DNA of 64,000 nucleotides. It comes from an uncultured Planctomycetia bacterium (GTDB lineage: Bacteria > Omnitrophota > Gorgyraeia > Duberdicusellales > 4484-171). The notes below the pieces were generated by a model. It saw only the letters and a list, made by a program, of their open reading frames with translations, was not told the DNA's origin and made no database searches. Both the position numbers and the translations under genes were made by a program. Positions 1 through 64,000 of this stretch are shown here, one piece after another (position 1 is the first letter of the stretch; every line of letters starts with the position of its first letter). The stretch is taken from the NCBI GenBank assembly GCA_964536865.1, contig CAZHYN010000001.1, positions 97,824 to 161,823 of the forward strand, in the 5' to 3' direction.

Positions 1-1
1 T

Positions 2-718
2 TTACTTCTATTTATAGGAGCGATCATTGTTTCTTTTGTTGCGATTAGAATTGGTGCGGTTGCCTTCCACTTAACGGGACTCGAGTGGTCTCTGGCAAAA
101 TTCCAAGCCCTTTCTTGCTTTAGTGGTACAGGTTTTACTACTAAAGAGTCAGAGCTTGTAGTGGGACACCCTCAGAGGAGACGGATTGCTTCTGTCCTTA
201 TGATTTTAGGAAATGCAGGATTTGTAACTCTAATTGCCACTTTTGCTAATTCCTTAAGACCAAATACCTATCTTGCTCAGTTTAAACTTCCCTTCTTTGG
301 AATCTTTCTCCCTTCTTGGGTTGCTCCTTGGGCGAATTTAGCTATTATTGTATTTTCCTTATTCGTCATCTATCGCTTCTTTACTTATAGAAAAGTAATA
401 GAGAAATTCACGAATTTTTTGAGAGAGCGCCTTATAAGAAAAGAGATCGTTAAACCTCTATCCTTTGAAGAGATTATTATAGCTACAGGAGGTTATGGGG
501 TCTCCAGCGTAGAGGTATTAAGTGATTCTCCTATAGTAAATAAGACCCTTTATGAGGCAGCTTTAAGGAACTATGATATTAATATTCTAGCTATAGAAAG
601 AGAGAAGAGAATTATCCCTAATCCTCCTGCGGAAACAAAGATTGTTTTGGGAGATAGGTTAATATGTTTTGGGAAATTGGATAACATTCGCCAAAATTTA
701 TGCCCAGCTTCTAAGTAA
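2..718 (+). CDS. membrane protein with C-terminal TrkA-C (RCK_C) domain, 5' end outside window
   Basis: Open frame runs from the window edge (frame 2) into ORF 161..718. N-terminal hydrophobic segments plus a C-terminal RCK_C-like region (LYEAALRNYDINILAIEREKRII...VLGDRLICFG). Paralogous to 3541..4314. Confidence 0.6.
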   Translation, partial: LLLFIGAIIVSFVAIRIGAVAFHLTGLEWSLAKFQALSCFSGTGFTTKESELVVGHPQRRRIASVLMILGNAGFVTLIATFANSLRPNTYLAQFKLPFFGIFLPSWVAPWANLAIIVFSLFVIYRFFTYRKVIEKFTNFLRERLIRKEIVKPLSFEEIIIATGGYGVSSVEVLSDSPIVNKTLYEAALRNYDINILAIEREKRIIPNPPAETKIVLGDRLICFGKLDNIRQNLCPASK

Positions 719-756
719 GAGGATAGGTAATTGTTTAAACTAGGAAGAGAGGTGTT

Positions 757-1122
757 ATGTTGACAAAAATCCTAGGTTGGTCATTCATTATTTTAGGGAT
801 ATTTTTTTTCTTAAGACCGGCTTTCTTTAAAAAGATAGTAGAGAGGAAAAGCATTAAGAAGACAAGAAAGCTCCTCTTTATTCTTGCTACCAGTGTAGGA
901 ACTCTTTTTATTTATGCTTCTTGGAGGATGAAGGGATTTTTACCTAAGTTCATAATGGGACTAGGGGTAGTTAGTATTATTAAAGGTTTCTTCTTCCTAA
1001 GAGGAAAGATTTCCGGAAAACTATTAGATTGGTTTTCCCGGAAGCCACTAATCTACTTTAAGTTTCTTTCTTTAATCTATATTGTGATGGGATTATTAAT
1101 TCTAGTGGGACTTAAGAAGTAA
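757..1122 (+). CDS. small integral membrane protein, hypothetical
   Basis: 121 aa, 3-4 predicted hydrophobic helices; no recognisable motif. Confidence 0.4.
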   Translation: MLTKILGWSFIILGIFFFLRPAFFKKIVERKSIKKTRKLLFILATSVGTLFIYASWRMKGFLPKFIMGLGVVSIIKGFFFLRGKISGKLLDWFSRKPLIYFKFLSLIYIVMGLLILVGLKK

Positions 1123-1575
1123 TCTTTCTGTTCCTTTTTTATGAGGCTACTTAGCATTATATTAGTTTTCATTTACTCTATTTGCTTTGTTCAAGAAAAA
1201 GAGAGATTAATAGAGTATGACTTTGGGGGATATCTCAATCAGGCATAGTAAAACATAAGTTTCAAATTGAAGAATATTAAGAGTGTGATAGCCTTATATG
1301 AATGCGTTCAAGTAAGAGTCTATAGAGAAAAGCGAAATTTGAAGTTATCTTCCTATACTGTAGAGATAGAATTTAATCCCCAAGGGTATAGGGGAGATAC
1401 TACGTAAGATGTTTTTCTTCTCGATGATGAGAACAAACTGATTCGTTTAAGGATTAAGGCATTTATAAAGTCCAAATAGTGCAGCTCTATTTCAATCTTC
1501 CTTTAAGTAAGAATTTTGGTGTAGACAAAAATAAAAAATTATATAAAATAGAAAACTCAGCAAAAAGGAGGAAAG

Positions 1576-3525
1576 ATGCAACATATTCTTACTCTCTCCT
1601 TAGGATTTTTAGGAATTATGTTTGCTTTGGGAACTTACTATTCTGTGAAGAGGAGAAGTGAAGGTAGCAAGTTAATGAGAGAGATTGCGTCTCAAATTCA
1701 TATGGGAGCGATGATCTTTTTAAGGAGAGAGTATACAGTGATTGCTATATTTGTTAGTATAGTATTTTTAGTTTTAGTTAAATTTCTAAGTTTAGGCACA
1801 GCCCTTTCCTATCTCCTTGGTGCTCTCTGTTCAATGAGTGCAGGTTTCTTAGGAATGCAAGCGACAACCCGTGCCAGTGCCAGGACTACACAAGCAGCTA
1901 TCCAGGGAGGTACCCCTTTAGCTTTGGAAGTAGCTTTTCGTGGAGGATCGGTAATGGGGATAGCGGTAGCTTCCTTAGGATTACTGGGTTTAGGTATTGT
2001 TTACTTTTTTACTAAAGAGCCTTACATAATCAACGGGTTTGCCATGGGAGCGTCTTCGGTAGCTTTATTTGCTCGTGTAGGAGGAGGTATTTATACTAAG
2101 AGTGCTGATATTGGTGCAGATTTAGTAGGGAAAGTGGAAGAGAATATTCCTGAAGATGATCCTAGGAATCCTGGAGTTATTGCTGATAATGTAGGTGACT
2201 GTGTAGGAGACACTGCAGGAATGGGAGCGGATTTATTTGAATCTTATGTAGGCTCAGTAGTGGCTACTATTGCTATTGGTGCAACGTTATCATCTCCTTT
2301 TAAATGGATGTTTTTGCCTTTAGGGTTAATCTGTGCAGGTTTAGTTTCTTCTCTTATAGGGATTCTTTCTATAAATATTCTAAAAAAGATTACTCCTCAA
2401 GCAGCACTGAGATATGCAACTTATGTAAGTGGAGTATTCTTTGTATTGTTTTCCTACTCTCTTACTAAGATATTTATCAGTAATTTGGCTGTCTTTTACT
2501 CCGTTTTAAGTGGGCTTATAGCAGGAATCCTAATTGGTTTAGAGAGTGAATTTTTTACCAGTGGTCCTCCTATAAGAGTAGTAGCAAGAAGTTCTCAATC
2601 AGGAGCAGCGACCACAATAATTACTGGATTAGCGGTTGGGTTTGAGAGCACGATTATGCCTGTTTTAACTATTGCAGCTTCTACTTACCTTGCTTATCGC
2701 TTCTCTGGTCTTTATGGAATTGCAATATCCGCGGTGGGAATGCTTTCTACTATTGGGATAGTTATGTCTACTGATTCCTACGGTCCTATCGCTGATAATG
2801 CAGGAGGGATAGCAGAGATGTCTCATCAGCCTTCGGGGATTAGGAAGGTTACTGATAGGCTTGATGCTTTGGGTAATACTACCGCTGCTATAGGGAAAGG
2901 ATTTGCTATAGGTTCCGCAGCTCTAACTGCCTTAGCTTTATTCTCTGCCTATCAGCGAACAGCAAAGATTAGTTTGATAGATTTGGCTGAAGTTACTACT
3001 GTAGTAGGGTTGCTCCTTGGGGCTTTAATGCCCTTTGTTATTGCAGCTTTAACTTTGAAAGCAGTAGGCAGAACCGCAAATAAAATGGTTATGGAGATAC
3101 GGAGACAGTTTCGTGAGATTATAGGTTTACGTCAAGGAAAGGCTAAGCCAGAGACTGCAAAATGTATAGATATAGTGACTAAAGGAGCTTTGAGAGAGAT
3201 GATTTTGCCAGGATTGTTAGCTTTAATTGCTCCTTTATCTATTGGTTTTCTTATGGGCAAACAAGCCTTGGGAGGATTTCTAGCAGGTGCATTGAGTTGT
3301 GGAGTCCTTTTAGGGATAATGATGGTTAATGGAGGAGCCACTTGGGATAATGCTAAGAAGTGGATTGAAGAAGGTAACTTAGGCGGAAAAGGAACCCCCA
3401 CTCATCAAGCAGCAGTGGTAGGAGATACGGTAGGAGATCCTTTCAAAGATACCACTGGACCATCAATGAATATCTTAATTAAGCTTATGGCAATAGTGTC
3501 TTTAGTTTTTGCTCCTTTACTTTGA
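1576..3525 (+). CDS. hppA: membrane-bound proton/sodium-translocating pyrophosphatase
   Basis: 649 aa polytopic protein with hallmark H+-PPase motifs ([45 protein letters not shown]). RBS AAAGGAGG upstream. Confidence 0.9.
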
Positions 3526-3540
3526 TTAAATCTAATAAAG

Positions 3541-4314
3541 ATGATTGCCCTGTTTAGCTTTTTAACGATTGTAGTCCTCTCTATAATTGTTGTAAGAATT
3601 GGGGCAATAGCTTTAGAACTTACTGGGTTATCTCCTGAGGTAGCTTCCTTCCAAGCTCAATCAGCATTTTCAGGAGTAGGTTTTACTACTACTGAATCAG
3701 AAGCTATAGTCAATCATTACCTTAGACGGAGGATTGTTCGTCTTCTTATGCTTTTGGGCGGTGCAGGGATTACTTCCTCCATCGCTACTCTTGTTTTGAC
3801 TTTCATAGGAGAGGGAGGGAGAGGAGTTGCTTTGAGAGGTACAATTTTAGGAGGAGGGTTGTTAGTGATTTTTCTCTTTGCTCGTTCAAAATATATCTAT
3901 AATTTTACTAAAAAAATAATTGTAAAAGGACTGAATAGATATGCTACTTTACGTCTCTATGATTATGAGGAGATGTTGGGTCTGAGTAAAGGTTATACTA
4001 TATCAAGAATCACTGTAAGGGATGATAGTTGGTTAAGTAACAGAGCTTTAAAAGATTTAAACTTGGAGTTAGAGGGAGTACTTATTCTTGCTATTTACCG
4101 TAAGATAGGGAGTGAAGAGAAATTTATTGGTGCTCCACGAGGGGATACGGTAATAAAACCTGGTGATGTTCTCATATGTTATGCTCGTCATGATGTAGCT
4201 AAAGCTCTTTCCCAAAGAGTTAAGGGAACAGAAGGTGATAGAGAACATGCTCTCTGCGTTGAGGAAGAAAGAAAACTTTGCGATATGAGAAGAGTTCGAG
4301 GAGGATTTGATTAA
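3541..4314 (+). CDS. membrane protein with TrkA-C (RCK_C) domain, paralog of 2..718
   Basis: N-terminal TM region highly similar to the first gene ([24 protein letters not shown]). C-terminal RCK_C-like fold ([32 protein letters not shown]...[11 protein letters not shown]). Confidence 0.6.
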
Positions 4315-4319
4315 AATAG

Positions 4320-5015
4320 ATGAAAAGTTTCCTGCTTTCTCCTAATACTTTAACTCTTTTTCTAGAATGCCCACGATGTTTTTGGTTCCACATAATTAAG
4401 GGGCAAGATTTTCGTCGTCCAGAATTTCCTACTTCTACTCTCCCTCGTGGAATGGATAGTTTGATAAAGAAATATTTCGATAATTATCGCAAGAAGAACC
4501 TTCTTCCTCCGGAGATTGCCCATATAGAGAATGCTTCCTTAGTAGATGAAGAGACAATAAGCAGGTGGCGATATTGGAAAACAGGGCTCTTTTTCCAAGA
4601 TAGAGATGGTTCAAAGTTATACGGTGCTTTAGATGAGTGCCTTATCGTGGAAGGATCCTATATACCCCTTGACTATAAGACCAGGGGATTTAAGCTTAAG
4701 GAAGATTCAGCTTCTTATTATACTTTCCAGATGAGTTGTTATAATTTTCTCCTCCAGAGCAATGGATATAAAGTTAAAGATTATGCTTACCTTGTTTTTT
4801 ATGTACCCTTACAACTATCCCAGGAAGGGGTGGTTCGTTTCGATATTCAGGTAGTAAAGGTAAAAACTCTATCTTCTCAAAAAGTATACCATATCTTTAA
4901 AGAAGCAGTAGAGTGTCTCAGTCTTTCTTCGCCTCCTCCTGCTAGGGATTGTAAGTTTTGTCGTTGGGCAGAGAAGACAGTCAAATGGAAGGAAGAACAG
5001 ATTCAGTTATTCTAA
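4320..5015 (+). CDS. Cas4/DUF83-like PD-(D/E)XK nuclease with Cys cluster
   Basis: N-terminal SPNTLTLFLECPRCFWF resembles the Cas4/RecB-family signature S-x-S-x-L...CPRxxY. Internal D...E-x-K-like residues (GALDECLIVEG...LDYKT). C-terminal CKFCRW Cys pair. Confidence 0.55.
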   Translation: MKSFLLSPNTLTLFLECPRCFWFHIIKGQDFRRPEFPTSTLPRGMDSLIKKYFDNYRKKNLLPPEIAHIENASLVDEETISRWRYWKTGLFFQDRDGSKLYGALDECLIVEGSYIPLDYKTRGFKLKEDSASYYTFQMSCYNFLLQSNGYKVKDYAYLVFYVPLQLSQEGVVRFDIQVVKVKTLSSQKVYHIFKEAVECLSLSSPPPARDCKFCRWAEKTVKWKEEQIQLF

Positions 5016-5062
5016 GGTAAGGGGTATTAGTTGGTGTTTTCAGTTTATAGGAGGTGTAGATT

Positions 5063-5380
5063 ATGGAAGTGAAAGTAGATGGTAATAATTTTCAAGAAGA
5101 AGTTTTAAATTCTTCTCTCCCTGTTTTGGTAGATTTCTGGGCACAGTGGTGTGCTCCCTGTCTGATGTTAGTTCCCATCATCAATGAGATTGCTGAGGAG
5201 TACCGAGGAAAGTTAAAAGTAGTTAGATTGAACATTGAAGAGGCATTTGGGATAGCAACTCGTTATGGAATAATGAATATTCCTACCCTTATGATTTTTA
5301 AAGAGGGTAAAGTAATGGGTAAGGTTGTAGGAGTTCTACCTAAGAGAGAGATAGTAAAGTTCTTTCAACCTTACATATAG
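5063..5380 (+). CDS. trxA: thioredoxin
   Basis: 105 aa with active site WCAPC (WAQWCAPCLM) and typical Trx fold length. RBS GGAGG upstream. Confidence 0.85.
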   Translation: MEVKVDGNNFQEEVLNSSLPVLVDFWAQWCAPCLMLVPIINEIAEEYRGKLKVVRLNIEEAFGIATRYGIMNIPTLMIFKEGKVMGKVVGVLPKREIVKFFQPYI

Positions 5381-5649
5381 ATGCTAATTTATACTCATCA
5401 CACTCAGTGGTTCATAAAGAAAATATTCCTTTATTTTGCTCACTTCCCTAAGATTTTTTAAGTTTTTAGTCTCCCTGTAGATTTGAAATAATCTTGATAA
5501 TTTTTAACACAGGATGAATAGTTACAGTCATGTTTTGTGATTTTTTTAAGAAAGGAGACCATAGTATTAAGGAGAAAGAAACCTCAATTTATTCTATTTG
5601 ATTTTTTTCAAAATTAGTTTAGAATTGTATTTACTAGAAAGGAGTAGTC

Positions 5650-5970
5650 ATGATACGTTTTGAAGATTTTTCCAAGTTAGATCTAAGGGTGGGTAAGATC
5701 TTAGAGGTAAGCGATCATCCTAACGCAGAGAAACTTTACCTTTTAAAGGTGGATATTGGAGAGAGGATAATTCAACTAGTAGCAGGCTTAAAACAGTGGT
5801 ATACAAGTAAAGATTTACAGGGAAAATTAATTGTGGTAGTAGTTAACTTAGAGCCTAAAAAATTGAGAGGATTTCTATCTCAAGGAATGCTCCTGGCTGC
5901 CCAATCTCATGATAAGGTAGTACTGATTTCTCCTCAAGAAGATATTGCTCCAGGAAGTGTGATAAAATGA
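5650..5970 (+). CDS. tRNA-binding (Myf/EMAP/CsaA-like) domain protein
   Basis: 106 aa OB-fold tRNA-binding domain pattern (DLRVGKILEV...HPNAEKLYLLKVDIGE...QLVAGL). Confidence 0.7.
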   Translation: MIRFEDFSKLDLRVGKILEVSDHPNAEKLYLLKVDIGERIIQLVAGLKQWYTSKDLQGKLIVVVVNLEPKKLRGFLSQGMLLAAQSHDKVVLISPQEDIAPGSVIK

Positions 5971-5979
5971 AAGTTTAGT

Positions 5980-6390
5980 ATGAAAACAAGATATATAAAT
6001 CTATCCACTAAGGGGAATACCGATATTATTGATATCACTCCTTATTTAGAGAAGCTAGTTAAAGAGGAAAAGGTAAAAGAAGGAATCATCTTTTTAAATG
6101 TGATTGGCTCAACAGCAGGTTTAACTACCATGGAATACGAACCTGGTCAGATTAAGGATTTGAAAAATATTTTTGAGAGAATTATCCCTTACCGTAAGGA
6201 TTATGCTCACAATTTTACTTGGCATGATGATAACGCTCACTCCCACCTGCGAAGTTCTCTTATAAAGACTAATTTTTTTGTTCCTGTAACAGGAGGCAGA
6301 TTGGATTTAGGTACTTGGCAACAGGTAGTTTTAGTCGATTTTGACATTCGTCCTCGACAACGAAAAATTGTGGTAAAGATACTCACCTAA
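5980..6390 (+). CDS. YjbQ/UPF0047 family protein (secondary thiamine-phosphate synthase family)
   Basis: 136 aa with characteristic YjbQ motifs (IDITPYL...GIIFLNVIGSTAGLTTMEYEPG...HSHLRSSL). Confidence 0.7.
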   Translation: MKTRYINLSTKGNTDIIDITPYLEKLVKEEKVKEGIIFLNVIGSTAGLTTMEYEPGQIKDLKNIFERIIPYRKDYAHNFTWHDDNAHSHLRSSLIKTNFFVPVTGGRLDLGTWQQVVLVDFDIRPRQRKIVVKILT

Positions 6391-7202
6391 TGGGAGAATT
6401 TTCTCTCTCTTCCAAAAATTTAGTATTTATAGATGTAGAAACCACGGGTCTTACTCCTCAAGGAGGAGATGCTATATGCGAGATAGGAGCAGTAAAATTT
6501 GATATTCAAGAAAGGATAGTCGATAAATTCCATACTTTAACTAATCCTAAAAGAGAAATTCCTCCTCAAGCAAGTTTAATTCATGGTATCTATACCAGAG
6601 ATGTAGAGGATGCTCCTTATTTTGAAGAAATAGTTGCTTCTTTATTGGATTTTTTAGAAGATTCTATTCTCTGTGGGTATAACATAGGTTTTGATTTAGG
6701 ATTTATAAATAGAGAGTTAGAAAAAATAAATTACCCTCCCCTGCATCCTCCTGCTATAGATGTTCTTCTTATGGCAAGGAGTGTTTTACCTCAGCTTCCT
6801 CGTTATAGTTTACCTTCGGTAGCCCGCTATCTGAATATAGAAGTGAGAAATTTCCATCGTGCTCTCCAAGACAGTTTGCTTACCAGAGAGGTTTTTCAAC
6901 GAATACGAGCTAATTTAAAAGATAAGGGAATAGAGAGAATAGAAGATATCTTGTCTCTATATGGATTGAATAACGCATTTTTTAAGAAATTTCAAGAGCC
7001 CAAACTAGCTCTGATAAGAGAATGTATTTTAGCAAAGGTTAAAGTTAAGATTGTTTATCTTGATTCTGGAGGAAGGGTTTCTGCATTTATAGTGGTACCT
7101 CAAGGTATTCAAAAAAATAAAGATACTTATCTAGTAGGAAAGGTTTCCCGGGAAGAGATTGTATTAAATGTTAAGCAAATCCTCCAGATAGAGATTTTTT
7201 GA
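6390..7202 (+). CDS. DnaQ-like 3'-5' exonuclease (DNA polymerase III epsilon family) with C-terminal extension
   Basis: Exo I/II/III motifs (VFIDVETTGL, GYNIGFDLGFI, FHRALQD). Confidence 0.7.
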   Translation: MGEFSLSSKNLVFIDVETTGLTPQGGDAICEIGAVKFDIQERIVDKFHTLTNPKREIPPQASLIHGIYTRDVEDAPYFEEIVASLLDFLEDSILCGYNIGFDLGFINRELEKINYPPLHPPAIDVLLMARSVLPQLPRYSLPSVARYLNIEVRNFHRALQDSLLTREVFQRIRANLKDKGIERIEDILSLYGLNNAFFKKFQEPKLALIRECILAKVKVKIVYLDSGGRVSAFIVVPQGIQKNKDTYLVGKVSREEIVLNVKQILQIEIF

Positions 7203-7522
7203 TGGAGAGAATTCAGTTGCGCGTAAAAGGGGTAGTTCAAGAAGTAGGTTTTATTATAGATGCTTGCTTATCAGTGTCAAACTAGTTCCATTATACTTTG
7301 GCTTGCATTGTAAGAGATGTATGTGTTAAAATAAGGGAAAATTATAAACTGAACAAAGTGGTTTTAAGTGAGGAAGAGTTTCAAAACGGTCATTCCTATT
7401 AAATTTGAGAAATAAAGTAAATGTTAGGGAAATCCTGGTAACCCCATACTTATACTTTGATTTGTATGCCCGGGATATGTTTCTGTTATATGTTAAGTTA
7501 GGTTATAAGTAAGGAGGAGAGG

Positions 7523-8005
7523 ATGGATGAGATTTTAGAAATTTTGGAAGAAAATGCTCGAATACCCATTGAGGATTTAGCTAGGTTGGTTAAAAAGAGT
7601 AAGAAAGAGGTAGAGCAGACAATAAGAAAATATGAGAAGAAAGGGGTTATTGCTAAGTATAAGACGATAATAAATAAGGGGCGTCTTAAAGAGGAGATTC
7701 CTGTAGTGGCTCTCATTGAAGTAAGAGTTACTCCTCAGAAGGATGTGGGATTTGATAACATTGCCCAGCGTATCTACCGCTTTCCTGAAGTTAGAAGTTG
7801 TTACCTTCTTTCTGGTACTTACGATTTACTCTTAGTAGTAGAAGGAAGAGATATCCAGACTGTAGCTCGCTTTGTTTCTGAAAAATTAGCACCTCTAAGT
7901 AGCGTTAAGGGCACTACCACGCACTTTATGTTGAAGAAGTACAAAGAAGATGGAGTGATTTTTGTAAAAGAAGAAAGGAATAAAAGGTTAACCATTACCT
8001 ACTGA
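7523..8005 (+). CDS. Lrp/AsnC family transcriptional regulator
   Basis: 160 aa with N-terminal HTH (ILEILEENARIPIEDLARLV) and C-terminal RAM domain. Confidence 0.8.
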   Translation: MDEILEILEENARIPIEDLARLVKKSKKEVEQTIRKYEKKGVIAKYKTIINKGRLKEEIPVVALIEVRVTPQKDVGFDNIAQRIYRFPEVRSCYLLSGTYDLLLVVEGRDIQTVARFVSEKLAPLSSVKGTTTHFMLKKYKEDGVIFVKEERNKRLTITY

Positions 8006-8006
8006 G

Positions 8007-9161
8007 ATGATTTCTAAAAGAGTAGAAAAAGTTCCCCCTTCAGGGATTAGAGAATTTTTTGATTTAGTTCTAAGTAGACCCAATATTATCTCTTTAGGAG
8101 TAGGTGAGCCTGATTTTATAGCTCCCTGGAGAGTAAGGGAAAGAGCAATCACTGCTTTAGAGGAGGGTTTTACCTCTTATACTTCTAACAAGGGATTAAA
8201 GGTCTTAAGAAAACTCATAGCTAGCTATTTAAAGAAAAAATATGGATTAAATTACAATTCTGAGGATGAAATTCTGATTACTGTAGGAGTAAGTCAGGGT
8301 TTAGATTTAGCTCTACGAACTATAATCGATCCCCAAGATAAAGTAGTAGTGGTGAGTCCTCATTATGTAGCTTACCCTGCTTTGGTAGAGTTAAATCTAG
8401 GGAAAGTAGTCTTTCTTGAAACTACTTTTCAGGAGGACTTTAAAGTGAACTTAAAAGAATTACATAGAATCCTGAAGAAAGAAAAACCAAAAGCGATTAT
8501 CTTAAATTACCCCTCTAACCCTACTGGAGTCACTTACTCTAAGGAAGAGTTAAAAAGGATGTGGAGTATTTTGTCAAAAGAAGATGTAGTGATAATAAGT
8601 GATGAGATTTACGGAGAGATAGTTTACAAGGACTCCCATACTTCACTGGCTTCTCTTAAGGGTGCTAAGTCTAAGGTTATTCTTCTTAATGGATTCTCCA
8701 AGGGATGGGCAATGACAGGATTTAGAATAGGTTATGCCTGCGGTCCTAAAAGAGTAATTGAAGGGATGATGAAAATTCATTCTTTTAGTATGCTTTGTGC
8801 TCCTATAATTTCTCAAATTGCAGGCGAGGAAGCTCTTAAGTGTTGGGGAGAAGTAGAGGCTATGGTTAAGGAGTATCGACGCCGTAGGGATTTTATTGTG
8901 AAGGAATTAGATAGAATAGGTTTAGATACAGTAAAACCCGAAGGAGCTTTCTATTGTTTTCCTTCTTTGAAGAGATACAAAATAGATTCTTTGGAGTTTG
9001 CTAAGAGACTCCTTTTAGAAGAGAAGATAGCAGTAGTTCCAGGGAAGGCTTTTGGTGCTTCTTATCAGGAGTTTATAAGGATCTCTTATGCTAATTCCTT
9101 AGAAAATTTAAAAGAAGCAATTGTAAGAATAGAGAGGTTTCTTAAAAATTATGGGTTATAG
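8007..9161 (+). CDS. pyridoxal-phosphate-dependent aminotransferase, class I/II (aspartate aminotransferase-like)
   Basis: 384 aa with LGVGEPDF N-terminal motif and PLP-lysine context SKGWAMTGFRIGY. Confidence 0.8.
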   Translation: MISKRVEKVPPSGIREFFDLVLSRPNIISLGVGEPDFIAPWRVRERAITALEEGFTSYTSNKGLKVLRKLIASYLKKKYGLNYNSEDEILITVGVSQGLDLALRTIIDPQDKVVVVSPHYVAYPALVELNLGKVVFLETTFQEDFKVNLKELHRILKKEKPKAIILNYPSNPTGVTYSKEELKRMWSILSKEDVVIISDEIYGEIVYKDSHTSLASLKGAKSKVILLNGFSKGWAMTGFRIGYACGPKRVIEGMMKIHSFSMLCAPIISQIAGEEALKCWGEVEAMVKEYRRRRDFIVKELDRIGLDTVKPEGAFYCFPSLKRYKIDSLEFAKRLLLEEKIAVVPGKAFGASYQEFIRISYANSLENLKEAIVRIERFLKNYGL

Positions 9162-9415
9162 GAGAGTAAAGATAGGAAAAAGGATACTAAAAGGATTTTG
9201 CATTTCCCTATGTAAGAAGAAGTTGGTAGGGTTGGTGGGGAAGAAGGGATATATTATGTGTGGATATCTTGATTTAAAAACCGCTGATAAGTTTAGAGAG
9301 GTTGCTGTGAAGGTAAAAGGAGTTGATAACATAGATAGTCTTCTGAAAGCAAAAGTTTTTGCCTTATCGAGAGAAGCAAAGAAGTTAGGCATCTATAAAA
9401 ATCAGTCTATAAGAG

Positions 9416-11752
9416 ATGTTATTGAGCTTATTGCTTAGGGCAATCATTCTTATTTTCATAATTTTTTCTTTAGGCTGTGTTCCTTCCTTAGAGGGTCTTT
9501 ATCATACTTACCAAAAAACAGTTTCTCACTATCAATCTCTTCTAGCTAGAAACCTTGAGGACTCTGAGTTGAGATTAAAGTTCGCTAAGTTTTACTATCG
9601 TTTTAAAGAGTATGATAAGGTAGTTAATCTTTTAGAGAAAGAAGAAAGTTTATTAGCGAGAATTCTTTATGCTAAAGCATTAACTCGGTTACATGATTAT
9701 TCAAAAGCCTTGGAGGTATTTACCCAGATAAAGGAGAAGATTACCTCTCCAGAGGCTCTCTACCTTTATGGATTAGTTTTAGAGAAAAAAAATCTGTATC
9801 CTCAGGCAGTGAAAGTGTATGGAAAAGTAAATCCTCCTTTTCGAGAGCTTGCTCAGAAACATTTAAGAAATATAAGAGCAAAGGTAGAAGGAGAATTACC
9901 TCTTTATGTTAAAAAACTAATTTCTCAATCTCAGCAATTTCTAAGTCAAATCCAAGAAGAGGCAGGGATAATACTCTTAGTAGACGAAAGGATAGAGATT
10001 ACTTCAGCTAATACGTCTCTTACTACTCTTCATGTAATAGAGAAGGTGTTAAAAGAGAGAGGTAAGGAGTTAGCCGAAGTAGAGATTGGCTATGATTCTA
10101 CCTATGAGAGAGTGGAGTTAGAGTTTGCTCGTACAATTACTCCTCAAGGGAAATTAATTTATGTTGGCAAGGAAAATATAAGGGATGTAACAAAGTACTT
10201 AAATTATCCTCTCTATAGTAACGCCAGAGCTTTCATTATTTCTCTCCCAGGAGTAGAGGTGAGTTCACTCATTGAGTACAAAGTTAATATTTACTCTTCT
10301 AAGCTTATAAATGGAGACGATTTTTCTTTTTTCTATCGTCTTAAAGAAAGATACCCTATCTACAAGGCTAATTTTAGACTAATTCTACCTAAATATAGGG
10401 AAGCAAAATTTAAGGTTTTAAATAAAGAGTATGCTAAGGATATAGTCTTAGAGCCTCGGGTTAGAGAAGATAGAAATCATAAGATCTACTGGTGGCATTT
10501 TGATAAAATTTTCCCTATTATTCCTGAAAGAAAGATGCCTCCCTTTTCTTTAGTTAATCCTACTATTCTAATTTCTTCTTTCCAAGGGTGGGAGGAGATC
10601 TATAATTGGTGGTACTCTCTATATAAAGATAAATTAACTCTCTCTAAAGAGATGAAAAAGCTGGTGGAAACCCTTATAAAAGGGGCCAGCAGTAGTTATG
10701 AGAAAGCAAGGAGAGTTTATGAATATGTAGCAAAAAATATTCGCTATGTTGCTGTAGAGTATGGAGAGAGTGGGTATGAACCTCACCAAGCACAAGAAGT
10801 TTTTTTGAATCGTTATGGGGATTGTAAAGATCAAGCAATTCTTTTAGTAGCTCTCCTTAAAGAGGCAGGGTTAGAGAGTTTTCCTGTACTTATTCCTACC
10901 CAGGAAGCATACTCTCTCCAGAAGGATTTCCCTTCTCTAGTTTTTAACCATGCTATTTGTGCAGTAAATATAGGAGGAGAATTAATTTTTATGGACCCCA
11001 CAAGTCAAACTACTGCCTTTGGCGATCTGCCTCTCTCTGATCAGAATAGAGAGGTTTTACTTTTTTCTTCCCAAGGATTTAGAATTGTGAAGACCCCTCT
11101 TCTTAAAAATACACGTATCCTTTATTATATGGAGATCACTATAGATGAAAAAGAGAATGCGTTTATAAAGAGAGAGGTAACTACCAGAGGTTGTTATGCA
11201 TCTTCCCAAAGATATTATCTTAAATACACTCATCCCCAGAGAATAAGAGAAGATATAAGAAAAAGAATAACAGAGATTTCTCCTTTTGCCAAGTTATCGA
11301 ATTATCATATAGAGAATGTAGAAGATTTAAGTAAATTCCCTAAGCTAACTTATACATTCACAGCAGAGAAGTTTCTTAAACCTGCTAAGAATTTAAGGAT
11401 TATCCCTTCTCTTAATGAGATAGATTTAAGTTATTCCCTCATAGCTAAGGAGAAGAGAAATTTTCCTATAGATTTTAGAGGGGTATTTATTCGTCAGGCT
11501 AAGATAGTAGTAGAACTACCTCCCAATTTGGAGGTAAAGTATTTACCCAAAAGTACCAGCTTGACTACTGATTGGTTTGGCTTTCAACTCAATTATACTT
11601 ACCACCCCCAGGAACATAAGCTTGAGTTCTTTCAAAAATTTATTTTGAAGAAAAGAATTGTAAAATTAGAAGATTATTCTTTGTTTAGAGAGAAGTTAAA
11701 GAATGTATTTTATGTCTTAAAGGGAGAAGTAATTTTAGAAAAGAGAGGTTAG
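9416..11752 (+). CDS. transglutaminase-like lipoprotein (DUF3857/DUF3858 + transglutaminase core)
   Basis: Lipobox-like N-terminus (IFSLGCVPS). Transglutaminase core motif YGDCKDQAILLVALLKEAG. Confidence 0.7.
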   Translation: MLLSLLLRAIILIFIIFSLGCVPSLEGLYHTYQKTVSHYQSLLARNLEDSELRLKFAKFYYRFKEYDKVVNLLEKEESLLARILYAKALTRLHDYSKALEVFTQIKEKITSPEALYLYGLVLEKKNLYPQAVKVYGKVNPPFRELAQKHLRNIRAKVEGELPLYVKKLISQSQQFLSQIQEEAGIILLVDERIEITSANTSLTTLHVIEKVLKERGKELAEVEIGYDSTYERVELEFARTITPQGKLIYVGKENIRDVTKYLNYPLYSNARAFIISLPGVEVSSLIEYKVNIYSSKLINGDDFSFFYRLKERYPIYKANFRLILPKYREAKFKVLNKEYAKDIVLEPRVREDRNHKIYWWHFDKIFPIIPERKMPPFSLVNPTILISSFQGWEEIYNWWYSLYKDKLTLSKEMKKLVETLIKGASSSYEKARRVYEYVAKNIRYVAVEYGESGYEPHQAQEVFLNRYGDCKDQAILLVALLKEAGLESFPVLIPTQEAYSLQKDFPSLVFNHAICAVNIGGELIFMDPTSQTTAFGDLPLSDQNREVLLFSSQGFRIVKTPLLKNTRILYYMEITIDEKENAFIKREVTTRGCYASSQRYYLKYTHPQRIREDIRKRITEISPFAKLSNYHIENVEDLSKFPKLTYTFTAEKFLKPAKNLRIIPSLNEIDLSYSLIAKEKRNFPIDFRGVFIRQAKIVVELPPNLEVKYLPKSTSLTTDWFGFQLNYTYHPQEHKLEFFQKFILKKRIVKLEDYSLFREKLKNVFYVLKGEVILEKRG

Positions 11753-11755
11753 AGT

Positions 11756-12130
11756 GTGAAAAAGAGAAGTAGAAGAAAAGATTTTGAGATCACTTTCTAT
11801 GAGAAGCTCCTCCAGCATAGGCCAAACTTTGTCCAGGCACTCAGCTGTTTAGGAGATGCTTACACACGTAAGGGTTTTTATAAGGAAGGTTTAGAGATCG
11901 ATAGGAAATTAGTAAAATTAAAGCCTGAAGATCCTGTAGTACATTATAACCTAGCTTGTAGCCTTTCTCTTTTAGGAAGGTTGGATGAGGCTTTAGAAGA
12001 GTTAAAGAAGGCAGTTCTTTTGGGGTACGACGATTTCACTTATATCTTAAAAGATCCAGATTTAGAACCTTTGAGAAGTTACTTGCCATTTAAAAATTTT
12101 TTTCAGAAGCTGAAGAGAATAAAATCTTGA
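11756..12130 (+). CDS. TPR-repeat protein
   Basis: 124 aa with TPR-like helices (ALSCLGDAYTRKGFYKEGLEI, HYNLACSLSLLGRLDEALEEL). Confidence 0.55.
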   Translation: MKKRSRRKDFEITFYEKLLQHRPNFVQALSCLGDAYTRKGFYKEGLEIDRKLVKLKPEDPVVHYNLACSLSLLGRLDEALEELKKAVLLGYDDFTYILKDPDLEPLRSYLPFKNFFQKLKRIKS

Positions 12131-13230
12131 ATAGAGAGAAAGAAAAGGTAAAGGTTTATCATCTTCTTAAGAACATCTTATTTTTTACTAAACTTACCGG
12201 TGTATTAGTTCTACTTTTCCTTTTATTCAGGAGTGGCTTTCCTTGGAGAATTGAGAATGAGATAGATAATTTAAATTATTATCTAAAAGCATTCATATAT
12301 CTGAGTATACTTTTTGTTATTTTCTCTTCGATAAATCTTCTCTTTGATTGGATGGAAGGTTACTTAGTAGAGAAGAGGTTTAATCTTTCTTCTCAGACCC
12401 TTGGTGGATGGTTTAAAGATTTTCTAAAAACTACTATGGTAGAATTTTTAATATTCTTGATTCTGGGAGAAATCTTCTACTTTTTTCTGAGGATAACAAG
12501 ACTGTGGTGGCTACCGGTATGGATAGTATGGTTTTTCCTTACTTTTGTACTAGCAAAGATTTTTCCTTATTTAATTTTACCTCTCTTCTTTAAGTTAAGA
12601 AAAATAGAGGAGCCTTCCCTTAAAGAAACAATCAATAACTTGGCACATGCTTTTGGAATAAAGATAAAAGACATCTGGGAAGTTGATTTTTCTAGGAAGA
12701 CTAAAAAAGCTAATGCCTTTGTTACGGGATTGGGTAATTCAAAACGTGTGGTTTTAGCAGATAATCTCTTAGCTAGATATACTCCCCAAGAGATAGAAGT
12801 TGTGTGTGCCCATGAGTTTGCTCATATAAAGAACAGAGATACATTAAAGTCTATATTTCTTGTAGGAGGTAGCTTACTCTTTATGTTCTTGTTTTTAAAC
12901 TTAATCATCAGGAGAGTTGCTGATTCCATAGATATAGAGCTTTGTCATCCTAGACTTTTACCTTTAATTCTGCTTTTTATAATTATTCTTAATTTCATTT
13001 TTACTCCAGTAAGGAATTTTTTCTTAAGAAGGATAGAGGAGAAAGCGGATGAGAGTGCTTTATTGTCTATTCAATCTAGGGATAGTTTTATAAGTTGTAT
13101 GGAGAAGTTAGCTAGAGATAATTTGAGCGAAAGGGATCCACCCAAATGGCGAAAATTTCTCTTTTATACGCATCCTCCTATCAATGAGAGAATAAAGAAA
13201 GCAGAAAACTATGAAGAAAGAAGAGTTTGA
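12127..13230 (+). CDS. M48 family zinc metallopeptidase (Ste24/HtpX-like), membrane
   Basis: Multiple TM helices and HExxH motif (VCAHEFAHIKNRD). Confidence 0.6.
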   Translation: MNREKEKVKVYHLLKNILFFTKLTGVLVLLFLLFRSGFPWRIENEIDNLNYYLKAFIYLSILFVIFSSINLLFDWMEGYLVEKRFNLSSQTLGGWFKDFLKTTMVEFLIFLILGEIFYFFLRITRLWWLPVWIVWFFLTFVLAKIFPYLILPLFFKLRKIEEPSLKETINNLAHAFGIKIKDIWEVDFSRKTKKANAFVTGLGNSKRVVLADNLLARYTPQEIEVVCAHEFAHIKNRDTLKSIFLVGGSLLFMFLFLNLIIRRVADSIDIELCHPRLLPLILLFIIILNFIFTPVRNFFLRRIEEKADESALLSIQSRDSFISCMEKLARDNLSERDPPKWRKFLFYTHPPINERIKKAENYEERRV

Positions 13231-15235
13231 GAAAAGGCGGTATGTTAGAATCTCTACTGTATTTCCTGTAGAGTTCTACGTACTTGATAAAGATGGTAAG
13301 AAGATTACTCCTTACCTTCAGGGGTTTACTAACAACATTGGTAAGGGAGGATTATGTGTGGCAGTAAATGACTTATGGTGGGGATTCTGGGATAGATTTA
13401 CTGAAGAAAGTATTCTTTACTTAGTTATAGAAGTTCCTTTCCGAAAGAATCCAATTTTAGCTAAGGGGAGGATAGTTTGGAGGAAGAGAGAAAAGCTGGA
13501 AAGGTTCACTCGCTGTAGTTTAGGGATAGAATTTACAGAAATTAGTCCTTCCTTAAAGAGAACCCTTTTTAGATACGCAATTAGTAAAAAGATTTTCCCT
13601 TACCTAGTATCTTCAATGATAGCTTTTCTTATTCTTTTTTCTTTCCTCATCTGGATAAGAGAAGAAAAGTTGCTCCAAAAAAATAGAAGTTTGGTAGTTA
13701 AGTATCACTCTCTCTTGGAGGAGTCAGCTAAGCTAAGAAGTCAGTTAACTGAAGAAACTAAACTTTTAACATTTGTGAAAAATAGGAAGAGTAAATTAGA
13801 AGAAGAATTATCATTTCTTAAGGAGGAACTCTCATTTTGGCAGACTAGATACAACCAACTTCTTAAACAAGAGATGGAGGTAAGAGAGAAGGAGAGGGCA
13901 ACTAAAGCTCTTCAGGATAAGATGAGGGAGCTTAAAGCCCAGATAGAAAGTTTAGAAAAAGAAAATCGGTTTTTAAAAGAAAAGTTTAAAAAAGAGGAAG
14001 ATATAAAAAGTAGACTTTCTCAAGAAGTTAATATATTGGAAGAAGAAAAAATTGATTATGTAAAAAGGATAGTAAGGGGAATGTATGAGTGGATAACTAC
14101 TCGTCAAGATTTAAATAGTGGACTAGTTTTAAGCTATGAAGGAGATAGAGAGTTGAATAGAGTAGCTTTTACCTATGACCAAGCTTTAGCCGCGATAGTG
14201 TTTATTCTCTTTAAAGATAATTCTAAAGCGAGAAAAGTCTTAGATTTTTATCTTAACCAAATAGAGAATAAAAAGCCTATTTACAATGGTTACTATACTA
14301 ATGGAGGGATCTTTGAGTATGTCGTCTCTTCCGGACCAAACGCCTGGATAGGTTTGGCTAGTTTAAATTATGTGAAGTTCACAAATGAGAGGAGGTATTT
14401 AAAGATAGCTAAAGCAGTAGCGGACTTCCTTCTAAAAATGATGGATAAAGAAGGAGGAATAAGAGGAGGGCCTAATTTTTACTGGTATTCTACCGAACAT
14501 AATCTGGACTGTTATGCCTTCTTTAAAATGATGGGAGAGTTAACTAATAACTCTTATTATTTGGATGTTTCTCAAAAGATAAAGAGGTGGATAGATACCT
14601 ATGCTTATACTGATAAAGGTATTCCTGTAAATAGAGGGAAGGGGGATGCTACTATTGCTACCGATACCTACGCCTGGTCAATCACTGCTTTAGGACCACA
14701 AGAATTGATTTCTTTAAAGATGGATCCCGAAGTTATTTTAGATTTTGCTGTAAAAAATTGCCACGTTACTACTCACTTTAAAGTAAAGAATAGAGAAATC
14801 TCTGTAACAGGATTCGATTTTGCTAAAGCTAAAAATCTAGCTCGTGGAGGGGTAATCTCTTGTGAATGGACAGCTCAGATGATTTTAGCTTTTGAAATTT
14901 TAAGCAATTATTATCAAGAGAAGAATCCAGATAAAGCTAACTATTACTGGGAGAGAGCAAATTACTATTTTGAGGAACTTCAGAAAATGGTAATTAGCTC
15001 CCCGTCTCCTTTAGGAAAAGCTAATCCTACTCTCCCTTACGCTTCTGCTAGCTTCGTAGATACCGGTCACGGTTGGCGTACTCCCAAGGGAGATAAAGTA
15101 GGATCTTTAGCCTCTACCGCTTATTTTCTGATTTCTTACTTAGGGTATAACCCTCTTGGCGGGGAATTTCTTTCTAGCTCCCTAAAAAGAGCTTATGAAC
15201 AAAGAACTTATAAAGCTTACACAAAGGCTAATTAG
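13211..15235 (+). CDS. PilZ-domain protein with TM helix, coiled coil and C-terminal six-hairpin glycosidase-like domain
   Basis: N-terminal PilZ signature RRYVRIS...DGKK...GFTNNIGKGGLCV. Hydrophobic segment, long heptad-rich region, C-terminal region resembling (alpha/alpha)6 glycosidases. Confidence 0.45.
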   Translation: MKKEEFEKRRYVRISTVFPVEFYVLDKDGKKITPYLQGFTNNIGKGGLCVAVNDLWWGFWDRFTEESILYLVIEVPFRKNPILAKGRIVWRKREKLERFTRCSLGIEFTEISPSLKRTLFRYAISKKIFPYLVSSMIAFLILFSFLIWIREEKLLQKNRSLVVKYHSLLEESAKLRSQLTEETKLLTFVKNRKSKLEEELSFLKEELSFWQTRYNQLLKQEMEVREKERATKALQDKMRELKAQIESLEKENRFLKEKFKKEEDIKSRLSQEVNILEEEKIDYVKRIVRGMYEWITTRQDLNSGLVLSYEGDRELNRVAFTYDQALAAIVFILFKDNSKARKVLDFYLNQIENKKPIYNGYYTNGGIFEYVVSSGPNAWIGLASLNYVKFTNERRYLKIAKAVADFLLKMMDKEGGIRGGPNFYWYSTEHNLDCYAFFKMMGELTNNSYYLDVSQKIKRWIDTYAYTDKGIPVNRGKGDATIATDTYAWSITALGPQELISLKMDPEVILDFAVKNCHVTTHFKVKNREISVTGFDFAKAKNLARGGVISCEWTAQMILAFEILSNYYQEKNPDKANYYWERANYYFEELQKMVISSPSPLGKANPTLPYASASFVDTGHGWRTPKGDKVGSLASTAYFLISYLGYNPLGGEFLSSSLKRAYEQRTYKAYTKAN

Positions 15236-16325
15236 AATAGATTCATCTAACCCTCCTGGTAAAGAGAAAGAGATAGCTCTCTTCATAAAAAGATACATTA
15301 ATGATTTAAAGTTTACATCCAAGTTGTATGAGTTTGAAAGAAACAGACCTAACCTGGTGTGTAAGATTCCCTCTCTCAGATCCAAGAAAAAACTCCTTAT
15401 TACTCCTCATATAGATACCGTTCCTCCTTCGGGGAAATGGCGTTTTTCTCCTTTCTCGGGAAAAATTTATCGAGGAAGGATATATGGGAGAGGAGCCAGT
15501 GACGATAAAGGAAACGTAGCTGTGGCTCTCTACCTTATCAAGTTACTGAGAGAAAAAAAGATAAGATTGAAGAACTTAGATTTGATTATAGCTTTTACTG
15601 CTGACGAAGAAACGGGTAGTAAAGTGGGGATAAAGCCTCTTCTTAATTACTTAGGAAAGATAGATTATGGATTAGTTTTGGATAGTGATGATTTCGAAAT
15701 TGTAATTGCCCAAAAGGGATTGCTTCACTTACGTGTAGAGATTTTTGGTAAAGAAGCTCATGGGGCATACCCTGAAAGGGGAATAAATGCTATAGAGAAG
15801 TCTGTGTATATTCTAAATGAACTTCTTCAAGAAGATTGGGAAAATAAAGTTCATCCTCTCTTAAAAAGACCTACTATAAATATTGGAAGGATTTCCGGAG
15901 GAGAAAAAGTAAATGTTGTAGCAGGTTTTAACTTTTTTGAGCTGGATATAAGGTATATACCTTCGATGAATAAGAAAAACATAGAAAAAAAGCTTAGAAA
16001 AATTATAGAGAAATATATCAGGAAATACAGAATAAAAATTTTAGCTCACCAGGAGCCTTTGGAGATAGCGAAGAATCACTTTCTTATAAAGCTGATGAGA
16101 AAAGTATTAAAGAGACACAAAATTAAAGTCTCCTATAAAGCAAGTTTAGGAGCGACGGTAATCAATTTTTTAAGCGAGAGAGGCATAGAAGGTTTCTGTT
16201 TTGGTTTTGGTTCAAAAGGATGTGCCCATTCCGCTAACGAGTATGTGAAGATAAAGAACCTTTATGGAGGAGTAGAAGTACTCAAAGATTATGTTTTATC
16301 CTTAGATGATTATGCTGGAAGATAA
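15195..16325 (+). CDS. M20 family peptidase (ArgE/DapE-like)
   Basis: Motifs ITPHIDTVP, GRGASDDKG, FTADEETGS typical of M20 metal-binding residues. Confidence 0.7.
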   Translation: MNKELIKLTQRLIRIDSSNPPGKEKEIALFIKRYINDLKFTSKLYEFERNRPNLVCKIPSLRSKKKLLITPHIDTVPPSGKWRFSPFSGKIYRGRIYGRGASDDKGNVAVALYLIKLLREKKIRLKNLDLIIAFTADEETGSKVGIKPLLNYLGKIDYGLVLDSDDFEIVIAQKGLLHLRVEIFGKEAHGAYPERGINAIEKSVYILNELLQEDWENKVHPLLKRPTINIGRISGGEKVNVVAGFNFFELDIRYIPSMNKKNIEKKLRKIIEKYIRKYRIKILAHQEPLEIAKNHFLIKLMRKVLKRHKIKVSYKASLGATVINFLSERGIEGFCFGFGSKGCAHSANEYVKIKNLYGGVEVLKDYVLSLDDYAGR

Positions 16326-16938
16326 AAGATTGTTTGATTCTATCCAAGAGGATTTAAGGAAGTATATTGATTTAAGAGATAGATTAAAAAAGATAGAGAC
16401 TATAGGGGGAGCTGATATCTCCTTCCGGGGAAAAGAAGCTCAGGTGTGCATCTGTGTTTTAGATTTTAAAAGTTTAAGACTTATAGAGAAAAAAATTTAC
16501 CGGGTTTATGTTAAATTCCCTTACATACCAGGTTATCTCTCCTTCAGAGAAGGGCCAGCGATCCTGGAAGGAATTTTTAACCTTAATACTCCTTACGATT
16601 GTTTTATCTTTGATGGCAATGGTATCCTTCATCCTAAGAACTTAGGCTTAGCTACATTCCTGGGTATAATTTTAAGAAAACCTACAATAGGTTGTGCTAA
16701 GAGCCTTCTCTTAGGAAGATACAAAAGTCCCGGGAAAACAAAAGGAAATTTTTCTTACATAAAGTATAAAAAGAGAATATTAGGAGCTGCAGTAAGAACA
16801 AGATCTCAAGTTAAGGAAGTGTATGTCTCTTGTGGATGGGGGATAAGTTTAAAAAGAGCTATAGAGGTCGTTCTTGCTACTTCTAAGTATAGGATTCCCG
16901 AACCATCGAGGTTAGCTCATATCTACTCCAAATTTTAA
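16306..16938 (+). CDS. nfi: endonuclease V (deoxyinosine 3' endonuclease)
   Basis: 210 aa with GADISF, YIPGYLSFREGP and FDGNGILHP motifs characteristic of Nfi. Confidence 0.75.
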   Translation: MIMLEDKRLFDSIQEDLRKYIDLRDRLKKIETIGGADISFRGKEAQVCICVLDFKSLRLIEKKIYRVYVKFPYIPGYLSFREGPAILEGIFNLNTPYDCFIFDGNGILHPKNLGLATFLGIILRKPTIGCAKSLLLGRYKSPGKTKGNFSYIKYKKRILGAAVRTRSQVKEVYVSCGWGISLKRAIEVVLATSKYRIPEPSRLAHIYSKF

Positions 16939-16958
16939 AAATCCTCTCTTTCTGAAAG

Positions 16959-17660
16959 ATGACAAGAATTGGATGTTGCGGCTTCCCTAAAAGGAGAACA
17001 GTCTACTTTGGAAATTTTAACTGCGTGGAGCTCCAAAACACCTTTTATCAACCTCCTCAGAAGCTGGAGACTTTCTATAAGTTAAGAGAGGAGGCTCCTC
17101 CTGCCTTTGAGTTTACAGTGAAAGCCTGGCAGATAATCACTCATCCGAAAACTTCTCCTACCTATCGAAGACTTAAAAAAGATATAGGGAACCCTCACAA
17201 CTATGGATTCTTTAAACCAACAAAGGAGGTATTTGCTGCTTTTAGAAGAATTTATGAAGTTGCTAATTCTTTGAAAGCAAAGATAATTCTGTTTCAGACG
17301 CCACCTAATTTTAAGGAGAATAAGGAAAATATAGATAATATGTATAAATTTTTTAGTAGGATAGAAAAAGGTAATTTAACTTTTTGCTGGGAGGAAAGGA
17401 GTAGTTTTAAAGACACCACTATCAGAAGAATCTGTAAGGATTTGAATTTAATTCATGTTGTAGATCCGTTTAAAAAAGAGCCAGTTTGGGGTGATTTTTT
17501 ATATTTCAGACTCCACGGCAAAGGAGGATATAGATATAAGTATACTAAGAAGGATTTAAAATATCTGAAGAGATTGGTTGAGAGAAGCTCTGGGTACGTT
17601 TTCTTTAACAATATTTATATGTGGGAGGATGCTTTAAGTTTTAAAAAAATGATTTCTTAA
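16959..17660 (+). CDS. DUF72 (UPF0759) family protein
   Basis: N-terminal RIGCCGFP and TIM-barrel-like length typical of DUF72. Confidence 0.55.
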   Translation: MTRIGCCGFPKRRTVYFGNFNCVELQNTFYQPPQKLETFYKLREEAPPAFEFTVKAWQIITHPKTSPTYRRLKKDIGNPHNYGFFKPTKEVFAAFRRIYEVANSLKAKIILFQTPPNFKENKENIDNMYKFFSRIEKGNLTFCWEERSSFKDTTIRRICKDLNLIHVVDPFKKEPVWGDFLYFRLHGKGGYRYKYTKKDLKYLKRLVERSSGYVFFNNIYMWEDALSFKKMIS

Positions 17661-18079
17661 TGGTAAGAGAAGTTTACTCATTAGGTACAAGCAACCGCAC
17701 CCAAGAGGCTTTTTTAAGGATAATTAAAAAATTCCATATCCAAAGAGTAGTGGATGTAAGAAGATTTCCTACCTCTAGATTTATCCATTTTAAGGCTCCT
17801 AACCTGAAGAAGATACTTAATCAAGAAAATATAGAGTACGTATATATGGGAGATATTTTAGGGGGTTATAGAAAAGAGGGATACAGAAATTACCTCCATA
17901 CAGAAGCCTTCCTTTTAGGACTAAGAAAATTAGAGAAGTTAGCTTTAGAGAAAAGAACTTGTATCTTATGTTGTGAACGTTTTTACTTCCGGTGTCATAG
18001 ACGTTTCATAACTAAGGCTTTAAGGAGAAATTTTAAGATTATTCACATAATTGAGGAAGATAAAGTTAAACAGGAATAG
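17660..18079 (+). CDS. DUF488 family protein
   Basis: 139 aa with VYSLGTSNRT...VVDVRRFP...ILCCER pattern. Confidence 0.55.
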   Translation: MVREVYSLGTSNRTQEAFLRIIKKFHIQRVVDVRRFPTSRFIHFKAPNLKKILNQENIEYVYMGDILGGYRKEGYRNYLHTEAFLLGLRKLEKLALEKRTCILCCERFYFRCHRRFITKALRRNFKIIHIIEEDKVKQE

Positions 18080-19171
18080 ATGGGAACTTGCAGGATATGT
18101 AAAAAGAAAGCTTCCGATGTTTCTTCTCTTTTAGGGGTATGTGGAAGATGTATTAGAGAGAATTTTAGTAAGGTAAAAGACCTCTTAGAGGAAATTCATA
18201 CAGAAATAAAAAAAGAGGAAGGGATTTCTCCTGAGGGAGGAAAAGAGAGTGGATTAGGGTGCAAGTTATGTATCAATAATTGTTACTTACAGGAAGGAGA
18301 AATCAGCTTTTGTGGATTAAGGAAAGTGGAGAAAAATAAATTAGTTGGACCAAATAGAAATTTTGCTAGCCTGGAGTTTTACTTCGATCCTCTCCCCACA
18401 AACTGTGTGGCTAGCTTCTGTTGCGGTGCTACAGGATGCGGATATCCTCAATTTTCCTACACCTTAGGGGATGAGTTAGGTTATAAGAACTTAGCTGTAT
18501 TCCTCAACGGTTGCTCGTTTAACTGTCTCTTTTGCCAAAATTATCACTATCGCAAGAGACCGTATCAATTCAATAATTTAGTGAGTGTAAATGACCTTTT
18601 GAATGTTATTGATTCAAAGACTTCATGTGTGTGTTTTTTTGGTGGTGATCCTTCCTGTCAGATAGAGTTTACTATAGAATTTTCTCGTCGAGCTATAGAA
18701 GCTAGAAAAAATAGGATTTTAAGATTCTGTTGGGAGACAAATGGAAGTTTTAATCCCAAGTTCAATGAGGAAATTTTAAGTATCCTTCTTGAAAGTGGGG
18801 GAACAATAAAATTTGATTTAAAATTCTTCTCTCCAGAGTTAAATTTAGCTCTATGTGGTAAGAGTAACAAGCAAAGTTATGATAATTTCTCTTTTTTTGC
18901 CAGAAACTTTTATAGGAGAAAGAACCCTCCTTTAGTATGTGTATCTACACCTATAGTAAGTGGGTATACCGATGAGGATGAGGTAGAGAAAATTGCTCAG
19001 TTTATTTCTCAGTTTGACAGGCGTATTCCTTACTCCCTTCTAGGTTTCTGGCCTTGTTTCTATCTTAAAGATTTACCTCCCACATCAAAAGAATTGATGT
19101 ATAGATGCTATGGTAAGGCAAAAAAATTTCTGGATAATGTAAACATAGGTAATAAGCATCTTCTAACTTAG
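18080..19171 (+). CDS. radical SAM activating-enzyme-like protein (AmmeMemoRadiSam/PFL-AE-like)
   Basis: CxxxCxxC cluster (CSFNCLFCQNYHY), N-terminal Cys-rich region and glycine-rich FFGGDP SAM motif. Confidence 0.6.
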   Translation: MGTCRICKKKASDVSSLLGVCGRCIRENFSKVKDLLEEIHTEIKKEEGISPEGGKESGLGCKLCINNCYLQEGEISFCGLRKVEKNKLVGPNRNFASLEFYFDPLPTNCVASFCCGATGCGYPQFSYTLGDELGYKNLAVFLNGCSFNCLFCQNYHYRKRPYQFNNLVSVNDLLNVIDSKTSCVCFFGGDPSCQIEFTIEFSRRAIEARKNRILRFCWETNGSFNPKFNEEILSILLESGGTIKFDLKFFSPELNLALCGKSNKQSYDNFSFFARNFYRRKNPPLVCVSTPIVSGYTDEDEVEKIAQFISQFDRRIPYSLLGFWPCFYLKDLPPTSKELMYRCYGKAKKFLDNVNIGNKHLLT

Positions 19172-19209
19172 GTTTAAATGTGATAAAATACCTCCTCATT
19201 TAGAAGAAG

Positions 19210-20136
19210 ATGCATGATATTTTAAAAAGGACAGACTTTAAATCAGGATTTGTAACAATATTGGGTAGACCTAATGTAGGCAAATCCACCCTCTTAAATA
19301 CTCTCTTGGGAGGTAAGGTAAGTATTGTATCTGGTGTTCCTCAAACTACCCGTCATCAGATTCGAGGGGTTTTAAACTTAGAGAATGCTCAGATTATTTT
19401 CGTTGATACCCCAGGTATTCACTCCTTTAAAGAAGAGTTAGCAACACATCTTAATGTAGTAGCAAAGAGGAGTATTCAAGAAGTAGAACTTCTCCTTTAC
19501 GTAGTTGATGTATCTCGTTCTGTTGGTAAGGAGGAAGAGGCAATTATGAATTTTCTTTCTTCCCAGGATACTCAGATGATTATGGCTTTAAATAAGATAG
19601 ATATTAGTAAAGATTTTTTAAATCAGTATATAGATAGATGGCAGAAGTTAATAAAAGCCAGAGGTAAAGAAAACCTTTTGAAATATTATATTCCAATATC
19701 TGCTAAGAAAGGTACGAATCTGGATAGATTGAAAGAAGCCATCGTAGAGTTGCTCCCTTTTCATCCTCCTTTCTATGATAGAGAAACATTAACTGATTTC
19801 CCTTTTAAACTTAGAGTTCAGGATATCATTAGAGAGAAGTTGTTTTTAAATTTAAAGGAGGAGCTTCCTCATTCTGTGGCAGTAGAGGTTAAGGAAGTGG
19901 AGAGAAAAGAGAATATCGTCTACATAAAAGCGAATATTTATGTAAACAGAGATTCTCAAAAGAAAATCATTATTGGTAGAGAAGGAAGATTTATAAGAGA
20001 GGTGGGAAAACTTGCCAGGGAAGAACTGGAGGTTCTTTTTGGTAAGAAAGTTTATTTAGAGTTAGAGGTGAAAGTGCTAAAGGATTGGCAAGAGAACCCT
20101 AGAGTGCTGAAAGAGTTAGGGTATTGGTGGGTATAA
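19210..20136 (+). CDS. era: GTPase Era
   Basis: G1 GRPNVGKST, G3 DTPG, G4 NKID and C-terminal KH domain (VYLELEVKV). Confidence 0.85.
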   Translation: MHDILKRTDFKSGFVTILGRPNVGKSTLLNTLLGGKVSIVSGVPQTTRHQIRGVLNLENAQIIFVDTPGIHSFKEELATHLNVVAKRSIQEVELLLYVVDVSRSVGKEEEAIMNFLSSQDTQMIMALNKIDISKDFLNQYIDRWQKLIKARGKENLLKYYIPISAKKGTNLDRLKEAIVELLPFHPPFYDRETLTDFPFKLRVQDIIREKLFLNLKEELPHSVAVEVKEVERKENIVYIKANIYVNRDSQKKIIIGREGRFIREVGKLAREELEVLFGKKVYLELEVKVLKDWQENPRVLKELGYWWV

Positions 20137-20285
20137 AAAAGAGGTTAAATCTCAAACGTCTCCTCTCAAATAGTAGAAACAATTTTAGAGGCTGGATTAG
20201 TTGCTGTAATAGCAGTAGGTAAACCATTAGCTTATCCTGAATTTAGAGAGAATAGAGGGAGGCTTTTAAAGAAACTGATAATTCT

Positions 20286-21425
20286 ATGAGATTTTGTCAA
20301 CATTTTTCTATTTGTGGAGGTTGTCAGTATCAAGATACCCCTTACTCTGAACAGTTAAAGATGAAAGAATCTCAGATAAAGGATATGATAGACTTTTTTG
20401 AGTTCTCAGTAGAGTTAAAACCTATAAATTCTTATCAGGAATGGTTTTATCGTAATAAGATGGAGTTTACCTTTGGCAAAGAAGGCAGTAATTTGATTTG
20501 TGGACTTCATAGAAAGAAGGAAAAAAGAAAACTATTTAATCTTAAGGAATGTTTGATATTTTCTCCCTGTGCAGAACCCATTCTCAATAAAGTAAGAGAG
20601 GTTTTAAAGGATAGATATCTTCCTTATGAAAAATTTTCTCATCGAGGTTTTTTGCGGCATCTTATTATAAGGGAAACTAAATTTACTGACGAAATTATGA
20701 TAGCTTTAGTTACTACTACTCAGGATAAGTTAGACCAGGAGGAGTTTGTTGATGAGTTAGCGACCCTAAAGTTAGAGAAAAAGATATCCTCTCTTTTCTG
20801 GGTTTTAAATGACCGTGTATCCGATGCAGTAATCTTTGAAGAAAAAAGGTTACTTTGGGGTCAGCCTTTTATCACTGAGAAGATAGCCAATTTGAACTTT
20901 CGTGTATTTGTAGACTCTTTCTTTCAGACCAACCCCTACGGGATAACCCATCTTTATAAGAAGATAGAGGAGTATGCTCATCTAACTGGGGAAGAGAGAA
21001 TCCTTGATTTGTACTGCGGAGTAGGTTCCATCGGTCTCTTTTTGGCCAGAAAGGCTAAGTTTGTCTGGGGAGTAGAGATTAAGAAGGAAGTTGTAGAAAA
21101 TGCAATAGTTAACGCTCAGCTAAATAGAATAGAGAATATATCCTTTATTTGTTCTGACGTGAGAAAATTTTTAGTCCAAAAAGATATTTCCAATATAGAT
21201 ATTGTGGTAATAAATCCTCCCCGCTGTGGATTGTCTAAGAAGATAAAGAAATATCTCTTAAAAACGCCCTCTCCCAGGATATTTTACTCCTCTTGCAACC
21301 CTTATACTTTTTTTACTGACCTTAAAGATTTTTCCTCCCTCTACAGAATAGTCTTTATTGAACCTTTCGATTTTTTTCCTCATACTCCTCATTTAGAATG
21401 CTTAGCTTTTTTGGAGAGGAAGTAG
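20286..21425 (+). CDS. SAM-dependent RNA (uracil-5)-methyltransferase, RlmD/TrmA family
   Basis: N-terminal Cys cluster (CQHFSICGGCQYQ). SAM motif DLYCGVGSIG. Catalytic region FYSSCNP. Confidence 0.7.
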   Translation: MRFCQHFSICGGCQYQDTPYSEQLKMKESQIKDMIDFFEFSVELKPINSYQEWFYRNKMEFTFGKEGSNLICGLHRKKEKRKLFNLKECLIFSPCAEPILNKVREVLKDRYLPYEKFSHRGFLRHLIIRETKFTDEIMIALVTTTQDKLDQEEFVDELATLKLEKKISSLFWVLNDRVSDAVIFEEKRLLWGQPFITEKIANLNFRVFVDSFFQTNPYGITHLYKKIEEYAHLTGEERILDLYCGVGSIGLFLARKAKFVWGVEIKKEVVENAIVNAQLNRIENISFICSDVRKFLVQKDISNIDIVVINPPRCGLSKKIKKYLLKTPSPRIFYSSCNPYTFFTDLKDFSSLYRIVFIEPFDFFPHTPHLECLAFLERK

Positions 21426-21447
21426 GAGTTTTTTCCTTGACAAACTT

Positions 21448-22089
21448 TTGGGTTTAGTTTATTTTAAGGAAAAGGAGGAGGTAGGGATGAGAGATGAAAT
21501 GGATGTTTTAAAAGAAGTTGCTACTGTTGCTGCTGCTCATGGGAGTAATGCTCTTTCCGAAATTTTAAAGAGGACAATAAAGTTAAGCCTTCCCTTAGTT
21601 ACTACCATTACCCCTGATAACTTAGAGAAAGAGATTGATTCTAATGAAGTGGTATTAAGTATACAGAGCAGAATTCTCAGTGGAATAGAGGGGAAAATTT
21701 TACTGGTCTTGGAAGAAAGGAGTGCCTTCCGGCTCATCAACATATGCTACAAGGGAGAGGATAAGGCTAGTTCAGGATTTCTTACAGAAGTGGGTTTATC
21801 AGCGATAAAGGAAATAGGCAACGTAGTTATTGGTTCTTATGTAGGAGCTTTGAGTATGTTCTTAAAATTACTAATCGTTCCCTCAATCCCTACCCTCATA
21901 AGTGGCCCGCTTTATGAAATCGTTAGTGCCGCTTTATCTTTGGAGAAAGAGCGCATTCTTATGATTGAAGCAGTTTTTGAAGAGTCAGAGGAGAAGATAA
22001 AAGGGAGAATGTATTTTATTCTTACGCAACGAGGTAGAGAGATAATTAAACAAGCCTGTGATAAGATTCTCGAATCTTTAGAAAAATAG
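21448..22089 (+). CDS. CheC-like phosphatase domain protein
   Basis: Two CheC-type repeats (EVATVAAAHGSNALSEIL...P and IKEIGNVVIGSYVGALS...P). Confidence 0.5.
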   Translation: MGLVYFKEKEEVGMRDEMDVLKEVATVAAAHGSNALSEILKRTIKLSLPLVTTITPDNLEKEIDSNEVVLSIQSRILSGIEGKILLVLEERSAFRLINICYKGEDKASSGFLTEVGLSAIKEIGNVVIGSYVGALSMFLKLLIVPSIPTLISGPLYEIVSAALSLEKERILMIEAVFEESEEKIKGRMYFILTQRGREIIKQACDKILESLEK

Positions 22090-22120
22090 ATACTTTCAAA
22101 GTTTTTCATCCCAAAGAGAA

Positions 22121-22744
22121 ATGAAAGACGAATTAGATATTCTAAAAGAAGTAGGAACTATTGCCGCTGGACATAGTAGTGTAGCTCTTTCAGAGATTCT
22201 CGATAAGAAGATAATTCTTGATGTTCCTTCCGCAGAAATTATCTCTGCCCAGAGAGTTCCTCAAAGTATGACCCTAGAAAAGTTAGGGATAGCTGTTTTC
22301 TTTCAGCTTCTAGTAGGGCTCCAAGGGAAAGTAATATTTATCCTTGATGAGAAGAATGCTTTTAGGTTGATTGACTTATCTTATAAGATAAGAGACTTAA
22401 AGAGAGAACCAGGAATTATTACTGAAGTCAGCCTCTCCCTAATAAAGGAGATAGGCAATATTGTGGTTTGTGCTTATTTAAATGCTTTAAGTTTAACTCT
22501 GAAAAGAATAATTGTTCCCCCCCTCCCCACTCTTCTTAGTGGTTCTTTAGAAGATATCTTACAGATTGTCTTTTCAGGATATGAGGAGGATTATGCTTAC
22601 ATTATAGAAACGTCTTTTAAAGAACCTCAAGAGAGTATTCAAGGCTTCTTTTATCTTATTTTAACCCCCGAAGCAGCGAAAGATATTAGAGAAAGTTGTA
22701 AGAAACTCTTGGAAGAAATAAGAAGAGGGCAACCATCCTTTTAA
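22121..22744 (+). CDS. CheC-like phosphatase domain protein, tandem paralog
   Basis: Same two-repeat architecture (EVGTIAAGHSSVALSEIL, IKEIGNIVVCAYLNALS). Confidence 0.5.
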   Translation: MKDELDILKEVGTIAAGHSSVALSEILDKKIILDVPSAEIISAQRVPQSMTLEKLGIAVFFQLLVGLQGKVIFILDEKNAFRLIDLSYKIRDLKREPGIITEVSLSLIKEIGNIVVCAYLNALSLTLKRIIVPPLPTLLSGSLEDILQIVFSGYEEDYAYIIETSFKEPQESIQGFFYLILTPEAAKDIRESCKKLLEEIRRGQPSF

Positions 22745-22836
22745 AATTCTCCTTTTTAGAAAATTGGTTTTAGGGTTTATATTTTTTCTTGAGAATAACT
22801 TTAGGGAGTGATAAAATTCTCTCAAGTTTTATTAGT

Positions 22837-22911
22837 TGCCCGGTGGTGCAACCGGTAACACGCTTGGCTCTGGACCAAGTATTCCTGGTTCGAATCCAGG
22901 CCGGGCAGCCA
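22837..22911 (+). tRNA. tRNA-Gln (anticodon CUG)
   Basis: Cloverleaf read by eye. Acceptor TGCCCGG/CCGGGCA, 3-bp D stem, anticodon stem CTTGG/CCAAG with loop CTCTGGA (anticodon CTG), T arm CCTGG-TTCGAAT-CCAGG, discriminator G, encoded CCA. Architecture resembles bacterial tRNA-Gln. Confidence 0.8.
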
Positions 22912-22984
22912 CTAAAAATATCCCTCTTCTGAGGGATATTTTTATTGAGTTGTCTGTGACTGATTTGAACTGTTTATTTGCGCG

Positions 22985-23194
22985 ATGTGGTATTTGTATA
23001 TATGTAAAAAAGGTGACAAGCTATACACTGGGATAACAACCAATCTCAATAATCGACTACGTCAACATCAGCAGGCTGAGTTGTTATATAGAGAGACTTT
23101 TCCAAATAAAAAAGAAGCGGCCTTACGTGAGCGCCAGATAAAAGGATGGCGCAGAGAAAAGAAGATTTCTTTAGTCTATCGCGGAAATAAATAG
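22985..23194 (+). CDS. small GIY-YIG nuclease domain protein
   Basis: 69 aa with GIY-YIG signature (WYLYICKKGDKLYTGITTNLNNRLRQH...E). Confidence 0.7.
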   Translation: MWYLYICKKGDKLYTGITTNLNNRLRQHQQAELLYRETFPNKKEAALRERQIKGWRREKKISLVYRGNK

Positions 23195-23221
23195 TGAGTT
23201 TACCCTGAGCGAAGTCGAAGG

Positions 23222-23241
23222 GAATCCAGGCCGGGCAGCCA
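23222..23241 (+). repeat. 20-bp direct repeat of the tRNA-Gln 3' end (att-like)
   Basis: GAATCCAGGCCGGGCAGCCA is identical to tRNA positions 22892..22911. Confidence 0.75.
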
Positions 23242-23355
23242 ATTTTGCAGGGCAAAATTGGCAGAGCAATTGAGCAATAGAGAATAGAACAATAGAGTTG
23301 ATGCTCAATTGCGGTCTATTGGTCAATTGTTCTATTGTTCAAATAAGGTTTCTTT

Positions 23356-23616
23356 ATGGCATTTCTTTTCAATAAGCTTGAGGTGTACCAGAAAGCAGTT
23401 AATTTAACCGATAGAATAACCTTTTTAACCGAGAAATTCCCCAGAGGAACATATTACCTGTCTGAGCAATTAAACCGGGCGGCTTTGTCGATTTCGTTGA
23501 ATATTGTCGAAGGCAACGGAAGGTTTCACCGTAAAGACCAGCAGAATTTTTTTAGAATAGCCCGCGGTTCTGCCTTTGAATGCTTCCCTATAGTAGAGCG
23601 AAAAAAGGGTGTGTAG
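23356..23616 (+). CDS. four-helix-bundle protein (23S rRNA intervening-sequence protein family), probably C-terminally short
   Basis: N-terminal LEVYQKAVNLTD...FP...QL.RAALSI..NIVEG motif typical of the family. Confidence 0.65.
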   Translation: MAFLFNKLEVYQKAVNLTDRITFLTEKFPRGTYYLSEQLNRAALSISLNIVEGNGRFHRKDQQNFFRIARGSAFECFPIVERKKGV

Positions 23617-23710
23617 TTAAAGATGTAAGCTGGTTTATTTTTTGGGAAAGAGAATTGGAAAGTAATAACTTCAATTTTCATACACTTCTGAAATATTTCA
23701 TTACATATAC

Positions 23711-23739
23711 TTGACAGGTTATCTTACCTATGTTATATT
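23711..23739 (+). promoter_or_regulatory. sigma70-like promoter (TTGACA-17-TATATT) for the HTH-Panacea gene
   Basis: Consensus -35 TTGACA at 23711..23716, 17-nt spacer, -10 TATATT at 23734..23739. RBS AAGGAGGTG and ATG at 23759. Confidence 0.45.
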
Positions 23740-23758
23740 CTAAGAAGGAGGTGAGAAT

Positions 23759-24580
23759 ATGCGTGAAAGAATGAAAGAATTTTATAGAAAAATCGGGGAT
23801 AGAATAAGACAATTGCGGGAAAAAATAGGGATTTCTCAGGAAGAACTAGCTAAATCTTTAGGCATAAATAGAGTTTCTTTATCTCAAATAGAAAATGGAG
23901 AAAGAAAAATAACAGCTGAAGAGGTTGCAAAGATTTCCAATATATTTAATATCAATGCCGATATACTATTAGATTTGGAAGAAGATATGAAGGTAGTGGT
24001 GGAAAAAAGAAAAACAAAAACTTCTTCTAAAAATATTAAATCAAACATTAGAATAAATATTCCTCAGAAGAATCTTGAGAAATTTAAAGAAGTTTTGCTT
24101 TATATTTTAAATAAAGTGGGGTCAAAGCCTAATATTGGAGAAACAGTATTGTATAAGCTTCTTTATTTTATAGATTTTGATTTCTACGAGAAATATGAAG
24201 AGCAATTGATAGGAGCCACATATATAAAGAATCATTTTGGTCCTACCCCCATAGAGTTTAGAGAAGTTATTAAAGAGATGAAGGGTAAAGATTTGATAGA
24301 AGTAAAAAGCGAATACTTTAAGTATCCCCAAAGAAAATACCTTCCTTTAAGAGAGCCGGATTTGAGTAAATTAAAAGCACATGAAATAAAACTTATAGAT
24401 GAGGTTTTAGAAAGATTATCTGATATGAATGCACAGCAAATAAGTGAGTATTCTCATAATGATATTCCTTGGTTGACTACAGAAAGAGGAGAACGTATAG
24501 ACTATGAATCAGTTTTTTATCGTACTTTACCCTATTCAGTGAGGAGCTATAGTGAAGATACCGACGAAGAGAATATTTAA
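23759..24580 (+). CDS. HTH_XRE + Panacea (DUF4065) domain protein, candidate PanA-type antitoxin
   Basis: N-terminal XRE HTH (LSQEELAKSLGINRVSLSQIENGERK). C-terminal region with Panacea-like pattern (LYKLLYFIDFDFYEKYEEQLIGATYIKNHFGP). Confidence 0.6.
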   Translation: MRERMKEFYRKIGDRIRQLREKIGISQEELAKSLGINRVSLSQIENGERKITAEEVAKISNIFNINADILLDLEEDMKVVVEKRKTKTSSKNIKSNIRINIPQKNLEKFKEVLLYILNKVGSKPNIGETVLYKLLYFIDFDFYEKYEEQLIGATYIKNHFGPTPIEFREVIKEMKGKDLIEVKSEYFKYPQRKYLPLREPDLSKLKAHEIKLIDEVLERLSDMNAQQISEYSHNDIPWLTTERGERIDYESVFYRTLPYSVRSYSEDTDEENI

Positions 24581-24989
24581 TGAAATCGTTGAGCTTCCCG
24601 AATTTAAAAAAGATTTTAAAAAACTTGCCAAAAAATTTAAAACCCTTCCAGATGATTTTGAGATATTTAAAAATACTCAACTAAAAGCATTTCATAAGTT
24701 AAAACAGGACAATAGAGGAAATTTACCAATATCTAACTTAGGAATAGATTATCCTTTAATCTATAAAGTTGTAAAATTTGCTTGCCGTGTTCTAAAGGGG
24801 AGAGGTGTTAAAAGTGGAATTCGTATTATTTATGCATATTATCCCGATGAGGACAAAATAGAATTTATTGAGATTTATTATAAGGGAGAGAAAGAAAATG
24901 AAGATAGAGAAAGAATATTAAGATATTATTCCAAGAAAGCAGGTAGCAAAGAAGGTAAAGAAGGAAAATACAGTAAAGGTCGCTCGTAG
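24552..24989 (+). CDS. RelE/ParE-fold toxin-like protein, candidate toxin partner
   Basis: Overlaps the upstream gene by 29 nt. Core GIRIIYAYYPDEDKIEFIEIYYKG resembles the RelE/ParE beta-strand signature (RIIY...i.I..i..R). Confidence 0.4.
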   Translation: MKIPTKRIFNEIVELPEFKKDFKKLAKKFKTLPDDFEIFKNTQLKAFHKLKQDNRGNLPISNLGIDYPLIYKVVKFACRVLKGRGVKSGIRIIYAYYPDEDKIEFIEIYYKGEKENEDRERILRYYSKKAGSKEGKEGKYSKGRS

Positions 24990-25167
24990 TGCAATTACAT
25001 AAGGTTTGTGATTAAAAGATACACTCTAAACACCCTAAAACTACAGTAGTGGAGACTATTAGAAGAAAAAAGAAATAATAAGCACAGCCAAAACCTCCCC
25101 CACCTACCAATGTTTTTTAAAAATCCTAACTCAGATGAACTCAGATGACCAAATCCATCCACCATAA

Positions 25168-25284
25168 GTGGATCTGCCTCTGGCAGAAAAATCAGGAATA
25201 TTTTACACTAGTGAATCTTTTTATTGTAACGTATGTGGGTATAGGGAAGTGTGTAAGGGATGGCGAGAAACAAGCTATTTGTGA
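25168..25284 (+). pseudogene. C-terminal remnant of a Cas4/PDDEXK-like nuclease (CX2CX5C)
   Basis: Start-less frame encodes ...GIFYTSESFYCNVCGYREVCKGW*. About 50 bp near-identical to 33505..33553. Confidence 0.35.
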
Positions 25285-25386
25285 CTAAAAATTTTCTTGA
25301 ACAGGGCGTTTCTAAGGTATAGAATAGAAACAAAATCAAGGAATAGTCCTGCGTTCGAAGGGGGAACCTGGACTTTAAAATAAGTA

Positions 25387-25424
25387 AAACCTTCGCAAGA
25401 TAGGCGAAGGTTTTTATATTTTAT
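25387..25424 (+). terminator. rho-independent terminator-like hairpin
   Basis: AAACCTTCGC-aagatag-GCGAAGGTTT followed by a T-run (TTTTTATATTTT). Confidence 0.5.
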
Positions 25425-25450
25425 AACCGTTCAAAACAAGGAGGTAACAG

Positions 25451-26203
25451 ATGAGGGGGCTGGGTGAGCTTAAAAATATCCAGATTATCATATTGGGGCT
25501 GTGTATTGCTTTTGCAACAATAGTATCTACAGTAATACTTTCAAAAGGGCTTCTTAAGATTAAGAAGTTTACAGGTGAGGTAATAAAGGTAACCGGTTCT
25601 GCTGAGAAGAAAATAATTTCTGATTATATTGTCTGGAATGCAGAATTTTCCCGAAGGGCACCTGATTTAAAAACAGCCTACGTAAAACTTCAAGAAGACC
25701 TTAAAAAAGTTAAAGAATATCTGGCTTCAAAAGGAGTAAAAGAAAATGAGCTGGAAATCCTTCCGGTTAATACCAAGATACTTTACAAAAAGAACGAAAA
25801 AGGCTATGACACCAATGAGATTGAAGGATATCTTTTATCCCAGGGCATAGAGATAAAATCCTATGATGTCAAAAAAATTGATGAGGTATCGCGTTCCTCA
25901 ACCGAACTTATCAACCAGGATATCCAGTTTATCTCAAAAGCACCTAAGTATTTTTATACAAAGCTTGCCGAACTCAAAGTAGAGATGCTTGCTAAAGCAA
26001 CTGAAAACGCAAAACAGCGCGCCATAAGTATGGCAAAATCAACGGGGAATAAGATTGGCGTTATACGCTCTGCCAGGATGGGAGTATTTCAGATAACTCC
26101 ACCTACCTCAACCGATGTTTCCTGGTATGGAGAGAATGACACATCCTCATTAGAGAAAAAAGTTATGGCAGTAGTCGCCGCCACCTTTTCCATAGAAGAA
26201 TAG
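25451..26203 (+). CDS. SIMPL/DUF541 family periplasmic protein
   Basis: 250 aa with N-terminal signal/anchor and SIMPL-like length and composition; call from overall pattern only. Confidence 0.5.
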   Translation: MRGLGELKNIQIIILGLCIAFATIVSTVILSKGLLKIKKFTGEVIKVTGSAEKKIISDYIVWNAEFSRRAPDLKTAYVKLQEDLKKVKEYLASKGVKENELEILPVNTKILYKKNEKGYDTNEIEGYLLSQGIEIKSYDVKKIDEVSRSSTELINQDIQFISKAPKYFYTKLAELKVEMLAKATENAKQRAISMAKSTGNKIGVIRSARMGVFQITPPTSTDVSWYGENDTSSLEKKVMAVVAATFSIEE

Positions 26204-26304
26204 AATATTAATTTGTTTCTGGTATATTCTTAAAATCCTGGCTTCAGGGTATTTTAATTGAGGATAGAGGGGAACAATGTTATAATATGTAACAACGCGG
26301 CATA

Positions 26305-26484
26305 ATGATGAAAAAAATAGCATTTGTAAATCCCCACACTGTCCAGGAAATAGCCCAAGCCCTCAAATTACATCCTTACACCATTCGCAGACTTTGCCGG
26401 GAAGGTAAAATCCCAGCTTTTTCCGCCATACTTTATGACGGATCCGCCTCTGGCGAAAAGTTTGGCGGGAGAATGGAGATTTAG
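26305..26484 (+). CDS. excisionase-family (Xis/HTH_17-like) DNA-binding protein, 59 aa
   Basis: Below the ORF-track size cutoff. EIAQALKLHPYTIRRLCREGKIPAF is near-identical to ORF 32358..32585. Confidence 0.55.
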   Translation: MMKKIAFVNPHTVQEIAQALKLHPYTIRRLCREGKIPAFSAILYDGSASGEKFGGRMEI

Positions 26485-26588
26485 AGAAAAGTGTTAAGAG
26501 AACAATTTACAAAGTGTTAAATATATGGTAATATCTATTGTTGTAATGCCATTGTAAATAAAGGATATTTTAAGATAAGTGTTAAATC

Positions 26589-27761
26589 TTGAAAATTATG
26601 GGTGTAAATTTTAAACATATCGATTTAAGATTGGTTGACCCACCTTTTGGCTCAGAATTAAATACTCTGGTGTTAGAACTTGATTATTTACGCAAGAAGC
26701 CTCTGGGCGGCACTACTCACCCACTTATATTTTTTCAATTGAAAAGAATTTTTCATCTTTTAGAGAGTATAGAGTCGGCAAGAATTGAAGGGAATCGTAC
26801 TACCTTAGCTGAGTATATCGAAAGGAAAATCGAGGGAAGCAAAATAGAAGATGAGAGATTTCTGGAAATTGAGAACAACGAAAGAGCGCTTGATTTTATT
26901 GAGGAAAATGTCAATCATCAGAAAATAGACCGTCTTTTTTTAAGCCAGATTCATAAAATAATAGTCAATAACTTAACTCCACCACCTAAAGGCGAAGGAA
27001 GTAAATACCCCAGTAGTTATAGAAAAGTAGATGTTAAAATAACACAATCTTCGTTTATCCCGCCCAATGTTTCTCAAGTCCCTTCTTATATGGAGGAGCT
27101 TTTTTCATTTATTAATAAAGATTATCCTCCACAGTATGATTTATTGAAAGTTGCTCTTGCTCACTGGAGGTTTGCCTGGATTCACCCCTTTGATAATGGC
27201 AATGGAAGGGTAGTGCGTTTATTGACTTATGCAATGTTAATAAAGTACGGTTTCAGGGTGCATATCGGAGGCAGGATTATTAATCCCACTGCTGTGTTCT
27301 GTTCTGACCGGAAAAAATATTATCATTACCTCTCAATGGCTGACCAAGGAGATGATACTGGATTGCTTAGGTGGTGTGAGTATGTTCTTGCCGGCCTTAA
27401 AGAGGAGATAACAAAAATTGATAAGTTGCTTGACTATAAATTTTTATTGGAAAAAATTTTAATACCCGCCTTAGAATTTGCCTTAGACAGAAAGTATATT
27501 ACAGAAGTAGAGCATAAAATATTAAAGATAGCAGCGAGTAAGCAAGTTATCCAGGCAAAAGATATTAAAATGCTTTTCCCTCGCAAGATACCTGCTGCCA
27601 TATCCAGGATTATCAGAAGGCTAAAGGCGAAAAAGATGCTCCAGGAAGAAAAAAGAGGCAGTAGAAAATATGTAATTATGTTTGAAAACAATTATTTATT
27701 GAGGGCAATTATAGAGATGCTGGGCAGGGAAGGTTTTCTGCCTGTTGGAATAAATCAATAG
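26589..27761 (+). CDS. Fic family protein (AMPylase/phosphocholinase family) with C-terminal wHTH
   Basis: Canonical Fic motif HPFDNGNGRVVR. C-terminal winged-helix-like region. Confidence 0.8.
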   Translation: MKIMGVNFKHIDLRLVDPPFGSELNTLVLELDYLRKKPLGGTTHPLIFFQLKRIFHLLESIESARIEGNRTTLAEYIERKIEGSKIEDERFLEIENNERALDFIEENVNHQKIDRLFLSQIHKIIVNNLTPPPKGEGSKYPSSYRKVDVKITQSSFIPPNVSQVPSYMEELFSFINKDYPPQYDLLKVALAHWRFAWIHPFDNGNGRVVRLLTYAMLIKYGFRVHIGGRIINPTAVFCSDRKKYYHYLSMADQGDDTGLLRWCEYVLAGLKEEITKIDKLLDYKFLLEKILIPALEFALDRKYITEVEHKILKIAASKQVIQAKDIKMLFPRKIPAAISRIIRRLKAKKMLQEEKRGSRKYVIMFENNYLLRAIIEMLGREGFLPVGINQ

Positions 27762-27841
27762 CTTTTACAATAAAGAATATTTATATTTTATAAATTGCAC
27801 TGAATTTAGCGATTCCGGTTTGATGTTAAGGAGATAGAAGA

Positions 27842-28279
27842 GTGGAAAAGAAATCAGAGAAAAAAGTGAAAAATGAAATTGATCAAGTTTATTTAAAAAG
27901 AGATAGGTTCTTTTTACTTAAAAACCCTACCGTTAAAAAACTGCATAAGATTCTTAAGTGGGCTAATTCTTGTGCTTTATTTTCTCAAGTTACTTTTCTT
28001 GACTGCGCTCAAAGTTTCAGGAGATTGCATTCTGATAAAAAAATAGAAGATTTACTCCCTTTTATTAATCAGAAGAATAAAACCTGTTTTAGGGTAATTT
28101 TGCGAAGAGATTTCAACTGGTATGGCTGGTTTTCTGATGATACTCATATTGAAGATATTATTGAAGTTGCTATGTGGGGAATTGAAATTGATTCAAAAGA
28201 GTATTTTATACAATGTTTCTTAAAGAAAGAATATATGCCTGAATTAAAAAAGAAATTTGATTTGGTAGAAATTAAATGA
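27842..28279 (+). CDS. hypothetical protein
   Basis: 145 aa, GTG start. 5' leader and first codons (GTGGAAAAGAAATCA) shared with RadC copy 2. Confidence 0.3.
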   Translation: MEKKSEKKVKNEIDQVYLKRDRFFLLKNPTVKKLHKILKWANSCALFSQVTFLDCAQSFRRLHSDKKIEDLLPFINQKNKTCFRVILRRDFNWYGWFSDDTHIEDIIEVAMWGIEIDSKEYFIQCFLKKEYMPELKKKFDLVEIK

Positions 28280-28382
28280 TGTTAACAAAACTAATAAATT
28301 TTAAAAAGGAAAAGTGCTTTGGGAAATTGTTTTTACAACTGATTGATAATAAAATACTTGCTGAAATAAAAAGGAGGAAATA

Positions 28383-29840
28383 ATTACCAGATATAAAATT
28401 TTTGTAAGTTCTGTCCAGAAAGAATTAGAAAAAGAAAGAGCTGCTATTGATAATTTTATTAACTCTGATGTTTTCCTTTCAGAATATTTCAATGCCTTCA
28501 TATTTGAAAAATTACCTGCCAAGGAGAAATCAGCTAAAAAAGTTTATCTCAATAAACTTAAAAATAGTGATATTTACATAGGCATTATTGGAAAAGAATA
28601 TGGAGAAATTCAAGAAAATGGATTATCTGCGTTTGAGAACGAATTTCGTCTTGCTCAACAGTTAGGCTTACCTATTTTTGTCTATATTAAAGGGAAAGCT
28701 TCTCAAGACAAAAGGCGAGATAAGAGATTGCAGAAGATAATTAAAGAGATTAAACATCCTGGGGAAGGTTACATTTACAGACGTTTCACCAGCATTGAGG
28801 AGCTTAAACGTTTGATACAATCCAGTCTAATAGAATTCTTAAGAGAAAGAGGAATTATTAGCAAAAAGATAGAAGCTTTTGAGGAGGAAGTTTGTAAAGA
28901 AGCAACTTTAAAAGACATAGATGAAGATAGAGTTGAATGGTTTTTACAGATTGCAAAAGAAAAGAGGGGTTTTTCTATTCCTGTAAGTCAAAGGTCATCT
29001 TTAAAAGATATTTTAATTCATCTTAATTTAATAAAAGAAAACAAACTTACAAATGCTGCCGTTTTGCTTTTTGGTAAAGACCCTTCTAAATTTTTCCATC
29101 AAGCAGAAATAAAATGTTTACATCTTCCCGGGGTAGAAATTTGCAAACCGTTTTTATCCTATAAAATCTACAACCAGAATTTATTTGAACAGATAGATAA
29201 AGCTATAAGTTTTGTATTAGATGCTATCAGACAAAGCGTTATTCAGCAAGAACATACTCCTCAATTTTACCGTCCTTTTGAAATTCCTGTATTTGCCATT
29301 CAAGAAGCGATAGTTAACGCTGTTGCCCACCGAAATTATAATAACACTGCAGGGGTTCAGGTGTTGGTTTTTGTAGATAGAGTAGAGGTGTGGAGCCCAG
29401 GAAGACTTCCTCCAGCTTTAACTGTAGAGGATTTAAAGAAACCGCATACTTCATATCCCACAAATCCTCTTATTGCACGAATTTTATTTCTTGCTAACTA
29501 CATCCAGAAAGCAGGAACAGGAACATTAGAGATGGTAAAACAATGTAGAGAACATGGAATTCCTGAACCGCAATTTGTTACTATACGTGATGTAGAATTC
29601 AGAACCATTCTGCCCCGAGATATTTACACAATATCTTTCTTAAAACAAGCGGGATTAAATGAAAGACAAATACAGGCAGTAAAGATTGTTAAAGAAAAAG
29701 GAGCTATTAGTCTTTCTGATTTGCAAAATATCTATAAGAATATTACTCGCAAAACCTTATATCGTGATTTACAAACTCTTGTAAATAAAGGTATTCTTAA
29801 AGCAAGAGGAGACAAAAGGGGGCGTAAATACTCTTTTTAG
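28383..29840 (+). CDS. DUF4062 N-terminal domain + HATPase_c_4 + C-terminal wHTH protein; start codon uncertain
   Basis: In-frame extension upstream of ORF 28728 encodes YKIFVSSVQKELEKERAAIDNFI (DUF4062-like). No ATG/GTG/TTG follows the stop at 28362 until TTG at 28728. Strong RBS AAAGGAGG at 28369 followed by ATA/ATT. C-terminal part has the HATPase_c_4 motif AIVNAVAHRNY. Confidence 0.45.
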   Translation: MTRYKIFVSSVQKELEKERAAIDNFINSDVFLSEYFNAFIFEKLPAKEKSAKKVYLNKLKNSDIYIGIIGKEYGEIQENGLSAFENEFRLAQQLGLPIFVYIKGKASQDKRRDKRLQKIIKEIKHPGEGYIYRRFTSIEELKRLIQSSLIEFLRERGIISKKIEAFEEEVCKEATLKDIDEDRVEWFLQIAKEKRGFSIPVSQRSSLKDILIHLNLIKENKLTNAAVLLFGKDPSKFFHQAEIKCLHLPGVEICKPFLSYKIYNQNLFEQIDKAISFVLDAIRQSVIQQEHTPQFYRPFEIPVFAIQEAIVNAVAHRNYNNTAGVQVLVFVDRVEVWSPGRLPPALTVEDLKKPHTSYPTNPLIARILFLANYIQKAGTGTLEMVKQCREHGIPEPQFVTIRDVEFRTILPRDIYTISFLKQAGLNERQIQAVKIVKEKGAISLSDLQNIYKNITRKTLYRDLQTLVNKGILKARGDKRGRKYSF

Positions 29841-29845
29841 AATTT

Positions 29846-29880
29846 GGGACATTTATGGGACATTTGGGACATTTATGGGA
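29846..29880 (+). repeat. tandem repeat (GGGACATTTAT)x3 upstream of RadC copy 1
   Basis: GGGACATTTATGGGACATTTGGGACATTTATGGGA read directly. Confidence 0.7.
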
Positions 29881-29979
29881 TAGATATAAGACATATTTTC
29901 CCCGCTATACTTTGGGGCAGATTTTCTCTATCGGAAAATTTAGTGAACAATGGAAGCTTGAGGGAAGGAAGATAGGAAA

Positions 29980-30693
29980 ATGAAAAATAAATCAAAACAA
30001 CGTAAAGTTTATGAGAAAGCAATAAAAAATTGGCCAAAGGACGAACGTCCCAGAGAGAAGCTTTTTAAATTAGGAGAACACAAACTTTCCAATACAGAAC
30101 TTTTAGCTATTTTGCTTCGCAGTGGTATAAAGGGAGAAAGTGCTGTTGACCTGGCAAGAAGAATCATTCAAAAATTCAGAACTTTCAGAAATATGAGCCA
30201 TACAGATATAAGAGACTGGAAAGAATTTAAAGGTTTAGGTCAGGCAAAAATAGCCCAGATTAAAGCAGCAATTGAAATAGGAAGAAGATTTAGAGAAGAG
30301 GAAATAAAAGAAAAACCTCCTCAGATAAAATCCTCCTGTGATGTTGTAGAAATTATGATGCCAAGAATGAGAGACTTAAAGAAAGAAGTATTTAAAATAC
30401 TCCTTCTAAATTCCAAAAACAGGATTCTTGATATTGTAGAAATAACTCAGGGCACAGTAAACCAGGCAAACCCCATAATAAGAGAAATATTTGAAAAATC
30501 TTTACAATCCTATGCTTCATCCATCATCTGCGTCCACAACCATCCTTCCGGAGATCCTAAACCCAGCAAAGAAGACGAAGAATTCACTAAAAGCTTAACT
30601 AAAGCAGGAGAAATTCTAAACATAAAAGTATTGGACCATATCATAATAGGAGATGATGAATACTATAGTTTTGCTGATGAAGGGACGATATAA
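29980..30693 (+). CDS. radC: RadC-like JAB/MPN domain protein (copy 1)
   Basis: HhH-like N-terminus (LSNTELLAILLRSG) and JAMM motif HNHPSGDPKPSKED. Confidence 0.8.
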   Translation: MKNKSKQRKVYEKAIKNWPKDERPREKLFKLGEHKLSNTELLAILLRSGIKGESAVDLARRIIQKFRTFRNMSHTDIRDWKEFKGLGQAKIAQIKAAIEIGRRFREEEIKEKPPQIKSSCDVVEIMMPRMRDLKKEVFKILLLNSKNRILDIVEITQGTVNQANPIIREIFEKSLQSYASSIICVHNHPSGDPKPSKEDEEFTKSLTKAGEILNIKVLDHIIIGDDEYYSFADEGTI

Positions 30694-30990
30694 TTATTTA
30701 GATTGAAGAGGTATAATAAGGAAAAATTTTTTAAGAGTTAGAAGGCCAATTTATTGAGAAAATTTGCTAAAGATATGGTTTTTATAAATGATTTAAGAGG
30801 AAAGTTAGAATATAAAAAATAAAAGAGAGGCATTACCGCGGGACTAACCCCTTTGGATAGCCTCTCATCGTGATTCAACTTAAGTATATAACATAACCTT
30901 ATGAATATCAAGGAGGTTTGTGAATTTTTATAGATTTGCTTAGAAATTTAACCAAAGAAATCATCGTAGCCATAGAAAATCAAGAATGAT

Positions 30991-32385
30991 ATGACCAAGA
31001 AAGAACTAAATATAATTTTAAAAGAAGGTGAAGGATACAAGATTGAATTTAAAGAGAAGGTAAGTAATATCGAGAAGGAGTTGGTAGCATTTGCCAATTC
31101 CTCTGGTGGCAGGATACTGCTTGGGGTAACCGACGATGGTAAGATTAAGGGAATAAATGTAACCAATAGACTGAAATCTATGATTCAAGATATAGCGAAT
31201 AATTGCCGTCCGCCAATTAAGATTTCTTTTGAAAGCATAGGTAACGTTCTTGCGGTTAATGTAAAAGAAGGAGAAGATAAACCCTATGAATGCACTTCTG
31301 GTTTTTACAAAAGAATGGGGCCAAATTCTCAGAAAATGACAAGAAACGAACTAATTAGATTCTTTAAAGCAGAGGGAAAAATCAGGTTTGACGAACTTAT
31401 AGAGCCAAAGTTTAGTTATCCTAAAGATTTTGACAAAGGGAAATTTAAAAGATTCTTGCAATTGGCCGATATCTCCAGAGTGGGAAGTGCAGAAAAATTA
31501 CTTGTTAGTTTAGGGGTGGCTGAGAAACAGGAAGGCAGACTCTACTTTAATAATGCCGGTATACTTTTCTTTGCTAAAGAACCACAGAGGTTTATTCCCT
31601 GGTCAGTGTATACTGTGGCATTATTTAAAGATGAAGCAGGAGTTGATATTATAGACAGAAAAGAGATAACTGGCAGTTTATTTGAGATTGTAGAGGAGGT
31701 AATGAAATTTGTAAGGCTTTATACAAAAGTTGCCTACCGTTTTACCGGCAGACCTCGCAGAGAAAATGTATATGAATACGCTTTTGATGCAATCAGGGAG
31801 GCAGTAATAAATTCAGTAATGCATAAATATTACTTTGAACATGGACACAACAATATCTTGAGATTCTTCCCTGACCGAATAAGGATTGAGAACTACTGGC
31901 AAAAGCCTGGCCATTTTGTTCTTGGCAAAACTGTCTTTAGAAGAAACCATATTATCGCTGATTTGTTTTCCAAAATTCATTTCGGCGAGAAAATGGGTAC
32001 AGGTTTTGAGAGAATAAGACAAATATGTAAAAAAGAAAAAGCCCCTTATCCTGATATTGAGTTTACCGAAAATTACTTCTATATAACTTTCAAGCAGAGC
32101 TATGAATACTTAAAACTTGCTGGGAAGCGTCCTCCTAAAGAAGGGTCTTTAACTACTACCCAGAAACAGAAAACTGTGGAGAAAACTGTGGAGAAAACTG
32201 TGGAGAAGATTCTGCATTTGATTAAAGAAAATCCCAAAATAACAATGAGAGAAATAGAACGGGTAACCGGTTTAAGCAGACGAGGCGTTGAATGGAATAT
32301 TGCCAAACTCAAAAAAGAAGGTCAAATCAAACGCATTGGTCCTGATAGAGGCGGGTATTGGCAAATTGTGGCAGAGAAAAAATAA
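30991..32385 (+). CDS. AlbA_2 (Schlafen-like divergent AAA) + HATPase_c_4 + wHTH protein
   Basis: AlbA_2 N-terminus (EGEGYKIEFKEKVSNIEKELVAFANSSGGRILLGV) and HATPase_c_4-like (AIREAVINSVMHKYY). In-frame 3x repeat TVEKTVEKTVEK before the C-terminal wHTH. Confidence 0.7.
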   Translation: MTKKELNIILKEGEGYKIEFKEKVSNIEKELVAFANSSGGRILLGVTDDGKIKGINVTNRLKSMIQDIANNCRPPIKISFESIGNVLAVNVKEGEDKPYECTSGFYKRMGPNSQKMTRNELIRFFKAEGKIRFDELIEPKFSYPKDFDKGKFKRFLQLADISRVGSAEKLLVSLGVAEKQEGRLYFNNAGILFFAKEPQRFIPWSVYTVALFKDEAGVDIIDRKEITGSLFEIVEEVMKFVRLYTKVAYRFTGRPRRENVYEYAFDAIREAVINSVMHKYYFEHGHNNILRFFPDRIRIENYWQKPGHFVLGKTVFRRNHIIADLFSKIHFGEKMGTGFERIRQICKKEKAPYPDIEFTENYFYITFKQSYEYLKLAGKRPPKEGSLTTTQKQKTVEKTVEKTVEKILHLIKENPKITMREIERVTGLSRRGVEWNIAKLKKEGQIKRIGPDRGGYWQIVAEKK

Positions 32386-32585
32386 TGAGCAGGCAAGTTT
32401 TATCCGATATAATTAAAGAATTCTCTCCCACTGTAGAAGAAATAGCCCAAGCCCTTAAACTTCATCCTTACACCATTCGCAGGCTTTGCCGTGAAGGTGA
32501 AATCCCAGCTTTTTCCGCCATACTTTATGGCGGATCCGCCTCTGGCGAAAAATTTGGCGCTTCCGTTTTGATGTTAAGGAGATAG
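32358..32585 (+). CDS. excisionase-family (Xis/HTH_17-like) DNA-binding protein
   Basis: 75 aa. EIAQALKLHPYTIRRLCREGEIPAF; paralog of 26305..26484. Confidence 0.55.
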   Translation: MANCGREKIMSRQVLSDIIKEFSPTVEEIAQALKLHPYTIRRLCREGEIPAFSAILYGGSASGEKFGASVLMLRR

Positions 32586-32590
32586 AAGAA

Positions 32591-33307
32591 GTGGAAAAGA
32601 AATCAAGGCACTACAAAGTTTATGAGAAAGCAATAAAGAACTGGCCTGAAGATGAACGTCCCAGAGAGAAGCTTTTTAAATTAGGAGAACACAAACTTTC
32701 CAATACTGAACTTTTAGCTATCTTACTCCGTAGTGGTATAAAAGGAGAAAGTGCAATTGACTTGGCAAGGAGAATCATTCAAAAATTCAAAACCTTCAGG
32801 AATATGAGTCATACCAATTTAAATGATTGGAAAGAATTTAAAGGTTTAGGTCAGGCAAAAATAGCCCAGATTAAAGCAGCAATTGAAATAGGAAGAAGAT
32901 TTAGAGAAGAGGAAATAAAAGAAAAACCTCCTCAGATAAAATCCTCCTGTGATGTTGTAGAAATTATGATGCCAAGAATGAGAGACTTAAAGAAAGAAGT
33001 ATTTAAAATACTCCTTCTAAATTCCAAAAACAGGATTCTTGATATTGTAGAAATAACTCAGGGCACAGTAAACCAGGCAAACCCCATAATAAGAGAAATA
33101 TTTGAAAAATCTTTACAATCCTATGCTTCATCCATCATCTGCGTCCACAACCATCCTTCCGGAGATCCTAAACCCAGCAAAGAAGACGAAGAATTCACTA
33201 AAAGCTTAACTAAAGCAGGAGAAATTCTAAACATAAAAGTATTGGACCATATCATAATAGGAGATAATAAATATTACAGTTTTGCTGATGAGGGAAAAAT
33301 AAGGTGA
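32591..33307 (+). CDS. radC: RadC-like JAB/MPN domain protein (copy 2)
   Basis: Near-identical to 29980..30693 after the first ~10 codons. HNHPSGDP motif. Confidence 0.8.
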   Translation: MEKKSRHYKVYEKAIKNWPEDERPREKLFKLGEHKLSNTELLAILLRSGIKGESAIDLARRIIQKFKTFRNMSHTNLNDWKEFKGLGQAKIAQIKAAIEIGRRFREEEIKEKPPQIKSSCDVVEIMMPRMRDLKKEVFKILLLNSKNRILDIVEITQGTVNQANPIIREIFEKSLQSYASSIICVHNHPSGDPKPSKEDEEFTKSLTKAGEILNIKVLDHIIIGDNKYYSFADEGKIR

Positions 33308-33316
33308 GGCAAAATA

Positions 33317-33409
33317 ATGAGAGAAAAAGATATCAATTTTGAAGAAAAACTCTGGAAGGCAGCAGATAGAGAAAATATTATAAAAACTTTCCCAAAATTC
33401 AACGAATAA
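33317..33409 (+). pseudogene. 30-codon N-terminal fragment resembling HsdM N-terminus
   Basis: MREKDINFEEKLWKAADREN matches the HsdM_N LWxAADxLRG-type motif, then terminates. Confidence 0.3.
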
Positions 33410-33474
33410 CCCTAACCAAAACCGACCAACACACAATTCGCTTCCTCAAAATCTTAACCCAGGTAACCCGTGCC

Positions 33475-33552
33475 ATTAAAGGTGGTATCTTTTACCCCAG
33501 CAAATCTTTTTATTGTAATGTATGCGGGTATAGGGAATTGTGCAGGAAGTGA
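33475..33552 (+). pseudogene. second C-terminal remnant of Cas4/PDDEXK-like nuclease (CX2CX5C)
   Basis: ...IKGGIFYPSKSFYCNVCGYRELCRK*. Near-identical DNA to 25214..25262. Confidence 0.35.
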
Positions 33553-33580
33553 TAAATCTAATTAAATTTTAATTTTTCTC

Positions 33581-33608
33581 TTGACAATAATAAAATAACT
33601 TATAAAAT
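33581..33608 (+). promoter_or_regulatory. putative sigma70-like promoter upstream of hsdM
   Basis: TTGACA at 33581..33586, 16-nt AT-rich spacer, TAAAAT at 33603..33608. Confidence 0.35.
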
Positions 33609-33647
33609 AAGTTTTAAAGAAAAAACTTATAGAAATGGAGGTACACG

Positions 33648-35435
33648 ATGATGCCCAATTGGCTTAATAGAAGATATGAAATTTTATGGGGAGCATTTCA
33701 ATCTTCTCCTTTCTGTGTCGAAGATGCTACACGCGTGCTTAAAGAAAAATTTGATGATAGTGAGGAACAGATTAATGTTGTACTCTCGGAACTAAGAAAA
33801 GAAGGTATGCTTAAAGTAGAATTTGATCCCACTGACGCAAGGAAAAGAGTCTATCAACTTATAAGTAGAGAGCAAATAATTTCTGAGAGATTCTCCATTA
33901 CAAATAAGCAATTAACAAGAGGAGATCTTGAAGGGCTTCTCAAGGCAGCAGCAGATCTCATAAGAACAAGGGTCGATTATACTTTTATCCTCGTTCTTCT
34001 TTTCTACAAAAGAATTAGTGACAAATGGAAGATGGAATTTGAGAATGCATATAAAGAAGCACTTGCTGATGGATTGAGTGAAGAAGAAGCAAAGAAGGAG
34101 GCAAGAAATGCCATATATCATGACTTTGATATTCCTGAGGAGTTTCTCTGGGAGAATATAAGGAAGGAACCAACCAGATTACCTGAAAATTTTTCCAAAG
34201 CAATGAAAGTTTTGGCAGAAAGGAACTCCGGACTTAAGGATGTATTTGAGAATGTAGATTTTGTTCAATTTACCACCAATAGAGAAAATGCTGAAGTTTT
34301 AAGACAATTAGTTGAACTTTTCAGTGCTAAAGCGTTACACCATGTATCCCCTGATATTCTTGGAGATGCTTACGAGTGGATATTAAGGTACTTTGCCCCT
34401 CAGAAAGCTAAGGAAGGAGAAGTCTACACTCCAAAAGAGGTTATCAATCTCATTATTGAAATGGTCGATCCAAAACCAGGTGAAAGTGTATATGACCCAG
34501 CCTGTGGTTCGGGTGGTATGCTTATCAGCGCTTATAAGCATGTTGAAAATAATCTTGGCAGGAACGAAGCAGATAAGCTCTTTCTCTTTGGGCAGGAATA
34601 CAATCACAAGACTCTTGCTCTTGCTAAAATGAATCTTTACATCCATGATATCAGGAATGGTCAGCTTGCTCTGGGAGACACATTGCTTTATCCCAAATTT
34701 AAGGAAGGTAACCTGCCTGCGTCCGCAGGACAGTCAGGTAAGTTAAAGAAATTCGATGTTGTTATAGCCAATCCCCCGTGGAATCAAGATGGATATAGTG
34801 AGGAGACTCTTAAAAAAGGTGAGTTCTGGCGGGAGAGATTCAACTTCGGGTTCACACCAAAACAATCAGCAGACTGGGCATGGATAGAGCACATGTTAGC
34901 TTCAGCAAAGGAGAGAGGTGGCAGAGTGGGGGTTGTTATAGATAATGGTTGCCTTTTTAGAGGCGGGAAGGAGAAGGCGATAAGAACAAGTATCGTCAAT
35001 GCTGACCTGATAGAGGCTGTTATTCTTCTCCCTGAAAAACTCTTTTATAATACTGGAGCACCAGGAGCAGTAATTGTTCTTAATAAAAATAAACCAAAGG
35101 CAAGGAAAGGAAAAGTCTTATTCATAAATGCAAGCAATGAATACGAGCAACATCCAAGTGTTCGGAAACTCAACCGTTTGGGAGATGAGCATATAGAGAA
35201 GATAGTCAAAGCATATAAAGAGTTTAGAGACTCAGGTGGATTTTCAAAGGTTGTAGAGATTGAGAAGATAAAAGAGAACGGCTATAACCTGAATGTCACG
35301 CTATATGTATTCCCGGAAGAGGAGATTGAGGAGATAGATGTAACTAAAGAGTGGGAAGGACTGCGTAAGGTAGAAAGGGAACTTGTGGAGGTTGAAAAGA
35401 AGATTGAGGGATATCTAAAAGAATTAAAATACTGA
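33648..35435 (+). CDS. hsdM: type I restriction-modification system methyltransferase subunit
   Basis: 595 aa. HsdM_N motif LLKAAADLIR, SAM motif DPACGSGGML and catalytic NPPW (VVIANPPWNQ). Confidence 0.9.
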   Translation: MMPNWLNRRYEILWGAFQSSPFCVEDATRVLKEKFDDSEEQINVVLSELRKEGMLKVEFDPTDARKRVYQLISREQIISERFSITNKQLTRGDLEGLLKAAADLIRTRVDYTFILVLLFYKRISDKWKMEFENAYKEALADGLSEEEAKKEARNAIYHDFDIPEEFLWENIRKEPTRLPENFSKAMKVLAERNSGLKDVFENVDFVQFTTNRENAEVLRQLVELFSAKALHHVSPDILGDAYEWILRYFAPQKAKEGEVYTPKEVINLIIEMVDPKPGESVYDPACGSGGMLISAYKHVENNLGRNEADKLFLFGQEYNHKTLALAKMNLYIHDIRNGQLALGDTLLYPKFKEGNLPASAGQSGKLKKFDVVIANPPWNQDGYSEETLKKGEFWRERFNFGFTPKQSADWAWIEHMLASAKERGGRVGVVIDNGCLFRGGKEKAIRTSIVNADLIEAVILLPEKLFYNTGAPGAVIVLNKNKPKARKGKVLFINASNEYEQHPSVRKLNRLGDEHIEKIVKAYKEFRDSGGFSKVVEIEKIKENGYNLNVTLYVFPEEEIEEIDVTKEWEGLRKVERELVEVEKKIEGYLKELKY

Positions 35436-35443
35436 TCAATGAC

Positions 35444-36976
35444 ATGCAAACTAATACTTTAAAAGAAATAATCAATAAATGGAGAGGTAAAGAAGGAGAA
35501 CGTATTGAATATAAACTCTCTGCTTCTACTTTATCAAAAGACATATGGGAAACCGTATCTGCTTTTTCAAACGAAGGCGGCGGTGTAATTCTACTTGGGT
35601 ATAAAAAAATCGGTAAGAAATATGTTCCCGTAGGAGTTAAAGATCCCTCAAAAATTCTTGATGATTTTACTTCTACTGTTAGTCAAAAATTCAATTTTTG
35701 TCCTGTTGTCTCTGCAAAGATTGTTGAAGACAGTGGTAAACCCACAATAGTTATAGAAGTAAAAGAAGCTCCACGGTATCAAAAGCCCATTTATATAAAA
35801 GATGCAGGTCCTCTTAAAGGAGGATTTAAAAGGGTTGGTGCTACAGACATTAGGCTTACAGACGAGGATGTGTATAGATATTATCTGGAAAGAATGGGAG
35901 CTCCTGATGCTCAACCAATAAATGGAACTACATTAGATGATATTGATCCTGCTACTCTTACAGCGTTTCGGAACTTAAGGAGAATTATAAATCCCAATGC
36001 TCCGGAATTAAGGTTTGATGATAAAGAACTTCTAAAGGCATACAACTTACTATCCAAAGACTCCGAAACATTAACAACTGCGGGCTTACTTCTTTTTGGA
36101 AGAGAAGAGATAGTGAAAAGACATTTTCCAGCGGTTCGGCTTGATGTCATAAGGGTAAAAGGTATCGAATGGGGCAAAGACAGAGACCCCTTTCTCTCCA
36201 GAGATTTAACAGGAAATCTCATAACTCTGCGTTCATTAGCGATAGATTTTCTGGATAGGTTCTTCCTTGTTCCTTTCCATACGGATAAAAGAGGTGAGAG
36301 GATAGAAGAAAATGCTCATCGCAAAGCCCTGAGAGAAGCACTTACCAATCTTTTAATGCACCAGAACTATTTTCACCGCAGTCCTGCACAGATAAGAATT
36401 TATAACGATAGGATTGAATTTTATAACCCTGGCTATTCTTTGAAGGATCCATCTTTATTTGATTCTCCTGGTTCTGAGTTAAGGAATCCTTCAATTGCGG
36501 CGGTTTTTTATGATATTGGTTGGGCAGAGGCGAAAGGGACAGGGCTTAAAACCACTATTGAATCACTTAAGAGTGAGGGTTACCCTATCCCTGAGTATTT
36601 AAATGACATCAAACATGACACTTTTACTTTGGTGCTTCCCCATCCAATAGTAGAAGTCACCGAACAAGTCACCGAACAAGTCACCGAACAAGTTGCGAAC
36701 ATGATGGACCGGAGGGCTATGACTCTGGAATTCTGTAAGGAGCCGAGGTCTTTAAAAGAAATAATGCAGTTTCTTGGGCTTAAACACCGACCCAATTTTA
36801 TAGAAAAGGTGTTGAATCCTCTTCTTGAAGCAGGGTTGTTAAAAAGAACGATCCCAGACAGGCCAAGAAGCAGGTTTCAAAAATATGTGGCTGTGAAGAA
36901 GGAGGCACATTATGGCAAAAAACAAGCACGATCAAATAGCAGAGAGGTTGGCAAAGAAGTTTGGGGTGGAGTATAA
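35444..36976 (+). CDS. AlbA_2 + HATPase_c_4 + wHTH protein, embedded in the RM operon
   Basis: AlbA_2-like N-terminus (IEYKLS...VSAFSNEGGGVILLGY) and HATPase_c_4-like (REALTNLLMHQNYF). In-frame 3x VTEQ repeat. Starts 9 nt after the hsdM stop. Confidence 0.7.
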   Translation: MQTNTLKEIINKWRGKEGERIEYKLSASTLSKDIWETVSAFSNEGGGVILLGYKKIGKKYVPVGVKDPSKILDDFTSTVSQKFNFCPVVSAKIVEDSGKPTIVIEVKEAPRYQKPIYIKDAGPLKGGFKRVGATDIRLTDEDVYRYYLERMGAPDAQPINGTTLDDIDPATLTAFRNLRRIINPNAPELRFDDKELLKAYNLLSKDSETLTTAGLLLFGREEIVKRHFPAVRLDVIRVKGIEWGKDRDPFLSRDLTGNLITLRSLAIDFLDRFFLVPFHTDKRGERIEENAHRKALREALTNLLMHQNYFHRSPAQIRIYNDRIEFYNPGYSLKDPSLFDSPGSELRNPSIAAVFYDIGWAEAKGTGLKTTIESLKSEGYPIPEYLNDIKHDTFTLVLPHPIVEVTEQVTEQVTEQVANMMDRRAMTLEFCKEPRSLKEIMQFLGLKHRPNFIEKVLNPLLEAGLLKRTIPDRPRSRFQKYVAVKKEAHYGKKQARSNSREVGKEVWGGV

Positions 36977-37208
36977 GAAAAGTAAAGGTATTGATATTGT
37001 AACCAAAGAGAAAGTTATCGAAGTTGAAACTAAGAAAGGTTCTTTATACCAAGGAATAAATCAGATAAAAAGAGCTTCTAAAGCAAGGTATGTTGCAGTT
37101 AATAAATTAAATATTAACAATGCTTTAAAGGCTACGAAAGGAACCGGTATAGGAATTATGGGACCTACTGGAAGGATAATAAAGAGAGCGAGAAGAAATA
37201 AGAAATAA
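36912..37208 (+). CDS. minimal PD-(D/E)XK fold protein (YraN/UPF0102-like) with basic tail
   Basis: 98 aa. GIDIVTKEKVIEVETKK fits the hhDhh...(D/E)hK pattern. Lys/Arg-rich C-terminus. Overlaps the upstream gene by 65 nt; the next gene starts 3 nt after its stop. Confidence 0.35.
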   Translation: MAKNKHDQIAERLAKKFGVEYKKSKGIDIVTKEKVIEVETKKGSLYQGINQIKRASKARYVAVNKLNINNALKATKGTGIGIMGPTGRIIKRARRNKK

Positions 37209-37210
37209 AA

Positions 37211-39031
37211 TTGCTGGGGCACATGTGGGAAGATAAAGTTTTAAAAGTTGCTTTTTCTATTCATTCAAATCCTGGCATATATGCATTGTTGTTGGGTTCT
37301 GGAACATCAAGAGAAGCAGGTATTCCTACAGGATGGGAAATAGTAGGAGATTTAATTAAAAAACTTGCCTTTGTTCAGACCAAAGAGTCATTATCAGATC
37401 CCTATAAATGGTATGAAGAAAAATTTGGAGAGAAACCAGATTATTCAAAAATTTTAGAAAAGTTAGCAAGTACTCCTATAGAGAGGCAGTCGCTTTTAAG
37501 AAGATATTTTGAGCCTACAGAGGAAGAAAAAGAACAAAGAATTAAAATCCCTACAGATACTCATAGGAGTATAGCTAAATTAGTTAAATATGGATATGTG
37601 AAGGTTATTGTCACTACTAATTTTGATCGTTTATTAGAGAAAGCCTTAGGAGAAAAAGGAATAACACCAGTTGTTATCAGTACCGATGATGAATTAGAAG
37701 GAGCTATTCCTTATGTTCATTCCAATTGCACTTTGATAAAAGTTAATGGAGATTATTTAGATACACGTTTAAGAAATACGATGGGTGAATTGGAAACCTA
37801 TTCAGAGAAATTGACTTCATTGCTCGAAGAAATTTTTGAAAGATTTGGATTAATTGTGTGTGGATGGTCGGCGAAATGGGATATTGCTTTAAGAGATACC
37901 ATTTTAAGAATAAAAAATAGAAGATTCCCTATGTATTGGCTTTCTAAAGAAGAGGTTACAGAGGAAGCGAAAAGGGTTATTTCACATAGGCAGGCAGATG
38001 TTATAAATATCGAAAGTGCCGATAAGTTTTTTGTTGAACTTTTAGAGAAGATCGAATCTTTACGAGAGTTCGAAAGCCCACATCCTTTATCTTACAAAGA
38101 GGCTGCTATAACTGTTAAACGTTATTTGTCAGATGAAAAGAAAAATAGGATTAAGCTTTATGAGCTTATCGATGAAGAAACAGAAAAAGTATGGAAAATT
38201 TTAGCTTCAGAATATTTTAATATTCAAAAGTTAAAACTTGAACGTAGTTTGATTCAGAAAAGAATACATGAGTATGAAGAATTGGTAAAACCCCTTATGA
38301 ATATGCTAATGCCCATTGCTTATTTTAGCAAGGAAGAAGATAATATGCGCTTGATTTCCAGAGCAATAGAACGAATCGCGCAACCGCATCAGCGAGCTGG
38401 CGTTGTAGCATTGATACAATTTCAACATTACCCTGCTTTACTTTTGCTATATGCAGCTGGTCTTGTAAGTTTAGCTAATGAAAATTGGAAGGTTTTAAAA
38501 GCAGCTTTATTGGAACCACAATATCAAGCTGATAATGAGAAACAACCAATTTTAGAATATATCGAGCCATATTATATTTTAAGAAGATTAGGATTTAATA
38601 ATAATGCAAAAAATAGAATTCTATCTGAAAATGACTATTTATTTTTTCTATTATCTGATTTTGTTAACGAATATATACCTGACAAAAATAAATATGAAGA
38701 AATATTTGATATTTTTGAATTTTTAATGGCAGTAACTTATGTTTATCAAGTAGTTTTTGTCTATGGGAGTGAAGAAGATAAGAAAACATTTAAAGAATCT
38801 GAGTATTTACCTACTAAGTTGATTGTTGGACGATTTGCACGGAAATACTTTAGTTGGCATCCCTCTAGAGATTTTGAAAAGTCTCCAATTGCTAGATTTA
38901 TAAACGAGGGGATAAAACAAGGTAATGAATGGGGGTTATTGAAAGAAGGATTCTTCGGAGGCTTTATAGAAACGTTTAAATTGTGCTGTAAAAAATATAT
39001 AAACACCTTGAGAAAGGTAAGAATCTCTTAA
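37211..39031 (+). CDS. SIR2-like (SIR2_2) domain protein with ~350-aa C-terminal domain of unknown function
   Basis: N-terminal SIR2-family motifs (LLGSGTSREAGIPTGWEIV, VTTNFDRLLE, HSNCTLIKVNGDY). No recognisable C-terminal domain. Confidence 0.7.
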   Translation: MLGHMWEDKVLKVAFSIHSNPGIYALLLGSGTSREAGIPTGWEIVGDLIKKLAFVQTKESLSDPYKWYEEKFGEKPDYSKILEKLASTPIERQSLLRRYFEPTEEEKEQRIKIPTDTHRSIAKLVKYGYVKVIVTTNFDRLLEKALGEKGITPVVISTDDELEGAIPYVHSNCTLIKVNGDYLDTRLRNTMGELETYSEKLTSLLEEIFERFGLIVCGWSAKWDIALRDTILRIKNRRFPMYWLSKEEVTEEAKRVISHRQADVINIESADKFFVELLEKIESLREFESPHPLSYKEAAITVKRYLSDEKKNRIKLYELIDEETEKVWKILASEYFNIQKLKLERSLIQKRIHEYEELVKPLMNMLMPIAYFSKEEDNMRLISRAIERIAQPHQRAGVVALIQFQHYPALLLLYAAGLVSLANENWKVLKAALLEPQYQADNEKQPILEYIEPYYILRRLGFNNNAKNRILSENDYLFFLLSDFVNEYIPDKNKYEEIFDIFEFLMAVTYVYQVVFVYGSEEDKKTFKESEYLPTKLIVGRFARKYFSWHPSRDFEKSPIARFINEGIKQGNEWGLLKEGFFGGFIETFKLCCKKYINTLRKVRIS

Positions 39032-39034
39032 GTT

Positions 39035-40354
39035 ATGGGAGAAGAATTTAAACAAACAGAGATTGGTAAGATACCGAAGGAGTGGGAGGTGGTGAGGTTG
39101 GGGGAGGTGGTATCAGTATTGAGAAATGGGCTAACTACTAAGCAAAATAAAGAAAAGATAGGTTATCCAGTTACCAGAATTGAGACGATTTCGGACGAGA
39201 CAATTGATCAAAGTAAGTTTGGGTATCTAACAAGAGTAAGCGAAAAAGAAATCAAAGAGTATGGGTTGGTTAAAGACGACATATTGTTCAGCCACATAAA
39301 TAGCTTAGCGCACATAGGAAAGACAGCAATCTACAGAGGAATTCCTAGAACTCTGTTGCATGGGATGAATCTGTTACTCCTGCGACCAAATAAGCAGAAA
39401 GTTAATCCGGTGTTTTTCCTGATGCTATTAAGATTTCTCAGAATGAAGAAGATTTTTGCAAACATGTCTAAAAAAGCTGTAAATCAAGCCTCGATCAATC
39501 AAACAGAACTTAAGAAACTAAAACTACCCCTCCCTCCACTTCCAGAACAACAAAAAATCGCTGAGATTCTTTCAACTATGGATGAAGCTATTGAAAAAGT
39601 AGATTCTGCCATAGCAAGAACCGAACGGCTCAAAAAGGGCTTGATGCAGGAACTTCTGAATGGGAGTCTGAGAGTCGGAGAGTCAATGAGTCTAAGAGTC
39701 AGAGAGTTAGGAGAGTTTAAGGATACAGAAATCGGCAGGATACCGAAGGAGTGGGAGGTTGTGAGGTTAAAGGAAGTAGTAGATTTGCTTAGAAATGGTT
39801 TAGTTACAAAGCAAAACAAGGATGAAAAAGGTATACCTGTAACACGCATAGAAACGATTTCAGACGAGAGAATTGATACGCAAAAAATTGGCTATATTGA
39901 GAAAATATCAGAAGAGGAAATTTCAGAGTACAAACTTCAAAAAGGAGATATACTTTTCAGCCATATCAATAGTCTTGCACATATAGGAAAAACAGCAATA
40001 TATGATGGCGAACCTTCCTTATTGCTACACGGAATGAACCTGCTCCTTTTGAGACCACAGAGAACAACCATTGAGCCTTTTTACCTTTTATATTTATTAA
40101 AGTATTACAGAGCCAAGGCAATTTTCAGACACATGTCGAAAAAGGCAGTTAATCAAGCATCGATTAACCAGACAGAATTAGGTAGGCTTAGAATTCCATT
40201 TCCCCCTCTCCCAGAACAACAAAAAATTGCTGAAATCCTGTCAACTGTTGATAAAAGGCTGGAGCTATTGAGAGAGAAAAAAGAAAAATTGGAAAGAATA
40301 AAGAAAGGATTAATGAATGACCTGCTAACAGGGAAAAAGAGAGTAGTGTTATGA
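39035..40354 (+). CDS. hsdS: type I RM specificity subunit with two target-recognition domains
   Basis: Internally duplicated halves (EFKQTEIGKIPKEWEVVRLGEV vs EFKDTEIGRIPKEWEVVRLKEV). Conserved repeats LPPLPEQQKIAEILST present twice. Confidence 0.85.
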   Translation: MGEEFKQTEIGKIPKEWEVVRLGEVVSVLRNGLTTKQNKEKIGYPVTRIETISDETIDQSKFGYLTRVSEKEIKEYGLVKDDILFSHINSLAHIGKTAIYRGIPRTLLHGMNLLLLRPNKQKVNPVFFLMLLRFLRMKKIFANMSKKAVNQASINQTELKKLKLPLPPLPEQQKIAEILSTMDEAIEKVDSAIARTERLKKGLMQELLNGSLRVGESMSLRVRELGEFKDTEIGRIPKEWEVVRLKEVVDLLRNGLVTKQNKDEKGIPVTRIETISDERIDTQKIGYIEKISEEEISEYKLQKGDILFSHINSLAHIGKTAIYDGEPSLLLHGMNLLLLRPQRTTIEPFYLLYLLKYYRAKAIFRHMSKKAVNQASINQTELGRLRIPFPPLPEQQKIAEILSTVDKRLELLREKKEKLERIKKGLMNDLLTGKKRVVL

Positions 40355-40733
40355 GTAGACGGCATACAGTAAACAGTAGACAGGGAAAGGCAGAGAGATT
40401 TGAGCAGTTAGAAGTATGGAAAAAGGCACATGAGTTGGTTCTTAAAATAACAAAATTACAAAAGATTTTCCTTCAGAGGAAAAATTTGGATTAGTTTCAC
40501 AAATGCGACGTGCTGCTGTATCAATCCCTGCTAATATCGCTGAGGGATTTAAAAAGTATGGCTTAAAAGATAAGAGGAACTTTTATAACATAGCACAAGG
40601 CTCTCTTGAGGAATTAAGATACTATTTAATTTTATCAAAGGAACTTGGATATTGTGAAAATACAGATGAATTTTATAAAGCAATAGATACAATTGGGAAA
40701 ATGTTATATGGCCTTATTAAAAGTATACAGTAG
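40351..40733 (+). pseudogene. four-helix-bundle (23S rRNA IVS family) protein gene, frameshifted
   Basis: ATG overlaps the hsdS stop (ATGA). Frame A encodes MSRR...FEQLEVWKKAHELVLKITK. Frame C continues ITKDFPSEEKFGLVSQMRRAAVSIPANIAEG... Shift occurs in the A-rich tract near 40465. Confidence 0.55.
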
Positions 40734-40835
40734 GCAGTCTACAGCAAACAGGGAATTCGTTGTCAAACAATCTCCCTGCAGTCTACTGTCTACCGTCTAC
40801 TGTCTACTGTTTACAAACTCAAAGGAGCACCAAAG

Positions 40836-43800
40836 ATGGCCTTTGATGAAAAACGCCTTGTAGAAGACTATATTATTAAACAACTTGAAGAGAAAGGATG
40901 GAGGTTTGTCCCTGCTAATGCCCTTGAAAGGGACAGCTATGAAGAACCTTTACTTATTCCAAATCTCAGAAGGGCGTTGGAAAGGATAAATAAAGAATCT
41001 GGTATTGGGGATGAGGAAATAAACAAGGCTTTAAATGAACTTAAACTTACCGGTACAGGTATAGAGGGAGCTAAACGCATTCTTAACTTCTATAAGTTTG
41101 GTATTCCAGTGAAGTTTGAGAAAGAGAAAGTGGTAAAGTATATCCAGCTTTTTGATTTTCAAGACATTGAAAACAACGAATTCATAGTTTCAAGGCAGGT
41201 TTATTTTTATGGTAGGGAAGCCATAAGAACGGACATTATACTCTATGTAAACGGTATTCCTCTGGTAAATATCGAGTGTAAAAACCCGACAAGTTTGACT
41301 GAAAGCTGGCATACCGCTTACAGGCAGATTAAGGATTATGAAAGGCTTGTACCCGAGCTTTATAAATATATTCAGATAGGAATAGGAGCTGAGAGTATTG
41401 CAAGATATTTCCCCATCGTTCCTTGGCAAGATGAACCTGTGATACACGAATGGCGTGATGAAAAGAAGGATTCAATTGACTCTACGGTTGAGATGCTATC
41501 AAGAAATATCTTGCTTGATATTATTAAAAACTACCTCTTTTATAGAGAATGGAGAGGGGAAGCAACTAAGGTCATAACCAGATATATGCAGTATAGAGCT
41601 GCTAATAAGATGGTAGATAGGGTCATCAAAAATCTCAAAGGGGAGGAGAAGAAAAATAAAGGCCTTGTATGGCATTGGCAGGGAAGCGGAAAGACTCTTA
41701 CCATGCTCTTTGCTGCCAACAAACTTTATTACGCAAAGGAACTCGAGAATCCCACGATATTTTTTATTGTCGATAGGATTGAGCTCGAAGACCAGCTTTA
41801 CAAGGAATTCTATTCTTTAGATATTGTCAAACCGGAGATTATAGGTTCAGTGGATGAACTCAAGGGAATTCTTCAATTTGATGATTATCGGGGTAAGCGA
41901 GGAGTATTTATAACACTCATTCATAAATTCAGGCCTGAGGAACTTAAAGAACTTTATAAAGAACTCGATGAAGTCACAAGATATAAGGAAACAATTATGA
42001 ACAGAAAAAATGTTATAGCCTTCATTGATGAGGGTCATAGAACCCAATATGGGCTGTTGGCTGCTCAAATGAAGAGTATTCTTAAAAGTGCTTTTTTCTT
42101 TGCCCTTACTGGAACACCTATATCAAAAAAGGGTAGAGATACCTACCTGGAATTTAGCTATCCACCAGACGAGGTTTATCTTGATAGGTATTTCATAACA
42201 GATTCCATAAGAGATGGCTTTACAGTAAAGATTGCCTATCAGCCAAGGCTTGAGAAAGAAGTCCATCTGAGGAAAGATTTACTTAAAGCATTTTTAGAGG
42301 CAGAAGAGGAAGAACTGCCTGAGGAGATAAGAGATGATATAAAAGGCAGAATTAAAAAGAGGTTGAATGCTATAAAGGTAGTGCTTGAAAATCCACAGCG
42401 TATAAAGGTAATAGCAGAGGATATAGCAAAACATTTTAAGGAGCATATTGACGGGAAGTTTAAAGCCATGGTGGTAGCAGGTAGTAGAAAGGCCTGCCAT
42501 ATCTATAAACAAGAACTTGATAGACACCTGCCACCAGAATATTCAGAGATAGTGATGACATATAGAAGAGACGATGAACAGCCCCTTGTGAAGAGGATTG
42601 CAGAGACACGAGAAAGATATGGAAATAGAGATATATCTGATATAAGAAAGGATATAGTAGAGAAGTTTAAAGAAGAAGCATTCCCTAAAATACTTATTGT
42701 CACTGATATGCTTCTTACAGGATTTGATGCTCCTATTTTGCAAGTTATGTATCTTGATAAACTACTTAAAGAACATAGACTTCTCCAAGCAGTGGCGAGG
42801 ACGAATAGACCATATAAAGATTTAAAAGAAGGAGGCCTTATAATTGATTATGTAGGAATACTCAAGGAATTTAGGAAAGCCCTTGAGATGTATAATGAAG
42901 AGGATATTAGACTGGCACTTACAAGCTTCGACGGGATCAGGGAAGAATTTGCCTTACTCCTCAGAGAGATTCTTGAAATACTTAAAGAAGTATCCAGAAA
43001 TTATGAGAGGGAAGTACTCCTTAAAGCTTGTGAAATACTCACCACTGAGAAGACAAAAGAAAAGGAATTCATTGAGAAATATAAAAGTTTAAGAAAGGCC
43101 TTTGAGCTCCTTGGTCCTGACGAAATTAAACTTGAATATTTCGAAGATTATAAATGGATTTCAGCGATTTATACATACTACATGAGAACAGTACTACAGA
43201 AACCACCTGTTGAAGAATATGTAGAGAGGTATTACGAGAAAACTGTAAGATTCATACATAAGGCTACAGAGATAAAAAAGTTGGAAACAGACCTGCCAAT
43301 AGTAGCTTTTGACGAAGGATACCTTAAGGCGCTTGAGGAGAGGGTTAAAAGCAGGAAGGAGAAAGCTGCTAACATTCTTTTTACACTAAATAGATTAGTT
43401 CTCGTTGAAAGACACAGAAACCCTATTTATGAGTCTCTCGTAGAAAAAGTTGAAAGACTGCTTGAGCTCTGGAAGGAGAAAACAAAGGATTATGAAAGGA
43501 TATACAGAGAAGGTGTAATAGCAATCAATGAAATAAAGTCTCTTTCTGAAAGACAAAAATCATTGGGCTTTTCTGACCTTGAATATTCGCTACTGCTTGC
43601 TCTTGAAGAAAAATTTGGTAAAGAGGAAGAATTGGTAAGTGAGGTAAGAGATATATCAGAAAGGCTTAAAAACTATATGTTTCCTGGTTGGTTTAATCAG
43701 CCTACCGTAGAAAAAAATGTAGAAAGAGAAGTAAGGAGATTTGTTAGGGGATTTAAGGGAAAGTATAGCATGACTTTGGAAGAAATGGACCAACTTTATA

Positions 43801-43841
43801 AGAAACTTATTGAAAGAGTAAAGAACTATGGGACTTCATAA
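40836..43841 (+). CDS. hsdR: type I RM restriction subunit (helicase/endonuclease)
   Basis: 1001 aa. N-terminal PD-(D/E)XK region, SF2 helicase motifs (HWQGSGKT, FIDEGHRTQYG, TGTP). Confidence 0.9.
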   Translation: MAFDEKRLVEDYIIKQLEEKGWRFVPANALERDSYEEPLLIPNLRRALERINKESGIGDEEINKALNELKLTGTGIEGAKRILNFYKFGIPVKFEKEKVVKYIQLFDFQDIENNEFIVSRQVYFYGREAIRTDIILYVNGIPLVNIECKNPTSLTESWHTAYRQIKDYERLVPELYKYIQIGIGAESIARYFPIVPWQDEPVIHEWRDEKKDSIDSTVEMLSRNILLDIIKNYLFYREWRGEATKVITRYMQYRAANKMVDRVIKNLKGEEKKNKGLVWHWQGSGKTLTMLFAANKLYYAKELENPTIFFIVDRIELEDQLYKEFYSLDIVKPEIIGSVDELKGILQFDDYRGKRGVFITLIHKFRPEELKELYKELDEVTRYKETIMNRKNVIAFIDEGHRTQYGLLAAQMKSILKSAFFFALTGTPISKKGRDTYLEFSYPPDEVYLDRYFITDSIRDGFTVKIAYQPRLEKEVHLRKDLLKAFLEAEEEELPEEIRDDIKGRIKKRLNAIKVVLENPQRIKVIAEDIAKHFKEHIDGKFKAMVVAGSRKACHIYKQELDRHLPPEYSEIVMTYRRDDEQPLVKRIAETRERYGNRDISDIRKDIVEKFKEEAFPKILIVTDMLLTGFDAPILQVMYLDKLLKEHRLLQAVARTNRPYKDLKEGGLIIDYVGILKEFRKALEMYNEEDIRLALTSFDGIREEFALLLREILEILKEVSRNYEREVLLKACEILTTEKTKEKEFIEKYKSLRKAFELLGPDEIKLEYFEDYKWISAIYTYYMRTVLQKPPVEEYVERYYEKTVRFIHKATEIKKLETDLPIVAFDEGYLKALEERVKSRKEKAANILFTLNRLVLVERHRNPIYESLVEKVERLLELWKEKTKDYERIYREGVIAINEIKSLSERQKSLGFSDLEYSLLLALEEKFGKEEELVSEVRDISERLKNYMFPGWFNQPTVEKNVEREVRRFVRGFKGKYSMTLEEMDQLYKKLIERVKNYGTS

Positions 43842-44376
43842 TATCCCATATATAGTTTCCTATAGAGCTGTGAAGTATCCAAGATTAGAGTTTAAAACAG
43901 GAAAGCTTCTTATTGTTCTTCCTTTTGGAGCTAAGCCTGATATTCTTTTGGATAAGCATAAACATTGGATTATTAAGAAATCTGAATTTATAAAAAGATG
44001 CTTACAAAGTGCAAAGAATAAAAAATTAATCACAAGATCCGATGAAAAATTTAGGAAACTTATCGATTATTTTGTGAGAAAAACATCTAAAGATTTAAAT
44101 GTTAAATTGAATCGCATCTATTTTAGAAAAATGAAGACAAAATGGGCATCCTTGAGTTCTGCGAAAAATCTAACAATTAACTCACTTGTGAAACATTTGC
44201 CAGAGTATTTGATAAGATATGTGATTTTCCATGAACTGGTTCATATCATAGAGAAAAGACATAATGAGAAATTCTGGGAGATAGTCTCACACAGGTTTAA
44301 AAATTATCGAAAAATGGAAAGAGAAATGTTCATATATTGGTTTCTGGTTTCTAAAAAAGGAGGAGATCATGGCTGA
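43828..44376 (+). CDS. DUF45/YgjP-like zinc metallopeptidase (M48-like, WLM fold)
   Basis: HExxH...E motif (VIFHELVHIIEKRHNEKFWE). Gene family commonly found downstream of hsdR. Confidence 0.65.
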   Translation: MGLHNIPYIVSYRAVKYPRLEFKTGKLLIVLPFGAKPDILLDKHKHWIIKKSEFIKRCLQSAKNKKLITRSDEKFRKLIDYFVRKTSKDLNVKLNRIYFRKMKTKWASLSSAKNLTINSLVKHLPEYLIRYVIFHELVHIIEKRHNEKFWEIVSHRFKNYRKMEREMFIYWFLVSKKGGDHG

Positions 44377-44659
44377 ATTCACAGTTAGTGAAGTAATTGA
44401 TGGTGATACTTTTAAAGTTAAGGAAGGTTGGAAATGGAATGAAAGGAAGGGCGATACTGTTCGTCCTACAGGTTATGATGCTCCTGAGAAAGGAGAGCCG
44501 GGATATGAAGAAGCAAAAGAGAAACTTAGAAGGCTAATTTTGAATGAAAAAGTAAAAATTGAAAATCCTCAAACCATAGATGACTGGGGCAGATTAGTGG
44601 CAGATGTTTATTATAAAGGGAAAAATCTTGCTGACTACTTTCCTGAATATAAAGTTTGA
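44369..44659 (+). CDS. thermonuclease (SNase-like) small nuclease
   Basis: VIDGDTFKV...TVRPTGYDAPEKGE matches the staphylococcal-nuclease fold signature. Confidence 0.6.
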   Translation: MAEFTVSEVIDGDTFKVKEGWKWNERKGDTVRPTGYDAPEKGEPGYEEAKEKLRRLILNEKVKIENPQTIDDWGRLVADVYYKGKNLADYFPEYKV

Positions 44660-44926
44660 TAAGTTTTCTTTTCGTCCTGAGTTTTCTTGAGATACAGGCG
44701 GTGAGGATACGTCTTTTAAATATTTTGTTATACCCTTAAAATCTTTAAAATATTGGAATATTTAATCACTTCCCATTTTCTCCCCCCACACCTCCTCAAA
44801 CTCTCCTGAACCACGTAGGGTCTTAAGGGGATGCCCTATGTTCTTTTTTATCCACTTCCTCATTTTTCCTCATCCCAATACAAGCCTTCCTGACCGACAC
44901 CCTTCTCAAAATTTGACATTTTTCTC

Positions 44927-45543
44927 ATTCTCAAATTCTTAAGAATATTAGAATAATTTCTGCCTCCACATTGGAATAGTTTCTGTCTCCATTTTATTTT
45001 TAGTCTTTCCCTTTACCATTCTCAAATTCTTAAGAACGTTGGAATAATCCCCAATCTTCATACCTACTTTCTCATTCTCAAATTCTTAAGAATATTGGAA
45101 TATTTTAATGAATGTGATATAATTTAAGAAGATGAAAAGCTCGCAAAAGAAGAATAAAAATTATCGTAAGTTAGAAAGGATTGTTAAAGGATTTGCAAAT
45201 CATCGCAGAATTCAAATCTTAGAGCTTTTAGAGAAAAATCCAGAGTTGTCAGTTATTGAAATTACTCAAGAATTGAATATGAATTTTAAGACTGCTTCTG
45301 AACACATAAGAAGGCTTGCTATCTCAGGTTTAATTATGAAAAGGTCTGATGGCAAAAGTATTCGTCACAAGCTTACAGAGAGAGGTCTAAAAGTTCTCAA
45401 ATTCTTAAGAACATTGGAATAGAAACCTTCAATTTTTTATATCCTTTTCTTTATTCTCAAATTCTTAAGAATATTAGAATAGCTCCTCTAATTTACTTTT
45501 TCAGTTTTCTTATCATTCTCAAATTCTTAAGAACATTGGAATG
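44927..45543. repeat. six dispersed copies of a ~29-bp iteron-like repeat with CTTAAG-centred palindrome
   Basis: ATTCTCAAATTCTTAAGAA(T/C)(A/G)TT(G/A)GAATA at 44927, 45018, 45074, 45394 (overlaps the wHTH stop), 45453 and 45515. Irregular spacing 91/56/320/59/62. Partial half-site near 44752. Confidence 0.8.
45132..45422 (+). CDS. small winged-helix (ArsR/MarR-like) DNA-binding protein flanked by the iterons
   Basis: 96 aa with HTH (RIQILELLEKNPELSVIEITQELNMNFKTASEHIRRL). Last codons are encoded by repeat copy 4. Confidence 0.6.
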   Translation: MKSSQKKNKNYRKLERIVKGFANHRRIQILELLEKNPELSVIEITQELNMNFKTASEHIRRLAISGLIMKRSDGKSIRHKLTERGLKVLKFLRTLE

Positions 45544-45666
45544 ATAAAGATATCTTACTTTTGCTCTCCACACACCCTGCCACCGATTTGTCTATATCTT
45601 TTAAAACTTTATAAATATTTACACTACATTTTTAACTTTATGGTATAATGTAGTGTAAGGAGGGTT

Positions 45667-45975
45667 TTGATGAAAGTATTAAGAAATATTTTAGAAGAAA
45701 GTAAAGAGTATTACCTTAAAGTTAAAAAGAAGATAGAGAGAAAAATTAAAAATTTACCTAAGGGTAGCGTTAAAGAAAGAAGGATTTGTGGTAAAAAGTA
45801 CTATTATCTTCAATATCGAGAAGGTAAAAAAGTAATTCATAAATATTTAGGTAAAAATAAACCCGAAAACCTCATAAGACAGATTAAGGAAAGGAAGGTA
45901 TTATTAAATGAGATGAAGAAAGTAAACGAGGCTATTGAGTTAATTAACAGGACAGAGAAGAGAAAAAGGAGATGA
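45667..45975 (+). CDS. hypothetical basic protein, first gene of a two-gene cassette
   Basis: 102 aa. Promoter TATAAT at 45644 is flanked by a perfect 11-bp inverted repeat TTACACTACAT/ATGTAGTGTAA. Confidence 0.3.
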   Translation: MMKVLRNILEESKEYYLKVKKKIERKIKNLPKGSVKERRICGKKYYYLQYREGKKVIHKYLGKNKPENLIRQIKERKVLLNEMKKVNEAIELINRTEKRKRR

Positions 45976-46322
45976 TTGAATCGGTTAGAAAGATTTTAAA
46001 GACATTCTATGAAAATAACCTTTTTGAAGAAGGAGTAGAACTTATAGGAAGCTGGTGCTTTCAATTTTATGTAAAGCATTTAGGTGCCAAGCCTTTTCCT
46101 CTAAGAACTCAGGATATTGATTTTTTAATTCCTTACCCTTTTAAAGGGGAAGACCATAAAGATTTAATAGAGCAATTAGAGAAATTAGGTTTTAAGAAAG
46201 ATTTTACTATAGAAGGACATTTATTTTTATGGAACCAAGATTTAAAAATAGAATTTTTGGTTTCCCAGAAGAATAAAGAATTAAAAGACTTCAGCAAGCA
46301 ATATGCACATTTTCTATTGTAG
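45972..46322 (+). CDS. putative nucleotidyltransferase-like protein (GS...DxD)
   Basis: GSWCFQFYVKHLGAKPFPLRTQDIDFLIP weakly resembles Pol-beta-fold nucleotidyltransferase/Abi toxin motifs. Overlaps the upstream gene by 4 nt. Confidence 0.3.
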   Translation: MIESVRKILKTFYENNLFEEGVELIGSWCFQFYVKHLGAKPFPLRTQDIDFLIPYPFKGEDHKDLIEQLEKLGFKKDFTIEGHLFLWNQDLKIEFLVSQKNKELKDFSKQYAHFLL

Positions 46323-46493
46323 AGAAAAAATATTTACAGAAATTATTGAATTCTTTACCCAAAAGATGGAGAAGAGCAATTTTTAATCTACTTAAGAAAG
46401 CTAAAGAAGAATTTCCTTTATATAAAGAAGATATAGAGAGTTTTCTTCTTACACTACAAGATATTAAAATTAAGAAATTGTAGTGTAATTAGG

Positions 46494-46796
46494 TTAATAT
46501 TTCATCTCCTCCCACACTCTCTCAAACTCCCTATACGCTGATTTATCCACTTCCTTATTCTTGTTATACTCAAAAACCAACTCTCCTGTATCCACCAAAG
46601 GTGGATCCGCCTCTGGCGGATAATGCTCATAAATCAAAATTTCATCATTTTCTTTCACAATGTCCACCGTAACAGTGTTAGGTTTAACAACCTGTTTTTC
46701 TTTGCCAATAGAGTACCCTAACAATAATCCAACAACCAAATACATCCCCAAAATAAAATATGCCTCAATCCTCCTATAAGTAACACTACCTGACAT
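46494..46796 (-). CDS. small membrane-anchored hypothetical protein
   Basis: 100 aa with one hydrophobic helix. Contains the GGATCCGCCTCTGGCGG junction motif on the opposite strand. Confidence 0.3.
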   Translation of the reverse strand: MSGSVTYRRIEAYFILGMYLVVGLLLGYSIGKEKQVVKPNTVTVDIVKENDEILIYEHYPPEADPPLVDTGELVFEYNKNKEVDKSAYREFERVWEEMKY

Positions 46797-46860
46797 GGTT
46801 TATTACTCCTTTCTTAACTCATTGATATATAAAGAAGATAGAACCATCCCCACCAGGTTC

Positions 46861-47055
46861 TCATAATTTTTGCGCCCCACTGGCAGAGATTACCCCCTTT
46901 CTTATAGTCCTTTCAGTAATAAACGTCTCTTTTTCATATTTTAAGATGTAGTTCTGTTCTTCCTTAGGCAGTTTTAGAAGGTTTAAAAACTGAGTTATTC
47001 TTACCCTGGATACTCCCAGTCTTTTAGCCAATTCAGTCTGAGTAAGCTTCTCTTT
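46861..47055 (-). pseudogene. ParB/Spo0J-like HTH fragment (start-less remnant)
   Basis: Minus-strand frame encodes LTQTELAKRLGVSRVRITQFLNLLKLPKEEQ, the classic ParB HTH-region signature. Upstream part is in a different frame. Confidence 0.4.
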
Positions 47056-47485
47056 TTAAGCGATTTCAGGTATTCTTTAGCCCTAACTATAGGATTTATA
47101 TAAGGATTTAATTATAGTGTCTTATCTCTTTCTTTGTAACTATCTTGTTTTTGGGGATAAAAGAAGGTTTTGCCCATATAAAGAGTCTTTATTTTATTAC
47201 AATATCGCCAGTGGCAGGCAACCTTTTCGTATATAGATTTAAGGATTTTTGTTCGCTGAGAGTATTGCACGGGGAGGAAGTTATTTTTCATAGAAAATTT
47301 ATTTTGAGCAGCAATGGAGTTTTTGCCAGTTTTTGTGGTCTATCTTTCAATAGGTTATACGATAATTTCTAATTATACAATATATGGCCGTTTAAATTTC
47401 TTGACACCCAACATATAGGGTTTATAATATTTACTAATTAAGTTCTTTAAATTGATCTTTGTATATTTTTCTTCTGGTGCCTTAA

Positions 47486-47700
47486 AGGCTTAATAGGGAA
47501 CTTCGTGAAAATCGGAGGCTGTCCCGCAGCTGTAATGGGGGACGAAAGGCGCTATTTTCCGAGGTTATGTCGGGATGAAGTGCCACTACCCCGACGTTAA
47601 GTCGGGATGGGAAGGCGCGCCAAGTAGATTGATCCCAGAGCCAGAAGACCTGCCAGAAGAAAGGTGAAGTAGAATTATCGTAGAATGATTCTACTTTTGA
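47486..47700 (+). ncRNA. cobalamin (B12) riboswitch
   Basis: AATAGGGAA, GTGAAAATCGG, CTGTCCCGCAGCTGTAA, GCCACTA...GGGAAGGCG and B12 box GCCAGAAGACCTGCC (47643..47657). Confidence 0.75.
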
Positions 47701-47723
47701 GAGACGAAGTAAATCAGGGTGCA

Positions 47724-47766
47724 GTCCCGCCTCTTTCATTTTGAAAGGAGCGGGATTTTTTATTTT
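47724..47766 (+). terminator. riboswitch expression-platform terminator hairpin
   Basis: TCCCGC-ctctttcattttgaaaggag-GCGGGA followed by TTTTTTATTTT. RBS GAAAGGAGG and ATG lie downstream. Confidence 0.6.
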
Positions 47767-47781
47767 GAAAGGAGGTTAAGT

Positions 47782-49884
47782 ATGGAGAGGGTATTTACGA
47801 AAATAACAAAAAGAGACGGAAGAATAGAAGATTTCAATTCCTCTAAGATAACTCAAGCTATAGCTAAAGCTGGAATTGCTACAGGTGAATTTGACAAAGA
47901 GATTGCAAAAAAACTTACTCTTAAGGTTTTGAATTTAGCTTCGCAAATTATTAAAGACCGCACTCCTTTAGTTGAGGAGATCCAAGATATAGTGGAAGAA
48001 ATTTTATTATCATCCCCTTATAAAAAAACAGCTAAAGCCTACATAATTTATAGAGACCAACATGCAAAACTAAGAGAGCTAAGTAATAAATTTAATTTAA
48101 ATTTAGTTGAGCAGTATTTAAATAAGGAAGATTGGCAAGTAAGAGAAAATAGCAATATGAGTTTTTCCCTTCAGGGGCTAAATAATTATATTTCATCTGA
48201 AATAAGTAAAATTTACTGGCTTAATAAGATTTATCCTCTCAAGATCAGAGAAGCACATCTAAATGGAGATTTTCATATTCATGATCTAGGATTATTAAGT
48301 GTTTATTGTGTAGGATGGGATTTGCAGGATCTATTACTTGAGGGATTTAAGGGAGCTTCTGGTAAAATAGAGTCAAAACCTGCAAAGCATTTTAGATCTG
48401 CTTTAGGTCAGATTGTAAATTTTTTCTATACTCTTCAAGGTGAAGCTGCAGGAGCTCAGGCTTTCTCTAATTTCGATACACTACTTTCTCCTTTTATAAG
48501 GTACGATGGTCTAAGTTATAAAGAAGTAAAACAAGCTCTGCAAGAGTTTTTATTCAACTTAAATGTCCCTACCCGAGTAGGTTTTCAGACTCCTTTTACC
48601 AATATTACTTTGGATCTGGTCGTTCCTTTTCATCTTGCAAATCAAGCAGTAATAATTGGAGGAAGCCCTCAAAACAATACTTATAAAGATTTCCAGAAAG
48701 AGATGGAGATATTTAATAAGGCATTTTTAGAAGTTATGCTTGAGGGAGATGCTAAAGGAAGAGTATTTACTTTTCCTATTCCTACCTACAACATCAGCAA
48801 AGATTTCGATTGGGATAATCCCAATCTTTCATTATTGTGGGAGTTAGCTGGAAAATATGGAGTTCCTTACTTTGCTAACTTTATCAATTCTAGTATGAGG
48901 CCTGAAGACGCAAGGAGTATGTGTTGTAGATTAAGAATCGATAATCGCCAGCTTAGGAAAAGAGGAGGGGGGTTATTTGGAGCCTCTCCTCTTACTGGTT
49001 CTATAGGTGTAGTTACGATAAATATGGTAAGGTTAGGGTTTCTGTCTAGAGATGAAGATGAGTTTTTTGAAAGATTAGATAATTTGATGCTTCTTGTAAA
49101 GGAGAGTCTGGAAATAAAAAGAAAAGTTCTTGAAAGATTTACTGAGAATAGTTTGTATCCTTATATGAAGTTTTATTTAAGAAATGTAAAGGAAAGGTTT
49201 AATGAGTATTGGAAAAATCATTTTTCGACAATTGGTGTGATAGGCATGAACGAAGCATGTCTTAATCTATTTGGTGAAGGTATAGCTACGCCTCGGGGGA
49301 AAGATTTTACTTTAAGAGTTTTGGATTTTATGAGAGAAAAATTACTGGAGTTTCAGATGGATACAGGAAACAGTTACAATTTAGAAGCCACACCTGCAGA
49401 AGGAGCATCTTTTAGGTTAGCTAAATTGGATAAAGAGCAATATCCCCAGATTATTTGTGCTAATGAAGAGGATTTTAGAAAAGGTGCTTCTCCTTTTTAT
49501 ACAAATTCTACGCATCTTCCTGTAAATTATACAGATGATATCTTTGAAGTGCTCGAACATCAAGACGAGATCCAGGTCCGTTATACAGGAGGAACTGTTC
49601 TTCATATTTATCTAGGAGAGAGAATAAAAGAGCCAGGTGCTCTTAAAAAATTAATCAAAATTATTTGTTCAAATTACAAATTACCTTATTTTACCATTAC
49701 CCCTACTTTCAGTATCTGTCCTCAGTGTGGTTATATTCCCTACGAGACAGAGATATGTTCTAGATGTGGTAGTAGATGTGAAATTTATTCAAGAATAGTT
49801 GGATATTTAAGGCCAACATCTCAATGGAACCAGGGGAAGCAAGAGGAATTTAGAATACGAAAAACATTTAAGGTGAACGTATGA
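47782..49884 (+). CDS. nrdD: anaerobic ribonucleoside-triphosphate reductase (class III)
   Basis: N-terminal ATP-cone (RVFTKITKRDGRIEDF). C-terminal zinc ribbon CPQCGY...CSRCGSRC and glycyl-radical motif SRIVGYLRP. Start moved to the ATG at 47782 behind a strong RBS. Confidence 0.9.
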   Translation: MERVFTKITKRDGRIEDFNSSKITQAIAKAGIATGEFDKEIAKKLTLKVLNLASQIIKDRTPLVEEIQDIVEEILLSSPYKKTAKAYIIYRDQHAKLRELSNKFNLNLVEQYLNKEDWQVRENSNMSFSLQGLNNYISSEISKIYWLNKIYPLKIREAHLNGDFHIHDLGLLSVYCVGWDLQDLLLEGFKGASGKIESKPAKHFRSALGQIVNFFYTLQGEAAGAQAFSNFDTLLSPFIRYDGLSYKEVKQALQEFLFNLNVPTRVGFQTPFTNITLDLVVPFHLANQAVIIGGSPQNNTYKDFQKEMEIFNKAFLEVMLEGDAKGRVFTFPIPTYNISKDFDWDNPNLSLLWELAGKYGVPYFANFINSSMRPEDARSMCCRLRIDNRQLRKRGGGLFGASPLTGSIGVVTINMVRLGFLSRDEDEFFERLDNLMLLVKESLEIKRKVLERFTENSLYPYMKFYLRNVKERFNEYWKNHFSTIGVIGMNEACLNLFGEGIATPRGKDFTLRVLDFMREKLLEFQMDTGNSYNLEATPAEGASFRLAKLDKEQYPQIICANEEDFRKGASPFYTNSTHLPVNYTDDIFEVLEHQDEIQVRYTGGTVLHIYLGERIKEPGALKKLIKIICSNYKLPYFTITPTFSICPQCGYIPYETEICSRCGSRCEIYSRIVGYLRPTSQWNQGKQEEFRIRKTFKVNV

Positions 49885-50513
49885 GGATAGGAGGACTTCA
49901 GAAATTTTCCCTGATAGATTATCCAGAAAAACTTAGCTGTGTAATCTTTACCCAAGGTTGTAATTTTAGATGCCCTTTTTGCCATAACCCAGAGCTTGTT
50001 TATCCGTATCTTTTTAAAGAGACGATTCCTTGCGAAGACATATTTAAATTTTTAGAAAAAAGAAAAGGTCAATTAGAAGGAGTAGTAATTACTGGAGGCG
50101 AGCCTACAATACACAAGGATTTGATAGGATTTATAGAAAAAATTAAAGCGTTTGGGTATTTTATAAAATTAGATACTAATGGAAGCAACCCTTTTATGCT
50201 AAAAAAAATAATCAAATGCAAACTCGTAGATTTTATTGCTATGGATATAAAGGCACCACTAGAGAAATATAATATCTTGGCAGGAGTAGAGGTTAACTTG
50301 GATGCTGTTCTTCAAAGTATCGAGATTATTAGAAAATCCAAGATAAATTATAAATTTAGAACAACCTATGTTACATCTCTTTTAGATGAAGTTGATATTT
50401 CAAAGATAAAAAAAATGATTGAAGACGAAGAGAGATATAAAATTCAAGAATTTATTCCCCCCAGAGATAGTACTGGTAGGTTAATAGTTGATAAGAAGTT
50501 AGGCACAAATTGA
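49881..50513 (+). CDS. nrdG: anaerobic RNR-activating radical SAM protein
   Basis: CNFRCPFCHNPE radical SAM cluster and GGEPT motif. Overlaps the nrdD stop. Confidence 0.85.
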   Translation: MRIGGLQKFSLIDYPEKLSCVIFTQGCNFRCPFCHNPELVYPYLFKETIPCEDIFKFLEKRKGQLEGVVITGGEPTIHKDLIGFIEKIKAFGYFIKLDTNGSNPFMLKKIIKCKLVDFIAMDIKAPLEKYNILAGVEVNLDAVLQSIEIIRKSKINYKFRTTYVTSLLDEVDISKIKKMIEDEERYKIQEFIPPRDSTGRLIVDKKLGTN

Positions 50514-50946
50514 CCCTATTTCAACCTCGTAGGTTGGGATGATTCCAGCTGTTGCACACTCTTTTATCCACTGCCAGAGCCTGCTGGGAAAATATACTGT
50601 GGGGGTAGTTTCATCAGGCGGGGAAAAAGCAGGCAAGTTCTGGAGTATCTTGGATATTACAGTAATATCTATGGAGCGCAATATTGTGGAGGCATCTCCA
50701 CTCAGGCTCCATTCTGGAAGGAGAAAAGGGGGGGCATTCCAGCTGGGCAGAGTTTTGAAAAGCTCTCTGGAGAAAAAGAAGATATTTCCTGCCCAGGTAA
50801 AGATTATTAAAGCAGCCCGAGAATGTTGTAGGAAAATAATGAGCAGACAAGAGGAAACTTGGAAGGGAGGATATAATTACTGGAAAGAAAAAGGCTCGCT
50901 TTAGGGTAATTTCTACCAGAGAGAGGGAAAAAAGTTGTAGATGAAT

Positions 50947-51590
50947 TTATCTGAGTATCCCGGCCAATCTTAATCCTTCTCTGAAAAAGATAACTGCAAG
51001 AAGAAGTAAAAGAAATCCCACACTTTTGAGAGTATAAATGTAGAGTTTGCTCTTTAAGAAAGATTTTGTCTTCTCTGTTCTCAGCACCGCTGTTATCTTT
51101 GAGCCAATCAGAGATAAGTAGAATCCCAGAATGAAGGAGAGACTGCAGAATAATCCTCGGGCGAAGCCCTCCAAAATTATAGGCCCGCCCGCAGTAAGTC
51201 AGAAAAGGTAAGGGTGAGAGTTGAGAAGATTGGTAATTACTCATTTGCCCAGAGGGGGATATCTAATCTTAGGAATTTTAGGGGATTTCTTTTAAAGAAG
51301 ATACTTTTATATCCCAGATAAGTCAGAAATATCCCGCCTCCTATCGAGATAGTTCCCAGCACAACGTCTGAGTAAGCCACTTTTTTTAAGATAAATATTG
51401 CCAAAAATTATGGGGAGGTTTGTAACAAGAGGAGAAAGTGTAACCTTCAGACCCTCTTTTTTCTGCTATACTTAAGGGTCTCATAACTAGAGCAAGCAGG
51501 GATCCCGAAGAAAGGCCTGCTCCCAGTCCCAGAACTATTCCCGGGAAAAGAAAGGTAATTAAATCCTCCTATTTTATCCTGGGTTAGGTC
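50947..51590 (-). pseudogene. LysE/RhtB-family translocator pseudogene (multiple frameshifts)
   Basis: Minus-strand frames give ITFLFPGIVLGLGAGLSSGSLLALV..., VAYSDVVLGTISIGGGIFLTYLGY... and ...LIGSKITAVLRTEKTKSFL... split over three frames. Glycine-rich membrane helices are LysE-like. Confidence 0.35.
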
Positions 51591-52214
51591 TTTTCCTAAT
51601 CTATCAGGAGCCTCCTATAACTCAAGAGAAAAATTTCCAGATGTGGAGTTGAAATGTTATTGGCACTGTAAAATATTATGTGTAAATTCTAATTGATAAA
51701 GATAATAAAAAAGGCTACACCCTCCCAGAAAGGGAAAGAGGGCATATACTCTGCAAAACAAATAAACTTTGAGTCTGGTAGGAATTTACTCCCAAAAGAT
51801 AGGGAAGCCTCAAGGATATCTTACCAAGGGAGGTATTCTGGGTTGATATAAAATAAAGGTTAGAGCAAAGAGGATGATAAAGCAGATATTAGAATACAGC
51901 CTGAATAAGGAATTAGAAGGCCTATTAAGAGCAGAGTATTACCAGCATATTCGGATAAGAGAAGGCTACAGGAATAGATAGAAGAGAAGCACCTTATTAC
52001 CCATATAATTATAATATAGGGTAGTTAATATAGGGTAGTTAACCCGCTAATGGGCAGGATTCAGGAGTATGAGAGGAACAAATAGGATTATTTGTCTATC
52101 AGTAGAAAGGTTCAACAATAATCTAAATAGTAGGGGATACAGCACCTTTCAAAAGAAAATCTTGACATAAGACAAAAAATAATGTACATTTTAAATAGAC
52201 GGACTGGTCAGTCT

Positions 52215-52847
52215 ATGAAAAGAAGAGAAAGAAACGAAAATCTTATCAAAAAAAGAAAGAGCGAGATTCTTGACGCTGCCGAAATTCTATTTTCTAAATA
52301 TGGCTTTGCCAAAACCACAACAGATAAAATTATGGAGCTTGCTAAATTAGGAAAAGGAACTATCTATCGCTATTTTAAAAATAAAAAAGATATATTTTTT
52401 GCTGTTGTGGATAGAGGTTTAGATAGATTAAAAGAGGAGATGCTTAAAAATACAGAAAAAATTGATGATGTATTAAAAAGGATAGAGGTAGCCGTAAAAA
52501 CTTATCTAAGTTTTTTTGAAAAGAACGCAAATTTGGTGAATATCTTATTACATGAGCAGGCAGGTTTTCAGGAAAGGATTGCAAAAAAATATTTAGAGCA
52601 CTATCACGGTAATATAGAAAGAGTTAAAGCAACTTTTAAAAAGGGAATCTCTCAAAAATTAATAAAAAATATAGATATAGAGACGACAATCGGTGTTCTT
52701 ACAAGTATATTAAATGGGCTTATTTACAGATGGAAGATTGAAGGAAAAAGATTTAGGTTAACACAAAAAACCCTTCTTATTTTAAAGATTTTCTTTACAG
52801 GAATTGTCAGGGACAAAAAAAGAAGAAGAGAATATGAAAATTTATAA
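52215..52847 (+). CDS. TetR family transcriptional regulator
   Basis: N-terminal TetR HTH (ILDAAEILFSKYGFAKTTTDKIMELAKLGKGTIYRYFKNK). Start placed at the ATG at 52215, since the ORF-track ATG lies inside the promoter. Confidence 0.8.
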   Translation: MKRRERNENLIKKRKSEILDAAEILFSKYGFAKTTTDKIMELAKLGKGTIYRYFKNKKDIFFAVVDRGLDRLKEEMLKNTEKIDDVLKRIEVAVKTYLSFFEKNANLVNILLHEQAGFQERIAKKYLEHYHGNIERVKATFKKGISQKLIKNIDIETTIGVLTSILNGLIYRWKIEGKRFRLTQKTLLILKIFFTGIVRDKKRRREYENL

Positions 52848-54135
52848 ATTATTTCTTTTATTCTTTAGTTTTCTTTTTGCTTTTACAGGATTTTCTCAAG
52901 ACAAAGAAAAAATTTTAGTTTTAGATGAGAAAAAAGCAGTAAAGATTGCATTAAAAAGAAACTGGGATATTTTAATTAAGGATGAAAAGTTAAAAGAAGC
53001 TTATGCTCAACTTTTAAAGGTATGGAGTAGAGTTTTTCCTCAAATTTCCTCTTTTTGTACTTATCAAAGATATAATGACCATCCTTTTATAAACTATCCT
53101 GATAATAAAGGTTATGGATTTAGTGTTGATCAGGTAATTTTTAATGCTCAAGTTTTTAATGCTATAAAAGCGGCTCATCCCTTCTTAAATTCAGTAAAAG
53201 AAGAAAGAAGTGAACAATTTAATGCTGTAACTTTTGAGGTCAAAAAAGCCTTTCTTTATTCTTTAATTGCCCAAGAGAGTTTAGAAGTTACTCAAAATGC
53301 TCTAAATCTTGCACGTAAGTATTTAAAGACAACAAAGATACGTTTTGAAAATGGAGAAGCTTCAGATTATGATGTTTTAAGAGCAGAGGTTGAAGTTAAA
53401 AATTTAGAGTATAAATTTTTGAAAGCAAAATCAGTTTATAAGACTTCTTTAAATTATTTAAAGCTTTTGTTGGGAATTAATCCTCAGGAGAAACTTAAGA
53501 TAAAAGGTGAGGTAGAATTTAAAAGATTCAGGAAAGACTTTGCTTCTTTGGTTAAATCTGCTTTAGGTAGAAGATCATTGATTAAAGCAATAGAATTTAA
53601 AGAAGAGTCTTTAAAACACAATTTAAGTGCAGTAAAATCTGAATTTTTTCCTTCTTTGGCATTGAACTTTCAAGATATGGCTAATGAGAAAGAAACATTT
53701 GCTTTTAATAGAGAAAAATACCAAGATTACTGGATACTTACTTTAAGATTGAATTTTCCTATTTTTGAGGGAGGATTAAGATTTTTTAAGGTTAAAGAGG
53801 CAAAATCGCAACTAAAACAGATTAAGTTATTAAAAGAGAAAACAATTTCTGGTATAAAAATTGAAATAAAGAACGCTCTTTTTAATTTAGAAAGTACAAA
53901 AAAAGAAGTTGAGGCTACACAAAGCAATGTAAAAGATGCAAAAAGAATGTATGAGATTATTTATAAAAGGTATCTTGAAGGAGAAGCATCTTACTTGGAT
54001 ATTTTAGATGCAAGAAATACACTTTTAGCTTCTCAATTAAATAACTTGCAGGCACTTTTTGATTATAATTTATCTTTACTTAAATTGAGGTATCTTACAG
54101 GAGAGAATTTAGAAAAAGAGGAGGGTAATTTATGA
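52834..54135 (+). CDS. TolC-like outer membrane efflux protein
   Basis: Signal peptide MKIYKLFLLFFSFLFAFTGFSQ and two OEP repeats with coiled coils. Confidence 0.75.
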   Translation: MKIYKLFLLFFSFLFAFTGFSQDKEKILVLDEKKAVKIALKRNWDILIKDEKLKEAYAQLLKVWSRVFPQISSFCTYQRYNDHPFINYPDNKGYGFSVDQVIFNAQVFNAIKAAHPFLNSVKEERSEQFNAVTFEVKKAFLYSLIAQESLEVTQNALNLARKYLKTTKIRFENGEASDYDVLRAEVEVKNLEYKFLKAKSVYKTSLNYLKLLLGINPQEKLKIKGEVEFKRFRKDFASLVKSALGRRSLIKAIEFKEESLKHNLSAVKSEFFPSLALNFQDMANEKETFAFNREKYQDYWILTLRLNFPIFEGGLRFFKVKEAKSQLKQIKLLKEKTISGIKIEIKNALFNLESTKKEVEATQSNVKDAKRMYEIIYKRYLEGEASYLDILDARNTLLASQLNNLQALFDYNLSLLKLRYLTGENLEKEEGNL

Positions 54136-55031
54136 GAAGATTATTTTTCTATCTTTTTTTGATAGTTTTTATTTTAAATGGATGCGCAAAAAAGGAAGTA
54201 GAAAAGAAAATAAAGGAAATTCCTGTGGAAGTAGCTAAAGTAGAGACCAAAAAAATAAAAGAGATTTTAAAATTTACCGGAACAATAAAAGGAAAAGAAC
54301 AAGTTCAGGTCTTTCCCAAAGTAGGAGGAAAATTAATTAAATATTTGGTTGAAGAAGGTGATTATGTAAAAAAGGACGATGTGATTGCTTTAATTGATAG
54401 AGATATAACTGGTTTTGAATACAAATCTCACAAAGTCTTATCTCCAATCTCAGGTAAAGTTTTAAAAGCAGATTTAGATAAAGGGAGTCTGCTAAATCCT
54501 GAAATCCCTGTTGCTATAGTTGCTGATACCTCATCCGTAAAAATAAAAATAGATGTTTCTGAAGTAGATTATCCCAAACTAAAAATAGGAAATAAAGCTA
54601 TTATTAAAGTAGATGCTTATCCTGATAAAGAATTTGAAGGAAGATTAACTAAATTAGATAAATACATTGACTCCTACACAAGAACAGCGGAAGCAGAAAT
54701 TGAGGCACCTAACAAAGAAGGTTTACTTATCCCAGGAAGCTTTGCCAGAATTACTCTTTTTGTGGGAACACATAAAGCTTTAACGATGCCTTTAGATGCT
54801 CTGTTAAGGATGCCTGGCACAGGCAGTTACTATTGTTTTAAAGTTGAAAATGATAAGGCAAAAAAAACTTTCTTAAAAATTGGAGTTATTCAGGATAATC
54901 TGGTGGAGATTAAAGAGGGTTTAAAAGAGGGTGATTTAGTAATTGTCTCAGGACAAGGGGCATTAGAGGAAGGCACTCCTGTTAAACCAATTTCTGCCTC
55001 AGGGGTGGAAATGGAGGTAGGAAAGAGATGA
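54132..55031 (+). CDS. efflux RND periplasmic adaptor (HlyD/MFP family) lipoprotein
   Basis: Lipobox LNGC, biotinyl/lipoyl-like and beta-barrel MFP domains. Confidence 0.8.
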   Translation: MRRLFFYLFLIVFILNGCAKKEVEKKIKEIPVEVAKVETKKIKEILKFTGTIKGKEQVQVFPKVGGKLIKYLVEEGDYVKKDDVIALIDRDITGFEYKSHKVLSPISGKVLKADLDKGSLLNPEIPVAIVADTSSVKIKIDVSEVDYPKLKIGNKAIIKVDAYPDKEFEGRLTKLDKYIDSYTRTAEAEIEAPNKEGLLIPGSFARITLFVGTHKALTMPLDALLRMPGTGSYYCFKVENDKAKKTFLKIGVIQDNLVEIKEGLKEGDLVIVSGQGALEEGTPVKPISASGVEMEVGKR

Positions 55032-58000
55032 ATTTGCCTCAATTTGCTGTAAGGCGACCTTACACAGTTTTAATGATATTTCTGGCAATCTTTCTTATAG
55101 GCATTGTCTCTATATTTAAATTAAGAATTGACCTTTTACCAGAAATTGAACCTCCTGTAATTTCAGTTTTAGTTCCCTATCCAGGAGCTTCAGCTTCAGA
55201 TGTGGAATCAGATGTAGTCAAATACTTAGAAGATAAACTTTCTACAGTTCCCAATTTAGATGAACTAAATTCTTTAGCAAAAGATAATTTAGGAATGGTT
55301 TCCTGCAAATTTAAGTGGGGCACAAACTTAGATGTTGCCTCAAACGATATAAGAGACAAACTGGATTTAGCCAAATGGGATATAAAAGAACATGCTCCTG
55401 ATGCAGAAGAACCGATTTTGTTTAAGTTTTCCTCAGCCACTGCTCCCATTATGGCAATTACAATTTCGGCACCTTCTTCCTGGCCCCAGCTTTACAGGAT
55501 AGTAGATAAAAAGGTTGCCGATAGCTTAAAAAGGACAAAAGGTGTGGGAGCAGTAATGATTTATGGAGGACTTCGCCGTCAGATAAAGGTAGAGTTAGAT
55601 TGGCAAAAAATAAAAGCTTATAATATCCCTCTTTCTTTGATTATTCAGAGATTAAGAGAAGAAAACCTTGATTTTCCTTTAGGAAAAATAAAAAAAGGAA
55701 AGCGTGATTATTTTTTAAGAATAAAGAAGCGTTTTAAAAATCCACAAGAAATAAAAAATATCTTGATTACTCAATATAAAGAGAAACCTGTTTATTTAAA
55801 AGATATAGCCAAGGTAAGTGATGATTTTGAAGAGGACAAAATGAAAGGATATTGTAATGGCAAGAAGGCAATTATTTTAATTGTTCAGAAGCAGTCAGGC
55901 AAAAATACAGTTGAAGTCTGCAACAACATTAAAAAGACATTAAAAAAAGTTAAAAAGTTTCTACCTAAAGATGCAGAAATCACCATCCCTATGGATTCTT
56001 CAGAATTTATTCTTATGGCAATAAAAAATTTAGCCAAAACTGTAGTTACTGCTGGAATTTTGGTAGTTATTGTCACTCTGCTTTTTTTAAGAAGACTGAG
56101 AGCATCTTTAATAATCTCTTTAACTATCCCTTTTTCTTTAATCTGTGCTTTTATCTTCTTATTCTTAGGTGGTTTTACAATCAATGTTATGTCCTTGATG
56201 AGTTTAGCAATTGCTATTGGAATGGTGGTGGATAATGCCATTGTTGTTTTAGAAAATATTACCCGCCATATTGAGGAAGACCAAAAACCACATGAGGCAT
56301 CTGTTTTTGCATCTGGTGAGGTAGGAGGAGCTATCTTTGCCTCAACCTTAACTACAATTTGTGTATTTGTTCCTTTAATTTTTGTAACGGGACTGGCAGG
56401 TATTATGTTCAAGCAATTAGGAGCAGTTGTCTCAATTACTATTTTTTCTTCTCTTTTTGTAGCCTTAACTTTAACTCCGATGTTAGCTTCCAAATGGATT
56501 AAAAAAGAAACATATACTGAGAAAAATAAACTTTCTAAATTTTATCTTTTGGGAGAAAAGTTTTTTAAAAATATCGAAGCTTTTTATGTAAAGATTTTAG
56601 ATTATGCACTTTCTCATAAAAAGAAAATTTTAACTTCTCTTATAATAATATTTTTTGTAAGTATTTTTTTAGCTCGTTTTATCGGTCAGGATTTATTCCC
56701 TGATGTAGATACAGGAGATATAGATATAATGTTCAGATTGAATGAATCAGCAAGGATTGAGGAAACAGATAAGATTTTAAAAAAGATTGGAAAGATTTAT
56801 GAAGAGTTGGTTCCAGAAAGAAAATCCTATTATGCTTTTGCTGGTGAATCTGAGAAAGGGATTGGTGTTGCTTTAGGGTTTGAGGAAGGTCCAAATGTGG
56901 GTGAAGTGGGAGCAAAACTTGTTCCCAGAACTGAAAGAAAAAAAAGGGTTTATGAGATTGCTGATATTTTGCGAAAAAAGATTGAAAAAATTGCTGGTAT
57001 TGAAAAATTAAAAGTAATTGCTACCACTCCTATAAAACAGATGCTTATGGCAGGTAAAGGGAAGATTGAGGTGGAATTGATAGGTTCAGATTTAGATAAA
57101 CTGCAAAAGTATGCAGAAAAATTGGAAAAAGAGATGAAAAAAATTCCTGGAGTAGTAGATGTAAGAAGTTCATTTAAAAGACCAAGATTAGAATTACATA
57201 TAGATATCGATAGAGAAAAAGCAAATCTTTTAGGAGTAAATACAGCTATTTTAGCATCTGGTTTGCGAACTTATTTTTACGGGTATGAGGCTACAAAGTT
57301 CAGAGAAGCAGGAGATGATTTTGATATATTTTTGCAGTTAAAGGAAAAACAACGGTACAGTCTGGATGATTTAGGAGAGATTCCTGTGCCTACAATGAGT
57401 GGTAAACTTGTTAAGTTAAAGACTTTTGCTAAGGTTAATATGGGGTTAGGGCCTGTAGAGATTAAGCGTAAAAACAGGGAGAGAATTATAAGTGTAGGGT
57501 GCGATACTTATAAAAGAGCAATGAGTGATATTAAAAAAGATATTGAGAAGGTAATAAAAAAGTTAAATATACCTAAGGATATTGGGGTAAATTTTGGAGG
57601 ACAGGTTGAGGAACAAAAGAAAGCTTTTGGTGATTTAGGTGTTTTATTGTTGATAGGAATGATTTTAGTTTATATGGTAATGGTTGGACAATTTGAGTCC
57701 TTAAAGACTCCTTTCATAATCTATTTTTCTGTTCCTTTTGCCTTTGTAGGAGTAATCTGGACACTTCTTCTGACAGGAACTCATTTTTCTATAGTAACAT
57801 TTATGGCAGTTATTATGCTTGTAGGTGTTGTAGTAAATAACGCTATAGTTTTGGTTGATTATACAAATATTTTAAGGGCAAGGGGACTAAATTTATTTGA
57901 GGCAATAAAGCTTGCTGGAAGGCACAGGCTTCGCCCTGTTTTAATGACTTCTTTCACCACAATTTTTGGTATGCTTCCTTTGGCTTTAGGAAGGGGACAG

Positions 58001-58117
58001 GGAGGAGAAATCTGGCAGGCATTTGGGATTACACCTATTGGAGGGCTTCTTTTATCAAGTTTAGTTACCTTAGTTTTAGTTCCTATAATCTATTCAATTT
58101 TCCATAAAGAAAAATAA
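55028..58117 (+). CDS. RND family efflux transporter (AcrB/CzcA-like), 12 TM
   Basis: 1029 aa. Typical N-terminal TM1 plus large periplasmic loops, duplicated halves, conserved GMVVDNAIVVLENI and VNNAIVLVDY motifs. Confidence 0.9.
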   Translation: MNLPQFAVRRPYTVLMIFLAIFLIGIVSIFKLRIDLLPEIEPPVISVLVPYPGASASDVESDVVKYLEDKLSTVPNLDELNSLAKDNLGMVSCKFKWGTNLDVASNDIRDKLDLAKWDIKEHAPDAEEPILFKFSSATAPIMAITISAPSSWPQLYRIVDKKVADSLKRTKGVGAVMIYGGLRRQIKVELDWQKIKAYNIPLSLIIQRLREENLDFPLGKIKKGKRDYFLRIKKRFKNPQEIKNILITQYKEKPVYLKDIAKVSDDFEEDKMKGYCNGKKAIILIVQKQSGKNTVEVCNNIKKTLKKVKKFLPKDAEITIPMDSSEFILMAIKNLAKTVVTAGILVVIVTLLFLRRLRASLIISLTIPFSLICAFIFLFLGGFTINVMSLMSLAIAIGMVVDNAIVVLENITRHIEEDQKPHEASVFASGEVGGAIFASTLTTICVFVPLIFVTGLAGIMFKQLGAVVSITIFSSLFVALTLTPMLASKWIKKETYTEKNKLSKFYLLGEKFFKNIEAFYVKILDYALSHKKKILTSLIIIFFVSIFLARFIGQDLFPDVDTGDIDIMFRLNESARIEETDKILKKIGKIYEELVPERKSYYAFAGESEKGIGVALGFEEGPNVGEVGAKLVPRTERKKRVYEIADILRKKIEKIAGIEKLKVIATTPIKQMLMAGKGKIEVELIGSDLDKLQKYAEKLEKEMKKIPGVVDVRSSFKRPRLELHIDIDREKANLLGVNTAILASGLRTYFYGYEATKFREAGDDFDIFLQLKEKQRYSLDDLGEIPVPTMSGKLVKLKTFAKVNMGLGPVEIKRKNRERIISVGCDTYKRAMSDIKKDIEKVIKKLNIPKDIGVNFGGQVEEQKKAFGDLGVLLLIGMILVYMVMVGQFESLKTPFIIYFSVPFAFVGVIWTLLLTGTHFSIVTFMAVIMLVGVVVNNAIVLVDYTNILRARGLNLFEAIKLAGRHRLRPVLMTSFTTIFGMLPLALGRGQGGEIWQAFGITPIGGLLLSSLVTLVLVPIIYSIFHKEK

Positions 58118-59037
58118 TGTTTTATGATTATTCTTTTAAAAAAGAATACAGAAAAAAGCTTTTAAAGGAGAACAAAAGATTTAAAGAATACATAATAGAA
58201 TTTGAAAGTCCTTTTAAAAAATATCCTGATAAAGCTTGTGGTTTCTTATTTCTTCCTCATCAATTAAAAACAAAAAAAGCTTTAATCTTTCTTCATGGCT
58301 CAGGTAGTTATCACTTTGGCTTCTTTAAAAATTTTTCCTTACTCTTTTCCCAAAAAGGCATTCCTACATTTTTCATAATTTTACCCTTCCATTATCTGCG
58401 AAAAAAAGAAAAGAACAATTTTTTCAGTGATAATCTATTTGAAATTTTTGATAGTTTCCGTCAGGCAGTAATTGATACAAGGGCTTCTCTTGACTGTTTA
58501 GAAAAAGAAGGTTTCTTAGAAGATTTTTCTATTTTGGGGATAAGTTTGGGAGGTATGATTGCTACCATTGTATCTGCAGTTGATGAAAGAATTAAAAAAG
58601 CAATTTTGATAAATACAGGTGGAGGATTTTTTTATATTGTCTGGGAAAGTCTTTTGCCTTTTTTAAGAAAAAATTATAAAAGAACCCATCATCTTTATGG
58701 GTGTAATAAGGAAAGGTGTCAGAAGATTTACAGTTTTCATAAAGAATTTGTCAAAGAATTAAAAGATATAAGTTTACTGGGAAAAATTAAACCTGAAAAA
58801 GAGTGTTTTTTATTTGACCCTTTAAGTTTTTGCCATCTTTTAAAAGAAAAAGTAAAAGTAATCCTTTTCTTTTCTTCGTTTGATGAGATAATCCCTAAAA
58901 AAGCACAGAAGATTTTTGAAGAAGCCTTAGGATATCCACCTAAATACACTCTTTCTGGCGACCATTTTTTATCCTTAATTTTAAACAAGAAAAAAATCAT
59001 AAATATTTCTTCCCAATTTTTGTTGAATGATAATTAA
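58117..59037 (+). CDS. alpha/beta hydrolase fold protein
   Basis: GxSxG nucleophile elbow (GISLGG). C-terminal D/H candidates. Confidence 0.5.
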   Translation: MFYDYSFKKEYRKKLLKENKRFKEYIIEFESPFKKYPDKACGFLFLPHQLKTKKALIFLHGSGSYHFGFFKNFSLLFSQKGIPTFFIILPFHYLRKKEKNNFFSDNLFEIFDSFRQAVIDTRASLDCLEKEGFLEDFSILGISLGGMIATIVSAVDERIKKAILINTGGGFFYIVWESLLPFLRKNYKRTHHLYGCNKERCQKIYSFHKEFVKELKDISLLGKIKPEKECFLFDPLSFCHLLKEKVKVILFFSSFDEIIPKKAQKIFEEALGYPPKYTLSGDHFLSLILNKKKIINISSQFLLNDN

Positions 59038-59089
59038 AAACCATATTTTTGCCCCTGGGGTGGAAATGGTAGAAAAGTAGGAGGGAAAA

Positions 59090-59380
59090 ATGAAATTGGT
59101 GATTATCTGTTATAACATTGCTATTGGTGAGGAGGTATTAGAGGTTTTAGAAGAGTTAGAAATTAAAAGTTATACAAGGTTTAAAGAGGCACAAGGAGTG
59201 GGTAGATTAAGTGGACCTCATTTAGGTAATCATATCTGGCCAGCAATAAATTCAGTTTTGATGGTAGCTTTAGATGAGGATAAAAAAGATGAACTTATTG
59301 AGAAAATAAAAGAATTGCGAAAAAAATTAGGAAAAGAAGGTATAAAAGCATTTGTTTTACCAGTTGAGGAAATTACATAA
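59090..59380 (+). CDS. small PII-like/DUF3240-like protein associated with the efflux operon
   Basis: 96 aa with ferredoxin-like betaalphabeta pattern. Placement next to RND genes is typical of DUF3240. Confidence 0.3.
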   Translation: MKLVIICYNIAIGEEVLEVLEELEIKSYTRFKEAQGVGRLSGPHLGNHIWPAINSVLMVALDEDKKDELIEKIKELRKKLGKEGIKAFVLPVEEIT

Positions 59381-59467
59381 TAATGTGAAAAAATAATTTC
59401 CTTGACATTTTGATAGAGAGTGTTATTATCAATAAAATAGTTAGGTATACGAAGTATTTTTTTAAAA

Positions 59468-59935
59468 ATGAGGAAGAAAAAAGAATTATATAATTATATT
59501 TTCCGCCTGGATAATCTGCTTCCTGTTTTAATTAAACATTTTCAAATTCCTCAACCACATAAATTACTTGGAATTAAAATTACTCTTCAGCAGTATCTTG
59601 CCTTAAATATGTTAATCAAAAAAGGCAGGTGCATGGTTTCGGATTTAAGTAAAAATTTAGGCGTTGCTTTAAGCACAATGACAGAATTGGTTGATCGCTT
59701 GGCAAAAAAGCAATTTGTTAAAAAGATTAAGGATTTAAAAGATCGTCGTATAGTATGGATTAATCTGACTGAAAAAGGAACAAAGATTATCCAAGAGATA
59801 AATAGGAAAAAGCAGAAATATATCTTAAATGTTCTTGAAAAATTAACAGAAAAGGAAAGAAAGCTTTTAATTGATATACTGGAGAGAATCTCCCAGGTTG
59901 CTAAAAGAATAGAGATGAAGGGTATGAGGATTTAA
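59468..59935 (+). CDS. MarR family transcriptional regulator
   Basis: wHTH (LTLQQYLALNMLIKKGRCMVSDLSKNLGVALSTMTELVDRLAKK). Confidence 0.75.
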   Translation: MRKKKELYNYIFRLDNLLPVLIKHFQIPQPHKLLGIKITLQQYLALNMLIKKGRCMVSDLSKNLGVALSTMTELVDRLAKKQFVKKIKDLKDRRIVWINLTEKGTKIIQEINRKKQKYILNVLEKLTEKERKLLIDILERISQVAKRIEMKGMRI

Positions 59936-59961
59936 CTTATTCTTTCAGGAAAGGAGGCAGG

Positions 59962-61383
59962 ATGAATTTTAAAGAGAAGATAGAAAGAGAAATAATAAAA
60001 AATATTTTAAAAATGCTTCCTCGTATGTCAGAGAAAAATTTAATAAGAGCTACTTATCTGGTGGAGAAACTTCCTCAAGATGAAGGAATAAGAAAAGCAG
60101 TAAAAATTGTAAGAGAATATTTTGAAAAAGGGCACCCTTCTGTGAAACTGGCAAAAAGAATCTGGGGTGAGCTACATCCCAACTGCTTAAACAAACTTGT
60201 GGAGAATTTCTTTATCAATGCCTGTTTTATTTCTGACAGAATAAGAAGAGAGATTGAGGAAAAAGAAGGTTTTCATATCCCCTGGTTTTTTGTTATCTCT
60301 CCTACAATGAAATGTAACCTGCATTGCCGGGGCTGTTCTGTAGAAAGTTATAAAAAAGATGAGGATTTGCCAAAAGAGATATGGGATAGAATATTAGATG
60401 AAGCACAATCCTTGGGAATCTATTTTATCACTGTTCAGGGAGGAGAGACATTTGTAAGAAAAGATATGTTAGATATTTATGCCTCACATCCAGATATGTA
60501 TTTTCAGGTTTATTCTAACGGGACTTTAATTGATAAAAAAATGGCAGAAAGACTGCAGGAGTTGGGAAATGTTGAGATAAATTTATCTGTGGAAGGATTT
60601 GAGAAAGAGACAGATTCAAGAAGAGGAAAAGGTGTATGGCGTAAGGTAATGGAGGCAATGGACAATTTAAGAGAGGCAGGGGTGATGTTTGGTTTCTCTG
60701 TCACCCAGACCCGTTATAATACTGATATAATTACTTCTGATGAGTTTTTTAAGCTAATGGTAGAGAAAGGTTGCTATATTGGATGGTTTTTCCACTATAT
60801 CCCTTTAGGAAAAGACCCGGATTTAGGTTTGGTGCCTCTGCCATCTCAGAGAAATAAGTTAAGAGAAAAGTTAAAAGAGGTAAGAGAAACCCTTCCTTTA
60901 TTTGTGGGAGATTTCTGGAATGATGGTCCTTTTGTTCAGGGATGTATTGCTGGAGCTCGTCAGTATTGTCATATAAATCATAGAGGAGATGTTGAGGCTT
61001 GCGCATTTTGCCATTTTGCTGTGGATAATATAAAAAGTGGTAAAAGTCTAAAAGAGATTTTCAACTCCCCATTTTTTAAAGAGATGCGCGAAAGAATTCA
61101 GTGGGAAGAGGCCTCCTGCCCCTACAGTGATAATCTTTTAACTCCTTGCCAGATAATTGACCAGCCTTGGGTTTTAAGAGAACTGGTAGAGAAACACAAC
61201 GCTTACTCTACCGATGGAGCAGGTGATGTTTTATTAAAAGGAAAAGCAGCAAGGTTTTTAGATGAATACAGCAGGCAAATCCATGCTCTTTATGATAAAA
61301 TCTGGGAGGAAGACTCTTATTATAAAGAAATAAGAGAAAATATAAGAGAGAAAAGAAAAAGACTTTTTGCTAAGGTAGAATAA
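59962..61383 (+). CDS. radical SAM/SPASM domain protein
   Basis: CNLHCRGCS radical SAM cluster. C-terminal Cys-rich SPASM-like region (CHINHRGDVEACAFCHF...CPY). Confidence 0.7.
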   Translation: MNFKEKIEREIIKNILKMLPRMSEKNLIRATYLVEKLPQDEGIRKAVKIVREYFEKGHPSVKLAKRIWGELHPNCLNKLVENFFINACFISDRIRREIEEKEGFHIPWFFVISPTMKCNLHCRGCSVESYKKDEDLPKEIWDRILDEAQSLGIYFITVQGGETFVRKDMLDIYASHPDMYFQVYSNGTLIDKKMAERLQELGNVEINLSVEGFEKETDSRRGKGVWRKVMEAMDNLREAGVMFGFSVTQTRYNTDIITSDEFFKLMVEKGCYIGWFFHYIPLGKDPDLGLVPLPSQRNKLREKLKEVRETLPLFVGDFWNDGPFVQGCIAGARQYCHINHRGDVEACAFCHFAVDNIKSGKSLKEIFNSPFFKEMRERIQWEEASCPYSDNLLTPCQIIDQPWVLRELVEKHNAYSTDGAGDVLLKGKAARFLDEYSRQIHALYDKIWEEDSYYKEIRENIREKRKRLFAKVE

Positions 61384-61512
61384 AAAAATAAATTTAGGCA
61401 AGATATTTTTAAAAGTTGTCTGTCTGCCCCACAAAACAAGAAGAAATTTTGCCTGATTTATAAGGAAATCAGACAAAAGTAGTACACTAATATGTCAAGA
61501 GGAGGTGAATTT

Positions 61513-61809
61513 ATGCAGGATTTTTTAAAAAAAGTATTCAATTTGGGTTTAGGGGTTTTTAGTGTAACTAAGGAGAAAGTAGAAGAAATTGTAAAGGAGT
61601 TGGTTAAAAAAGGTGAAGTCGGTCAGGAGGAAGGTAAAAAATTAGTCAATGAATTGCTGGAGAAAGGAGAAAAAAGCAGGAAAGAATTAGAAGCTCAGAT
61701 TGAAAAAATAGTTAAAGGTATAGTAGAAAGATTAGATTTAGCAACACGTAAAGAATTAAATGAGCTTAAATCTGAAATAGAACAATTAAAGGAAAAGTTG
61801 GATAAGTAA
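61513..61809 (+). CDS. phasin-family coiled-coil protein
   Basis: Start at the ATG behind GGAGGTG. C-terminal ATRKELNELKSEIEQLKEKL typical of the phasin family. Confidence 0.5.
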   Translation: MQDFLKKVFNLGLGVFSVTKEKVEEIVKELVKKGEVGQEEGKKLVNELLEKGEKSRKELEAQIEKIVKGIVERLDLATRKELNELKSEIEQLKEKLDK

Positions 61810-61826
61810 GAAGAAAATTAAATTTA

Positions 61827-63494
61827 ATGCTTCCAGGCATTGCCCAGAAGATTCATAATATTCAAAGATTACACCAGATACTTCAGGTTCTCATCACGTA
61901 TGGTTTTGGCTATATAGTTGACCGTTTAAATATTAAAAGAAGATTTATTAAATTTAAACCTCTCAAGAAGCCAGATGTATCCAGCCGACCTCTCCCCGTT
62001 AGAGTTCGCAAGGTATTAGAGGAACTGGGACCTACATTTATTAAATTAGGTCAGATATTAAGCACACGTCCTGACCTTATCCCATTAGAATTTTGTAAGG
62101 AATTTGAGAAATTGCAGGATGAAGCTCCTATTATTGAATATGAGAAAGTAAAAGCGCAAATTGAGAATGAACTTAAACATCCTATAAATAAAATATTTAG
62201 TAATTTTTCTTCCCAACCTATAGCAGCAGCTTCTTTAGCACAGGTGCATTTAGCAGAATTGAAAACAGGCAGAAAGGTTGTTGTAAAAGTTCAAAGACCC
62301 AATATAAAAAAAGTAATTATCACTGACTTAGAGATTTTATATGGATTAGCTAAACTGGGAGAAAAGTATATTAAAGAAAGTCAAATCTATAATCCTGTAG
62401 GAGTGGTAGAAGAGTTTAAAAAAACAATTCTGAAAGAGATAGATTTTAATATAGAAGCAAATAATATTGAAAGATTCCGAAGAAATTTTAAGGATGATGA
62501 CACAGTGTATGTTCCTCAAGTTTTTCGGGATTTATCAACAGCAAAAATCTTAACTATAGAAAGAATTGAAGGGATAAAGATAACTGATATAGAGAGAATA
62601 GAAAAATCAGGATTGAATAGAAAACAGATAGCCATAAACGGAGCCAATGCTGTATTAAAGCAGATTTTTATTCACCGATTTTTTCATGCCGACCCTCATC
62701 CTGGCAATATATTTGTTTTAGATAACAATAGGATTGCCTTCGTAGACTATGGTATGGTAGGTCGTCTGGATGAAGAAACAAAATTTCAACTTGCCAGTAT
62801 TTTAACTGGTGTTGTTGAGCAGGATGTATCAGGAATAATTGATTCTCTTATTGTGATGGGAGCAGTAGAAGAGGCAGATATTAAGAGATTAAGTTTAGAT
62901 TTAGAAGAGCTTATGGATAGTTATTATGGGATTCCATTAAAAGAGTTAAAGATGGGTCAGTTTTTGATGGATATAATAAATGTTGTTTTGCAAAATAAAA
63001 TAAAGATACCGCCCAGTTTATTTCTTTTAAGTAAAGCATTAATAACTATTGAAGGTGTGGGGAAAAAATTAGACCCTGAGTTTAATGTGGCTCTTTGTAT
63101 AAAACCATTTGTGGAAAAATTGGTAAGAGAAAAGTATAGTCTTAAGAGGATAGCAAAAGAGTTGAAGAAATTTACAAAAGAATTGTATGTTTTTACAAGT
63201 TCATTACCGAAAGATTTAAGCTTAATTTTCAATAAGATAAAGAAAGGAAACTTAAAAGTAGAATTTGAGCACAAAGGCTTAAAAAACTTCATACTCCAGA
63301 TGGATAAGGTAAGTAATCGGATTGCTTTTAGTGTAATTATTGCTGCTTTGATTATAGGTTCTTCTATAATAATGCAGACTAATAGAGGTCCTCTGTTTTT
63401 GGGTTTTCCTGTATTGGGTATTTTTGGCTTTCTTATTGCCGGGATTTTAGGATTATGGTTAGTTATAGCAATATTGCGTTCAGGTAAATTATAA
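61827..63494 (+). CDS. ABC1/UbiB family atypical protein kinase with C-terminal TM
   Basis: Kinase-like motifs (AAASLAQVH, HADPHPGN, VDYG) and C-terminal hydrophobic helices. Confidence 0.8.
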   Translation: MLPGIAQKIHNIQRLHQILQVLITYGFGYIVDRLNIKRRFIKFKPLKKPDVSSRPLPVRVRKVLEELGPTFIKLGQILSTRPDLIPLEFCKEFEKLQDEAPIIEYEKVKAQIENELKHPINKIFSNFSSQPIAAASLAQVHLAELKTGRKVVVKVQRPNIKKVIITDLEILYGLAKLGEKYIKESQIYNPVGVVEEFKKTILKEIDFNIEANNIERFRRNFKDDDTVYVPQVFRDLSTAKILTIERIEGIKITDIERIEKSGLNRKQIAINGANAVLKQIFIHRFFHADPHPGNIFVLDNNRIAFVDYGMVGRLDEETKFQLASILTGVVEQDVSGIIDSLIVMGAVEEADIKRLSLDLEELMDSYYGIPLKELKMGQFLMDIINVVLQNKIKIPPSLFLLSKALITIEGVGKKLDPEFNVALCIKPFVEKLVREKYSLKRIAKELKKFTKELYVFTSSLPKDLSLIFNKIKKGNLKVEFEHKGLKNFILQMDKVSNRIAFSVIIAALIIGSSIIMQTNRGPLFLGFPVLGIFGFLIAGILGLWLVIAILRSGKL

Positions 63495-63495
63495 G

Positions 63496-64000
63496 ATGAG
63501 GGTTTTTAAGAAGAAAAAATTAAAAATTGGTTTAGCTTTGGGAAGTGGTGCAGCAAGAGGGTTAGCTCACATTGGGGTGGTGAAGGCGTTGATAGAAGAA
63601 GGAATTCCTATAGATTATATTTCTGGTTCAAGCATAGGTGCGCTTGTGGGAGCATATTTTGCCAGCAAAGGTGAAGTAGCAACTTTTGAAGAGATGATTC
63701 TGGGAATAGAGTGGAAAAAACTTGCTCGCCTGATAGACCCCAATTTAGTTTTTATGCTTAAAGGACTTATCCATGGTCAGAAGATTAAGGAATTGTTGCA
63801 GGTTATTATTGGAGATATTGAATTTAAAGATTTAAAAATTCCTCTGGCAGTGGTAGCCACGGATACCAATACTGGTGAAGAAGTAATAATAAAAGAAGGC
63901 TCTGTTATAGAGGCAGTGAGAGCAAGTATATCTATGCCAGCAATATTTATGCCTGTTAAATATGGCAGAAGATTTTTAATAGATGGAGGGGTAGTTAACC
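63496..64000 (+). CDS. patatin-like phospholipase, 3' end outside window
   Basis: GxGxxG oxyanion motif (GSGAARGLAH) and GxSxG (SGSSIGAL). Runs off the window end. Confidence 0.7.
   Translation, partial: MRVFKKKKLKIGLALGSGAARGLAHIGVVKALIEEGIPIDYISGSSIGALVGAYFASKGEVATFEEMILGIEWKKLARLIDPNLVFMLKGLIHGQKIKELLQVIIGDIEFKDLKIPLAVVATDTNTGEEVIIKEGSVIEAVRASISMPAIFMPVKYGRRFLIDGGVVN

Follow-up and report, generated by a model that had tools for sequence, protein, structure and literature searches.

The window analysed here, a stretch of DNA of 64 kb, carries on its + strand an intact tRNA-Gln(CTG) gene with encoded CCA, recognised by ARAGORN and by Rfam RF00005 (59 bits) and preceded by a promoter-like motif (Table 1). 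The last 20 nt of this gene (GAATCCAGGCCGGGCAGCCA) comprise tRNA positions 57–76, i.e., the last 4 nt of the T-loop, the 3′ strand of the T-stem, the 3′ strand of the acceptor, the discriminator and the encoded CCA; as an earlier note on this DNA had claimed, they recur exactly beyond a small open reading frame, these being the only two exact occurrences in the window, and none of 100 dinucleotide shuffles contained a match with up to 3 mismatches. A search of both strands of the window at up to 5 mismatches yielded no third or distal copy of the tRNA 3′ end. The segment with which we are concerned, hereafter the cassette, consists of the 330 nt (22912–23241) that lie between the end of the tRNA gene and the end of the second copy. 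Two further claims of the earlier note are upheld, namely that the repeats bracket only a 69-aa GIY-YIG ORF, which is indeed the sole ORF there with a family match, and that the bracketed unit is integrase-less, a crude motif scan and tblastn having found no recombinase in the window.

Table 1. Features at and around the tRNA-Gln locus (positions within the window)
Feature	Position	Strand	Basis or remark
Sigma-70-like promoter TTGAGA-17-TAAAAT, 5′ of tRNA-Gln	22789..22817	+	consensus scan 10/12, pattern match only
tRNA-Gln(CTG)	22837..22911	+	ARAGORN, Rfam RF00005
Repeat copy 1, tRNA positions 57–76	22892..22911	+	exact match search
Left-end hairpin just past CCA: 14-bp stem, A-tract, GC core, T-tract, terminator-like	22913..22945	+	DNA fold
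Panhandle left arm, overlaps the start codon	22969..22986	+	16/18 nt complementary to 23178–23195
Minimal GIY-YIG nuclease ORF (putative), 69 aa, short branch of UPF0213/YhbQ-like proteins	22985..23194	+	Pfam PF01541
Panhandle right arm, ends where the RE begins	23178..23195	+	long-range inverted repeat
Conserved 28-nt right end (RE), GTGAGTTTACCCTGAGCGAAGTCGAAGG	23194..23221	+	comparison of related loci
Repeat copy 2, displaced/duplicated tRNA 3′ end	23222..23241	+	exact match; G23222 also closes the RE hairpin
Leader of the four-helix-bundle cassette: hairpin GCCAATTTTGC-AGG-GCAAAATTGGC (uses tRNA GCCA), then long imperfect palindrome	23238..23342	+	
Four-helix-bundle (23S_rRNA_IVP / TIGR02436) ORF, C-terminus truncated	23356..23616	+	Pfam PF05635, TIGR02436
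Variable defence island, context only, outside the cassette	23598..47400	.	Pfam scans; right boundary approximate

The 69-aa ORF matches PF01541 with E = 3e-11 (43.9 bits, cut-off 22.6) and none of the NCBIfam models; an exact-protein look-up returned no further contigs and a protein cluster without a name. Searched against the PDB, the family profile retrieves 1zg2 (BH0048, E = 3.8e-13) and 1ywl (EF2693, E = 2.5e-9), two GIY-YIG proteins of the UPF0213 / YhbQ type. The AlphaFold model of the protein (pLDDT 91.8) displays the topology E-E-H-E-H-H, a three-stranded sheet with flanking helices, and among PDB entries Foldseek brings 1zg2 alone near significance (E = 1.1e-3, prob 1.00, TMq 0.68), a GIY-YIG fold being predicted with confidence. 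Strongly conserved positions are common to 59 homologues and align with the motif regions; among 50 homologues, conservation of Y5, Y14, R24, H28 and E49 is complete or reaches at least 90%. Read from the known motifs, Y5 and Y14 would presumably be the Tyr of GIY and of YIG, and R24 and E49 the catalytic Arg and Glu. With these four motif regions kept and the fold predicted, the putative nuclease looks functional, and profile, motif residues and modelled fold concur in assigning the ORF to the GIY-YIG superfamily, in the UPF0213/YhbQ-like branch that provides both its best sequence matches (1zg2 and 1ywl, whose motif regions align) and, with 1zg2, its closest fold. Compared with UPF0213, the short branch to which it belongs is devoid of a segment of ~12 residues after the QH motif. 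The protein amounts to the catalytic core alone, with neither a DNA-binding domain nor an extended DNA-recognition domain, unlike SLX1, which needs SLX4 and extra domains.

The two ends of the cassette are unrelated to each other and do not constitute terminal inverted repeats. The left-end hairpin folds as DNA with −12.8 kcal/mol (z = −8.3); a simple terminator scan made no call for it, and most related loci have analogous hairpins of other sequence at the same position. The ORF itself is enclosed by a long-range stem, or panhandle, whose pairing was equalled in 0/200 shuffles and is present in the RNA minimum-free-energy fold; equivalent arms, with other sequences, are found in five related loci. 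An alternative pairing of the left region with the tRNA 3′ end, yielding an acceptor-like or RNase III stem, was considered and rejected, since it occurs in a minority of loci that does not include the window, and 67/300 shuffles equal it. The right end (RE), on the other hand, is conserved across loci (consensus GTGAGYTTRCCCTGAG..CGAAGG) and contains a covarying hairpin, which in the window spans 23203–23222 and consists of a P1 stem CCCT/AGGG, a tandem G.A, a 2-bp P2 and a GAA loop. Five of its six pairs covary, 95% of the cells are paired and 0/500 shuffles attain as much; wherever position 57 of the tRNA copy is A, the RE base pairing with it is T. The RE occurs at more than 60 places in the related loci, each time directly 5′ of a tRNA 3′-end copy. 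Rfam has no family for either the RE or the leader of the neighbouring cassette, only the tRNA passing and all other hits falling far below the gathering scores.

In omega-RNAs a conserved right-end scaffold is followed by ~20 nt of flanking target sequence. The RE hairpin together with the ~20 nt of its flank mirrors this architecture, known from the right ends of IS200/IS605 elements with TnpB/IscB (review PMC13565253), and the covariation of the hairpin is compatible with an RNA, so that the two might be conceived as a guide by which tRNA genes with a sequence matching the flank would be cleaved. We regard such a guide as highly improbable, a catalytic core of 65–75 aa being far too small to accommodate one, the scaffold being merely a ~19-nt hairpin and the duplication of the tRNA 3′ end being left without explanation. 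Furthermore, we know of no precedent for an RNA-guided GIY-YIG enzyme.

The inverted repeats beyond the second copy, which had been described as a palindrome-rich junction, are real: a GCCAATTTTGC/GCAAAATTGGC hairpin at 23238–23262 is followed by a long imperfect palindrome at 23263–23342, and as DNA they fold with −26.7 kcal/mol (z = −7.5). They are not, however, the scar of a junction but the leader, conserved among loci, of another cassette that adjoins the first, since the same sequence stands directly 3′ of tRNA-Gln in two metagenomic loci (L083, L084) and two sister-species loci (L087, L088), its stem being kept while its loop varies. The ORF that follows matches PF05635 with E = 7e-22 over profile positions 2–72 of 106, and its homology to relatives and to the sister species ends at ~23597; thus, 23238–23597 is a conserved four-helix-bundle gene cassette that adjoins tRNA-Gln in other genomes. 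In L084 a remnant resembling the right end, GTGAGTTTACC..GAAGGAAATCC, stands behind a full-length relative of 114 aa, so that a four-helix-bundle gene carries an RE of the same type as that of the GIY-YIG cassette. The accessory island, which had been thought to start directly after the second copy, begins instead at ~23598, some 356 nt past it and inside the truncated four-helix-bundle gene; downstream of ~23597 the sister species differs from the window. This island contains SocA/HTH, Fic, two RadC genes, Schlafen/AlbA, type I R-M hsdMSR and SIR2. A leftover four-helix-bundle C-terminus that would bound it was not found in the window. The sole other four-helix-bundle gene of the window, at 40455–40718, is an unrelated copy.

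The arrangement seen behind tRNA-Gln is not peculiar to this locus. Thirty-eight of 56 close GIY-YIG homologues from other genomes (49 of the 56 having sufficient upstream DNA for this count) lie 25–400 nt 3′ of a tRNA gene of the same strand, vs 4/66 distant phage homologues; one homologue of the family belongs to the cultured Desulfacinum hydrothermale DSM 13146; viral contigs hold only distant relatives of the long type, rarely near tRNAs. In ~27 loci the gene is followed by the conserved 28-nt RE, which abuts an exact copy, 17–24 nt long, of the 3′ end of that locus’s own tRNA. In almost every case the first base of the copy lies 20 nt from the tRNA end, the exceptions being five loci with 19 nt and one with 23 nt, so that the RE is joined to T-loop position 57 (or 58), and the tRNAs concerned are of eight kinds: Asn-GTT, Gln-CTG, Gln-TTG, Arg-ACG, Arg-CCT, Gly-CCC, Ser-TGA and Leu-TAA. 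Because the RE is joined at 57/58, the tRNA segment up to the last encoded nucleotide is found on both sides of the cassette and, since the upstream copy completes a functional tRNA, the insertion is harmless. A full unit consists of an optional terminator-like hairpin, a gene for a GIY-YIG protein of 64–75 aa, often enclosed by a long-range stem, the 28-nt RE hairpin and the copy of the host tRNA 3′ end; its size is similarly tiny in ~50 loci, the units measuring 0.1–0.35 kb. Tandem arrays, some with decaying copies, occur in six loci; four loci, among them the array-bearing L004, have ORF-less units of ~95 nt in which the left part and the RE are kept. Pseudogene copies also exist, and a few copies at non-tRNA sites (e.g., L061 and L030) have a right-hand tRNA fragment alone. 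The family is patchily distributed across many phyla, and contigs frequently break at the cassette.

The length of the duplication is variable and follows the gene: it is 20 nt where the tRNA gene encodes CCA, whereas in two loci with CCA-less genes (L004, L009) the copy is also without CCA and ends at the discriminator (position 73), being 17 nt long. It follows that the copy was made from DNA and that its left limit is dictated by the gene end; mature tRNA as primer or template is thereby excluded. This also weighs against a SINE-like retroelement. In such an element the GIY-YIG protein would nick the bottom strand at 56/57, target-primed reverse transcription by an enzyme acting in trans would start at the RE hairpin of the cassette RNA, and the target duplication would arise through another nick, placed at the tRNA end. 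Such a pathway could account for the exact 3′ junction at the RE, the conserved 3′ hairpin, the fixed orientation, the ORF-less copies and the duplication, and GIY-YIG endonucleases do perform this type of nicking in the Penelope-like elements of eukaryotes (PMC8557442), with which the cassette shares the nuclease, the target duplication and the precise 3′ junction. These elements, however, combine GIY-YIG with a reverse transcriptase, whereas no reverse transcriptase was found in or near any cassette unit, the GIY-YIG gene being the only ORF of the units. Moreover, the miniatures are internal deletions with the left part kept and not 5′ truncations, and neither poly-A nor any other signature of reverse transcription is seen, so that we deem a retroelement quite unlikely.

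The closest pairs of elements residing on different tRNA species are just 70–75% identical, with homology beginning at the ORF, which implies that jumps between tRNA species are old or rare; recent jumps of this kind were sought to fix the left boundary of the cassette, and none closer than these pairs was available. Much of the distribution could, from these comparisons, be vertical. Between the window and other Omnitrophota loci having the cassette at tRNA-Gln (L004, L015) there is no synteny.

Indications of mobility come from the comparison of relatives, a check that the earlier note had proposed. Empty junctions, in which tRNA-Gln is joined straight to the four-helix-bundle leader, are present in four metagenomic loci (L083–L086), and syntenic loci of a sister species (85–88% nt identity; L087, L088, L158) are without the GIY-YIG cassette. 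These data bear on the idea that the unit is a non-mobile host module residing behind tRNAs, a tRNA-locus nuclease or transcript-processing device whose second 3′ end would be a functional RNA element. The age of the copies, the selection to which ORF, RE and long-range stem are subject and the fact that the RE and the 20 nt would be co-transcribed with the ORF are in keeping with such a role. Nevertheless, presence/absence between sister species and empty sites argue against it, as do the arrays with decaying copies, the ORF-less miniatures and pseudogenes, the patchiness across phyla and eight tRNA species and the common contig breaks at the unit; altogether, we give the host module very little credence.

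A duplicated tRNA 3′ end is otherwise the hallmark of integrases, whose classical “T-loop sublocation” of attachment sites produces an identity block that begins in the T-loop and continues to the tRNA 3′ end. Accordingly, a tyrosine or serine integrase could have generated the two copies as attL and attR, in which case the unit would be what is left of a decayed island or else a non-autonomous satellite mobilised in trans by an integrase encoded elsewhere (CIME-like accretion). The 20/20-nt repeat of the window begins in the T-loop as in that sublocation, exemplified by phage Ms6 (PMC1762012); the tRNA is regenerated, and the tandem arrays resemble att-site accretion at Dehalococcoides ssrA (PMC3146451). 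In addition, in strains of the sister species this tRNA-Gln is immediately followed by a large-serine-recombinase element of 3.7 kb, and in another strain of that species a partial tRNA copy of 28 nt is found 105 nt downstream, the insert measuring 105 nt. Yet the serine-recombinase element has no sequence in common with the cassette or the island of the window, recombinase or integrase motifs appear in just 2/80 related loci by a crude motif scan, and the window has the direct repeat with neither a linked recombinase nor a distal att. Further, the unit is equally tiny in ~50 loci and as short as 95 nt in some, and one conserved RE abuts eight tRNA sequences, each of which an attP core would have to match. 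Integrase action is therefore considered unlikely, even if it is the least improbable of the alternatives.

The interpretation that we favour, with a probability of about two in three, is that 22912–23241 represents a single copy of a selfish, site-specific miniature cassette whose family spreads by homing or nick-primed copy-in. By the comparison of loci, the unit is a recurrent one and not the scar of a decayed island. Of the two readings offered by the earlier note, a minimal GIY-YIG insertion at the tRNA 3′ end stands insofar as the unit recurs behind eight tRNA species with the local 3′ end duplicated and with empty sites, whereas the proximal att of a larger decayed island is not supported, the second copy being fused to the conserved RE, the window having no third copy and no integrase and the island beginning only ~356 nt past the repeat. 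The family is widespread and apparently undescribed: GIY-YIG cassettes with a tRNA 3′-end duplication were not encountered in a full-text literature search that covered few of the subscription journals.

The enzyme activity, cut site and copying pathway that we infer would operate as follows. In a tRNA gene without a cassette, the nuclease would nick or cut in the region of the T-loop, and the 3′ end thus exposed at position 57 would pair with the identical segment beside the RE of an occupied copy or, in the case of a new tRNA species, with the conserved GA(G/A)TCC. The paired end would then prime leftward copying through the cassette, and the new strand would re-anneal at the end of the tRNA gene, where homology resumes, the outcome being homing or nick-primed copy-in that leaves behind a duplicated tRNA 3′ end. 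Copying of this kind, begun by the nuclease, assisted by homology and directed into the T-loop of tRNA genes still unoccupied, appears to be the most likely pathway. GIY-YIG enzymes being hydrolases and not strand-transferases, the joining must fall to host repair; furthermore, a healed tRNA retains the sequence presumed to be attacked, which requires that the enzyme be held in check or that it recognise the flank as well. The duplication may be a true target-site duplication or a replacement 3′ end borne by the cassette, the data fitting either.

This proposal finds a close parallel in the stand-alone GIY-YIG gene segB located in the tRNA cluster of phage T4 (PMC2330249), whose presence in relatives is also variable and which, like the cassette, is presumed to spread through break-induced copying from an occupied allele. 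Presence/absence at the conserved tRNA-Gln target is, in fact, what is expected of a homing endonuclease gene, even if the extended DNA-recognition domain typical of these genes is missing. Seg proteins, on the other hand, have ~200 or more aa and DNA-binding domains, vs 69 aa of catalytic core alone; their genes have no conserved terminal hairpin, no target duplication and no ORF-less derivatives. The cassette family, moreover, resides in chromosomes, and phage contigs yielded no member of it. The cassette differs from integrase-borne tRNA islands and prophages in its size of 0.1–0.35 kb, in having no recombinase in the unit or, usually, nearby and in the joining of one conserved end to many tRNA sequences. 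With MITEs it shares ORF-less deletion derivatives that keep the ends, but it has neither terminal inverted repeats nor a DDE transposase and, unlike both MITEs and Penelope-like elements, produces a duplication whose length (17 or 20 nt) is set by the tRNA and not by an enzyme stagger.

A different kinship is suggested by the rRNA intervening sequences. Non-intron insertions with GIY-YIG and 23S_rRNA_IVP ORF cargo occur in the rRNA genes of CPR bacteria (PMC11270868), and these and the Coxiella IVS (PMC4990558) have in common with the cassettes the same two small cargo families, a short length, terminal stems and a location in structured-RNA genes at the tips of stem-loops. The difference is that the former are located within the rRNA and excised from its transcript, whereas the cassette lies outside a tRNA restored by its duplicated 3′ end; no tRNA counterpart of the rRNA intervening sequences is described in the literature searched. 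On these grounds we advance, tentatively and as somewhat doubtful, the broader proposal that the cassettes are an unrecognised class of minimal (0.1–0.35 kb) prokaryotic mobile elements, defined by the RE hairpin and carrying swappable GIY-YIG or four-helix-bundle cargo, which would home into the loops of structured-RNA genes by nick-primed copying, tRNAs being healed by the duplication of their 3′ end. Were this so, it would constitute a new insertion mechanism and would provide a long-missing account of the spread of rRNA intervening sequences and of the abundant UPF0213 and 23S_rRNA_IVP genes.

As far as genome analysis is concerned, a tRNA 3′ duplication alone would, on this account, not be evidence of integrase action, and the pseudo-att repeats at tRNA genes may be read as integrase sites by island-finding software; the existence of the selfish cassettes would explain both these repeats and the recurrent assembly breaks at tRNA genes. 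If the favoured interpretation is correct, many ignored small genes annotated as “GIY-YIG nuclease family” and “four helix bundle” in uncultivated Omnitrophota, Desulfobacterota, Planctomycetota and Patescibacteria would be parts of a single type of selfish cassette whose target and ends are both defined, and tRNA-adjacent cassettes would be linked to the intervening sequences of rRNA. The UPF0213 fold would thereby gain a testable biological role, and the family would provide a very small nuclease that possibly makes a precise, structure- or sequence-defined cut in the universally conserved T-loop box.

The window holds a single tRNA gene, placed by ARAGORN and Rfam, whose last 20 nt, GAATCCAGGCCGGGCAGCCA, recur exactly once, as the earlier note had pointed out; the window contains no further match even with three mismatches allowed, and 0 of 100 shuffles gave one. 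As read from the sequence, the repeat comprises tRNA positions 57–76, namely the T-loop end, the 3′ strands of T-stem and acceptor stem, the discriminator and the encoded CCA. The intervening segment does carry, as claimed, a single family-matching ORF (Pfam GIY-YIG, E=3e-11), and the inverted repeats reported downstream of the second copy are present and fold strongly. What had to be abandoned is the premise that the accessory island starts directly after this copy, this position being occupied by the leader of a four-helix-bundle (23S_rRNA_IVP family) cassette.

Features of the tRNA-Gln locus and its surroundings in the window
Feature	Position	Remarks
tRNA-Gln(CTG)	22837-22911	+ strand
Left-end hairpin	22913-22945	-12.8 kcal/mol, z = -8.3
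Long-range stem arms	22969-22986 and 23178-23195	16/18 nt complementary
GIY-YIG ORF	22985-23194	69 aa
Right end (RE)	23194-23221	hairpin
RE hairpin, outer stem		4 bp, CCCT/AGGG; variants TCCT/AGGA, CACT/AGTG, CGCT/AGCG, CCCC/GGGG
RE hairpin, interior		tandem G.A/A.G mismatches, variable 2-bp stem, GAA loop
Second copy of tRNA 3′ end	23222-23241	exact
Leader of four-helix-bundle cassette ("palindrome-rich junction")	23238-23342	conserved
Four-helix-bundle ORF	23356-23616	truncated
Variable defence island	~23598 to ~47.4 kb	SocA/HTH, Fic, RadC x2, Schlafen/AlbA, type I R-M, SIR2
RadC-like JAB genes	29980-30693 and 32591-33307	2.6 kb apart, near-identical Pfam scores
Second four-helix-bundle homologue	40455-40718	between hsdS and hsdR of type I R-M operon
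Inverted arrays of octamer GTAGACAG/CTGTCTAC	40345-40385, 40735-40815	flank second four-helix-bundle homologue
Cobalamin riboswitch	47458-47671	107 bits

The 69-aa protein belongs to the GIY-YIG superfamily. A protein search yielded 59 homologue clusters, mostly of 64–75 aa, whose near-invariant positions line up with the motif regions (GIY, YIG, Arg and Glu); in the alignment this short branch lacks ~12 residues present in ordinary UPF0213 proteins. Among solved structures, the nearest to it are 1zg2 and 1ywl, both of uncharacterised UPF0213 proteins, with SLX1 next; the protein has no DNA-binding domain. With each GTDB species represented by one genome, a scan gave 80 loci spanning Desulfobacterota, Planctomycetota, Omnitrophota, Patescibacteria and other phyla. 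A protein with ≥50% identity to the query is encoded in 56 of these loci; ARAGORN places a same-strand tRNA ending ≤400 nt upstream in 38 of them, and only 49 of the 56 have upstream DNA sufficient for a tRNA call. Distant "long" homologues have an upstream tRNA in 16/24 cases and a downstream one as well in 11/24; for distant phage homologues the tRNA figure is 4/66. A longer type (~76–80 aa) recurs between tRNA-Arg(TCG) and tRNA-Lys(CTT) in five loci of Microgenomates and relatives (L051, L059, L072, L075, L078); a tRNA duplication is not detectable there, and the site is a conserved one within a tRNA cluster, unlike the duplicating arrangement. By coordinates, the contig ends at the tRNA or ≤300 nt from the GIY-YIG gene in 16 of the 80 loci, and that of L002 (10252 nt) ends 15 nt short of the tRNA, consistent with assemblies broken by repeats or allele mixtures.

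An exact 17–24-nt copy of the 3′ end of the locus's own tRNA lies downstream of the gene in ~27 short-type loci, starting nearly always 20 nt before the tRNA end (19 nt in five loci, 23 nt in one). The tRNAs used are Asn-GTT in the majority, Gln-CTG, Gln-TTG, Arg-ACG, Arg-CCT, Gly-CCC, Ser-TGA and Leu-TAA; since the duplicated sequence varies by locus, its source is the local target and not a fixed motif carried along. Furthermore, in two loci (L004, L009) whose tRNA gene does not encode CCA the copies likewise end at the discriminator, indicating that they derive from DNA and not from mature tRNA. The copy's left limit tracks the tRNA gene end, there being no fixed 20-nt ruler. In L003 (1735-1785) and L048 (3905-3950) the cassette is preceded by an incomplete tRNA-Asn, of which only the 3′ two-thirds, beginning at the anticodon loop, are present; integration of a larger island into the anticodon loop upstream, with displacement of the tRNA 3′ part together with the cassette array, would produce such an arrangement.

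In the junction alignment, position 57 of the copy is abutted by the right end (RE), a hairpin with the consensus GTGAGYTTRCCCTGAG-(loop)-CGAAGG that matches no Rfam family. Among 27 distinct 33-nt versions, pairing is retained in 95% of the cells and both-sided changes occur in 5 of 6 pairs, a level of covariation attained in 0/500 shuffles, slid controls falling to 33–61% paired. The outermost pair includes the position 57 nucleotide itself, its partner being T where the copy has A. A guide-RNA role for the RE and the adjoining 20 nt is attractive through analogy with omega-RNAs but hardly credible given a protein core of 65–75 aa. Repeats of this kind are classically read as integrase att sites, and the element indeed looks like a T-loop-class integrase site, but it has no recombinase (the 80 loci contain one tyrosine-type and one serine-type match); the unit size and the joining of one RE to eight different tRNA sequences also make this reading unlikely.

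In most units a strong hairpin of variable sequence directly follows the CCA; its absence from several Gln-TTG, Arg and Gly tRNA units implies that it is not essential. A long-range inverted repeat with locus-specific arms surrounds the ORF in the window, L004, L015, L018, L039 and L044 (matched in 0–2 of 200 shuffles), the left arm overlapping the start codon and the right arm stopping 0–3 nt before the RE. Weaker 9-nt arm matches (3, 2 and 4 of 200 shuffles) occur in L033 and L020/L055, with gaps of 4 and 13 nt, respectively, between right arm and RE. Full units form tandem arrays in L012, L017, L022, L025 and L043, and in L036, L052, L057 and L004 arrays between tRNA and full unit contain ORF-less units of ~95 nt, in which left part and RE are kept and exactly the segment enclosed by the long-range stem is missing. 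SINE-like retrotransposition, with a reverse transcriptase acting in trans, would fit the geometry, but no reverse transcriptase lies in or near any of the units and the miniatures are internal deletions, not 5′ truncations, so that this origin is quite improbable.

The empty sites that the earlier note proposed to search for do exist: metagenomes scanned with the predicted junction (T-loop through CCA, then ATTTTG) yielded six loci. In L083 and L084, whose upstream context is unrelated to that of the window, the hairpin GCCAATTTTGC-loop-GCAAAATTGGC comes immediately after tRNA-Gln(CTG) and is succeeded by the AGAGCAATTGAGCAATAGAG... palindrome and then the four-helix-bundle gene; the contigs of L085 and L086 stop shortly past the junction. 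L087 and L088 belong to a syntenic sister species (85–88% identical over era-trmA-cheC-cheC) and lack the GIY-YIG unit; in its place, 105 unrelated nt and then tRNA positions 49–76 once more (28 nt) precede the same leader. Thus, the unit is polymorphic between close relatives, and the window minus the unit and one repeat copy is a junction found in nature. The duplication is therefore no conserved flank devoid of presence/absence polymorphism, the outcome that the earlier note had set against mobility; the polymorphism favours mobility and, like the decaying copies, contradicts a fixed host module, which is very improbable. In L087 (4218-4345) and L158 (6613-6741), which represent a sister-species strain other than those with the serine-recombinase element described below, tRNA-Gln ends in CTA, not CCA, and the 105-nt stretch contains two small hairpins before the 28-nt copy; an att scar and a tRNA-like remnant are both conceivable origins.

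The element is a small unit of fixed orientation that has one conserved end, abutting T-loop position 57 exactly, and is accompanied by a DNA-level duplicate of its target's own 3′ end; it is documented at many target tRNAs, in arrays, as miniatures and in presence/absence variation. In the likeliest course of events, the nuclease would nick or cut a still unoccupied tRNA gene in its T-loop region, and the 3′ end at position 57 would pair with the identical 57–76 segment beside the RE of an occupied copy or, in a new tRNA species, with the conserved GA(G/A)TCC; the cassette would then be copied leftward by synthesis, the nascent strand rejoining where homology resumes, at the tRNA gene end. 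Such copying would yield an exact right junction, a left limit at the gene end (position 73 or 76), an intact tRNA and trans-mobilised miniatures, and arrays because the healed tRNA remains a target. Against it stand the identity of only 70–75% between cross-tRNA relatives, the few copies away from any tRNA, and a protein without DNA-binding domain whose cleavage activity is predicted. The data cannot separate insertion after the tRNA with target duplication from insertion at 56|57 bringing a replacement 3′ end, although the resemblance of the L010 left-end hairpin to what comes after the final copy in L044 and L055 hints at the latter.

The closest functional likeness is to free-standing homing endonuclease genes such as T4 SegB (PMC2330249), which, unlike the window element, have a recognition domain. 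We rate the element as a homing-type selfish element aimed at tRNA; that it forms a class apart, inserted by a mechanism of its own, is a tentative reading (probability about 0.35). The full text searched describes no GIY-YIG cassette with tRNA 3′-end duplication, a prior account being possible as most subscription journals lie outside its coverage.

The neighbouring leader keeps its first stem across genomes with a variable loop (AGG, CCCC, AAA, TGGG), and homology of the window four-helix-bundle gene to those of L084, L087 and L088 ends at ~23597. Downstream of the full-length L084 gene (114 aa) lies a right-end-like remnant, GTGAGTTTACC..GAAGGAAATCC, and downstream of the L087 gene lie GTGAGCTTGC and a hairpin. 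Judging from these flanks, GIY-YIG and four-helix-bundle genes seem to be interchangeable cargo of a single kind of cassette, of which the latter may be the second; this agrees with a published survey in which non-intron insertions of CPR rRNA genes carried members of both families (PMC11270868). Full-length relatives finish in a GTGAGYTTRC-type right end, and tRNA-Gln(CTG), leader and four-helix-bundle gene occur together in several unrelated genomic contexts (window, L083, L084, L087, L088). The second homologue in the window is 42% identical to the L084 protein.

The defence island, in which neither a recombinase nor a distal repeat was found, differs in content in the sister species and is followed by core genes (B12 riboswitch-nrdDG, TetR-RND efflux). 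These return at the cobalamin riboswitch, which immediately precedes nrdD-nrdG, the genes for anaerobic ribonucleotide reductase and its activase; within the island, a Schlafen/AlbA_2-HATPase_c_4 gene lies between the two RadC-like genes. In sister-species strains (Candidatus Omnitrophota; Era 91% identical) the same tRNA-Gln is directly followed by a 3.7-kb element having nothing in common with the window unit or island and no second tRNA copy within 7 kb. This element (L155-L157, 13705-17700) encodes a 554-aa large serine recombinase, its called ORF overlapping the tRNA on the opposite strand, and HTH_17, LexA-like repressor and sigma-like proteins; a 5′-truncated four-helix-bundle gene lies downstream. 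The insertion of a serine-recombinase element after the same tRNA-Gln indicates that the locus is a general hot spot.

Follow-up and report, generated by a model that had tools for sequence, protein, structure and literature searches.

Is the stretch of about 24 kb between a tRNA-Gln gene and a B12 riboswitch-nrdDG locus in the genome of a Candidatus Omnitrophota bacterium an old, repeatedly remodelled defence hotspot, as proposed in an earlier note made from the sequence? Within the window, by which we mean the whole 64,000-nucleotide stretch that was analysed, both markers are where the note had placed them. The tRNA-Gln(CTG) gene (ARAGORN; Rfam tRNA, 59 bits) ends at 22911 and accessory sequence begins directly 3' of it, at 22912. 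On the right, the cobalamin riboswitch (Rfam, 107 bits) lies at 47458-47671 and nrdD and nrdG at 47719-50513, together occupying 47458-50513. Nearly all of the genes that the note had named were recovered between the two markers with Pfam (Table 1). Read from its sequence, the patchwork island of about 23 kb beside tRNA-Gln, strain-variable and with predicted anti-phage genes, is real; genome regions of this kind are well known, and this one is not out of the ordinary.

Table 1. Features from the tRNA-Gln gene to the spacer beyond nrdDG, with positions in the window.
Feature	Position	Strand	Evidence or remark
tRNA-Gln(CTG)	22837-22911	+	Left anchor of the hotspot; ARAGORN and Rfam
Direct repeat copy 1 (GAATCCAGGCCGGGCAGCCA)	22892-22911	+	tRNA 3' end; exact 20-mer
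Strain-specific mini-cassette, 310 bp	22912-23221	+	Encloses short GIY-YIG ORF
Direct repeat copy 2	23222-23241	+	att-like copy of tRNA 3' end
Hairpin-rich segment	23242-23341	+	Kept in all relatives (L082-L087 vs window)
23S_rRNA_IVP (four-helix-bundle, 4HB) gene, C-terminally truncated	23356-23616	+	Pfam E 7e-22, profile positions 2-72/106
XRE-HTH + Panacea (SocA-like) antitoxin gene	23759-24580	+	Pfam SocA_Panacea E 1.5e-19, HTH_3 E 9e-17
145-aa ORF, putative toxin partner	24552-24989	+	Overlaps Panacea gene
Cas4/PD-(D/E)xK nuclease gene remnant, second one	25168-25281		Repeat D8, 85% identity to 33370-33549 remnant
SIMPL/DUF541 protein	25451-26203	+	Pfam E 1.3e-25
Truncated HTH_17 (Xis/AlpA-like) gene, copy a	26305-26484	+	Pfam E 4e-8
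Fic protein, SoFic-like	26589-27761	+	PADLOC SoFic E 1e-45; Pfam Fic E 3e-17
145-aa ORF	27842-28279	+	Repeat D16
DUF4062-HATPase_c_4-HTH gene	28365-29840	+	Pfam DUF4062 E 9e-20, HATPase_c_4 E 2e-19 on stop-free frame
RadC copy 1	29980-30693	+	Pfam RadC E 1e-44
AlbA_2 (Schlafen-like)-HATPase_c_4-wHTH protein	30991-32385	+	Pfam
Truncated HTH_17 gene, copy b	32358-32585	+	Pfam E 6e-8
RadC copy 2	32591-33307	+	Pfam RadC E 1e-44
Cas4/PD-(D/E)xK nuclease C-terminus remnant	33370-33549	+	Pfam Cas_Cas4 E 1.4e-3, weak
hsdM, type I methyltransferase	33648-35435	+	Pfam N6_Mtase E 2e-115; PADLOC MTase_I E 1e-105
AlbA_2-HATPase_c_4-Fic-like_C protein, embedded	35444-36976	+	Pfam
Small ORF, embedded	36912-37208	+	98 aa (80 aa as called in L001)
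SIR2 protein (SIR2_2), embedded between hsdM and hsdS	37211-39031	+	Pfam SIR2_2 E 3e-9
hsdS	39035-40354	+	Two similar target-recognition domains; Pfam Methylase_S E 5e-58; PADLOC Specificity_I E 2e-98; repeat D4
23S_rRNA_IVP pseudogene, frameshifted, between hsdS and hsdR	40380-40733	+	Pfam matches in two reading frames
hsdR, type I restriction subunit	40836-43841	+	Pfam HSDR_N, SWI2_SNF2, T1R_D3; PADLOC REase_I E 9e-111
YgjP-like/DUF45 metallopeptidase gene	43828-44376	+	Downstream of hsdR; Pfam E 5e-25
SNase-like short ORF, 96 aa	44369-44659	+	Pfam SNase E 5e-6, partial
ArsR-like wHTH gene (45132-45422) amid palindromic repeats	44921-45547	+	Pfam HTH_24, HTH_5; repeat family D2
DUF6788 gene + truncated NTP_transf_8 gene	45667-46322	+	Pfam NTP_transf_8 E 1e-5, positions 3-54/218
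100-aa ORF overlapping dispersed repeats	46494-46796	-	Right edge of variable segment ~46797
ParB HTH remnant	46864-47055	-	Pfam HTH_ParB E 3e-8
Promoter + cobalamin riboswitch + nrdD + nrdG cassette	47364-50508	+	
Spacer without recognisable genes	50509-52177	.	Conserved within species; absent beside TetR in sister species

The limits of the block come from another strain of this species (GCA_021162445.1, 96-98% identical; contigs L086 and L087 on the left, L188 on the right), which follows the window to about 23341 on L086 and again from 46791 on L188 (97.8% identity). Because its match stops at about 23341 and restarts at about 46791, the strain-variable segment is placed at about 23342-46796 (~23.4 kb), near the limits given in the note, the hairpin-rich segment being the last left-side sequence common to the two strains. 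The sister species, ~87-88% identical in nucleotide sequence, departs from the window at about 23449 (L082-85) and regains synteny only at 52178 (L172-174). In both, other sequence replaces the variable segment and the genes do not keep their order, so that the finding which the note had named as its refutation, one gene order kept as core genome in relatives, was looked for and did not appear. The block thus varies in presence between close relatives, which is one of the marks of tRNA islands. The ParB remnant that the note had counted as part of the island is present, but the other strain has it too (L188 alignment), hence it lies outside the variable segment.

Could the block be ordinary core genome that merely seems variable through fragmented or rearranged assemblies of the relatives? 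Its composition is that of the flanks, and the relatives' contigs all break within the locus, so that its absence is deduced from where contig ends diverge, rather than seen as an uninterrupted empty site. The other strain's contigs, however, go on into unrelated sequence, for 150 bp past the left junction in L086 and for 1446 bp beside the right junction in L188, where an IS3-like rve_3 gene is included, and the gene content is typically accessory or defence-related with many pseudogenes. We regard this explanation as very unlikely. That the metagenome assembly wrongly joined pieces across repeats, giving a chimera, is scarcely credible: short-read assemblies are indeed interrupted at the RadC duplication, the junction repeat at 27.8 kb and the 28-bp palindromic repeats, but three independent contigs, which belong to different accessions and are 100% identical to the window, span the left junction from CheC to Fic (L181), the RadC1-AlbA_2-HTH_17-RadC2 unit (L190) and the region from RadC2 through the restriction-modification (R-M) operon to TetR (L001). 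Both junctions and the RadC repeat unit are present in independent assemblies (L181, L001, L175, L190), so the arrangement is no artefact of chimeric assembly.

The right-hand marker has a history of its own. A perfect -35/-10 pair (47401-47428) precedes the riboswitch, and the nrdDG cassette is 95.6% identical at the nucleotide level to its counterpart in L184/L186, which stands between HydF and a patatin gene only 78% identical. On this sequence comparison the riboswitch-nrdDG unit is laterally exchanged and not stable core genome.

At the left junction the exact 20-mer of the tRNA 3' end occurs twice in the window, against an expectation of 0 by chance; in the relatives the repeat is 28 bp long and it is conserved across species. 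Between the two copies, the GIY-YIG ORF of the mini-cassette (22985-23194, 69 aa) matches only the N-terminal part of the Pfam family (E 3e-11), and in the other strain, as in the sister species, an unrelated spacer of ~98 bp takes the position of the 310-bp cassette. No distal copy of the tRNA end was found in the window at ≤3 mismatches, and local alignments over 23.3-52.2 kb remained at shuffle level. Repeats of the attL/attR type bracketing the whole island were therefore not found, copy 2 being only ~330 bp from the tRNA. Since the repeat pair spans 310 bp only and has no distal partner, tRNA integration is not demonstrable for the 23-kb block.

Within the block, HTH_17/RadC modules are duplicated and at least five genes are truncated or frameshifted. 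The HTH_17 and RadC junctions occur three times with different cargo, several mosaic repeat families are present (D1, D5, D8, D15, D16) along with dispersed short repeats, and a 420-bp tract of RadC1 (30239-30658) is 100% identical to RadC2. GC3 of the island genes ranges from 0.22 to 0.46, with 0.33-0.37 for the hsd genes vs 0.22-0.23 for SIR2 and the second IVP gene. These internal duplications, the shared RadC tract, the gene remnants and the uneven GC3 bear out the description of the island as mosaic and repeatedly remodelled. The comparison of composition with the flanks that the note had suggested gave no clear difference: GC is 0.349 in the island and 0.344 in the flanks, and the tetranucleotide correlation is slightly lower (0.91-0.95 vs 0.95-0.98), so the composition atypical for the host that is associated with tRNA islands is not seen.

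Neither an integrase nor a transposase was found with Pfam among this strain's ORFs or stop-free intergenic segments, and relaxase and conjugation genes were found in no frame. The note's statement that no integrase or transposase is recognisable thus holds for this strain only, the other strain having rve_3 at its right junction. An integrative conjugative or mobilisable element was rejected, integrase, relaxase and conjugation genes all being undetected. It would seem unlikely, too, that one integrative element, for instance a plasmid that had integrated or what is left of an IME/ICE, arrived at tRNA-Gln in a single event and then decayed into the present block by losing its integrase and transfer genes. 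While the tRNA adjacency and the tRNA 3'-end repeat would fit such an origin, that repeat lies 330 bp from the tRNA instead of at the distal end of the block. The co-orientation of all block genes also favours it, as do the Xis-like HTH_17, RadC, ArsR-like wHTH with operator arrays, NTP_transf_8 pair and ParB remnant, all typical of plasmids and ICEs, but the ParB remnant is shared with a strain that does not carry the block. The shifts in GC3 between neighbouring genes, the threefold HTH_17/RadC junctions with differing cargo and the failure to find integrase, relaxase or conjugation genes in any frame likewise argue against one acquisition.

The locus is instead probably a chromosomal hotspot of gene flux at tRNA-Gln, filled here by ~23.4 kb of mostly defence-related accessory genes, and the note's remodelled defence hotspot is supported. 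The defence content is recognised by the PADLOC profile search, which identifies the type I R-M system, the SoFic-like Fic protein and the PDC-S65 SIR2 protein; with the Panacea module, these candidates cluster within 21 kb.

HsdM, HsdS and HsdR (595, 439 and 1001 aa) give full-length profile matches at one locus, and the type I R-M system is predicted to be complete, with an intact-looking operon. Four genes are inserted between the subunits: AlbA_2-HATPase_c_4, the 98-aa ORF, SIR2 and the IVP pseudogene. The full operon with an embedded SIR2 gene is therefore as the note had it, while the DUF45 and SNase-like genes, which it had also thought embedded, both follow hsdR. The SIR2 protein matches the PADLOC candidate PDC-S65 over its full length (E 3e-194, residues 4-601 vs profile 11-587/592), a name not found in the literature searched. 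For the 98-aa ORF no family match was obtained, and its AF2 model (pLDDT 79) gave nothing better than E 0.5 with Foldseek against the PDB. Type I R-M operons often carry embedded defence genes (bioRxiv 10.1101/2024.01.29.577857; PMC11411939). PrrC in EcoprrI, TgvAB in V. cholerae VPI-2 and the 'guilt-by-embedding' candidates of Payne et al. 2024 are likewise restriction-unrelated genes between hsdM, hsdS and hsdR, and the inserts here share with such cases their common orientation and tight spacing. They differ in identity, being the PDC-S65 SIR2, AlbA_2-HATPase_c_4-Fic-like_C, the 98-aa ORF and the IVP pseudogene, all candidates by sequence. Plasmid homologues of PDC-S65 stand alone in varied contexts, so the embedding here does not imply a functional tie with R-M.

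The Fic gene has apparently been inserted into the HTH_17-RadC junction. It is bordered by imperfect 9-bp direct repeats (ARTTTRGCG), with junction repeats at 27803-27841 and 32551-32589. Its product matches the PADLOC SoFic profile over residues 53-365 and scores 37.9 bits against the NCBIfam SoFic equivalog (cutoff 550). The Fic motif reads HPFDNGNGRVVR vs the canonical HxFx(D/E)GNGRxxR, the acidic residue being shifted by one position with N at the D/E site. Beside it, HTH_17 copy a has a double-hairpin repeat in place of its 3' end and is 92% identical to copy b over ~125 bp. The ORF at 27842-28279 had no match in any library searched; it opens with the same codons as RadC2 and so marks a recombination junction. 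The DUF4062 gene has no canonical start, with no ATG, GTG or TTG before 28728 and an ATT after a GGAGG motif.

The Panacea gene and its overlapping ORF stand in a typical toxin-antitoxin arrangement. This much of the XRE-Panacea/RelE-like pair of the note was confirmed; the RelE identity was not, its sole support being a sub-threshold match of the ORF to TIGR02385 RelE_StbE (E 0.04). The ORF matched nothing in Pfam or PADLOC, and its AF2 model (pLDDT 44) was too poor to use. The SIMPL/DUF541 protein also had no PADLOC match and is not known as a defence gene. SIMPL, RadC, AlbA_2-HATPase_c_4 and wHTH genes, which have no demonstrated defence role, were counted against the defence reading.

How might such a hotspot have arisen? 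An integrase-bearing element may once have entered the tRNA 3' end, leaving the 20-28-bp repeat, and its integrase would subsequently have been lost. Later turnover could have proceeded through homologous recombination between the conserved flanks, with IS activity as a further route, as the IS3-like element at the other strain's junction suggests, and illegitimate or repeat-mediated insertions may also have driven the change of content. The R-M system is predicted to restrict unmethylated DNA, while SIR2 and Fic are probably abortive-infection effectors, acting through NAD+ depletion and AMPylation respectively. The putative toxin-antitoxin module may stabilise the locus or add to defence.

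The locus resembles known tRNA-adjacent and defence islands in its position 3' of a tRNA gene, its tRNA-end repeat, its difference between strains of one species and its wealth of R-M, abortive-infection-type and toxin-antitoxin genes and pseudogenes. Unlike them it has no integrase, a repeat that brackets 310 bp only and no GC or k-mer contrast. Hypervariable regions of Omnitrophota with many type I/III R-M genes and recombinases are described in the accessible part of a survey (bioRxiv 10.64898/2026.06.07.730766); phylum and cargo class (type I R-M, toxin-antitoxin, mobile-element remnants) are the same, and the present locus and its inner anatomy were not found in that part. Integron cassette arrays share the compact co-oriented modules, some start-less, and the structured short repeats at some junctions, whereas the modules here comprise several genes each, organised as operons under promoters of their own. 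An integron was rejected, as IntI is absent and the double-hairpin repeat is not confined to cassette ends, occurring also in core intergenic DNA of the sister species.

Towards the right end, 28-bp palindromic repeats (ATTCTCAAATTCTTAAGAAYRTTRGAAT) flank the wHTH gene (3 + 3, with a degenerate seventh copy at 44726), and a promoter-like site (45095-45123) shares sequence with the last repeat upstream of the gene. The DUF6788 and NTP_transf_8 genes beyond it, the former assigned through a precomputed match in contig L001, are probably a decayed toxin-antitoxin-like pair.

Most of the DNA between tRNA-Gln and the cobalamin riboswitch differs between strains of the same species. The CheC gene directly ahead of the tRNA is a 100% match to a protein of the Candidatus Omnitrophica MAG GCA_021162445.1. 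On the left, contigs of this second strain (L086 and L087, 96-98% identical) match the window through the tRNA to ~23341 and then pass into unrelated sequence. On the right, its contig L188 is 97.8% identical over 46791-52682, while leftward of the junction it carries an IS3-like rve_3 gene together with small ORFs that lack a counterpart in the window. The strain-variable segment is thus 23.4 kb long (~23342-46796), very near the limits of 22912-47480 that an earlier note had proposed from the sequence for a mosaic defence island. In the second strain the IS3-like element (L188 516-1440) sits precisely at the segment's right junction and could be a driver of turnover at the locus. Contigs from other accessions, 100% identical to the window, bridge both junctions as well as the RadC repeat unit, which argues against an artefact of assembly; this is a most improbable explanation, ranked below a hotspot.

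A sister species (~87-88% nucleotide identity), which occurs in several metagenomes and is called Omnitrophica bacterium 4484_70.1 by one source, matches the window on the left to ~23449. Homology returns only from 52178, the start of TetR, which in the sister species is preceded by tRNA-Pro and polA and not by nrdDG. Synteny in the relatives therefore agrees with the earlier note in that the gene order of the island is not conserved, but the riboswitch-nrdDG flank is itself not a stable part of the core. That the region is simply ordinary core genome is very improbable and also ranks below a hotspot. More distant CheC homologues (L169-L171, at most 62% identity) showed zero synteny with the window. 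Taking the strain variability together with the defence genes recognised by PADLOC and the traces of mosaic structure, we consider it rather probable that the region is a long-lived hotspot adjoining tRNA-Gln, and the earlier reading of an old, remodelled defence hotspot is upheld at that strength. Such a hotspot would first have been opened by integrase-mediated insertion; homologous replacement through its flanks, IS activity and insertions associated with repeats would have remodelled it afterwards.

The final 20 bases of the tRNA are repeated exactly at 23222-23241, where no copy is expected by chance. In this strain the two copies are separated by 310 bp containing the GIY-YIG ORF, while in the second strain and the sister species an unrelated spacer of ~98 bp lies between them and the repeat is 28 bp long. 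The repeat is old, since it is common to both species, and the GIY-YIG cassette is a recent replacement in this strain only. No further copy above chance level was found in 23.3-52.2 kb, so the repeat cannot be the far att site of the 23-kb block. A single decayed integrated element is an unlikely explanation and is placed below the hotspot. The 3′ end of the cassette carries GAGCGAAGTCGAAGG (23207-23221), which recurs at ~132 in an unrelated metagenome contig (L126) and may represent a conserved terminus shared by small GIY-YIG elements.

On the right flank, 47364-50508 and contigs L184-L187 share 95.6% identity (L184 1144-4287; L186 1740-4883). A perfect -35/-10 promoter (47401-47428) lies shortly after the start of the shared unit, which ends no more than 5 bases from the nrdG stop codon. 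Its neighbours in these contigs are HydF on one side and, on the other, a patatin gene with only 78% identity to that of the window. The contrast in identity and the different location indicate that the riboswitch-nrdDG operon has moved between lineages, and it looks like a compact cassette, extending from the promoter to the stop codon, that is exchanged laterally. Being mobile, it is unsuitable as a core-genome anchor. When nrdD was used as a synteny anchor in scans of genome and metagenome contigs, the matches (at most 77% identity) came from many phyla and had no neighbours in common, which hints at lateral nrdDG transfer; the scans were otherwise uninformative. The remnant of an IS256-like transposase that had been suspected at 51847-51978 was rejected, as it gave no Pfam match and tblastn against a plasmid collection returned nothing even at E 10.

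Nearly all of the genes listed in the earlier note were recovered between tRNA-Gln and the riboswitch, and the sizeable ORFs there are on the + strand with one exception.

Features of the variable region and its borders
Feature	Position	Basis	Remark
tRNA-Gln(CTG)	22837-22911	ARAGORN, Rfam	
GIY-YIG ORF	22985-23194	Pfam	short
23S_rRNA_IVP / four-helix-bundle gene	23356-23616	Pfam	truncated
XRE-Panacea gene	23759-24580	Pfam	145-aa ORF overlaps
SIMPL	25451-26203	Pfam	
HTH_17 genes (two)	26305-26484; 32358-32585	Pfam	both truncated
Fic	26589-27761	Pfam	
DUF4062-HATPase_c_4-HTH gene	28365-29840	Pfam	
RadC1; RadC2	29980-30693; 32591-33307	Pfam	
AlbA_2-HATPase_c_4 genes (two)	30991-32385; 35444-36976	Pfam	
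hsdM	33648-35435	Pfam	
SIR2_2 gene	37211-39031	Pfam	
hsdS	39035-40354	Pfam	
23S_rRNA_IVP gene	40380-40733	Pfam	frameshifted
hsdR	40836-43841	Pfam	
YgjP/DUF45	43828-44376	Pfam	
SNase fragment	44369-44659	Pfam	
ArsR-like wHTH gene	45132-45422	Pfam	
DUF6788 + NTP_transf_8	45667-46322	Pfam	NTP_transf_8 truncated
ParB HTH remnant	46864-47055	Pfam	- strand
Cobalamin riboswitch	47458-47671	Rfam	followed by nrdD, nrdG

The genes themselves bear out the claim that the region is mosaic and has been remodelled. The HTH_17 core occurs with a double hairpin in two copies, 92% identical, one of which is followed by RadC2 and the other by Fic. Past Fic, a junction sequence of 39 bp recurs together with the opening codons of RadC (27803-27860 corresponds to 32551-32609). 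As the HTH_17-RadC junction sequence resumes in this way, Fic looks like an insertion; imperfect 9-bp direct repeats lie on both sides of it. Identity between the two RadC genes is 83-93% in the first third and reaches 100% across the final 420 bp, a pattern that suggests recent gene conversion. There are two remnants of Cas4-like nuclease genes, and the GC3 of the hsd genes is 0.33-0.37 compared with 0.22-0.23 for the SIR2 and IVP genes embedded among them, a difference that fits later insertion of the latter. The compositional contrast with the flanks that had been looked for is absent: neither overall GC nor tetranucleotide usage separates the island from them, suggesting that its material is long resident or has been traded among similar genomes. 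The DUF4062 domain (28365-28727) has no preceding ATG, GTG or TTG, and an ATT sits 5 nt past a GGAGG motif; the gene would either use a rare start codon or have been inactivated recently.

The double hairpin (ATCCRCC-loop-GGYGGAT / CYGCC-TCT-GGCRG, then an A-run) has all four of its copies within the island (~25158-25190, 26422-26458, 32514-32550 and 46590-46622; none expected by chance), and just one viral contig matches it. In the sister species a similar double hairpin with other stems occupies core intergenic DNA that separates a glycosyltransferase gene from polA (L172 3066-3100). Given this core copy and too few compensatory changes, an island-specific recombination site was rejected in favour of the likelier reading as a REP-like dispersed repeat. 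The 13-mer TTTATCCACTKCC, part of a ~90-bp repeat, is found three times (44847, 46542 and 50563; 0.2 expected), just downstream of the R-M/SNase, NTP_transf and nrdG modules, and also 3′ of nrdG in other lineages (L184 4300 and 7438-7571). It is scarcely plausible that the hairpin and the 13-mer are sites for integron-like insertion and swapping of cassettes by a recombinase encoded elsewhere, with no local integrase. If they were, such cassettes would include the Fic gene, which has 9-bp direct repeats on both sides and lies just 3′ of one hairpin, and the nrdDG unit from promoter to stop, which a distant relative shares at 95.6% identity. The wHTH gene is bracketed by three palindromic 28-bp repeats on each side, the last upstream copy overlapping a promoter-like site. 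As the gene encodes a 96-aa ArsR/SmtB-type regulator and there is no Rep gene, a replication origin was rejected; arrays of operators or centromere-like sites are the likelier interpretation.

Defence prediction had been suggested as a check; run on the island with PADLOC profiles, it recognised all three subunits of the type I R-M system, the Fic protein (SoFic profile, E 1e-45) and the SIR2 protein, a full-length match to the candidate family PDC-S65 (E 3e-194). We refer to the Fic protein as SoFic-like because its motif, HPFDNGNGRVVR, departs slightly from the canonical form and it scores far under the cutoff of the NCBIfam SoFic equivalog. The AlbA_2/HATPase_c_4 proteins gave partial matches only, to pAgo-associated profiles, and SIMPL, RadC, the wHTH gene and the uncharacterised ORFs matched no PADLOC defence profile. 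The predicted structure of the 145-aa putative toxin was unusable (pLDDT 44). For the 98-aa ORF beside SIR2 (pLDDT 79), the best Foldseek hit in the PDB had an E-value of 0.5 or worse, leaving a guessed PD-(D/E)xK fold without support, and in four plasmid contexts inspected it is not a conserved partner of PDC-S65. Gene presence, integrity and variability alone are demonstrated at the locus. From the gene content, it would now give layered defence through type I restriction, abortive-infection effectors, which the putative SIR2 NADase and putative Fic AMPylase probably are, and a putative Panacea toxin-antitoxin module.

PrrC is a known gene embedded in a type I R-M operon and shows guard behaviour. 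TgvAB is embedded in a type I R-M operon on V. cholerae VPI-2 (PMC11411939), and genes within such operons have been surveyed by guilt-by-embedding (bioRxiv 10.1101/2024.01.29.577857). The operon described here resembles those of PrrC and TgvAB in that it also houses unrelated genes. According to a recent preprint, the hypervariable regions of Omnitrophota genomes are dominated by recombinases, by IS elements and by R-M genes of types I and III (bioRxiv 10.64898/2026.06.07.730766). With such regions and embedded R-M genes already known, the locus falls in a described class. On plasmids of Bradyrhizobium, Paenibacillus, Bacillus and Rubrobacter, the homologues of PDC-S65 occur singly and in diverse surroundings, so embedding here implies no functional tie to the R-M system. 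The locus offers a clearly bounded case of a defence-gene hotspot within the Omnitrophota, and its type I R-M operon with embedded SIR2 (PDC-S65) and Schlafen-like ATPase genes is a target for tests of cooperative or "guard" function, as in PrrC; otherwise it confirms known principles and adds no new one. To our knowledge, hardly any Omnitrophota have been cultured, and experimental work on defence is lacking in the phylum.

Both AlbA_2-HATPase_c_4 genes carry three tandem 12-nt repeats in the linker ahead of the C-terminal HTH (32168-32214, encoding TVEK three times, and 36654-36693, encoding VTEQ three times), which could be a route to length variation. In a metagenome contig 98.5% identical to the window (L189), the 5′ part of TetR is inverted (L189 4994-5394 against 52170-52569), suggesting a strain-level inversion where the non-syntenic region ends on the right. 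Compared with the sister species, the window has another small variable spot at 59382-61496, with ORFs of 155 and 473 aa in the place of a PagL gene in L172.

Follow-up and report, generated by a model that had tools for sequence, protein, structure and literature searches.

Matching Xis-like gene junctions beside a SoFic-type Fic gene are probable scars of module recombination in an Omnitrophota defence island

Introduction

A defence island adjoining tRNA-Gln in a Candidatus Omnitrophota genome contains two similar gene junctions, of which one (locus A) is interrupted by a Fic gene and the other (locus B) is not. This raises the question whether the Fic gene is a discrete cassette, inserted or deleted at a defined site beside a hairpin-forming motif (GGATCCGCCTCTGGCG), as a first-pass annotation had proposed, or whether the two junctions came to resemble each other by another route. 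The window, i.e. the whole stretch of 64,000 nt analysed here, was compared with related loci (L numbers) and Xis relatives (P numbers). The comparison data are metagenome assemblies throughout, and the B junction is known from one assembly. The cassette reading proved only partly right: the matching junctions are probably scars of repeated recombination between similar modules, each composed of an Xis gene and a defence gene, and not of cassette insertion.

Results

The junction strings on which the cassette proposal was built are present in the window exactly where they had been placed. By blastn, positions 26337-26467 match 32429-32559 with 91.6% identity over 131 nt (E 1e-48), and positions 27803-27856 match 32551-32605 with 92.7% identity over 55 nt (E 2e-17). 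The discrete 1.3-kb difference between the two paralogous junctions is real, with 1,335 nt including the Fic ORF lying between the matching halves at locus A (Table 1), and its edges are located by the hairpin motif, within approximately 12 nt of the motif's 3' edge. The segment boundaries read TTTGGCG/GGAG and TTTAGCG/ATTC. Collinearity outside the Fic segment, which the proposal presupposed, holds for the two short blastn blocks and fails beyond them. Upstream of 26337/32429 the loci are unrelated, with different N-terminal leaders and a different upstream gene (SIMPL at locus A, a Schlafen-like gene at locus B). Past 27856/32605 locus A runs into orf145 and locus B into RadC_b, and locus A is collinear with RadC_b again only at 29965-30685 (94%, 722 nt), another 2.1 kb or so on.

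The left matching half is the conserved core of a small HTH_17 ("Xis-like") gene, Xis_A, and the supposed left end of the cassette falls inside this complete gene, the gene's own tail following in the +1 frame. The right matching half stems from another Xis gene, of the type that normally leads RadC, and represents its orphaned 3' end; the intact form leads RadC in L130. An imperfect 9-nt direct repeat flanks the Fic segment (AGTTTGGCG at 26459-26467 and AATTTAGCG at 27803-27811), each copy of which encodes KFG in an Xis gene. At its 3' end (27762-27802) the segment is AT-rich and contains no hairpin, inverted repeat or repeat; hairpins are absent from within both segment ends.

Table 1. Features of the two loci and of the palindromic element, with window coordinates.
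Feature	Position	Strand	Basis or remark
30-nt element copy in pseudogene fragment	25158..25187	+	Compensatory arm changes TCTGCC...GGCAGA
Xis_A+Fic module: promoter-like site, Xis_A, Fic, AT-rich 3' flank	26272..27799	+	
Xis_A, HTH_17 ("excisionase-family") gene	26305..26484	+	Pfam HTH_17 model positions 3-36 of 51; family alignments
36-nt element SAILYDGSASGE in Xis_A, between IPAF and KFGG codons	26422..26457	+	In-frame insertion
Fic segment as delimited in the first-pass annotation	26468..27802	+	Between the two matching halves
Decayed C-terminal tail of Xis_A, EWRFREKC-stop, Fic-associated type	26471..26497	+	+1 frame
Fic gene, SoFic-type	26598..27761	+	Pfam Fic 3e-17; PADLOC SoFic 1e-45
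Orphan Xis 3' end (FRFDVKEIEEWKRNQRKK-stop), RadC-associated type	27813..27869	+	Intact counterpart P0005 in L130, then RadC
orf145	27842-28279	+	Fused to RadC's first five codons VEKKS
Second inserted block (2.15 kb) relative to L004	27854..30003	+	L004 passes from 5607 to 5620, the window from 27853 to 30004
Schlafen-related HATPase_c_4 gene	28728-29840	+	Pfam; in second block
Three GGGACATTT repeats	29846-29880	+	In second block
Degenerate palindrome and KFSEQWKLE remnant	29899-29983	+	In second block
RadC_a	29980..30693	+	Pfam RadC 1e-44
Xis_B, B-type head (MSRQVLSDIIKEF...)	32385..32585	+	Pfam HTH_17 model positions 3-31 of 51
Decayed RadC-type Xis tail (CTTCCGTTTTGATG...)	32560..32594	+	In RadC_b's frame
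RadC_b	32591..33307	+	Pfam RadC; blastn
Recombination debris past RadC_b	33317..33552	+	hsdM 5' fragment (MREKDINFEEKLWKAAD...), then 3' fragment of CxxC nuclease-like gene
30-nt element copy in minus-strand ORF 46494-46796	46591..46620	.	In frame, PPEADPPLVD

The island is organised in two-gene modules, in which a small HTH_17 leader gene abuts or overlaps with its 3' end a defence gene (Fic/SoFic, RadC, a PLD-SNF2 helicase or hsdM). The leader gene products are 60-90-aa proteins with a near-invariant core (LKLHPYTIRRLCREGKIPAF...KFGGQWRF) and variable C-terminal tails, which travel together with the cargo. Four tail types with one cargo apiece were found: FDV(K/R)EIEEW with RadC (L130), RKDEIDRWSRYR with PLD-SNF2 (L129), DKQELDNL with HsdM (L004) and KKEALKK..LQSVKYMV with Fic (L128). 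Pfam HTH_17, a MerR-like winged helix, matches the intact relatives, of which the copies in the window keep only part of the model. No partner integrase with which Xis could act as an excisionase was found in the island, the Xis genes directly preceding defence genes, and PADLOC returned a weak match to mad1 (3e-8); a role of the leaders as regulators is putative. For an insert-bearing Xis, the AlphaFold model is of low confidence (pLDDT 58), with the insert region unstructured. A programmed frameshift or translational bypass was considered since the WRF wing lies in other frames, and was rejected: the intact relatives P0001-P0005, P0010 and P0012 carry the hairpin in frame, in the window Xis_A is damaged by a 1-nt insertion together with an in-frame stop and Xis_B by the loss of 4 nt, and the Xis_A frameshift is common only to its 97%-identical orthologues.

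At locus A, Xis_A (identical to P0007) is truncated by the 1-nt insertion after KFGG (GGCGGG-AGAA-TGG compared to GGCGGG-CAG-TGG in intact genes), a frameshift also present in the independent assemblies L004 and L005. The continuation of its decayed tail, LQSVKYMV, matches the tail of the intact P0010 in L128, where this Xis gene is contiguous with Fic. L128 233-1699 is 88.8% identical to window 26272-27742, and the DNA upstream is unrelated; the homology of L005 stops at 27799, and a promoter-like site is located at 26258-26286. Judged by this alignment, Xis_A and Fic were probably inherited as one unit. The cassette was to be sought in other genomes according to the first-pass annotation; what L128 shares is the whole Xis+Fic pair from 26272 and not a segment from 26468. 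The exact Fic protein was found on three other contigs. SoFic is a single-gene anti-phage defence system represented by a PADLOC model. The Fic protein matches this model near full length (1e-45) and contains an active-site motif (HPFDNGNGRVVR, read from the sequence), which follows HxFx(D/E)GNGRxxR with N at the D/E position, as well as the class-II inhibitory motif SARIEGN. It differs in that the predicted SoFic is preceded by what appears to be a dedicated HTH_17 leader, broken in this genome and intact in L128.

Xis_A is approximately 100% identical to its L004 and L005 orthologues apart from 26390-26489, where the identity falls to 0.70-0.90 and Xis_A matches Xis_B instead. Since the orthologues carry a different palindrome variant, this stretch is a conversion tract in Xis_A. 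Part of the identity of the left junction half, which had been taken as the mark of a defined insertion site, is therefore due to recent, short gene conversion from Xis_B.

On the right side of locus A, the orphan tail is 4 nt short of the intact KFGGQWRF junction. The SIMPL-Xis_A-Fic block (97% identical) ends at a common boundary, ...ATAAATTGCA, in the window, L004, L005 and L136. In the window and L004 the next feature is the RadC-type orphan tail; in L005 and L136 it is an intact orphan tail of the PLD type, together with PLD-SNF2. This identical boundary before two different orphan tails speaks against recombination at varying positions, which would then require that two joints arose independently at a single position, or that a later exchange used only approximately 26-55 nt of Xis homology. 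In the window, the second block separates the orphan tail from RadC_a, which is 94% identical in DNA sequence to RadC_b and 96% identical to the L004 RadC from position 30004 on. An "empty" locus A (SIMPL-Xis-RadC without Fic) was not found in searches with the exact SIMPL and RadC_b proteins.

At locus B, Xis_B carries a palindrome at 32514-32549 and loses its reading frame at 32560. As far as 32559 the head shares 96% identity with L004 and L131, beyond which the sequences are unrelated. This B-type head is located behind a 464-aa Schlafen gene, and in other strains at least six other tails with their cargos occur on the same head (P0001-P0006). The CxxC nuclease-like fragment in the debris past RadC_b has another copy at 25195-25262. 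Locus B could be regarded as a duplicate of an A-like locus whose Fic segment was lost through slippage of one 9-nt repeat on the other, perhaps with the palindrome as a stimulus. The imperfect direct repeats at both edges would fit such a deletion, as would the palindrome-associated deletions seen among Xis genes (L142 and L167, each an internal deletion ending in the palindrome) and the same 4-nt lesion in the decayed tail of locus B and the orphan of locus A (at 27812). Nevertheless, simple deletion is quite improbable: locus B is not locus A minus Fic, but has another leader and another upstream gene; its Xis_B head has orthologues in the intact Xis_B genes of L004 and L131, where other tails follow, and in the present data groups with B alleles of other genomes and not with Xis_A. 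Moreover, RadC_b is 6% diverged from RadC_a, the RadC_b tail is nearer to the L004 copy than to the right half of locus A (shared extra A in GAAGAAGTGG), and the KFG codons forming the 9-nt "repeat" are found in every Xis gene.

A chimeric assembly, in which the assembler crossed between repeated Xis or RadC copies of co-existing strains, is the least credible explanation and can be largely dismissed. It would draw on breaks in this region in other assemblies of the population (L001 ending within RadC_a, L002 ending 123 nt past Fic) and on the many relatives located on contigs of 0.5-3 kb. Against this, independent assemblies of other samples (L001-L003, L004, L005, L136) all show an identical Xis_A-Fic-orphan junction, and both loci are found on one L004 contig. 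The B junction is unlikely to mislead a k=141 assembly because A and B share only 9-15 nt there.

The 16-mer GGATCCGCCTCTGGCG has three exact copies in the window and five at up to 3 mismatches, compared to 0.06 expected. It is part of a 30-36-nt element inserted in frame, which consists of two tandem hairpins with 6-bp stems (TCCGCC-NNN-GGCGGA, then TCCGCC-TCT-GGCGGA) and has no stop codon in six frames. Xis relatives with an empty site read IPAF/KFGGQWRF (GCTTTT^AAATTTGG). Within the window the element occurs in two unrelated gene families; in ORF 46494-46796 it forms an exact 10-aa insertion missing in nine homologues. The site in aaRS is filled in L045 and L054 and empty in L123. In other phyla the element is located in core genes including rpoB, rpoC, topA and gyrA, and it is near-identical across Patescibacteria, Omnitrophota, Verrucomicrobiota, Elusimicrobia, Chloroflexota and others. 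Among the matches listed, its length is divisible by 3 in 56 of the 57 copies, and 37 of the 57 fall within open frames of 150 aa or more. Pairing is kept via compensatory changes. A single exact copy of the 30-mer was found in viral contigs, so that phage carriage is not an obvious route of spread. Several identities of the element were rejected: an intron or ribozyme, as Rfam has no match at the element and it is translated in relatives; a CRISPR repeat, as the copies are not arrayed; and a sequencing adaptor or assembly artefact, as loops and arms vary, copies lie within ORFs and the assemblies come from many studies.

The position of this element beside the junctions leads to the strongest alternative, in which a trans-acting enzyme in the manner of integrons or IS200/IS605 reads the folded double hairpin and inserts or exchanges tail plus cargo 3' of it, Fic being one such cassette. 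Breakpoints at or up to approximately 12 nt from the 3' edge of the palindrome (A-left versus B; B versus L004 and L131), the 9-nt repeat, the two different orphan tails after an identical Fic 3' boundary and the preserved pairing of the element are in favour of it. In addition, homology of the L005 orphan to the intact module of L129 starts exactly at the palindrome 3' edge (...GGCGA/AAAATTTGG), a precision which a hairpin-directed mechanism would predict and which counts against the recombination proposed here. Site-specific insertion is still unlikely, since the unit shared with L128 is the whole Xis gene with its promoter and not tail plus Fic alone, the Fic segment ends without a hairpin on its 3' side, and the orphan site is the variable junction yet lacks the palindrome. 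The palindrome is also absent from approximately 24 of the 30 Xis genes compared, orphan tails are rare among relatives, and in L140 a palindrome-free joint connects the same modules at another position (a RadC 5' fragment, a head-truncated Xis with Fic-type tail, and Fic, in this order). It is the 4-nt lesion inside the KFGGQW codons common to all paralogues that defines the apparent break at 32559/26467. Finally, no recombinase is encoded in the island: Pfam gave no integrase or transposase family match in plus-strand ORFs of at least 80 aa at 22.9-47.4 kb or in the minus-strand ORF 46494-46796. A mobile element integrated at tRNA-Gln was rejected as well, since no integrase is present, and nothing beyond a GIY-YIG fragment and a 20-nt repeat of the tRNA 3' end (23222-23241).

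Discussion

The lack of a recombinase in the island, breakpoints varying between genomes and the rarity of orphan tails argue for homologous plus illegitimate recombination over site-specific insertion. Paralogous and incoming modules would recombine in the Xis core because it is so alike in DNA sequence. From the observed module pairs, orphan tails, conversion tract and allelic diversity, the following order of events may be proposed. At locus A, an Xis+Fic module would have been placed before a former Xis+RadC module, whose Xis survives only as the orphan tail; at locus B, a different Xis head would have been joined to the same decayed RadC-type tail and a second RadC copy. Later, the 2.15-kb block with orf145 and the Schlafen-like gene may have entered locus A at the RadC start, and a short conversion tract may have copied the Xis_B palindrome into Xis_A. 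The pathway would combine homologous recombination and gene conversion, with the Xis core or RadC as anchor, and occasional illegitimate joints. Such joints are the orf145-VEKKS fusion, the hsdM and nuclease fragments after RadC_b, the L140 arrangement and the deletions in L142 and L167. Crossover points also vary: L130 joins a B-type leader to the other palindrome variant, and Xis_A departs from its orthologues only over the stretch that matches Xis_B. Breaks may be favoured by the in-frame palindrome beside the KFGG codons.

This "displacement" by homology-facilitated illegitimate recombination would resemble that suggested for effector loci of the Rhs, CDI and T6SS kinds (Jackson 2009; Poole 2011; Koskiniemi 2014; Kirchberger 2017, PMC5361080), and displacement with retained orphans has a published analogue (PMC5361080). 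In those loci a conserved 5' part is followed by a variable 3' part travelling with the downstream gene; an incoming module enters by recombination in this conserved part, so that the former 3' end and its partner gene are moved downstream and become orphans; a single head is shared by many alleles, homology-facilitated illegitimate recombination being one proposed mechanism. Here, too, the variable 3' part co-varies with the downstream gene, and orphan 3' fragments keep a conserved piece (window 27803-27869, the same site in L004, the PLD-type in L005 and L136). The differences are that the conserved gene encodes a 60-90-aa HTH_17 DNA-binding protein instead of a large toxin, that defence genes (SoFic-type Fic, RadC, PLD-SNF2, type I R-M) take the place of toxin tips and immunity genes as cargo, and that orphans are single and not in long arrays. 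The locus works like these displacement loci and is not one of them, as it has no polymorphic toxin with an immunity gene.

With integron cassettes the Fic segment shares a gene-sized difference beside an imperfect hairpin-forming palindrome and a short repeat at both edges. In contrast to integrons, IntI is absent, the segment does not end in an attC on its 3' side, and GTTRRRY cores are missing; the shared unit has its own leader gene and promoter-like sites; and the palindrome is a 30-36-nt coding insertion located 5' of the segment inside Xis, which is also found in unrelated genes. Integron cassettes keep the same ends in different arrays, whereas the L128 unit starts at 26272, upstream of the Xis start. 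Neither subterminal hairpins at both ends nor a TnpA (Y1 HUH), as expected for IS200/IS605 or other HUH elements, were found in the island.

The hairpin motif by itself is comparable to the Rickettsia palindromic elements (RPEs, PMC10969869) and PARCEL (PMC2996958), which are likewise multi-copy and in frame in unrelated coding genes, add a peptide without breaking the ORF and have homologues with filled and empty sites. The element described here is shorter (30 nt, range 30-36, compared to approximately 100-150 bp), consists of two tandem 6-bp-stem hairpins, is near-identical across phyla and is found in core genes; RPEs are restricted to Rickettsia, whereas this element occurs in Patescibacteria, Omnitrophota and other phyla. 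REP/BIME sequences, mobilised by RAYT (IS200/IS605-like) transposases, are similar in being short GC-rich multi-copy hairpins, sometimes in tandem pairs and without target-site duplication, but they are extragenic and species-specific with a conserved GTAG/CTAC head which RAYT recognises, whereas the present element is mostly intragenic and cross-phylum and has no GTAG head. Tentatively, and with somewhat less than even confidence, GGATCCGCCTCTGGCG may be read as the mark of an undescribed cross-phylum mobile mini-element that is at the same time a fragile or recombination site focusing module exchange in Xis genes of defence islands. As part of this reading, the element would insert at T-run/A-run junctions without target duplication and in frame, mostly as SAxGGSASGG loops, and would be tolerated even in rpoB, rpoC, topA, gyrA, tsaD and aaRS of Patescibacteria and Omnitrophota. 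No published account of the element sequence or of in-frame palindromes in CPR was found in a literature coverage that is incomplete and no proof of novelty. If the reading holds, the element would be selfish or functional DNA of very small size, and the side observation may outweigh the Fic finding; the element would serve as a practical marker and would cause annotation and assembly breaks in CPR and Omnitrophota genomes.

The result for the Fic gene is mostly corrective: what looked like a clean indel is probably the overlap of three ordinary processes, namely module displacement with an orphan left behind, a second insertion nested in the locus, and conversion of one paralogue by another. 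In defence islands, cargo swaps can make use of small HTH_17 leader genes as a conserved recombination handle. This handle parallels the conserved toxin cores of Rhs, CDI and T6SS loci and helps to explain how such islands diversify without dedicated recombinases.

Junctions of loci A and B

The strings quoted in the first-pass annotation for the two junctions were confirmed in sequence and position. The junctions lie in locus A (SIMPL, Xis_A, Fic, an orphan Xis tail, a 2.15-kb block and RadC_a) and locus B (SLFN464, a 464-aa Schlafen-like gene, followed by Xis_B and RadC_b). With blastn, the left halves match at 91.6% over 131 nt (26337-26467 vs 32429-32559, E 1e-48) and the right halves at 92.7% over 55 nt (27803-27856 vs 32551-32605, E 2e-17). 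The Fic ORF lies inside the 1,335-nt segment 26468-27802, and the 16-mer GGATCCGCCTCTGGCG has five window matches at up to 3 mismatches, far above the 0.06 expected by chance, so that the junction observation is real. Collinearity outside the Fic segment is limited to these short matches. Left of 26337/32429 no relation exists between the loci, whose N-terminal leaders differ and whose upstream gene is SIMPL (A) or the Schlafen/AlbA_2 protein (B); to the right they diverge again, orf145 being next in locus A and RadC_b in locus B. Locus A does not return to collinearity with RadC_b until 29965-30685 (94% over 722 nt). Given these interruptions, locus B corresponds to three separate stretches of locus A. 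A simple deletion, by which Fic was removed from one copy of a duplicate, is improbable.

Features of the window discussed in the text
Feature	Position (nt)	Remarks
tRNA-Gln(CTG)	22837-22911	island edge
GIY-YIG fragment	22985-23194	
Repeat of tRNA-Gln end	23222-23241	last 20 nt, exact
HTH_3-SocA/Panacea antitoxin-type gene and 145-aa ORF	23759-24989	overlapping; ORF without family match
Double-hairpin element	25158-25187	compensatory arm changes
Nuclease 3' end, second copy	25195-25262	85% identical to first
Xis_A	26305-26484	element at 26422-26457
Fic ORF	26598-27761	Pfam Fic; PADLOC SoFic, 1e-45
Additional block vs L004	27854-30003	2.15 kb
GGGACATTT(AT) repeats	29846-29880	three, tandem
Xis_B	32385-32585	element at 32514-32549
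hsdM 5' fragment	33317-33409	MREKDINFEEKLWKAAD...
Nuclease 3' fragment	33440-33552	..IFYPSKSFYCNVCGYRELC
Type I R-M operon with interposed defence genes	33648-43841	hsdM (N-terminal extension of ~90 aa), Schlafen/AlbA_2 gene with Fic-like C-terminal domain, 606-aa SIR2_2 protein (PADLOC candidate PDC-S65, 3e-194), hsdS, hsdR, YgjP-like metallopeptidase
Imperfect ~60-nt repeats	44920-45106, 45394-45562	related copies; 2.4-2.8 copies
Small wHTH gene	45132-45422	flanked by the repeats
Small membrane-anchored protein ORF	46494-46796 (-)	element at 46591-46620
Cobalamin riboswitch	47458-47671	Rfam, 107 bits; upstream of anaerobic ribonucleotide reductase (NrdD) and activase

Xis-like genes and their cargo

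The Pfam HTH_17 match is partial in both window Xis ORFs (model positions 3-36 and 3-31 of 51). All 24 relatives from a database search stem from Candidatus Omnitrophota-type metagenomes. Intact members read ...LKLHPYTIRRLCREGKIPAF-KFGGQWRF-(variable tail), and a subset of the relatives contains 11-12 additional residues between IPAF and KFGG (SAILYGGSASGE, STAEGRFASGE and similar). They are the translation of the hairpin motif, which is therefore inserted in frame in the part of the gene that codes for the protein wing. Both window genes are damaged compared to intact relatives: in Xis_A, one additional nucleotide follows the KFGG codons (GGCGGG-AGAA-TGG vs GGCGGG-CAG-TGG), the gene's own tail carrying on in the +1 frame (EWRFREKC*..LQSVKYMV), while Xis_B lacks 4 nt at the same place (AAATTTGGCG-CTTC-CGTTTTGAT vs ...GGCAGTGG...). 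A metagenome scan for KFGGQWR codons revealed intact genes without the insert in approximately 24 of 30 true family members; orphaned or damaged copies were limited to L136, L140, L142 and L167.

Fic had been proposed to be a discrete cassette, inserted or deleted at a defined site 3' of the hairpin motif. This reading is supported in part. Fic does not split Xis_A, since in the related locus L128 an intact Xis (P0010, tail WRFKKEALKKCLQSVKYMVAF) is directly followed by Fic (L128 233-1699 vs window 26272-27742, 88.8% identity; upstream DNA unrelated). Judged from these alignments, Xis_A and Fic are one module. The end of the left match (26467/26468) is the divergence of Fic-type and RadC-type tails, past the family-wide KFG codons. 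The right half of the junction (27813-27869) codes for FRFDVKEIEEWKRNQRKK* and is the orphan C-terminus of a RadC-leading Xis type, the intact counterpart of which (P0005, ...KFGGQWRFDVREIEEWKKHQ...) is found with RadC in L130. Tail type and cargo gene are paired throughout the compared loci: FDV(K/R)EIEEW with RadC (L130), RKDEIDRWSRYR with a PLD-SNF2 helicase (L129), DKQELDNL with HsdM (L004) and KKEALKK..LQSVKYMV with Fic (L128).

Comparison with related loci

L004 (GCA_011052855.1) harbors SIMPL-Xis_A-Fic-(orphan tail)-RadC-SLFN464-Xis_B-HsdM-SIR2 on a single contig, with Xis_B intact (80 aa). Window 25382-27853 corresponds to L004 3138-5607 (97.2%) and 30004-32559 to 5620-8175 (96.2%), with no match to L004 beyond 32559. 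According to this pattern the window differs twice, by the additional block and by the replaced native tail of Xis_B, in whose place a decayed RadC-type tail and RadC_b are located. The block comprises orf145 (fused to the first five RadC codons), a Schlafen-related gene, three GGGACATTT repeats and a degenerate palindrome plus KFSEQWKLE remnant. The repeats separate the Schlafen-related gene from the palindrome remnant that precedes RadC_a, and might serve as an operator-like array.

The SIMPL-Xis_A-Fic block is also found in L005 and L136 with an identical boundary (...ATAAATTGCA), and an assembly artefact is hardly credible. In both, the block leads into an orphan tail that is intact (EKFGGQWRFRKDEIDRWSRYRTRYKD*) and then into a PLD-SNF2 gene, and homology of this orphan to the intact module L129 starts exactly at AAAATTTGG, directly past the palindrome 3' arm. 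The precision of this boundary in L005, together with the occurrence of two different orphans after one Fic boundary, lends some weight to a hairpin-directed, integron-like mechanism, which is unlikely overall. L131 shares the B-type head as far as 32559 (96% identity), followed by a different tail and cargo, and at least six other tails are attached to it in public data (P0001-P0006).

SIMPL-Xis_A-Fic of the window is ~100% identical to L004/L005, save for 26390-26489, where identity drops to 0.70-0.90 and Xis_A contains the Xis_B-type palindrome (CCAGCTTTTTCCGCCATACTTTATG.CGGATCCGCC) and not the orthologous CCCGCGTTTTCCACCGCCGAAGGCAGATTCGCC. This stretch is a short conversion tract, through which the identity of A-left and B is raised from ~84-87% (L004/L005 Xis_A vs window Xis_B) to 91.6%. 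In L130 a B-type leader is found together with the other palindrome variant; the position of the crossover within the Xis head is thus variable. Illegitimate joints such as the orf145-RadC fusion are common nearby. Another is found after RadC_b, where the hsdM 5' fragment precedes the 3'-terminal part of a CxxC (Cas4/RecB-like) nuclease gene; this terminal part recurs on the upstream side of SIMPL, immediately 3' of a palindrome copy. In L140, from another metagenome, a RadC 5' fragment precedes a head-truncated Xis with Fic-type tail and Fic, i.e. the modules of the window in reverse order, with different breakpoints and no palindrome. A 448-aa ORF with transposase-like features (L140 2071-3417, minus strand) adjoins this rearranged junction. 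In L142 and L167, a deletion ends in the palindrome loop.

The best-supported account is probably that Xis-led modules, both paralogous and incoming, recombined with one another, for which we infer both pathway and order of events. Homologous exchange and gene conversion would use the conserved Xis core and RadC as anchors, and occasional illegitimate joints would leave the resident tail and cargo stranded downstream; the first orphan might have formed by displacement or by head deletion from tandem modules. The Fic 'indel' amounts to a composite scar of recombination within a modular defence island, produced by a variant of a process of known kind.

Boundaries and further genes of the island

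The repeated tRNA-Gln end, 310 nt downstream of the gene and separated from it by the GIY-YIG fragment, resembles the att-type scar that an integrative element, since lost, would have left at the defence-island edge. The cobalamin riboswitch marks the return to the core genome. No Pfam match to integrase or transposase families was obtained for any plus-strand ORF of at least 80 aa between tRNA-Gln and the riboswitch, nor for the minus-strand ORF 46494-46796. The SocA/Panacea-type gene pair is likely a toxin-antitoxin system with an uncharacterised toxin. For the ~60-nt repeats, a CRISPR array was ruled out by spacing and repeat identity.

The double-hairpin element

The hairpin motif is not specific to the Fic locus. 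Its 30-nt form (TCCACCAAAGGTGGATCCGCCTCTGGCGGA) encodes an exact 10-residue insertion (PPEADPPLVD) in ORF 46494-46796, absent from nine homologues. The protein belongs to a conserved small family (~87 aa; 89 homologues, mostly Omnitrophota-type metagenomes) without Pfam match.

A 16-mer scan of other genomes yielded at least 120 loci (L008-L127). Among the matches listed, the complete double hairpin (TCCGCC-NNN-GGCGGA / TCCGCC-TCT-GGCGGA) is present in 51 of 120 loci (57 copies), with a length divisible by 3 in all copies but one (56/57), 37 copies within open reading frames of 150 aa or more, a usual reading frame of SAxGGSASGG or its reverse-strand equivalent, and T-rich upstream and A-rich downstream flanks. 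Hosts among these matches are mostly Patescibacteria, besides Omnitrophota, Verrucomicrobiota, Elusimicrobia, Chloroflexota and others. Pfam-confirmed host genes include topA, rpoB, rpoC, tsaD, gyrA, a class-I aminoacyl-tRNA synthetase and an Mfd-like helicase. The element, 30-36 nt long, is nearly identical across phyla, sits in frame in unrelated genes and contains no stop codon in any frame. At the three empty sites compared, GCTTTT^AAATTT (Xis), CATTA^TACAGG (ORF 46494-46796) and TATTTC^AAGCC (aminoacyl-tRNA synthetase), no target duplication was found, and 2.9 million viral contigs contained only one exact copy. A description was not found in the searchable literature; the closest parallels are Rickettsia palindromic elements (PMC10969869) and PARCEL repeats (PMC2996958). 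The hairpin motif leads to an element of possibly new type and far wider distribution, which merits separate study.
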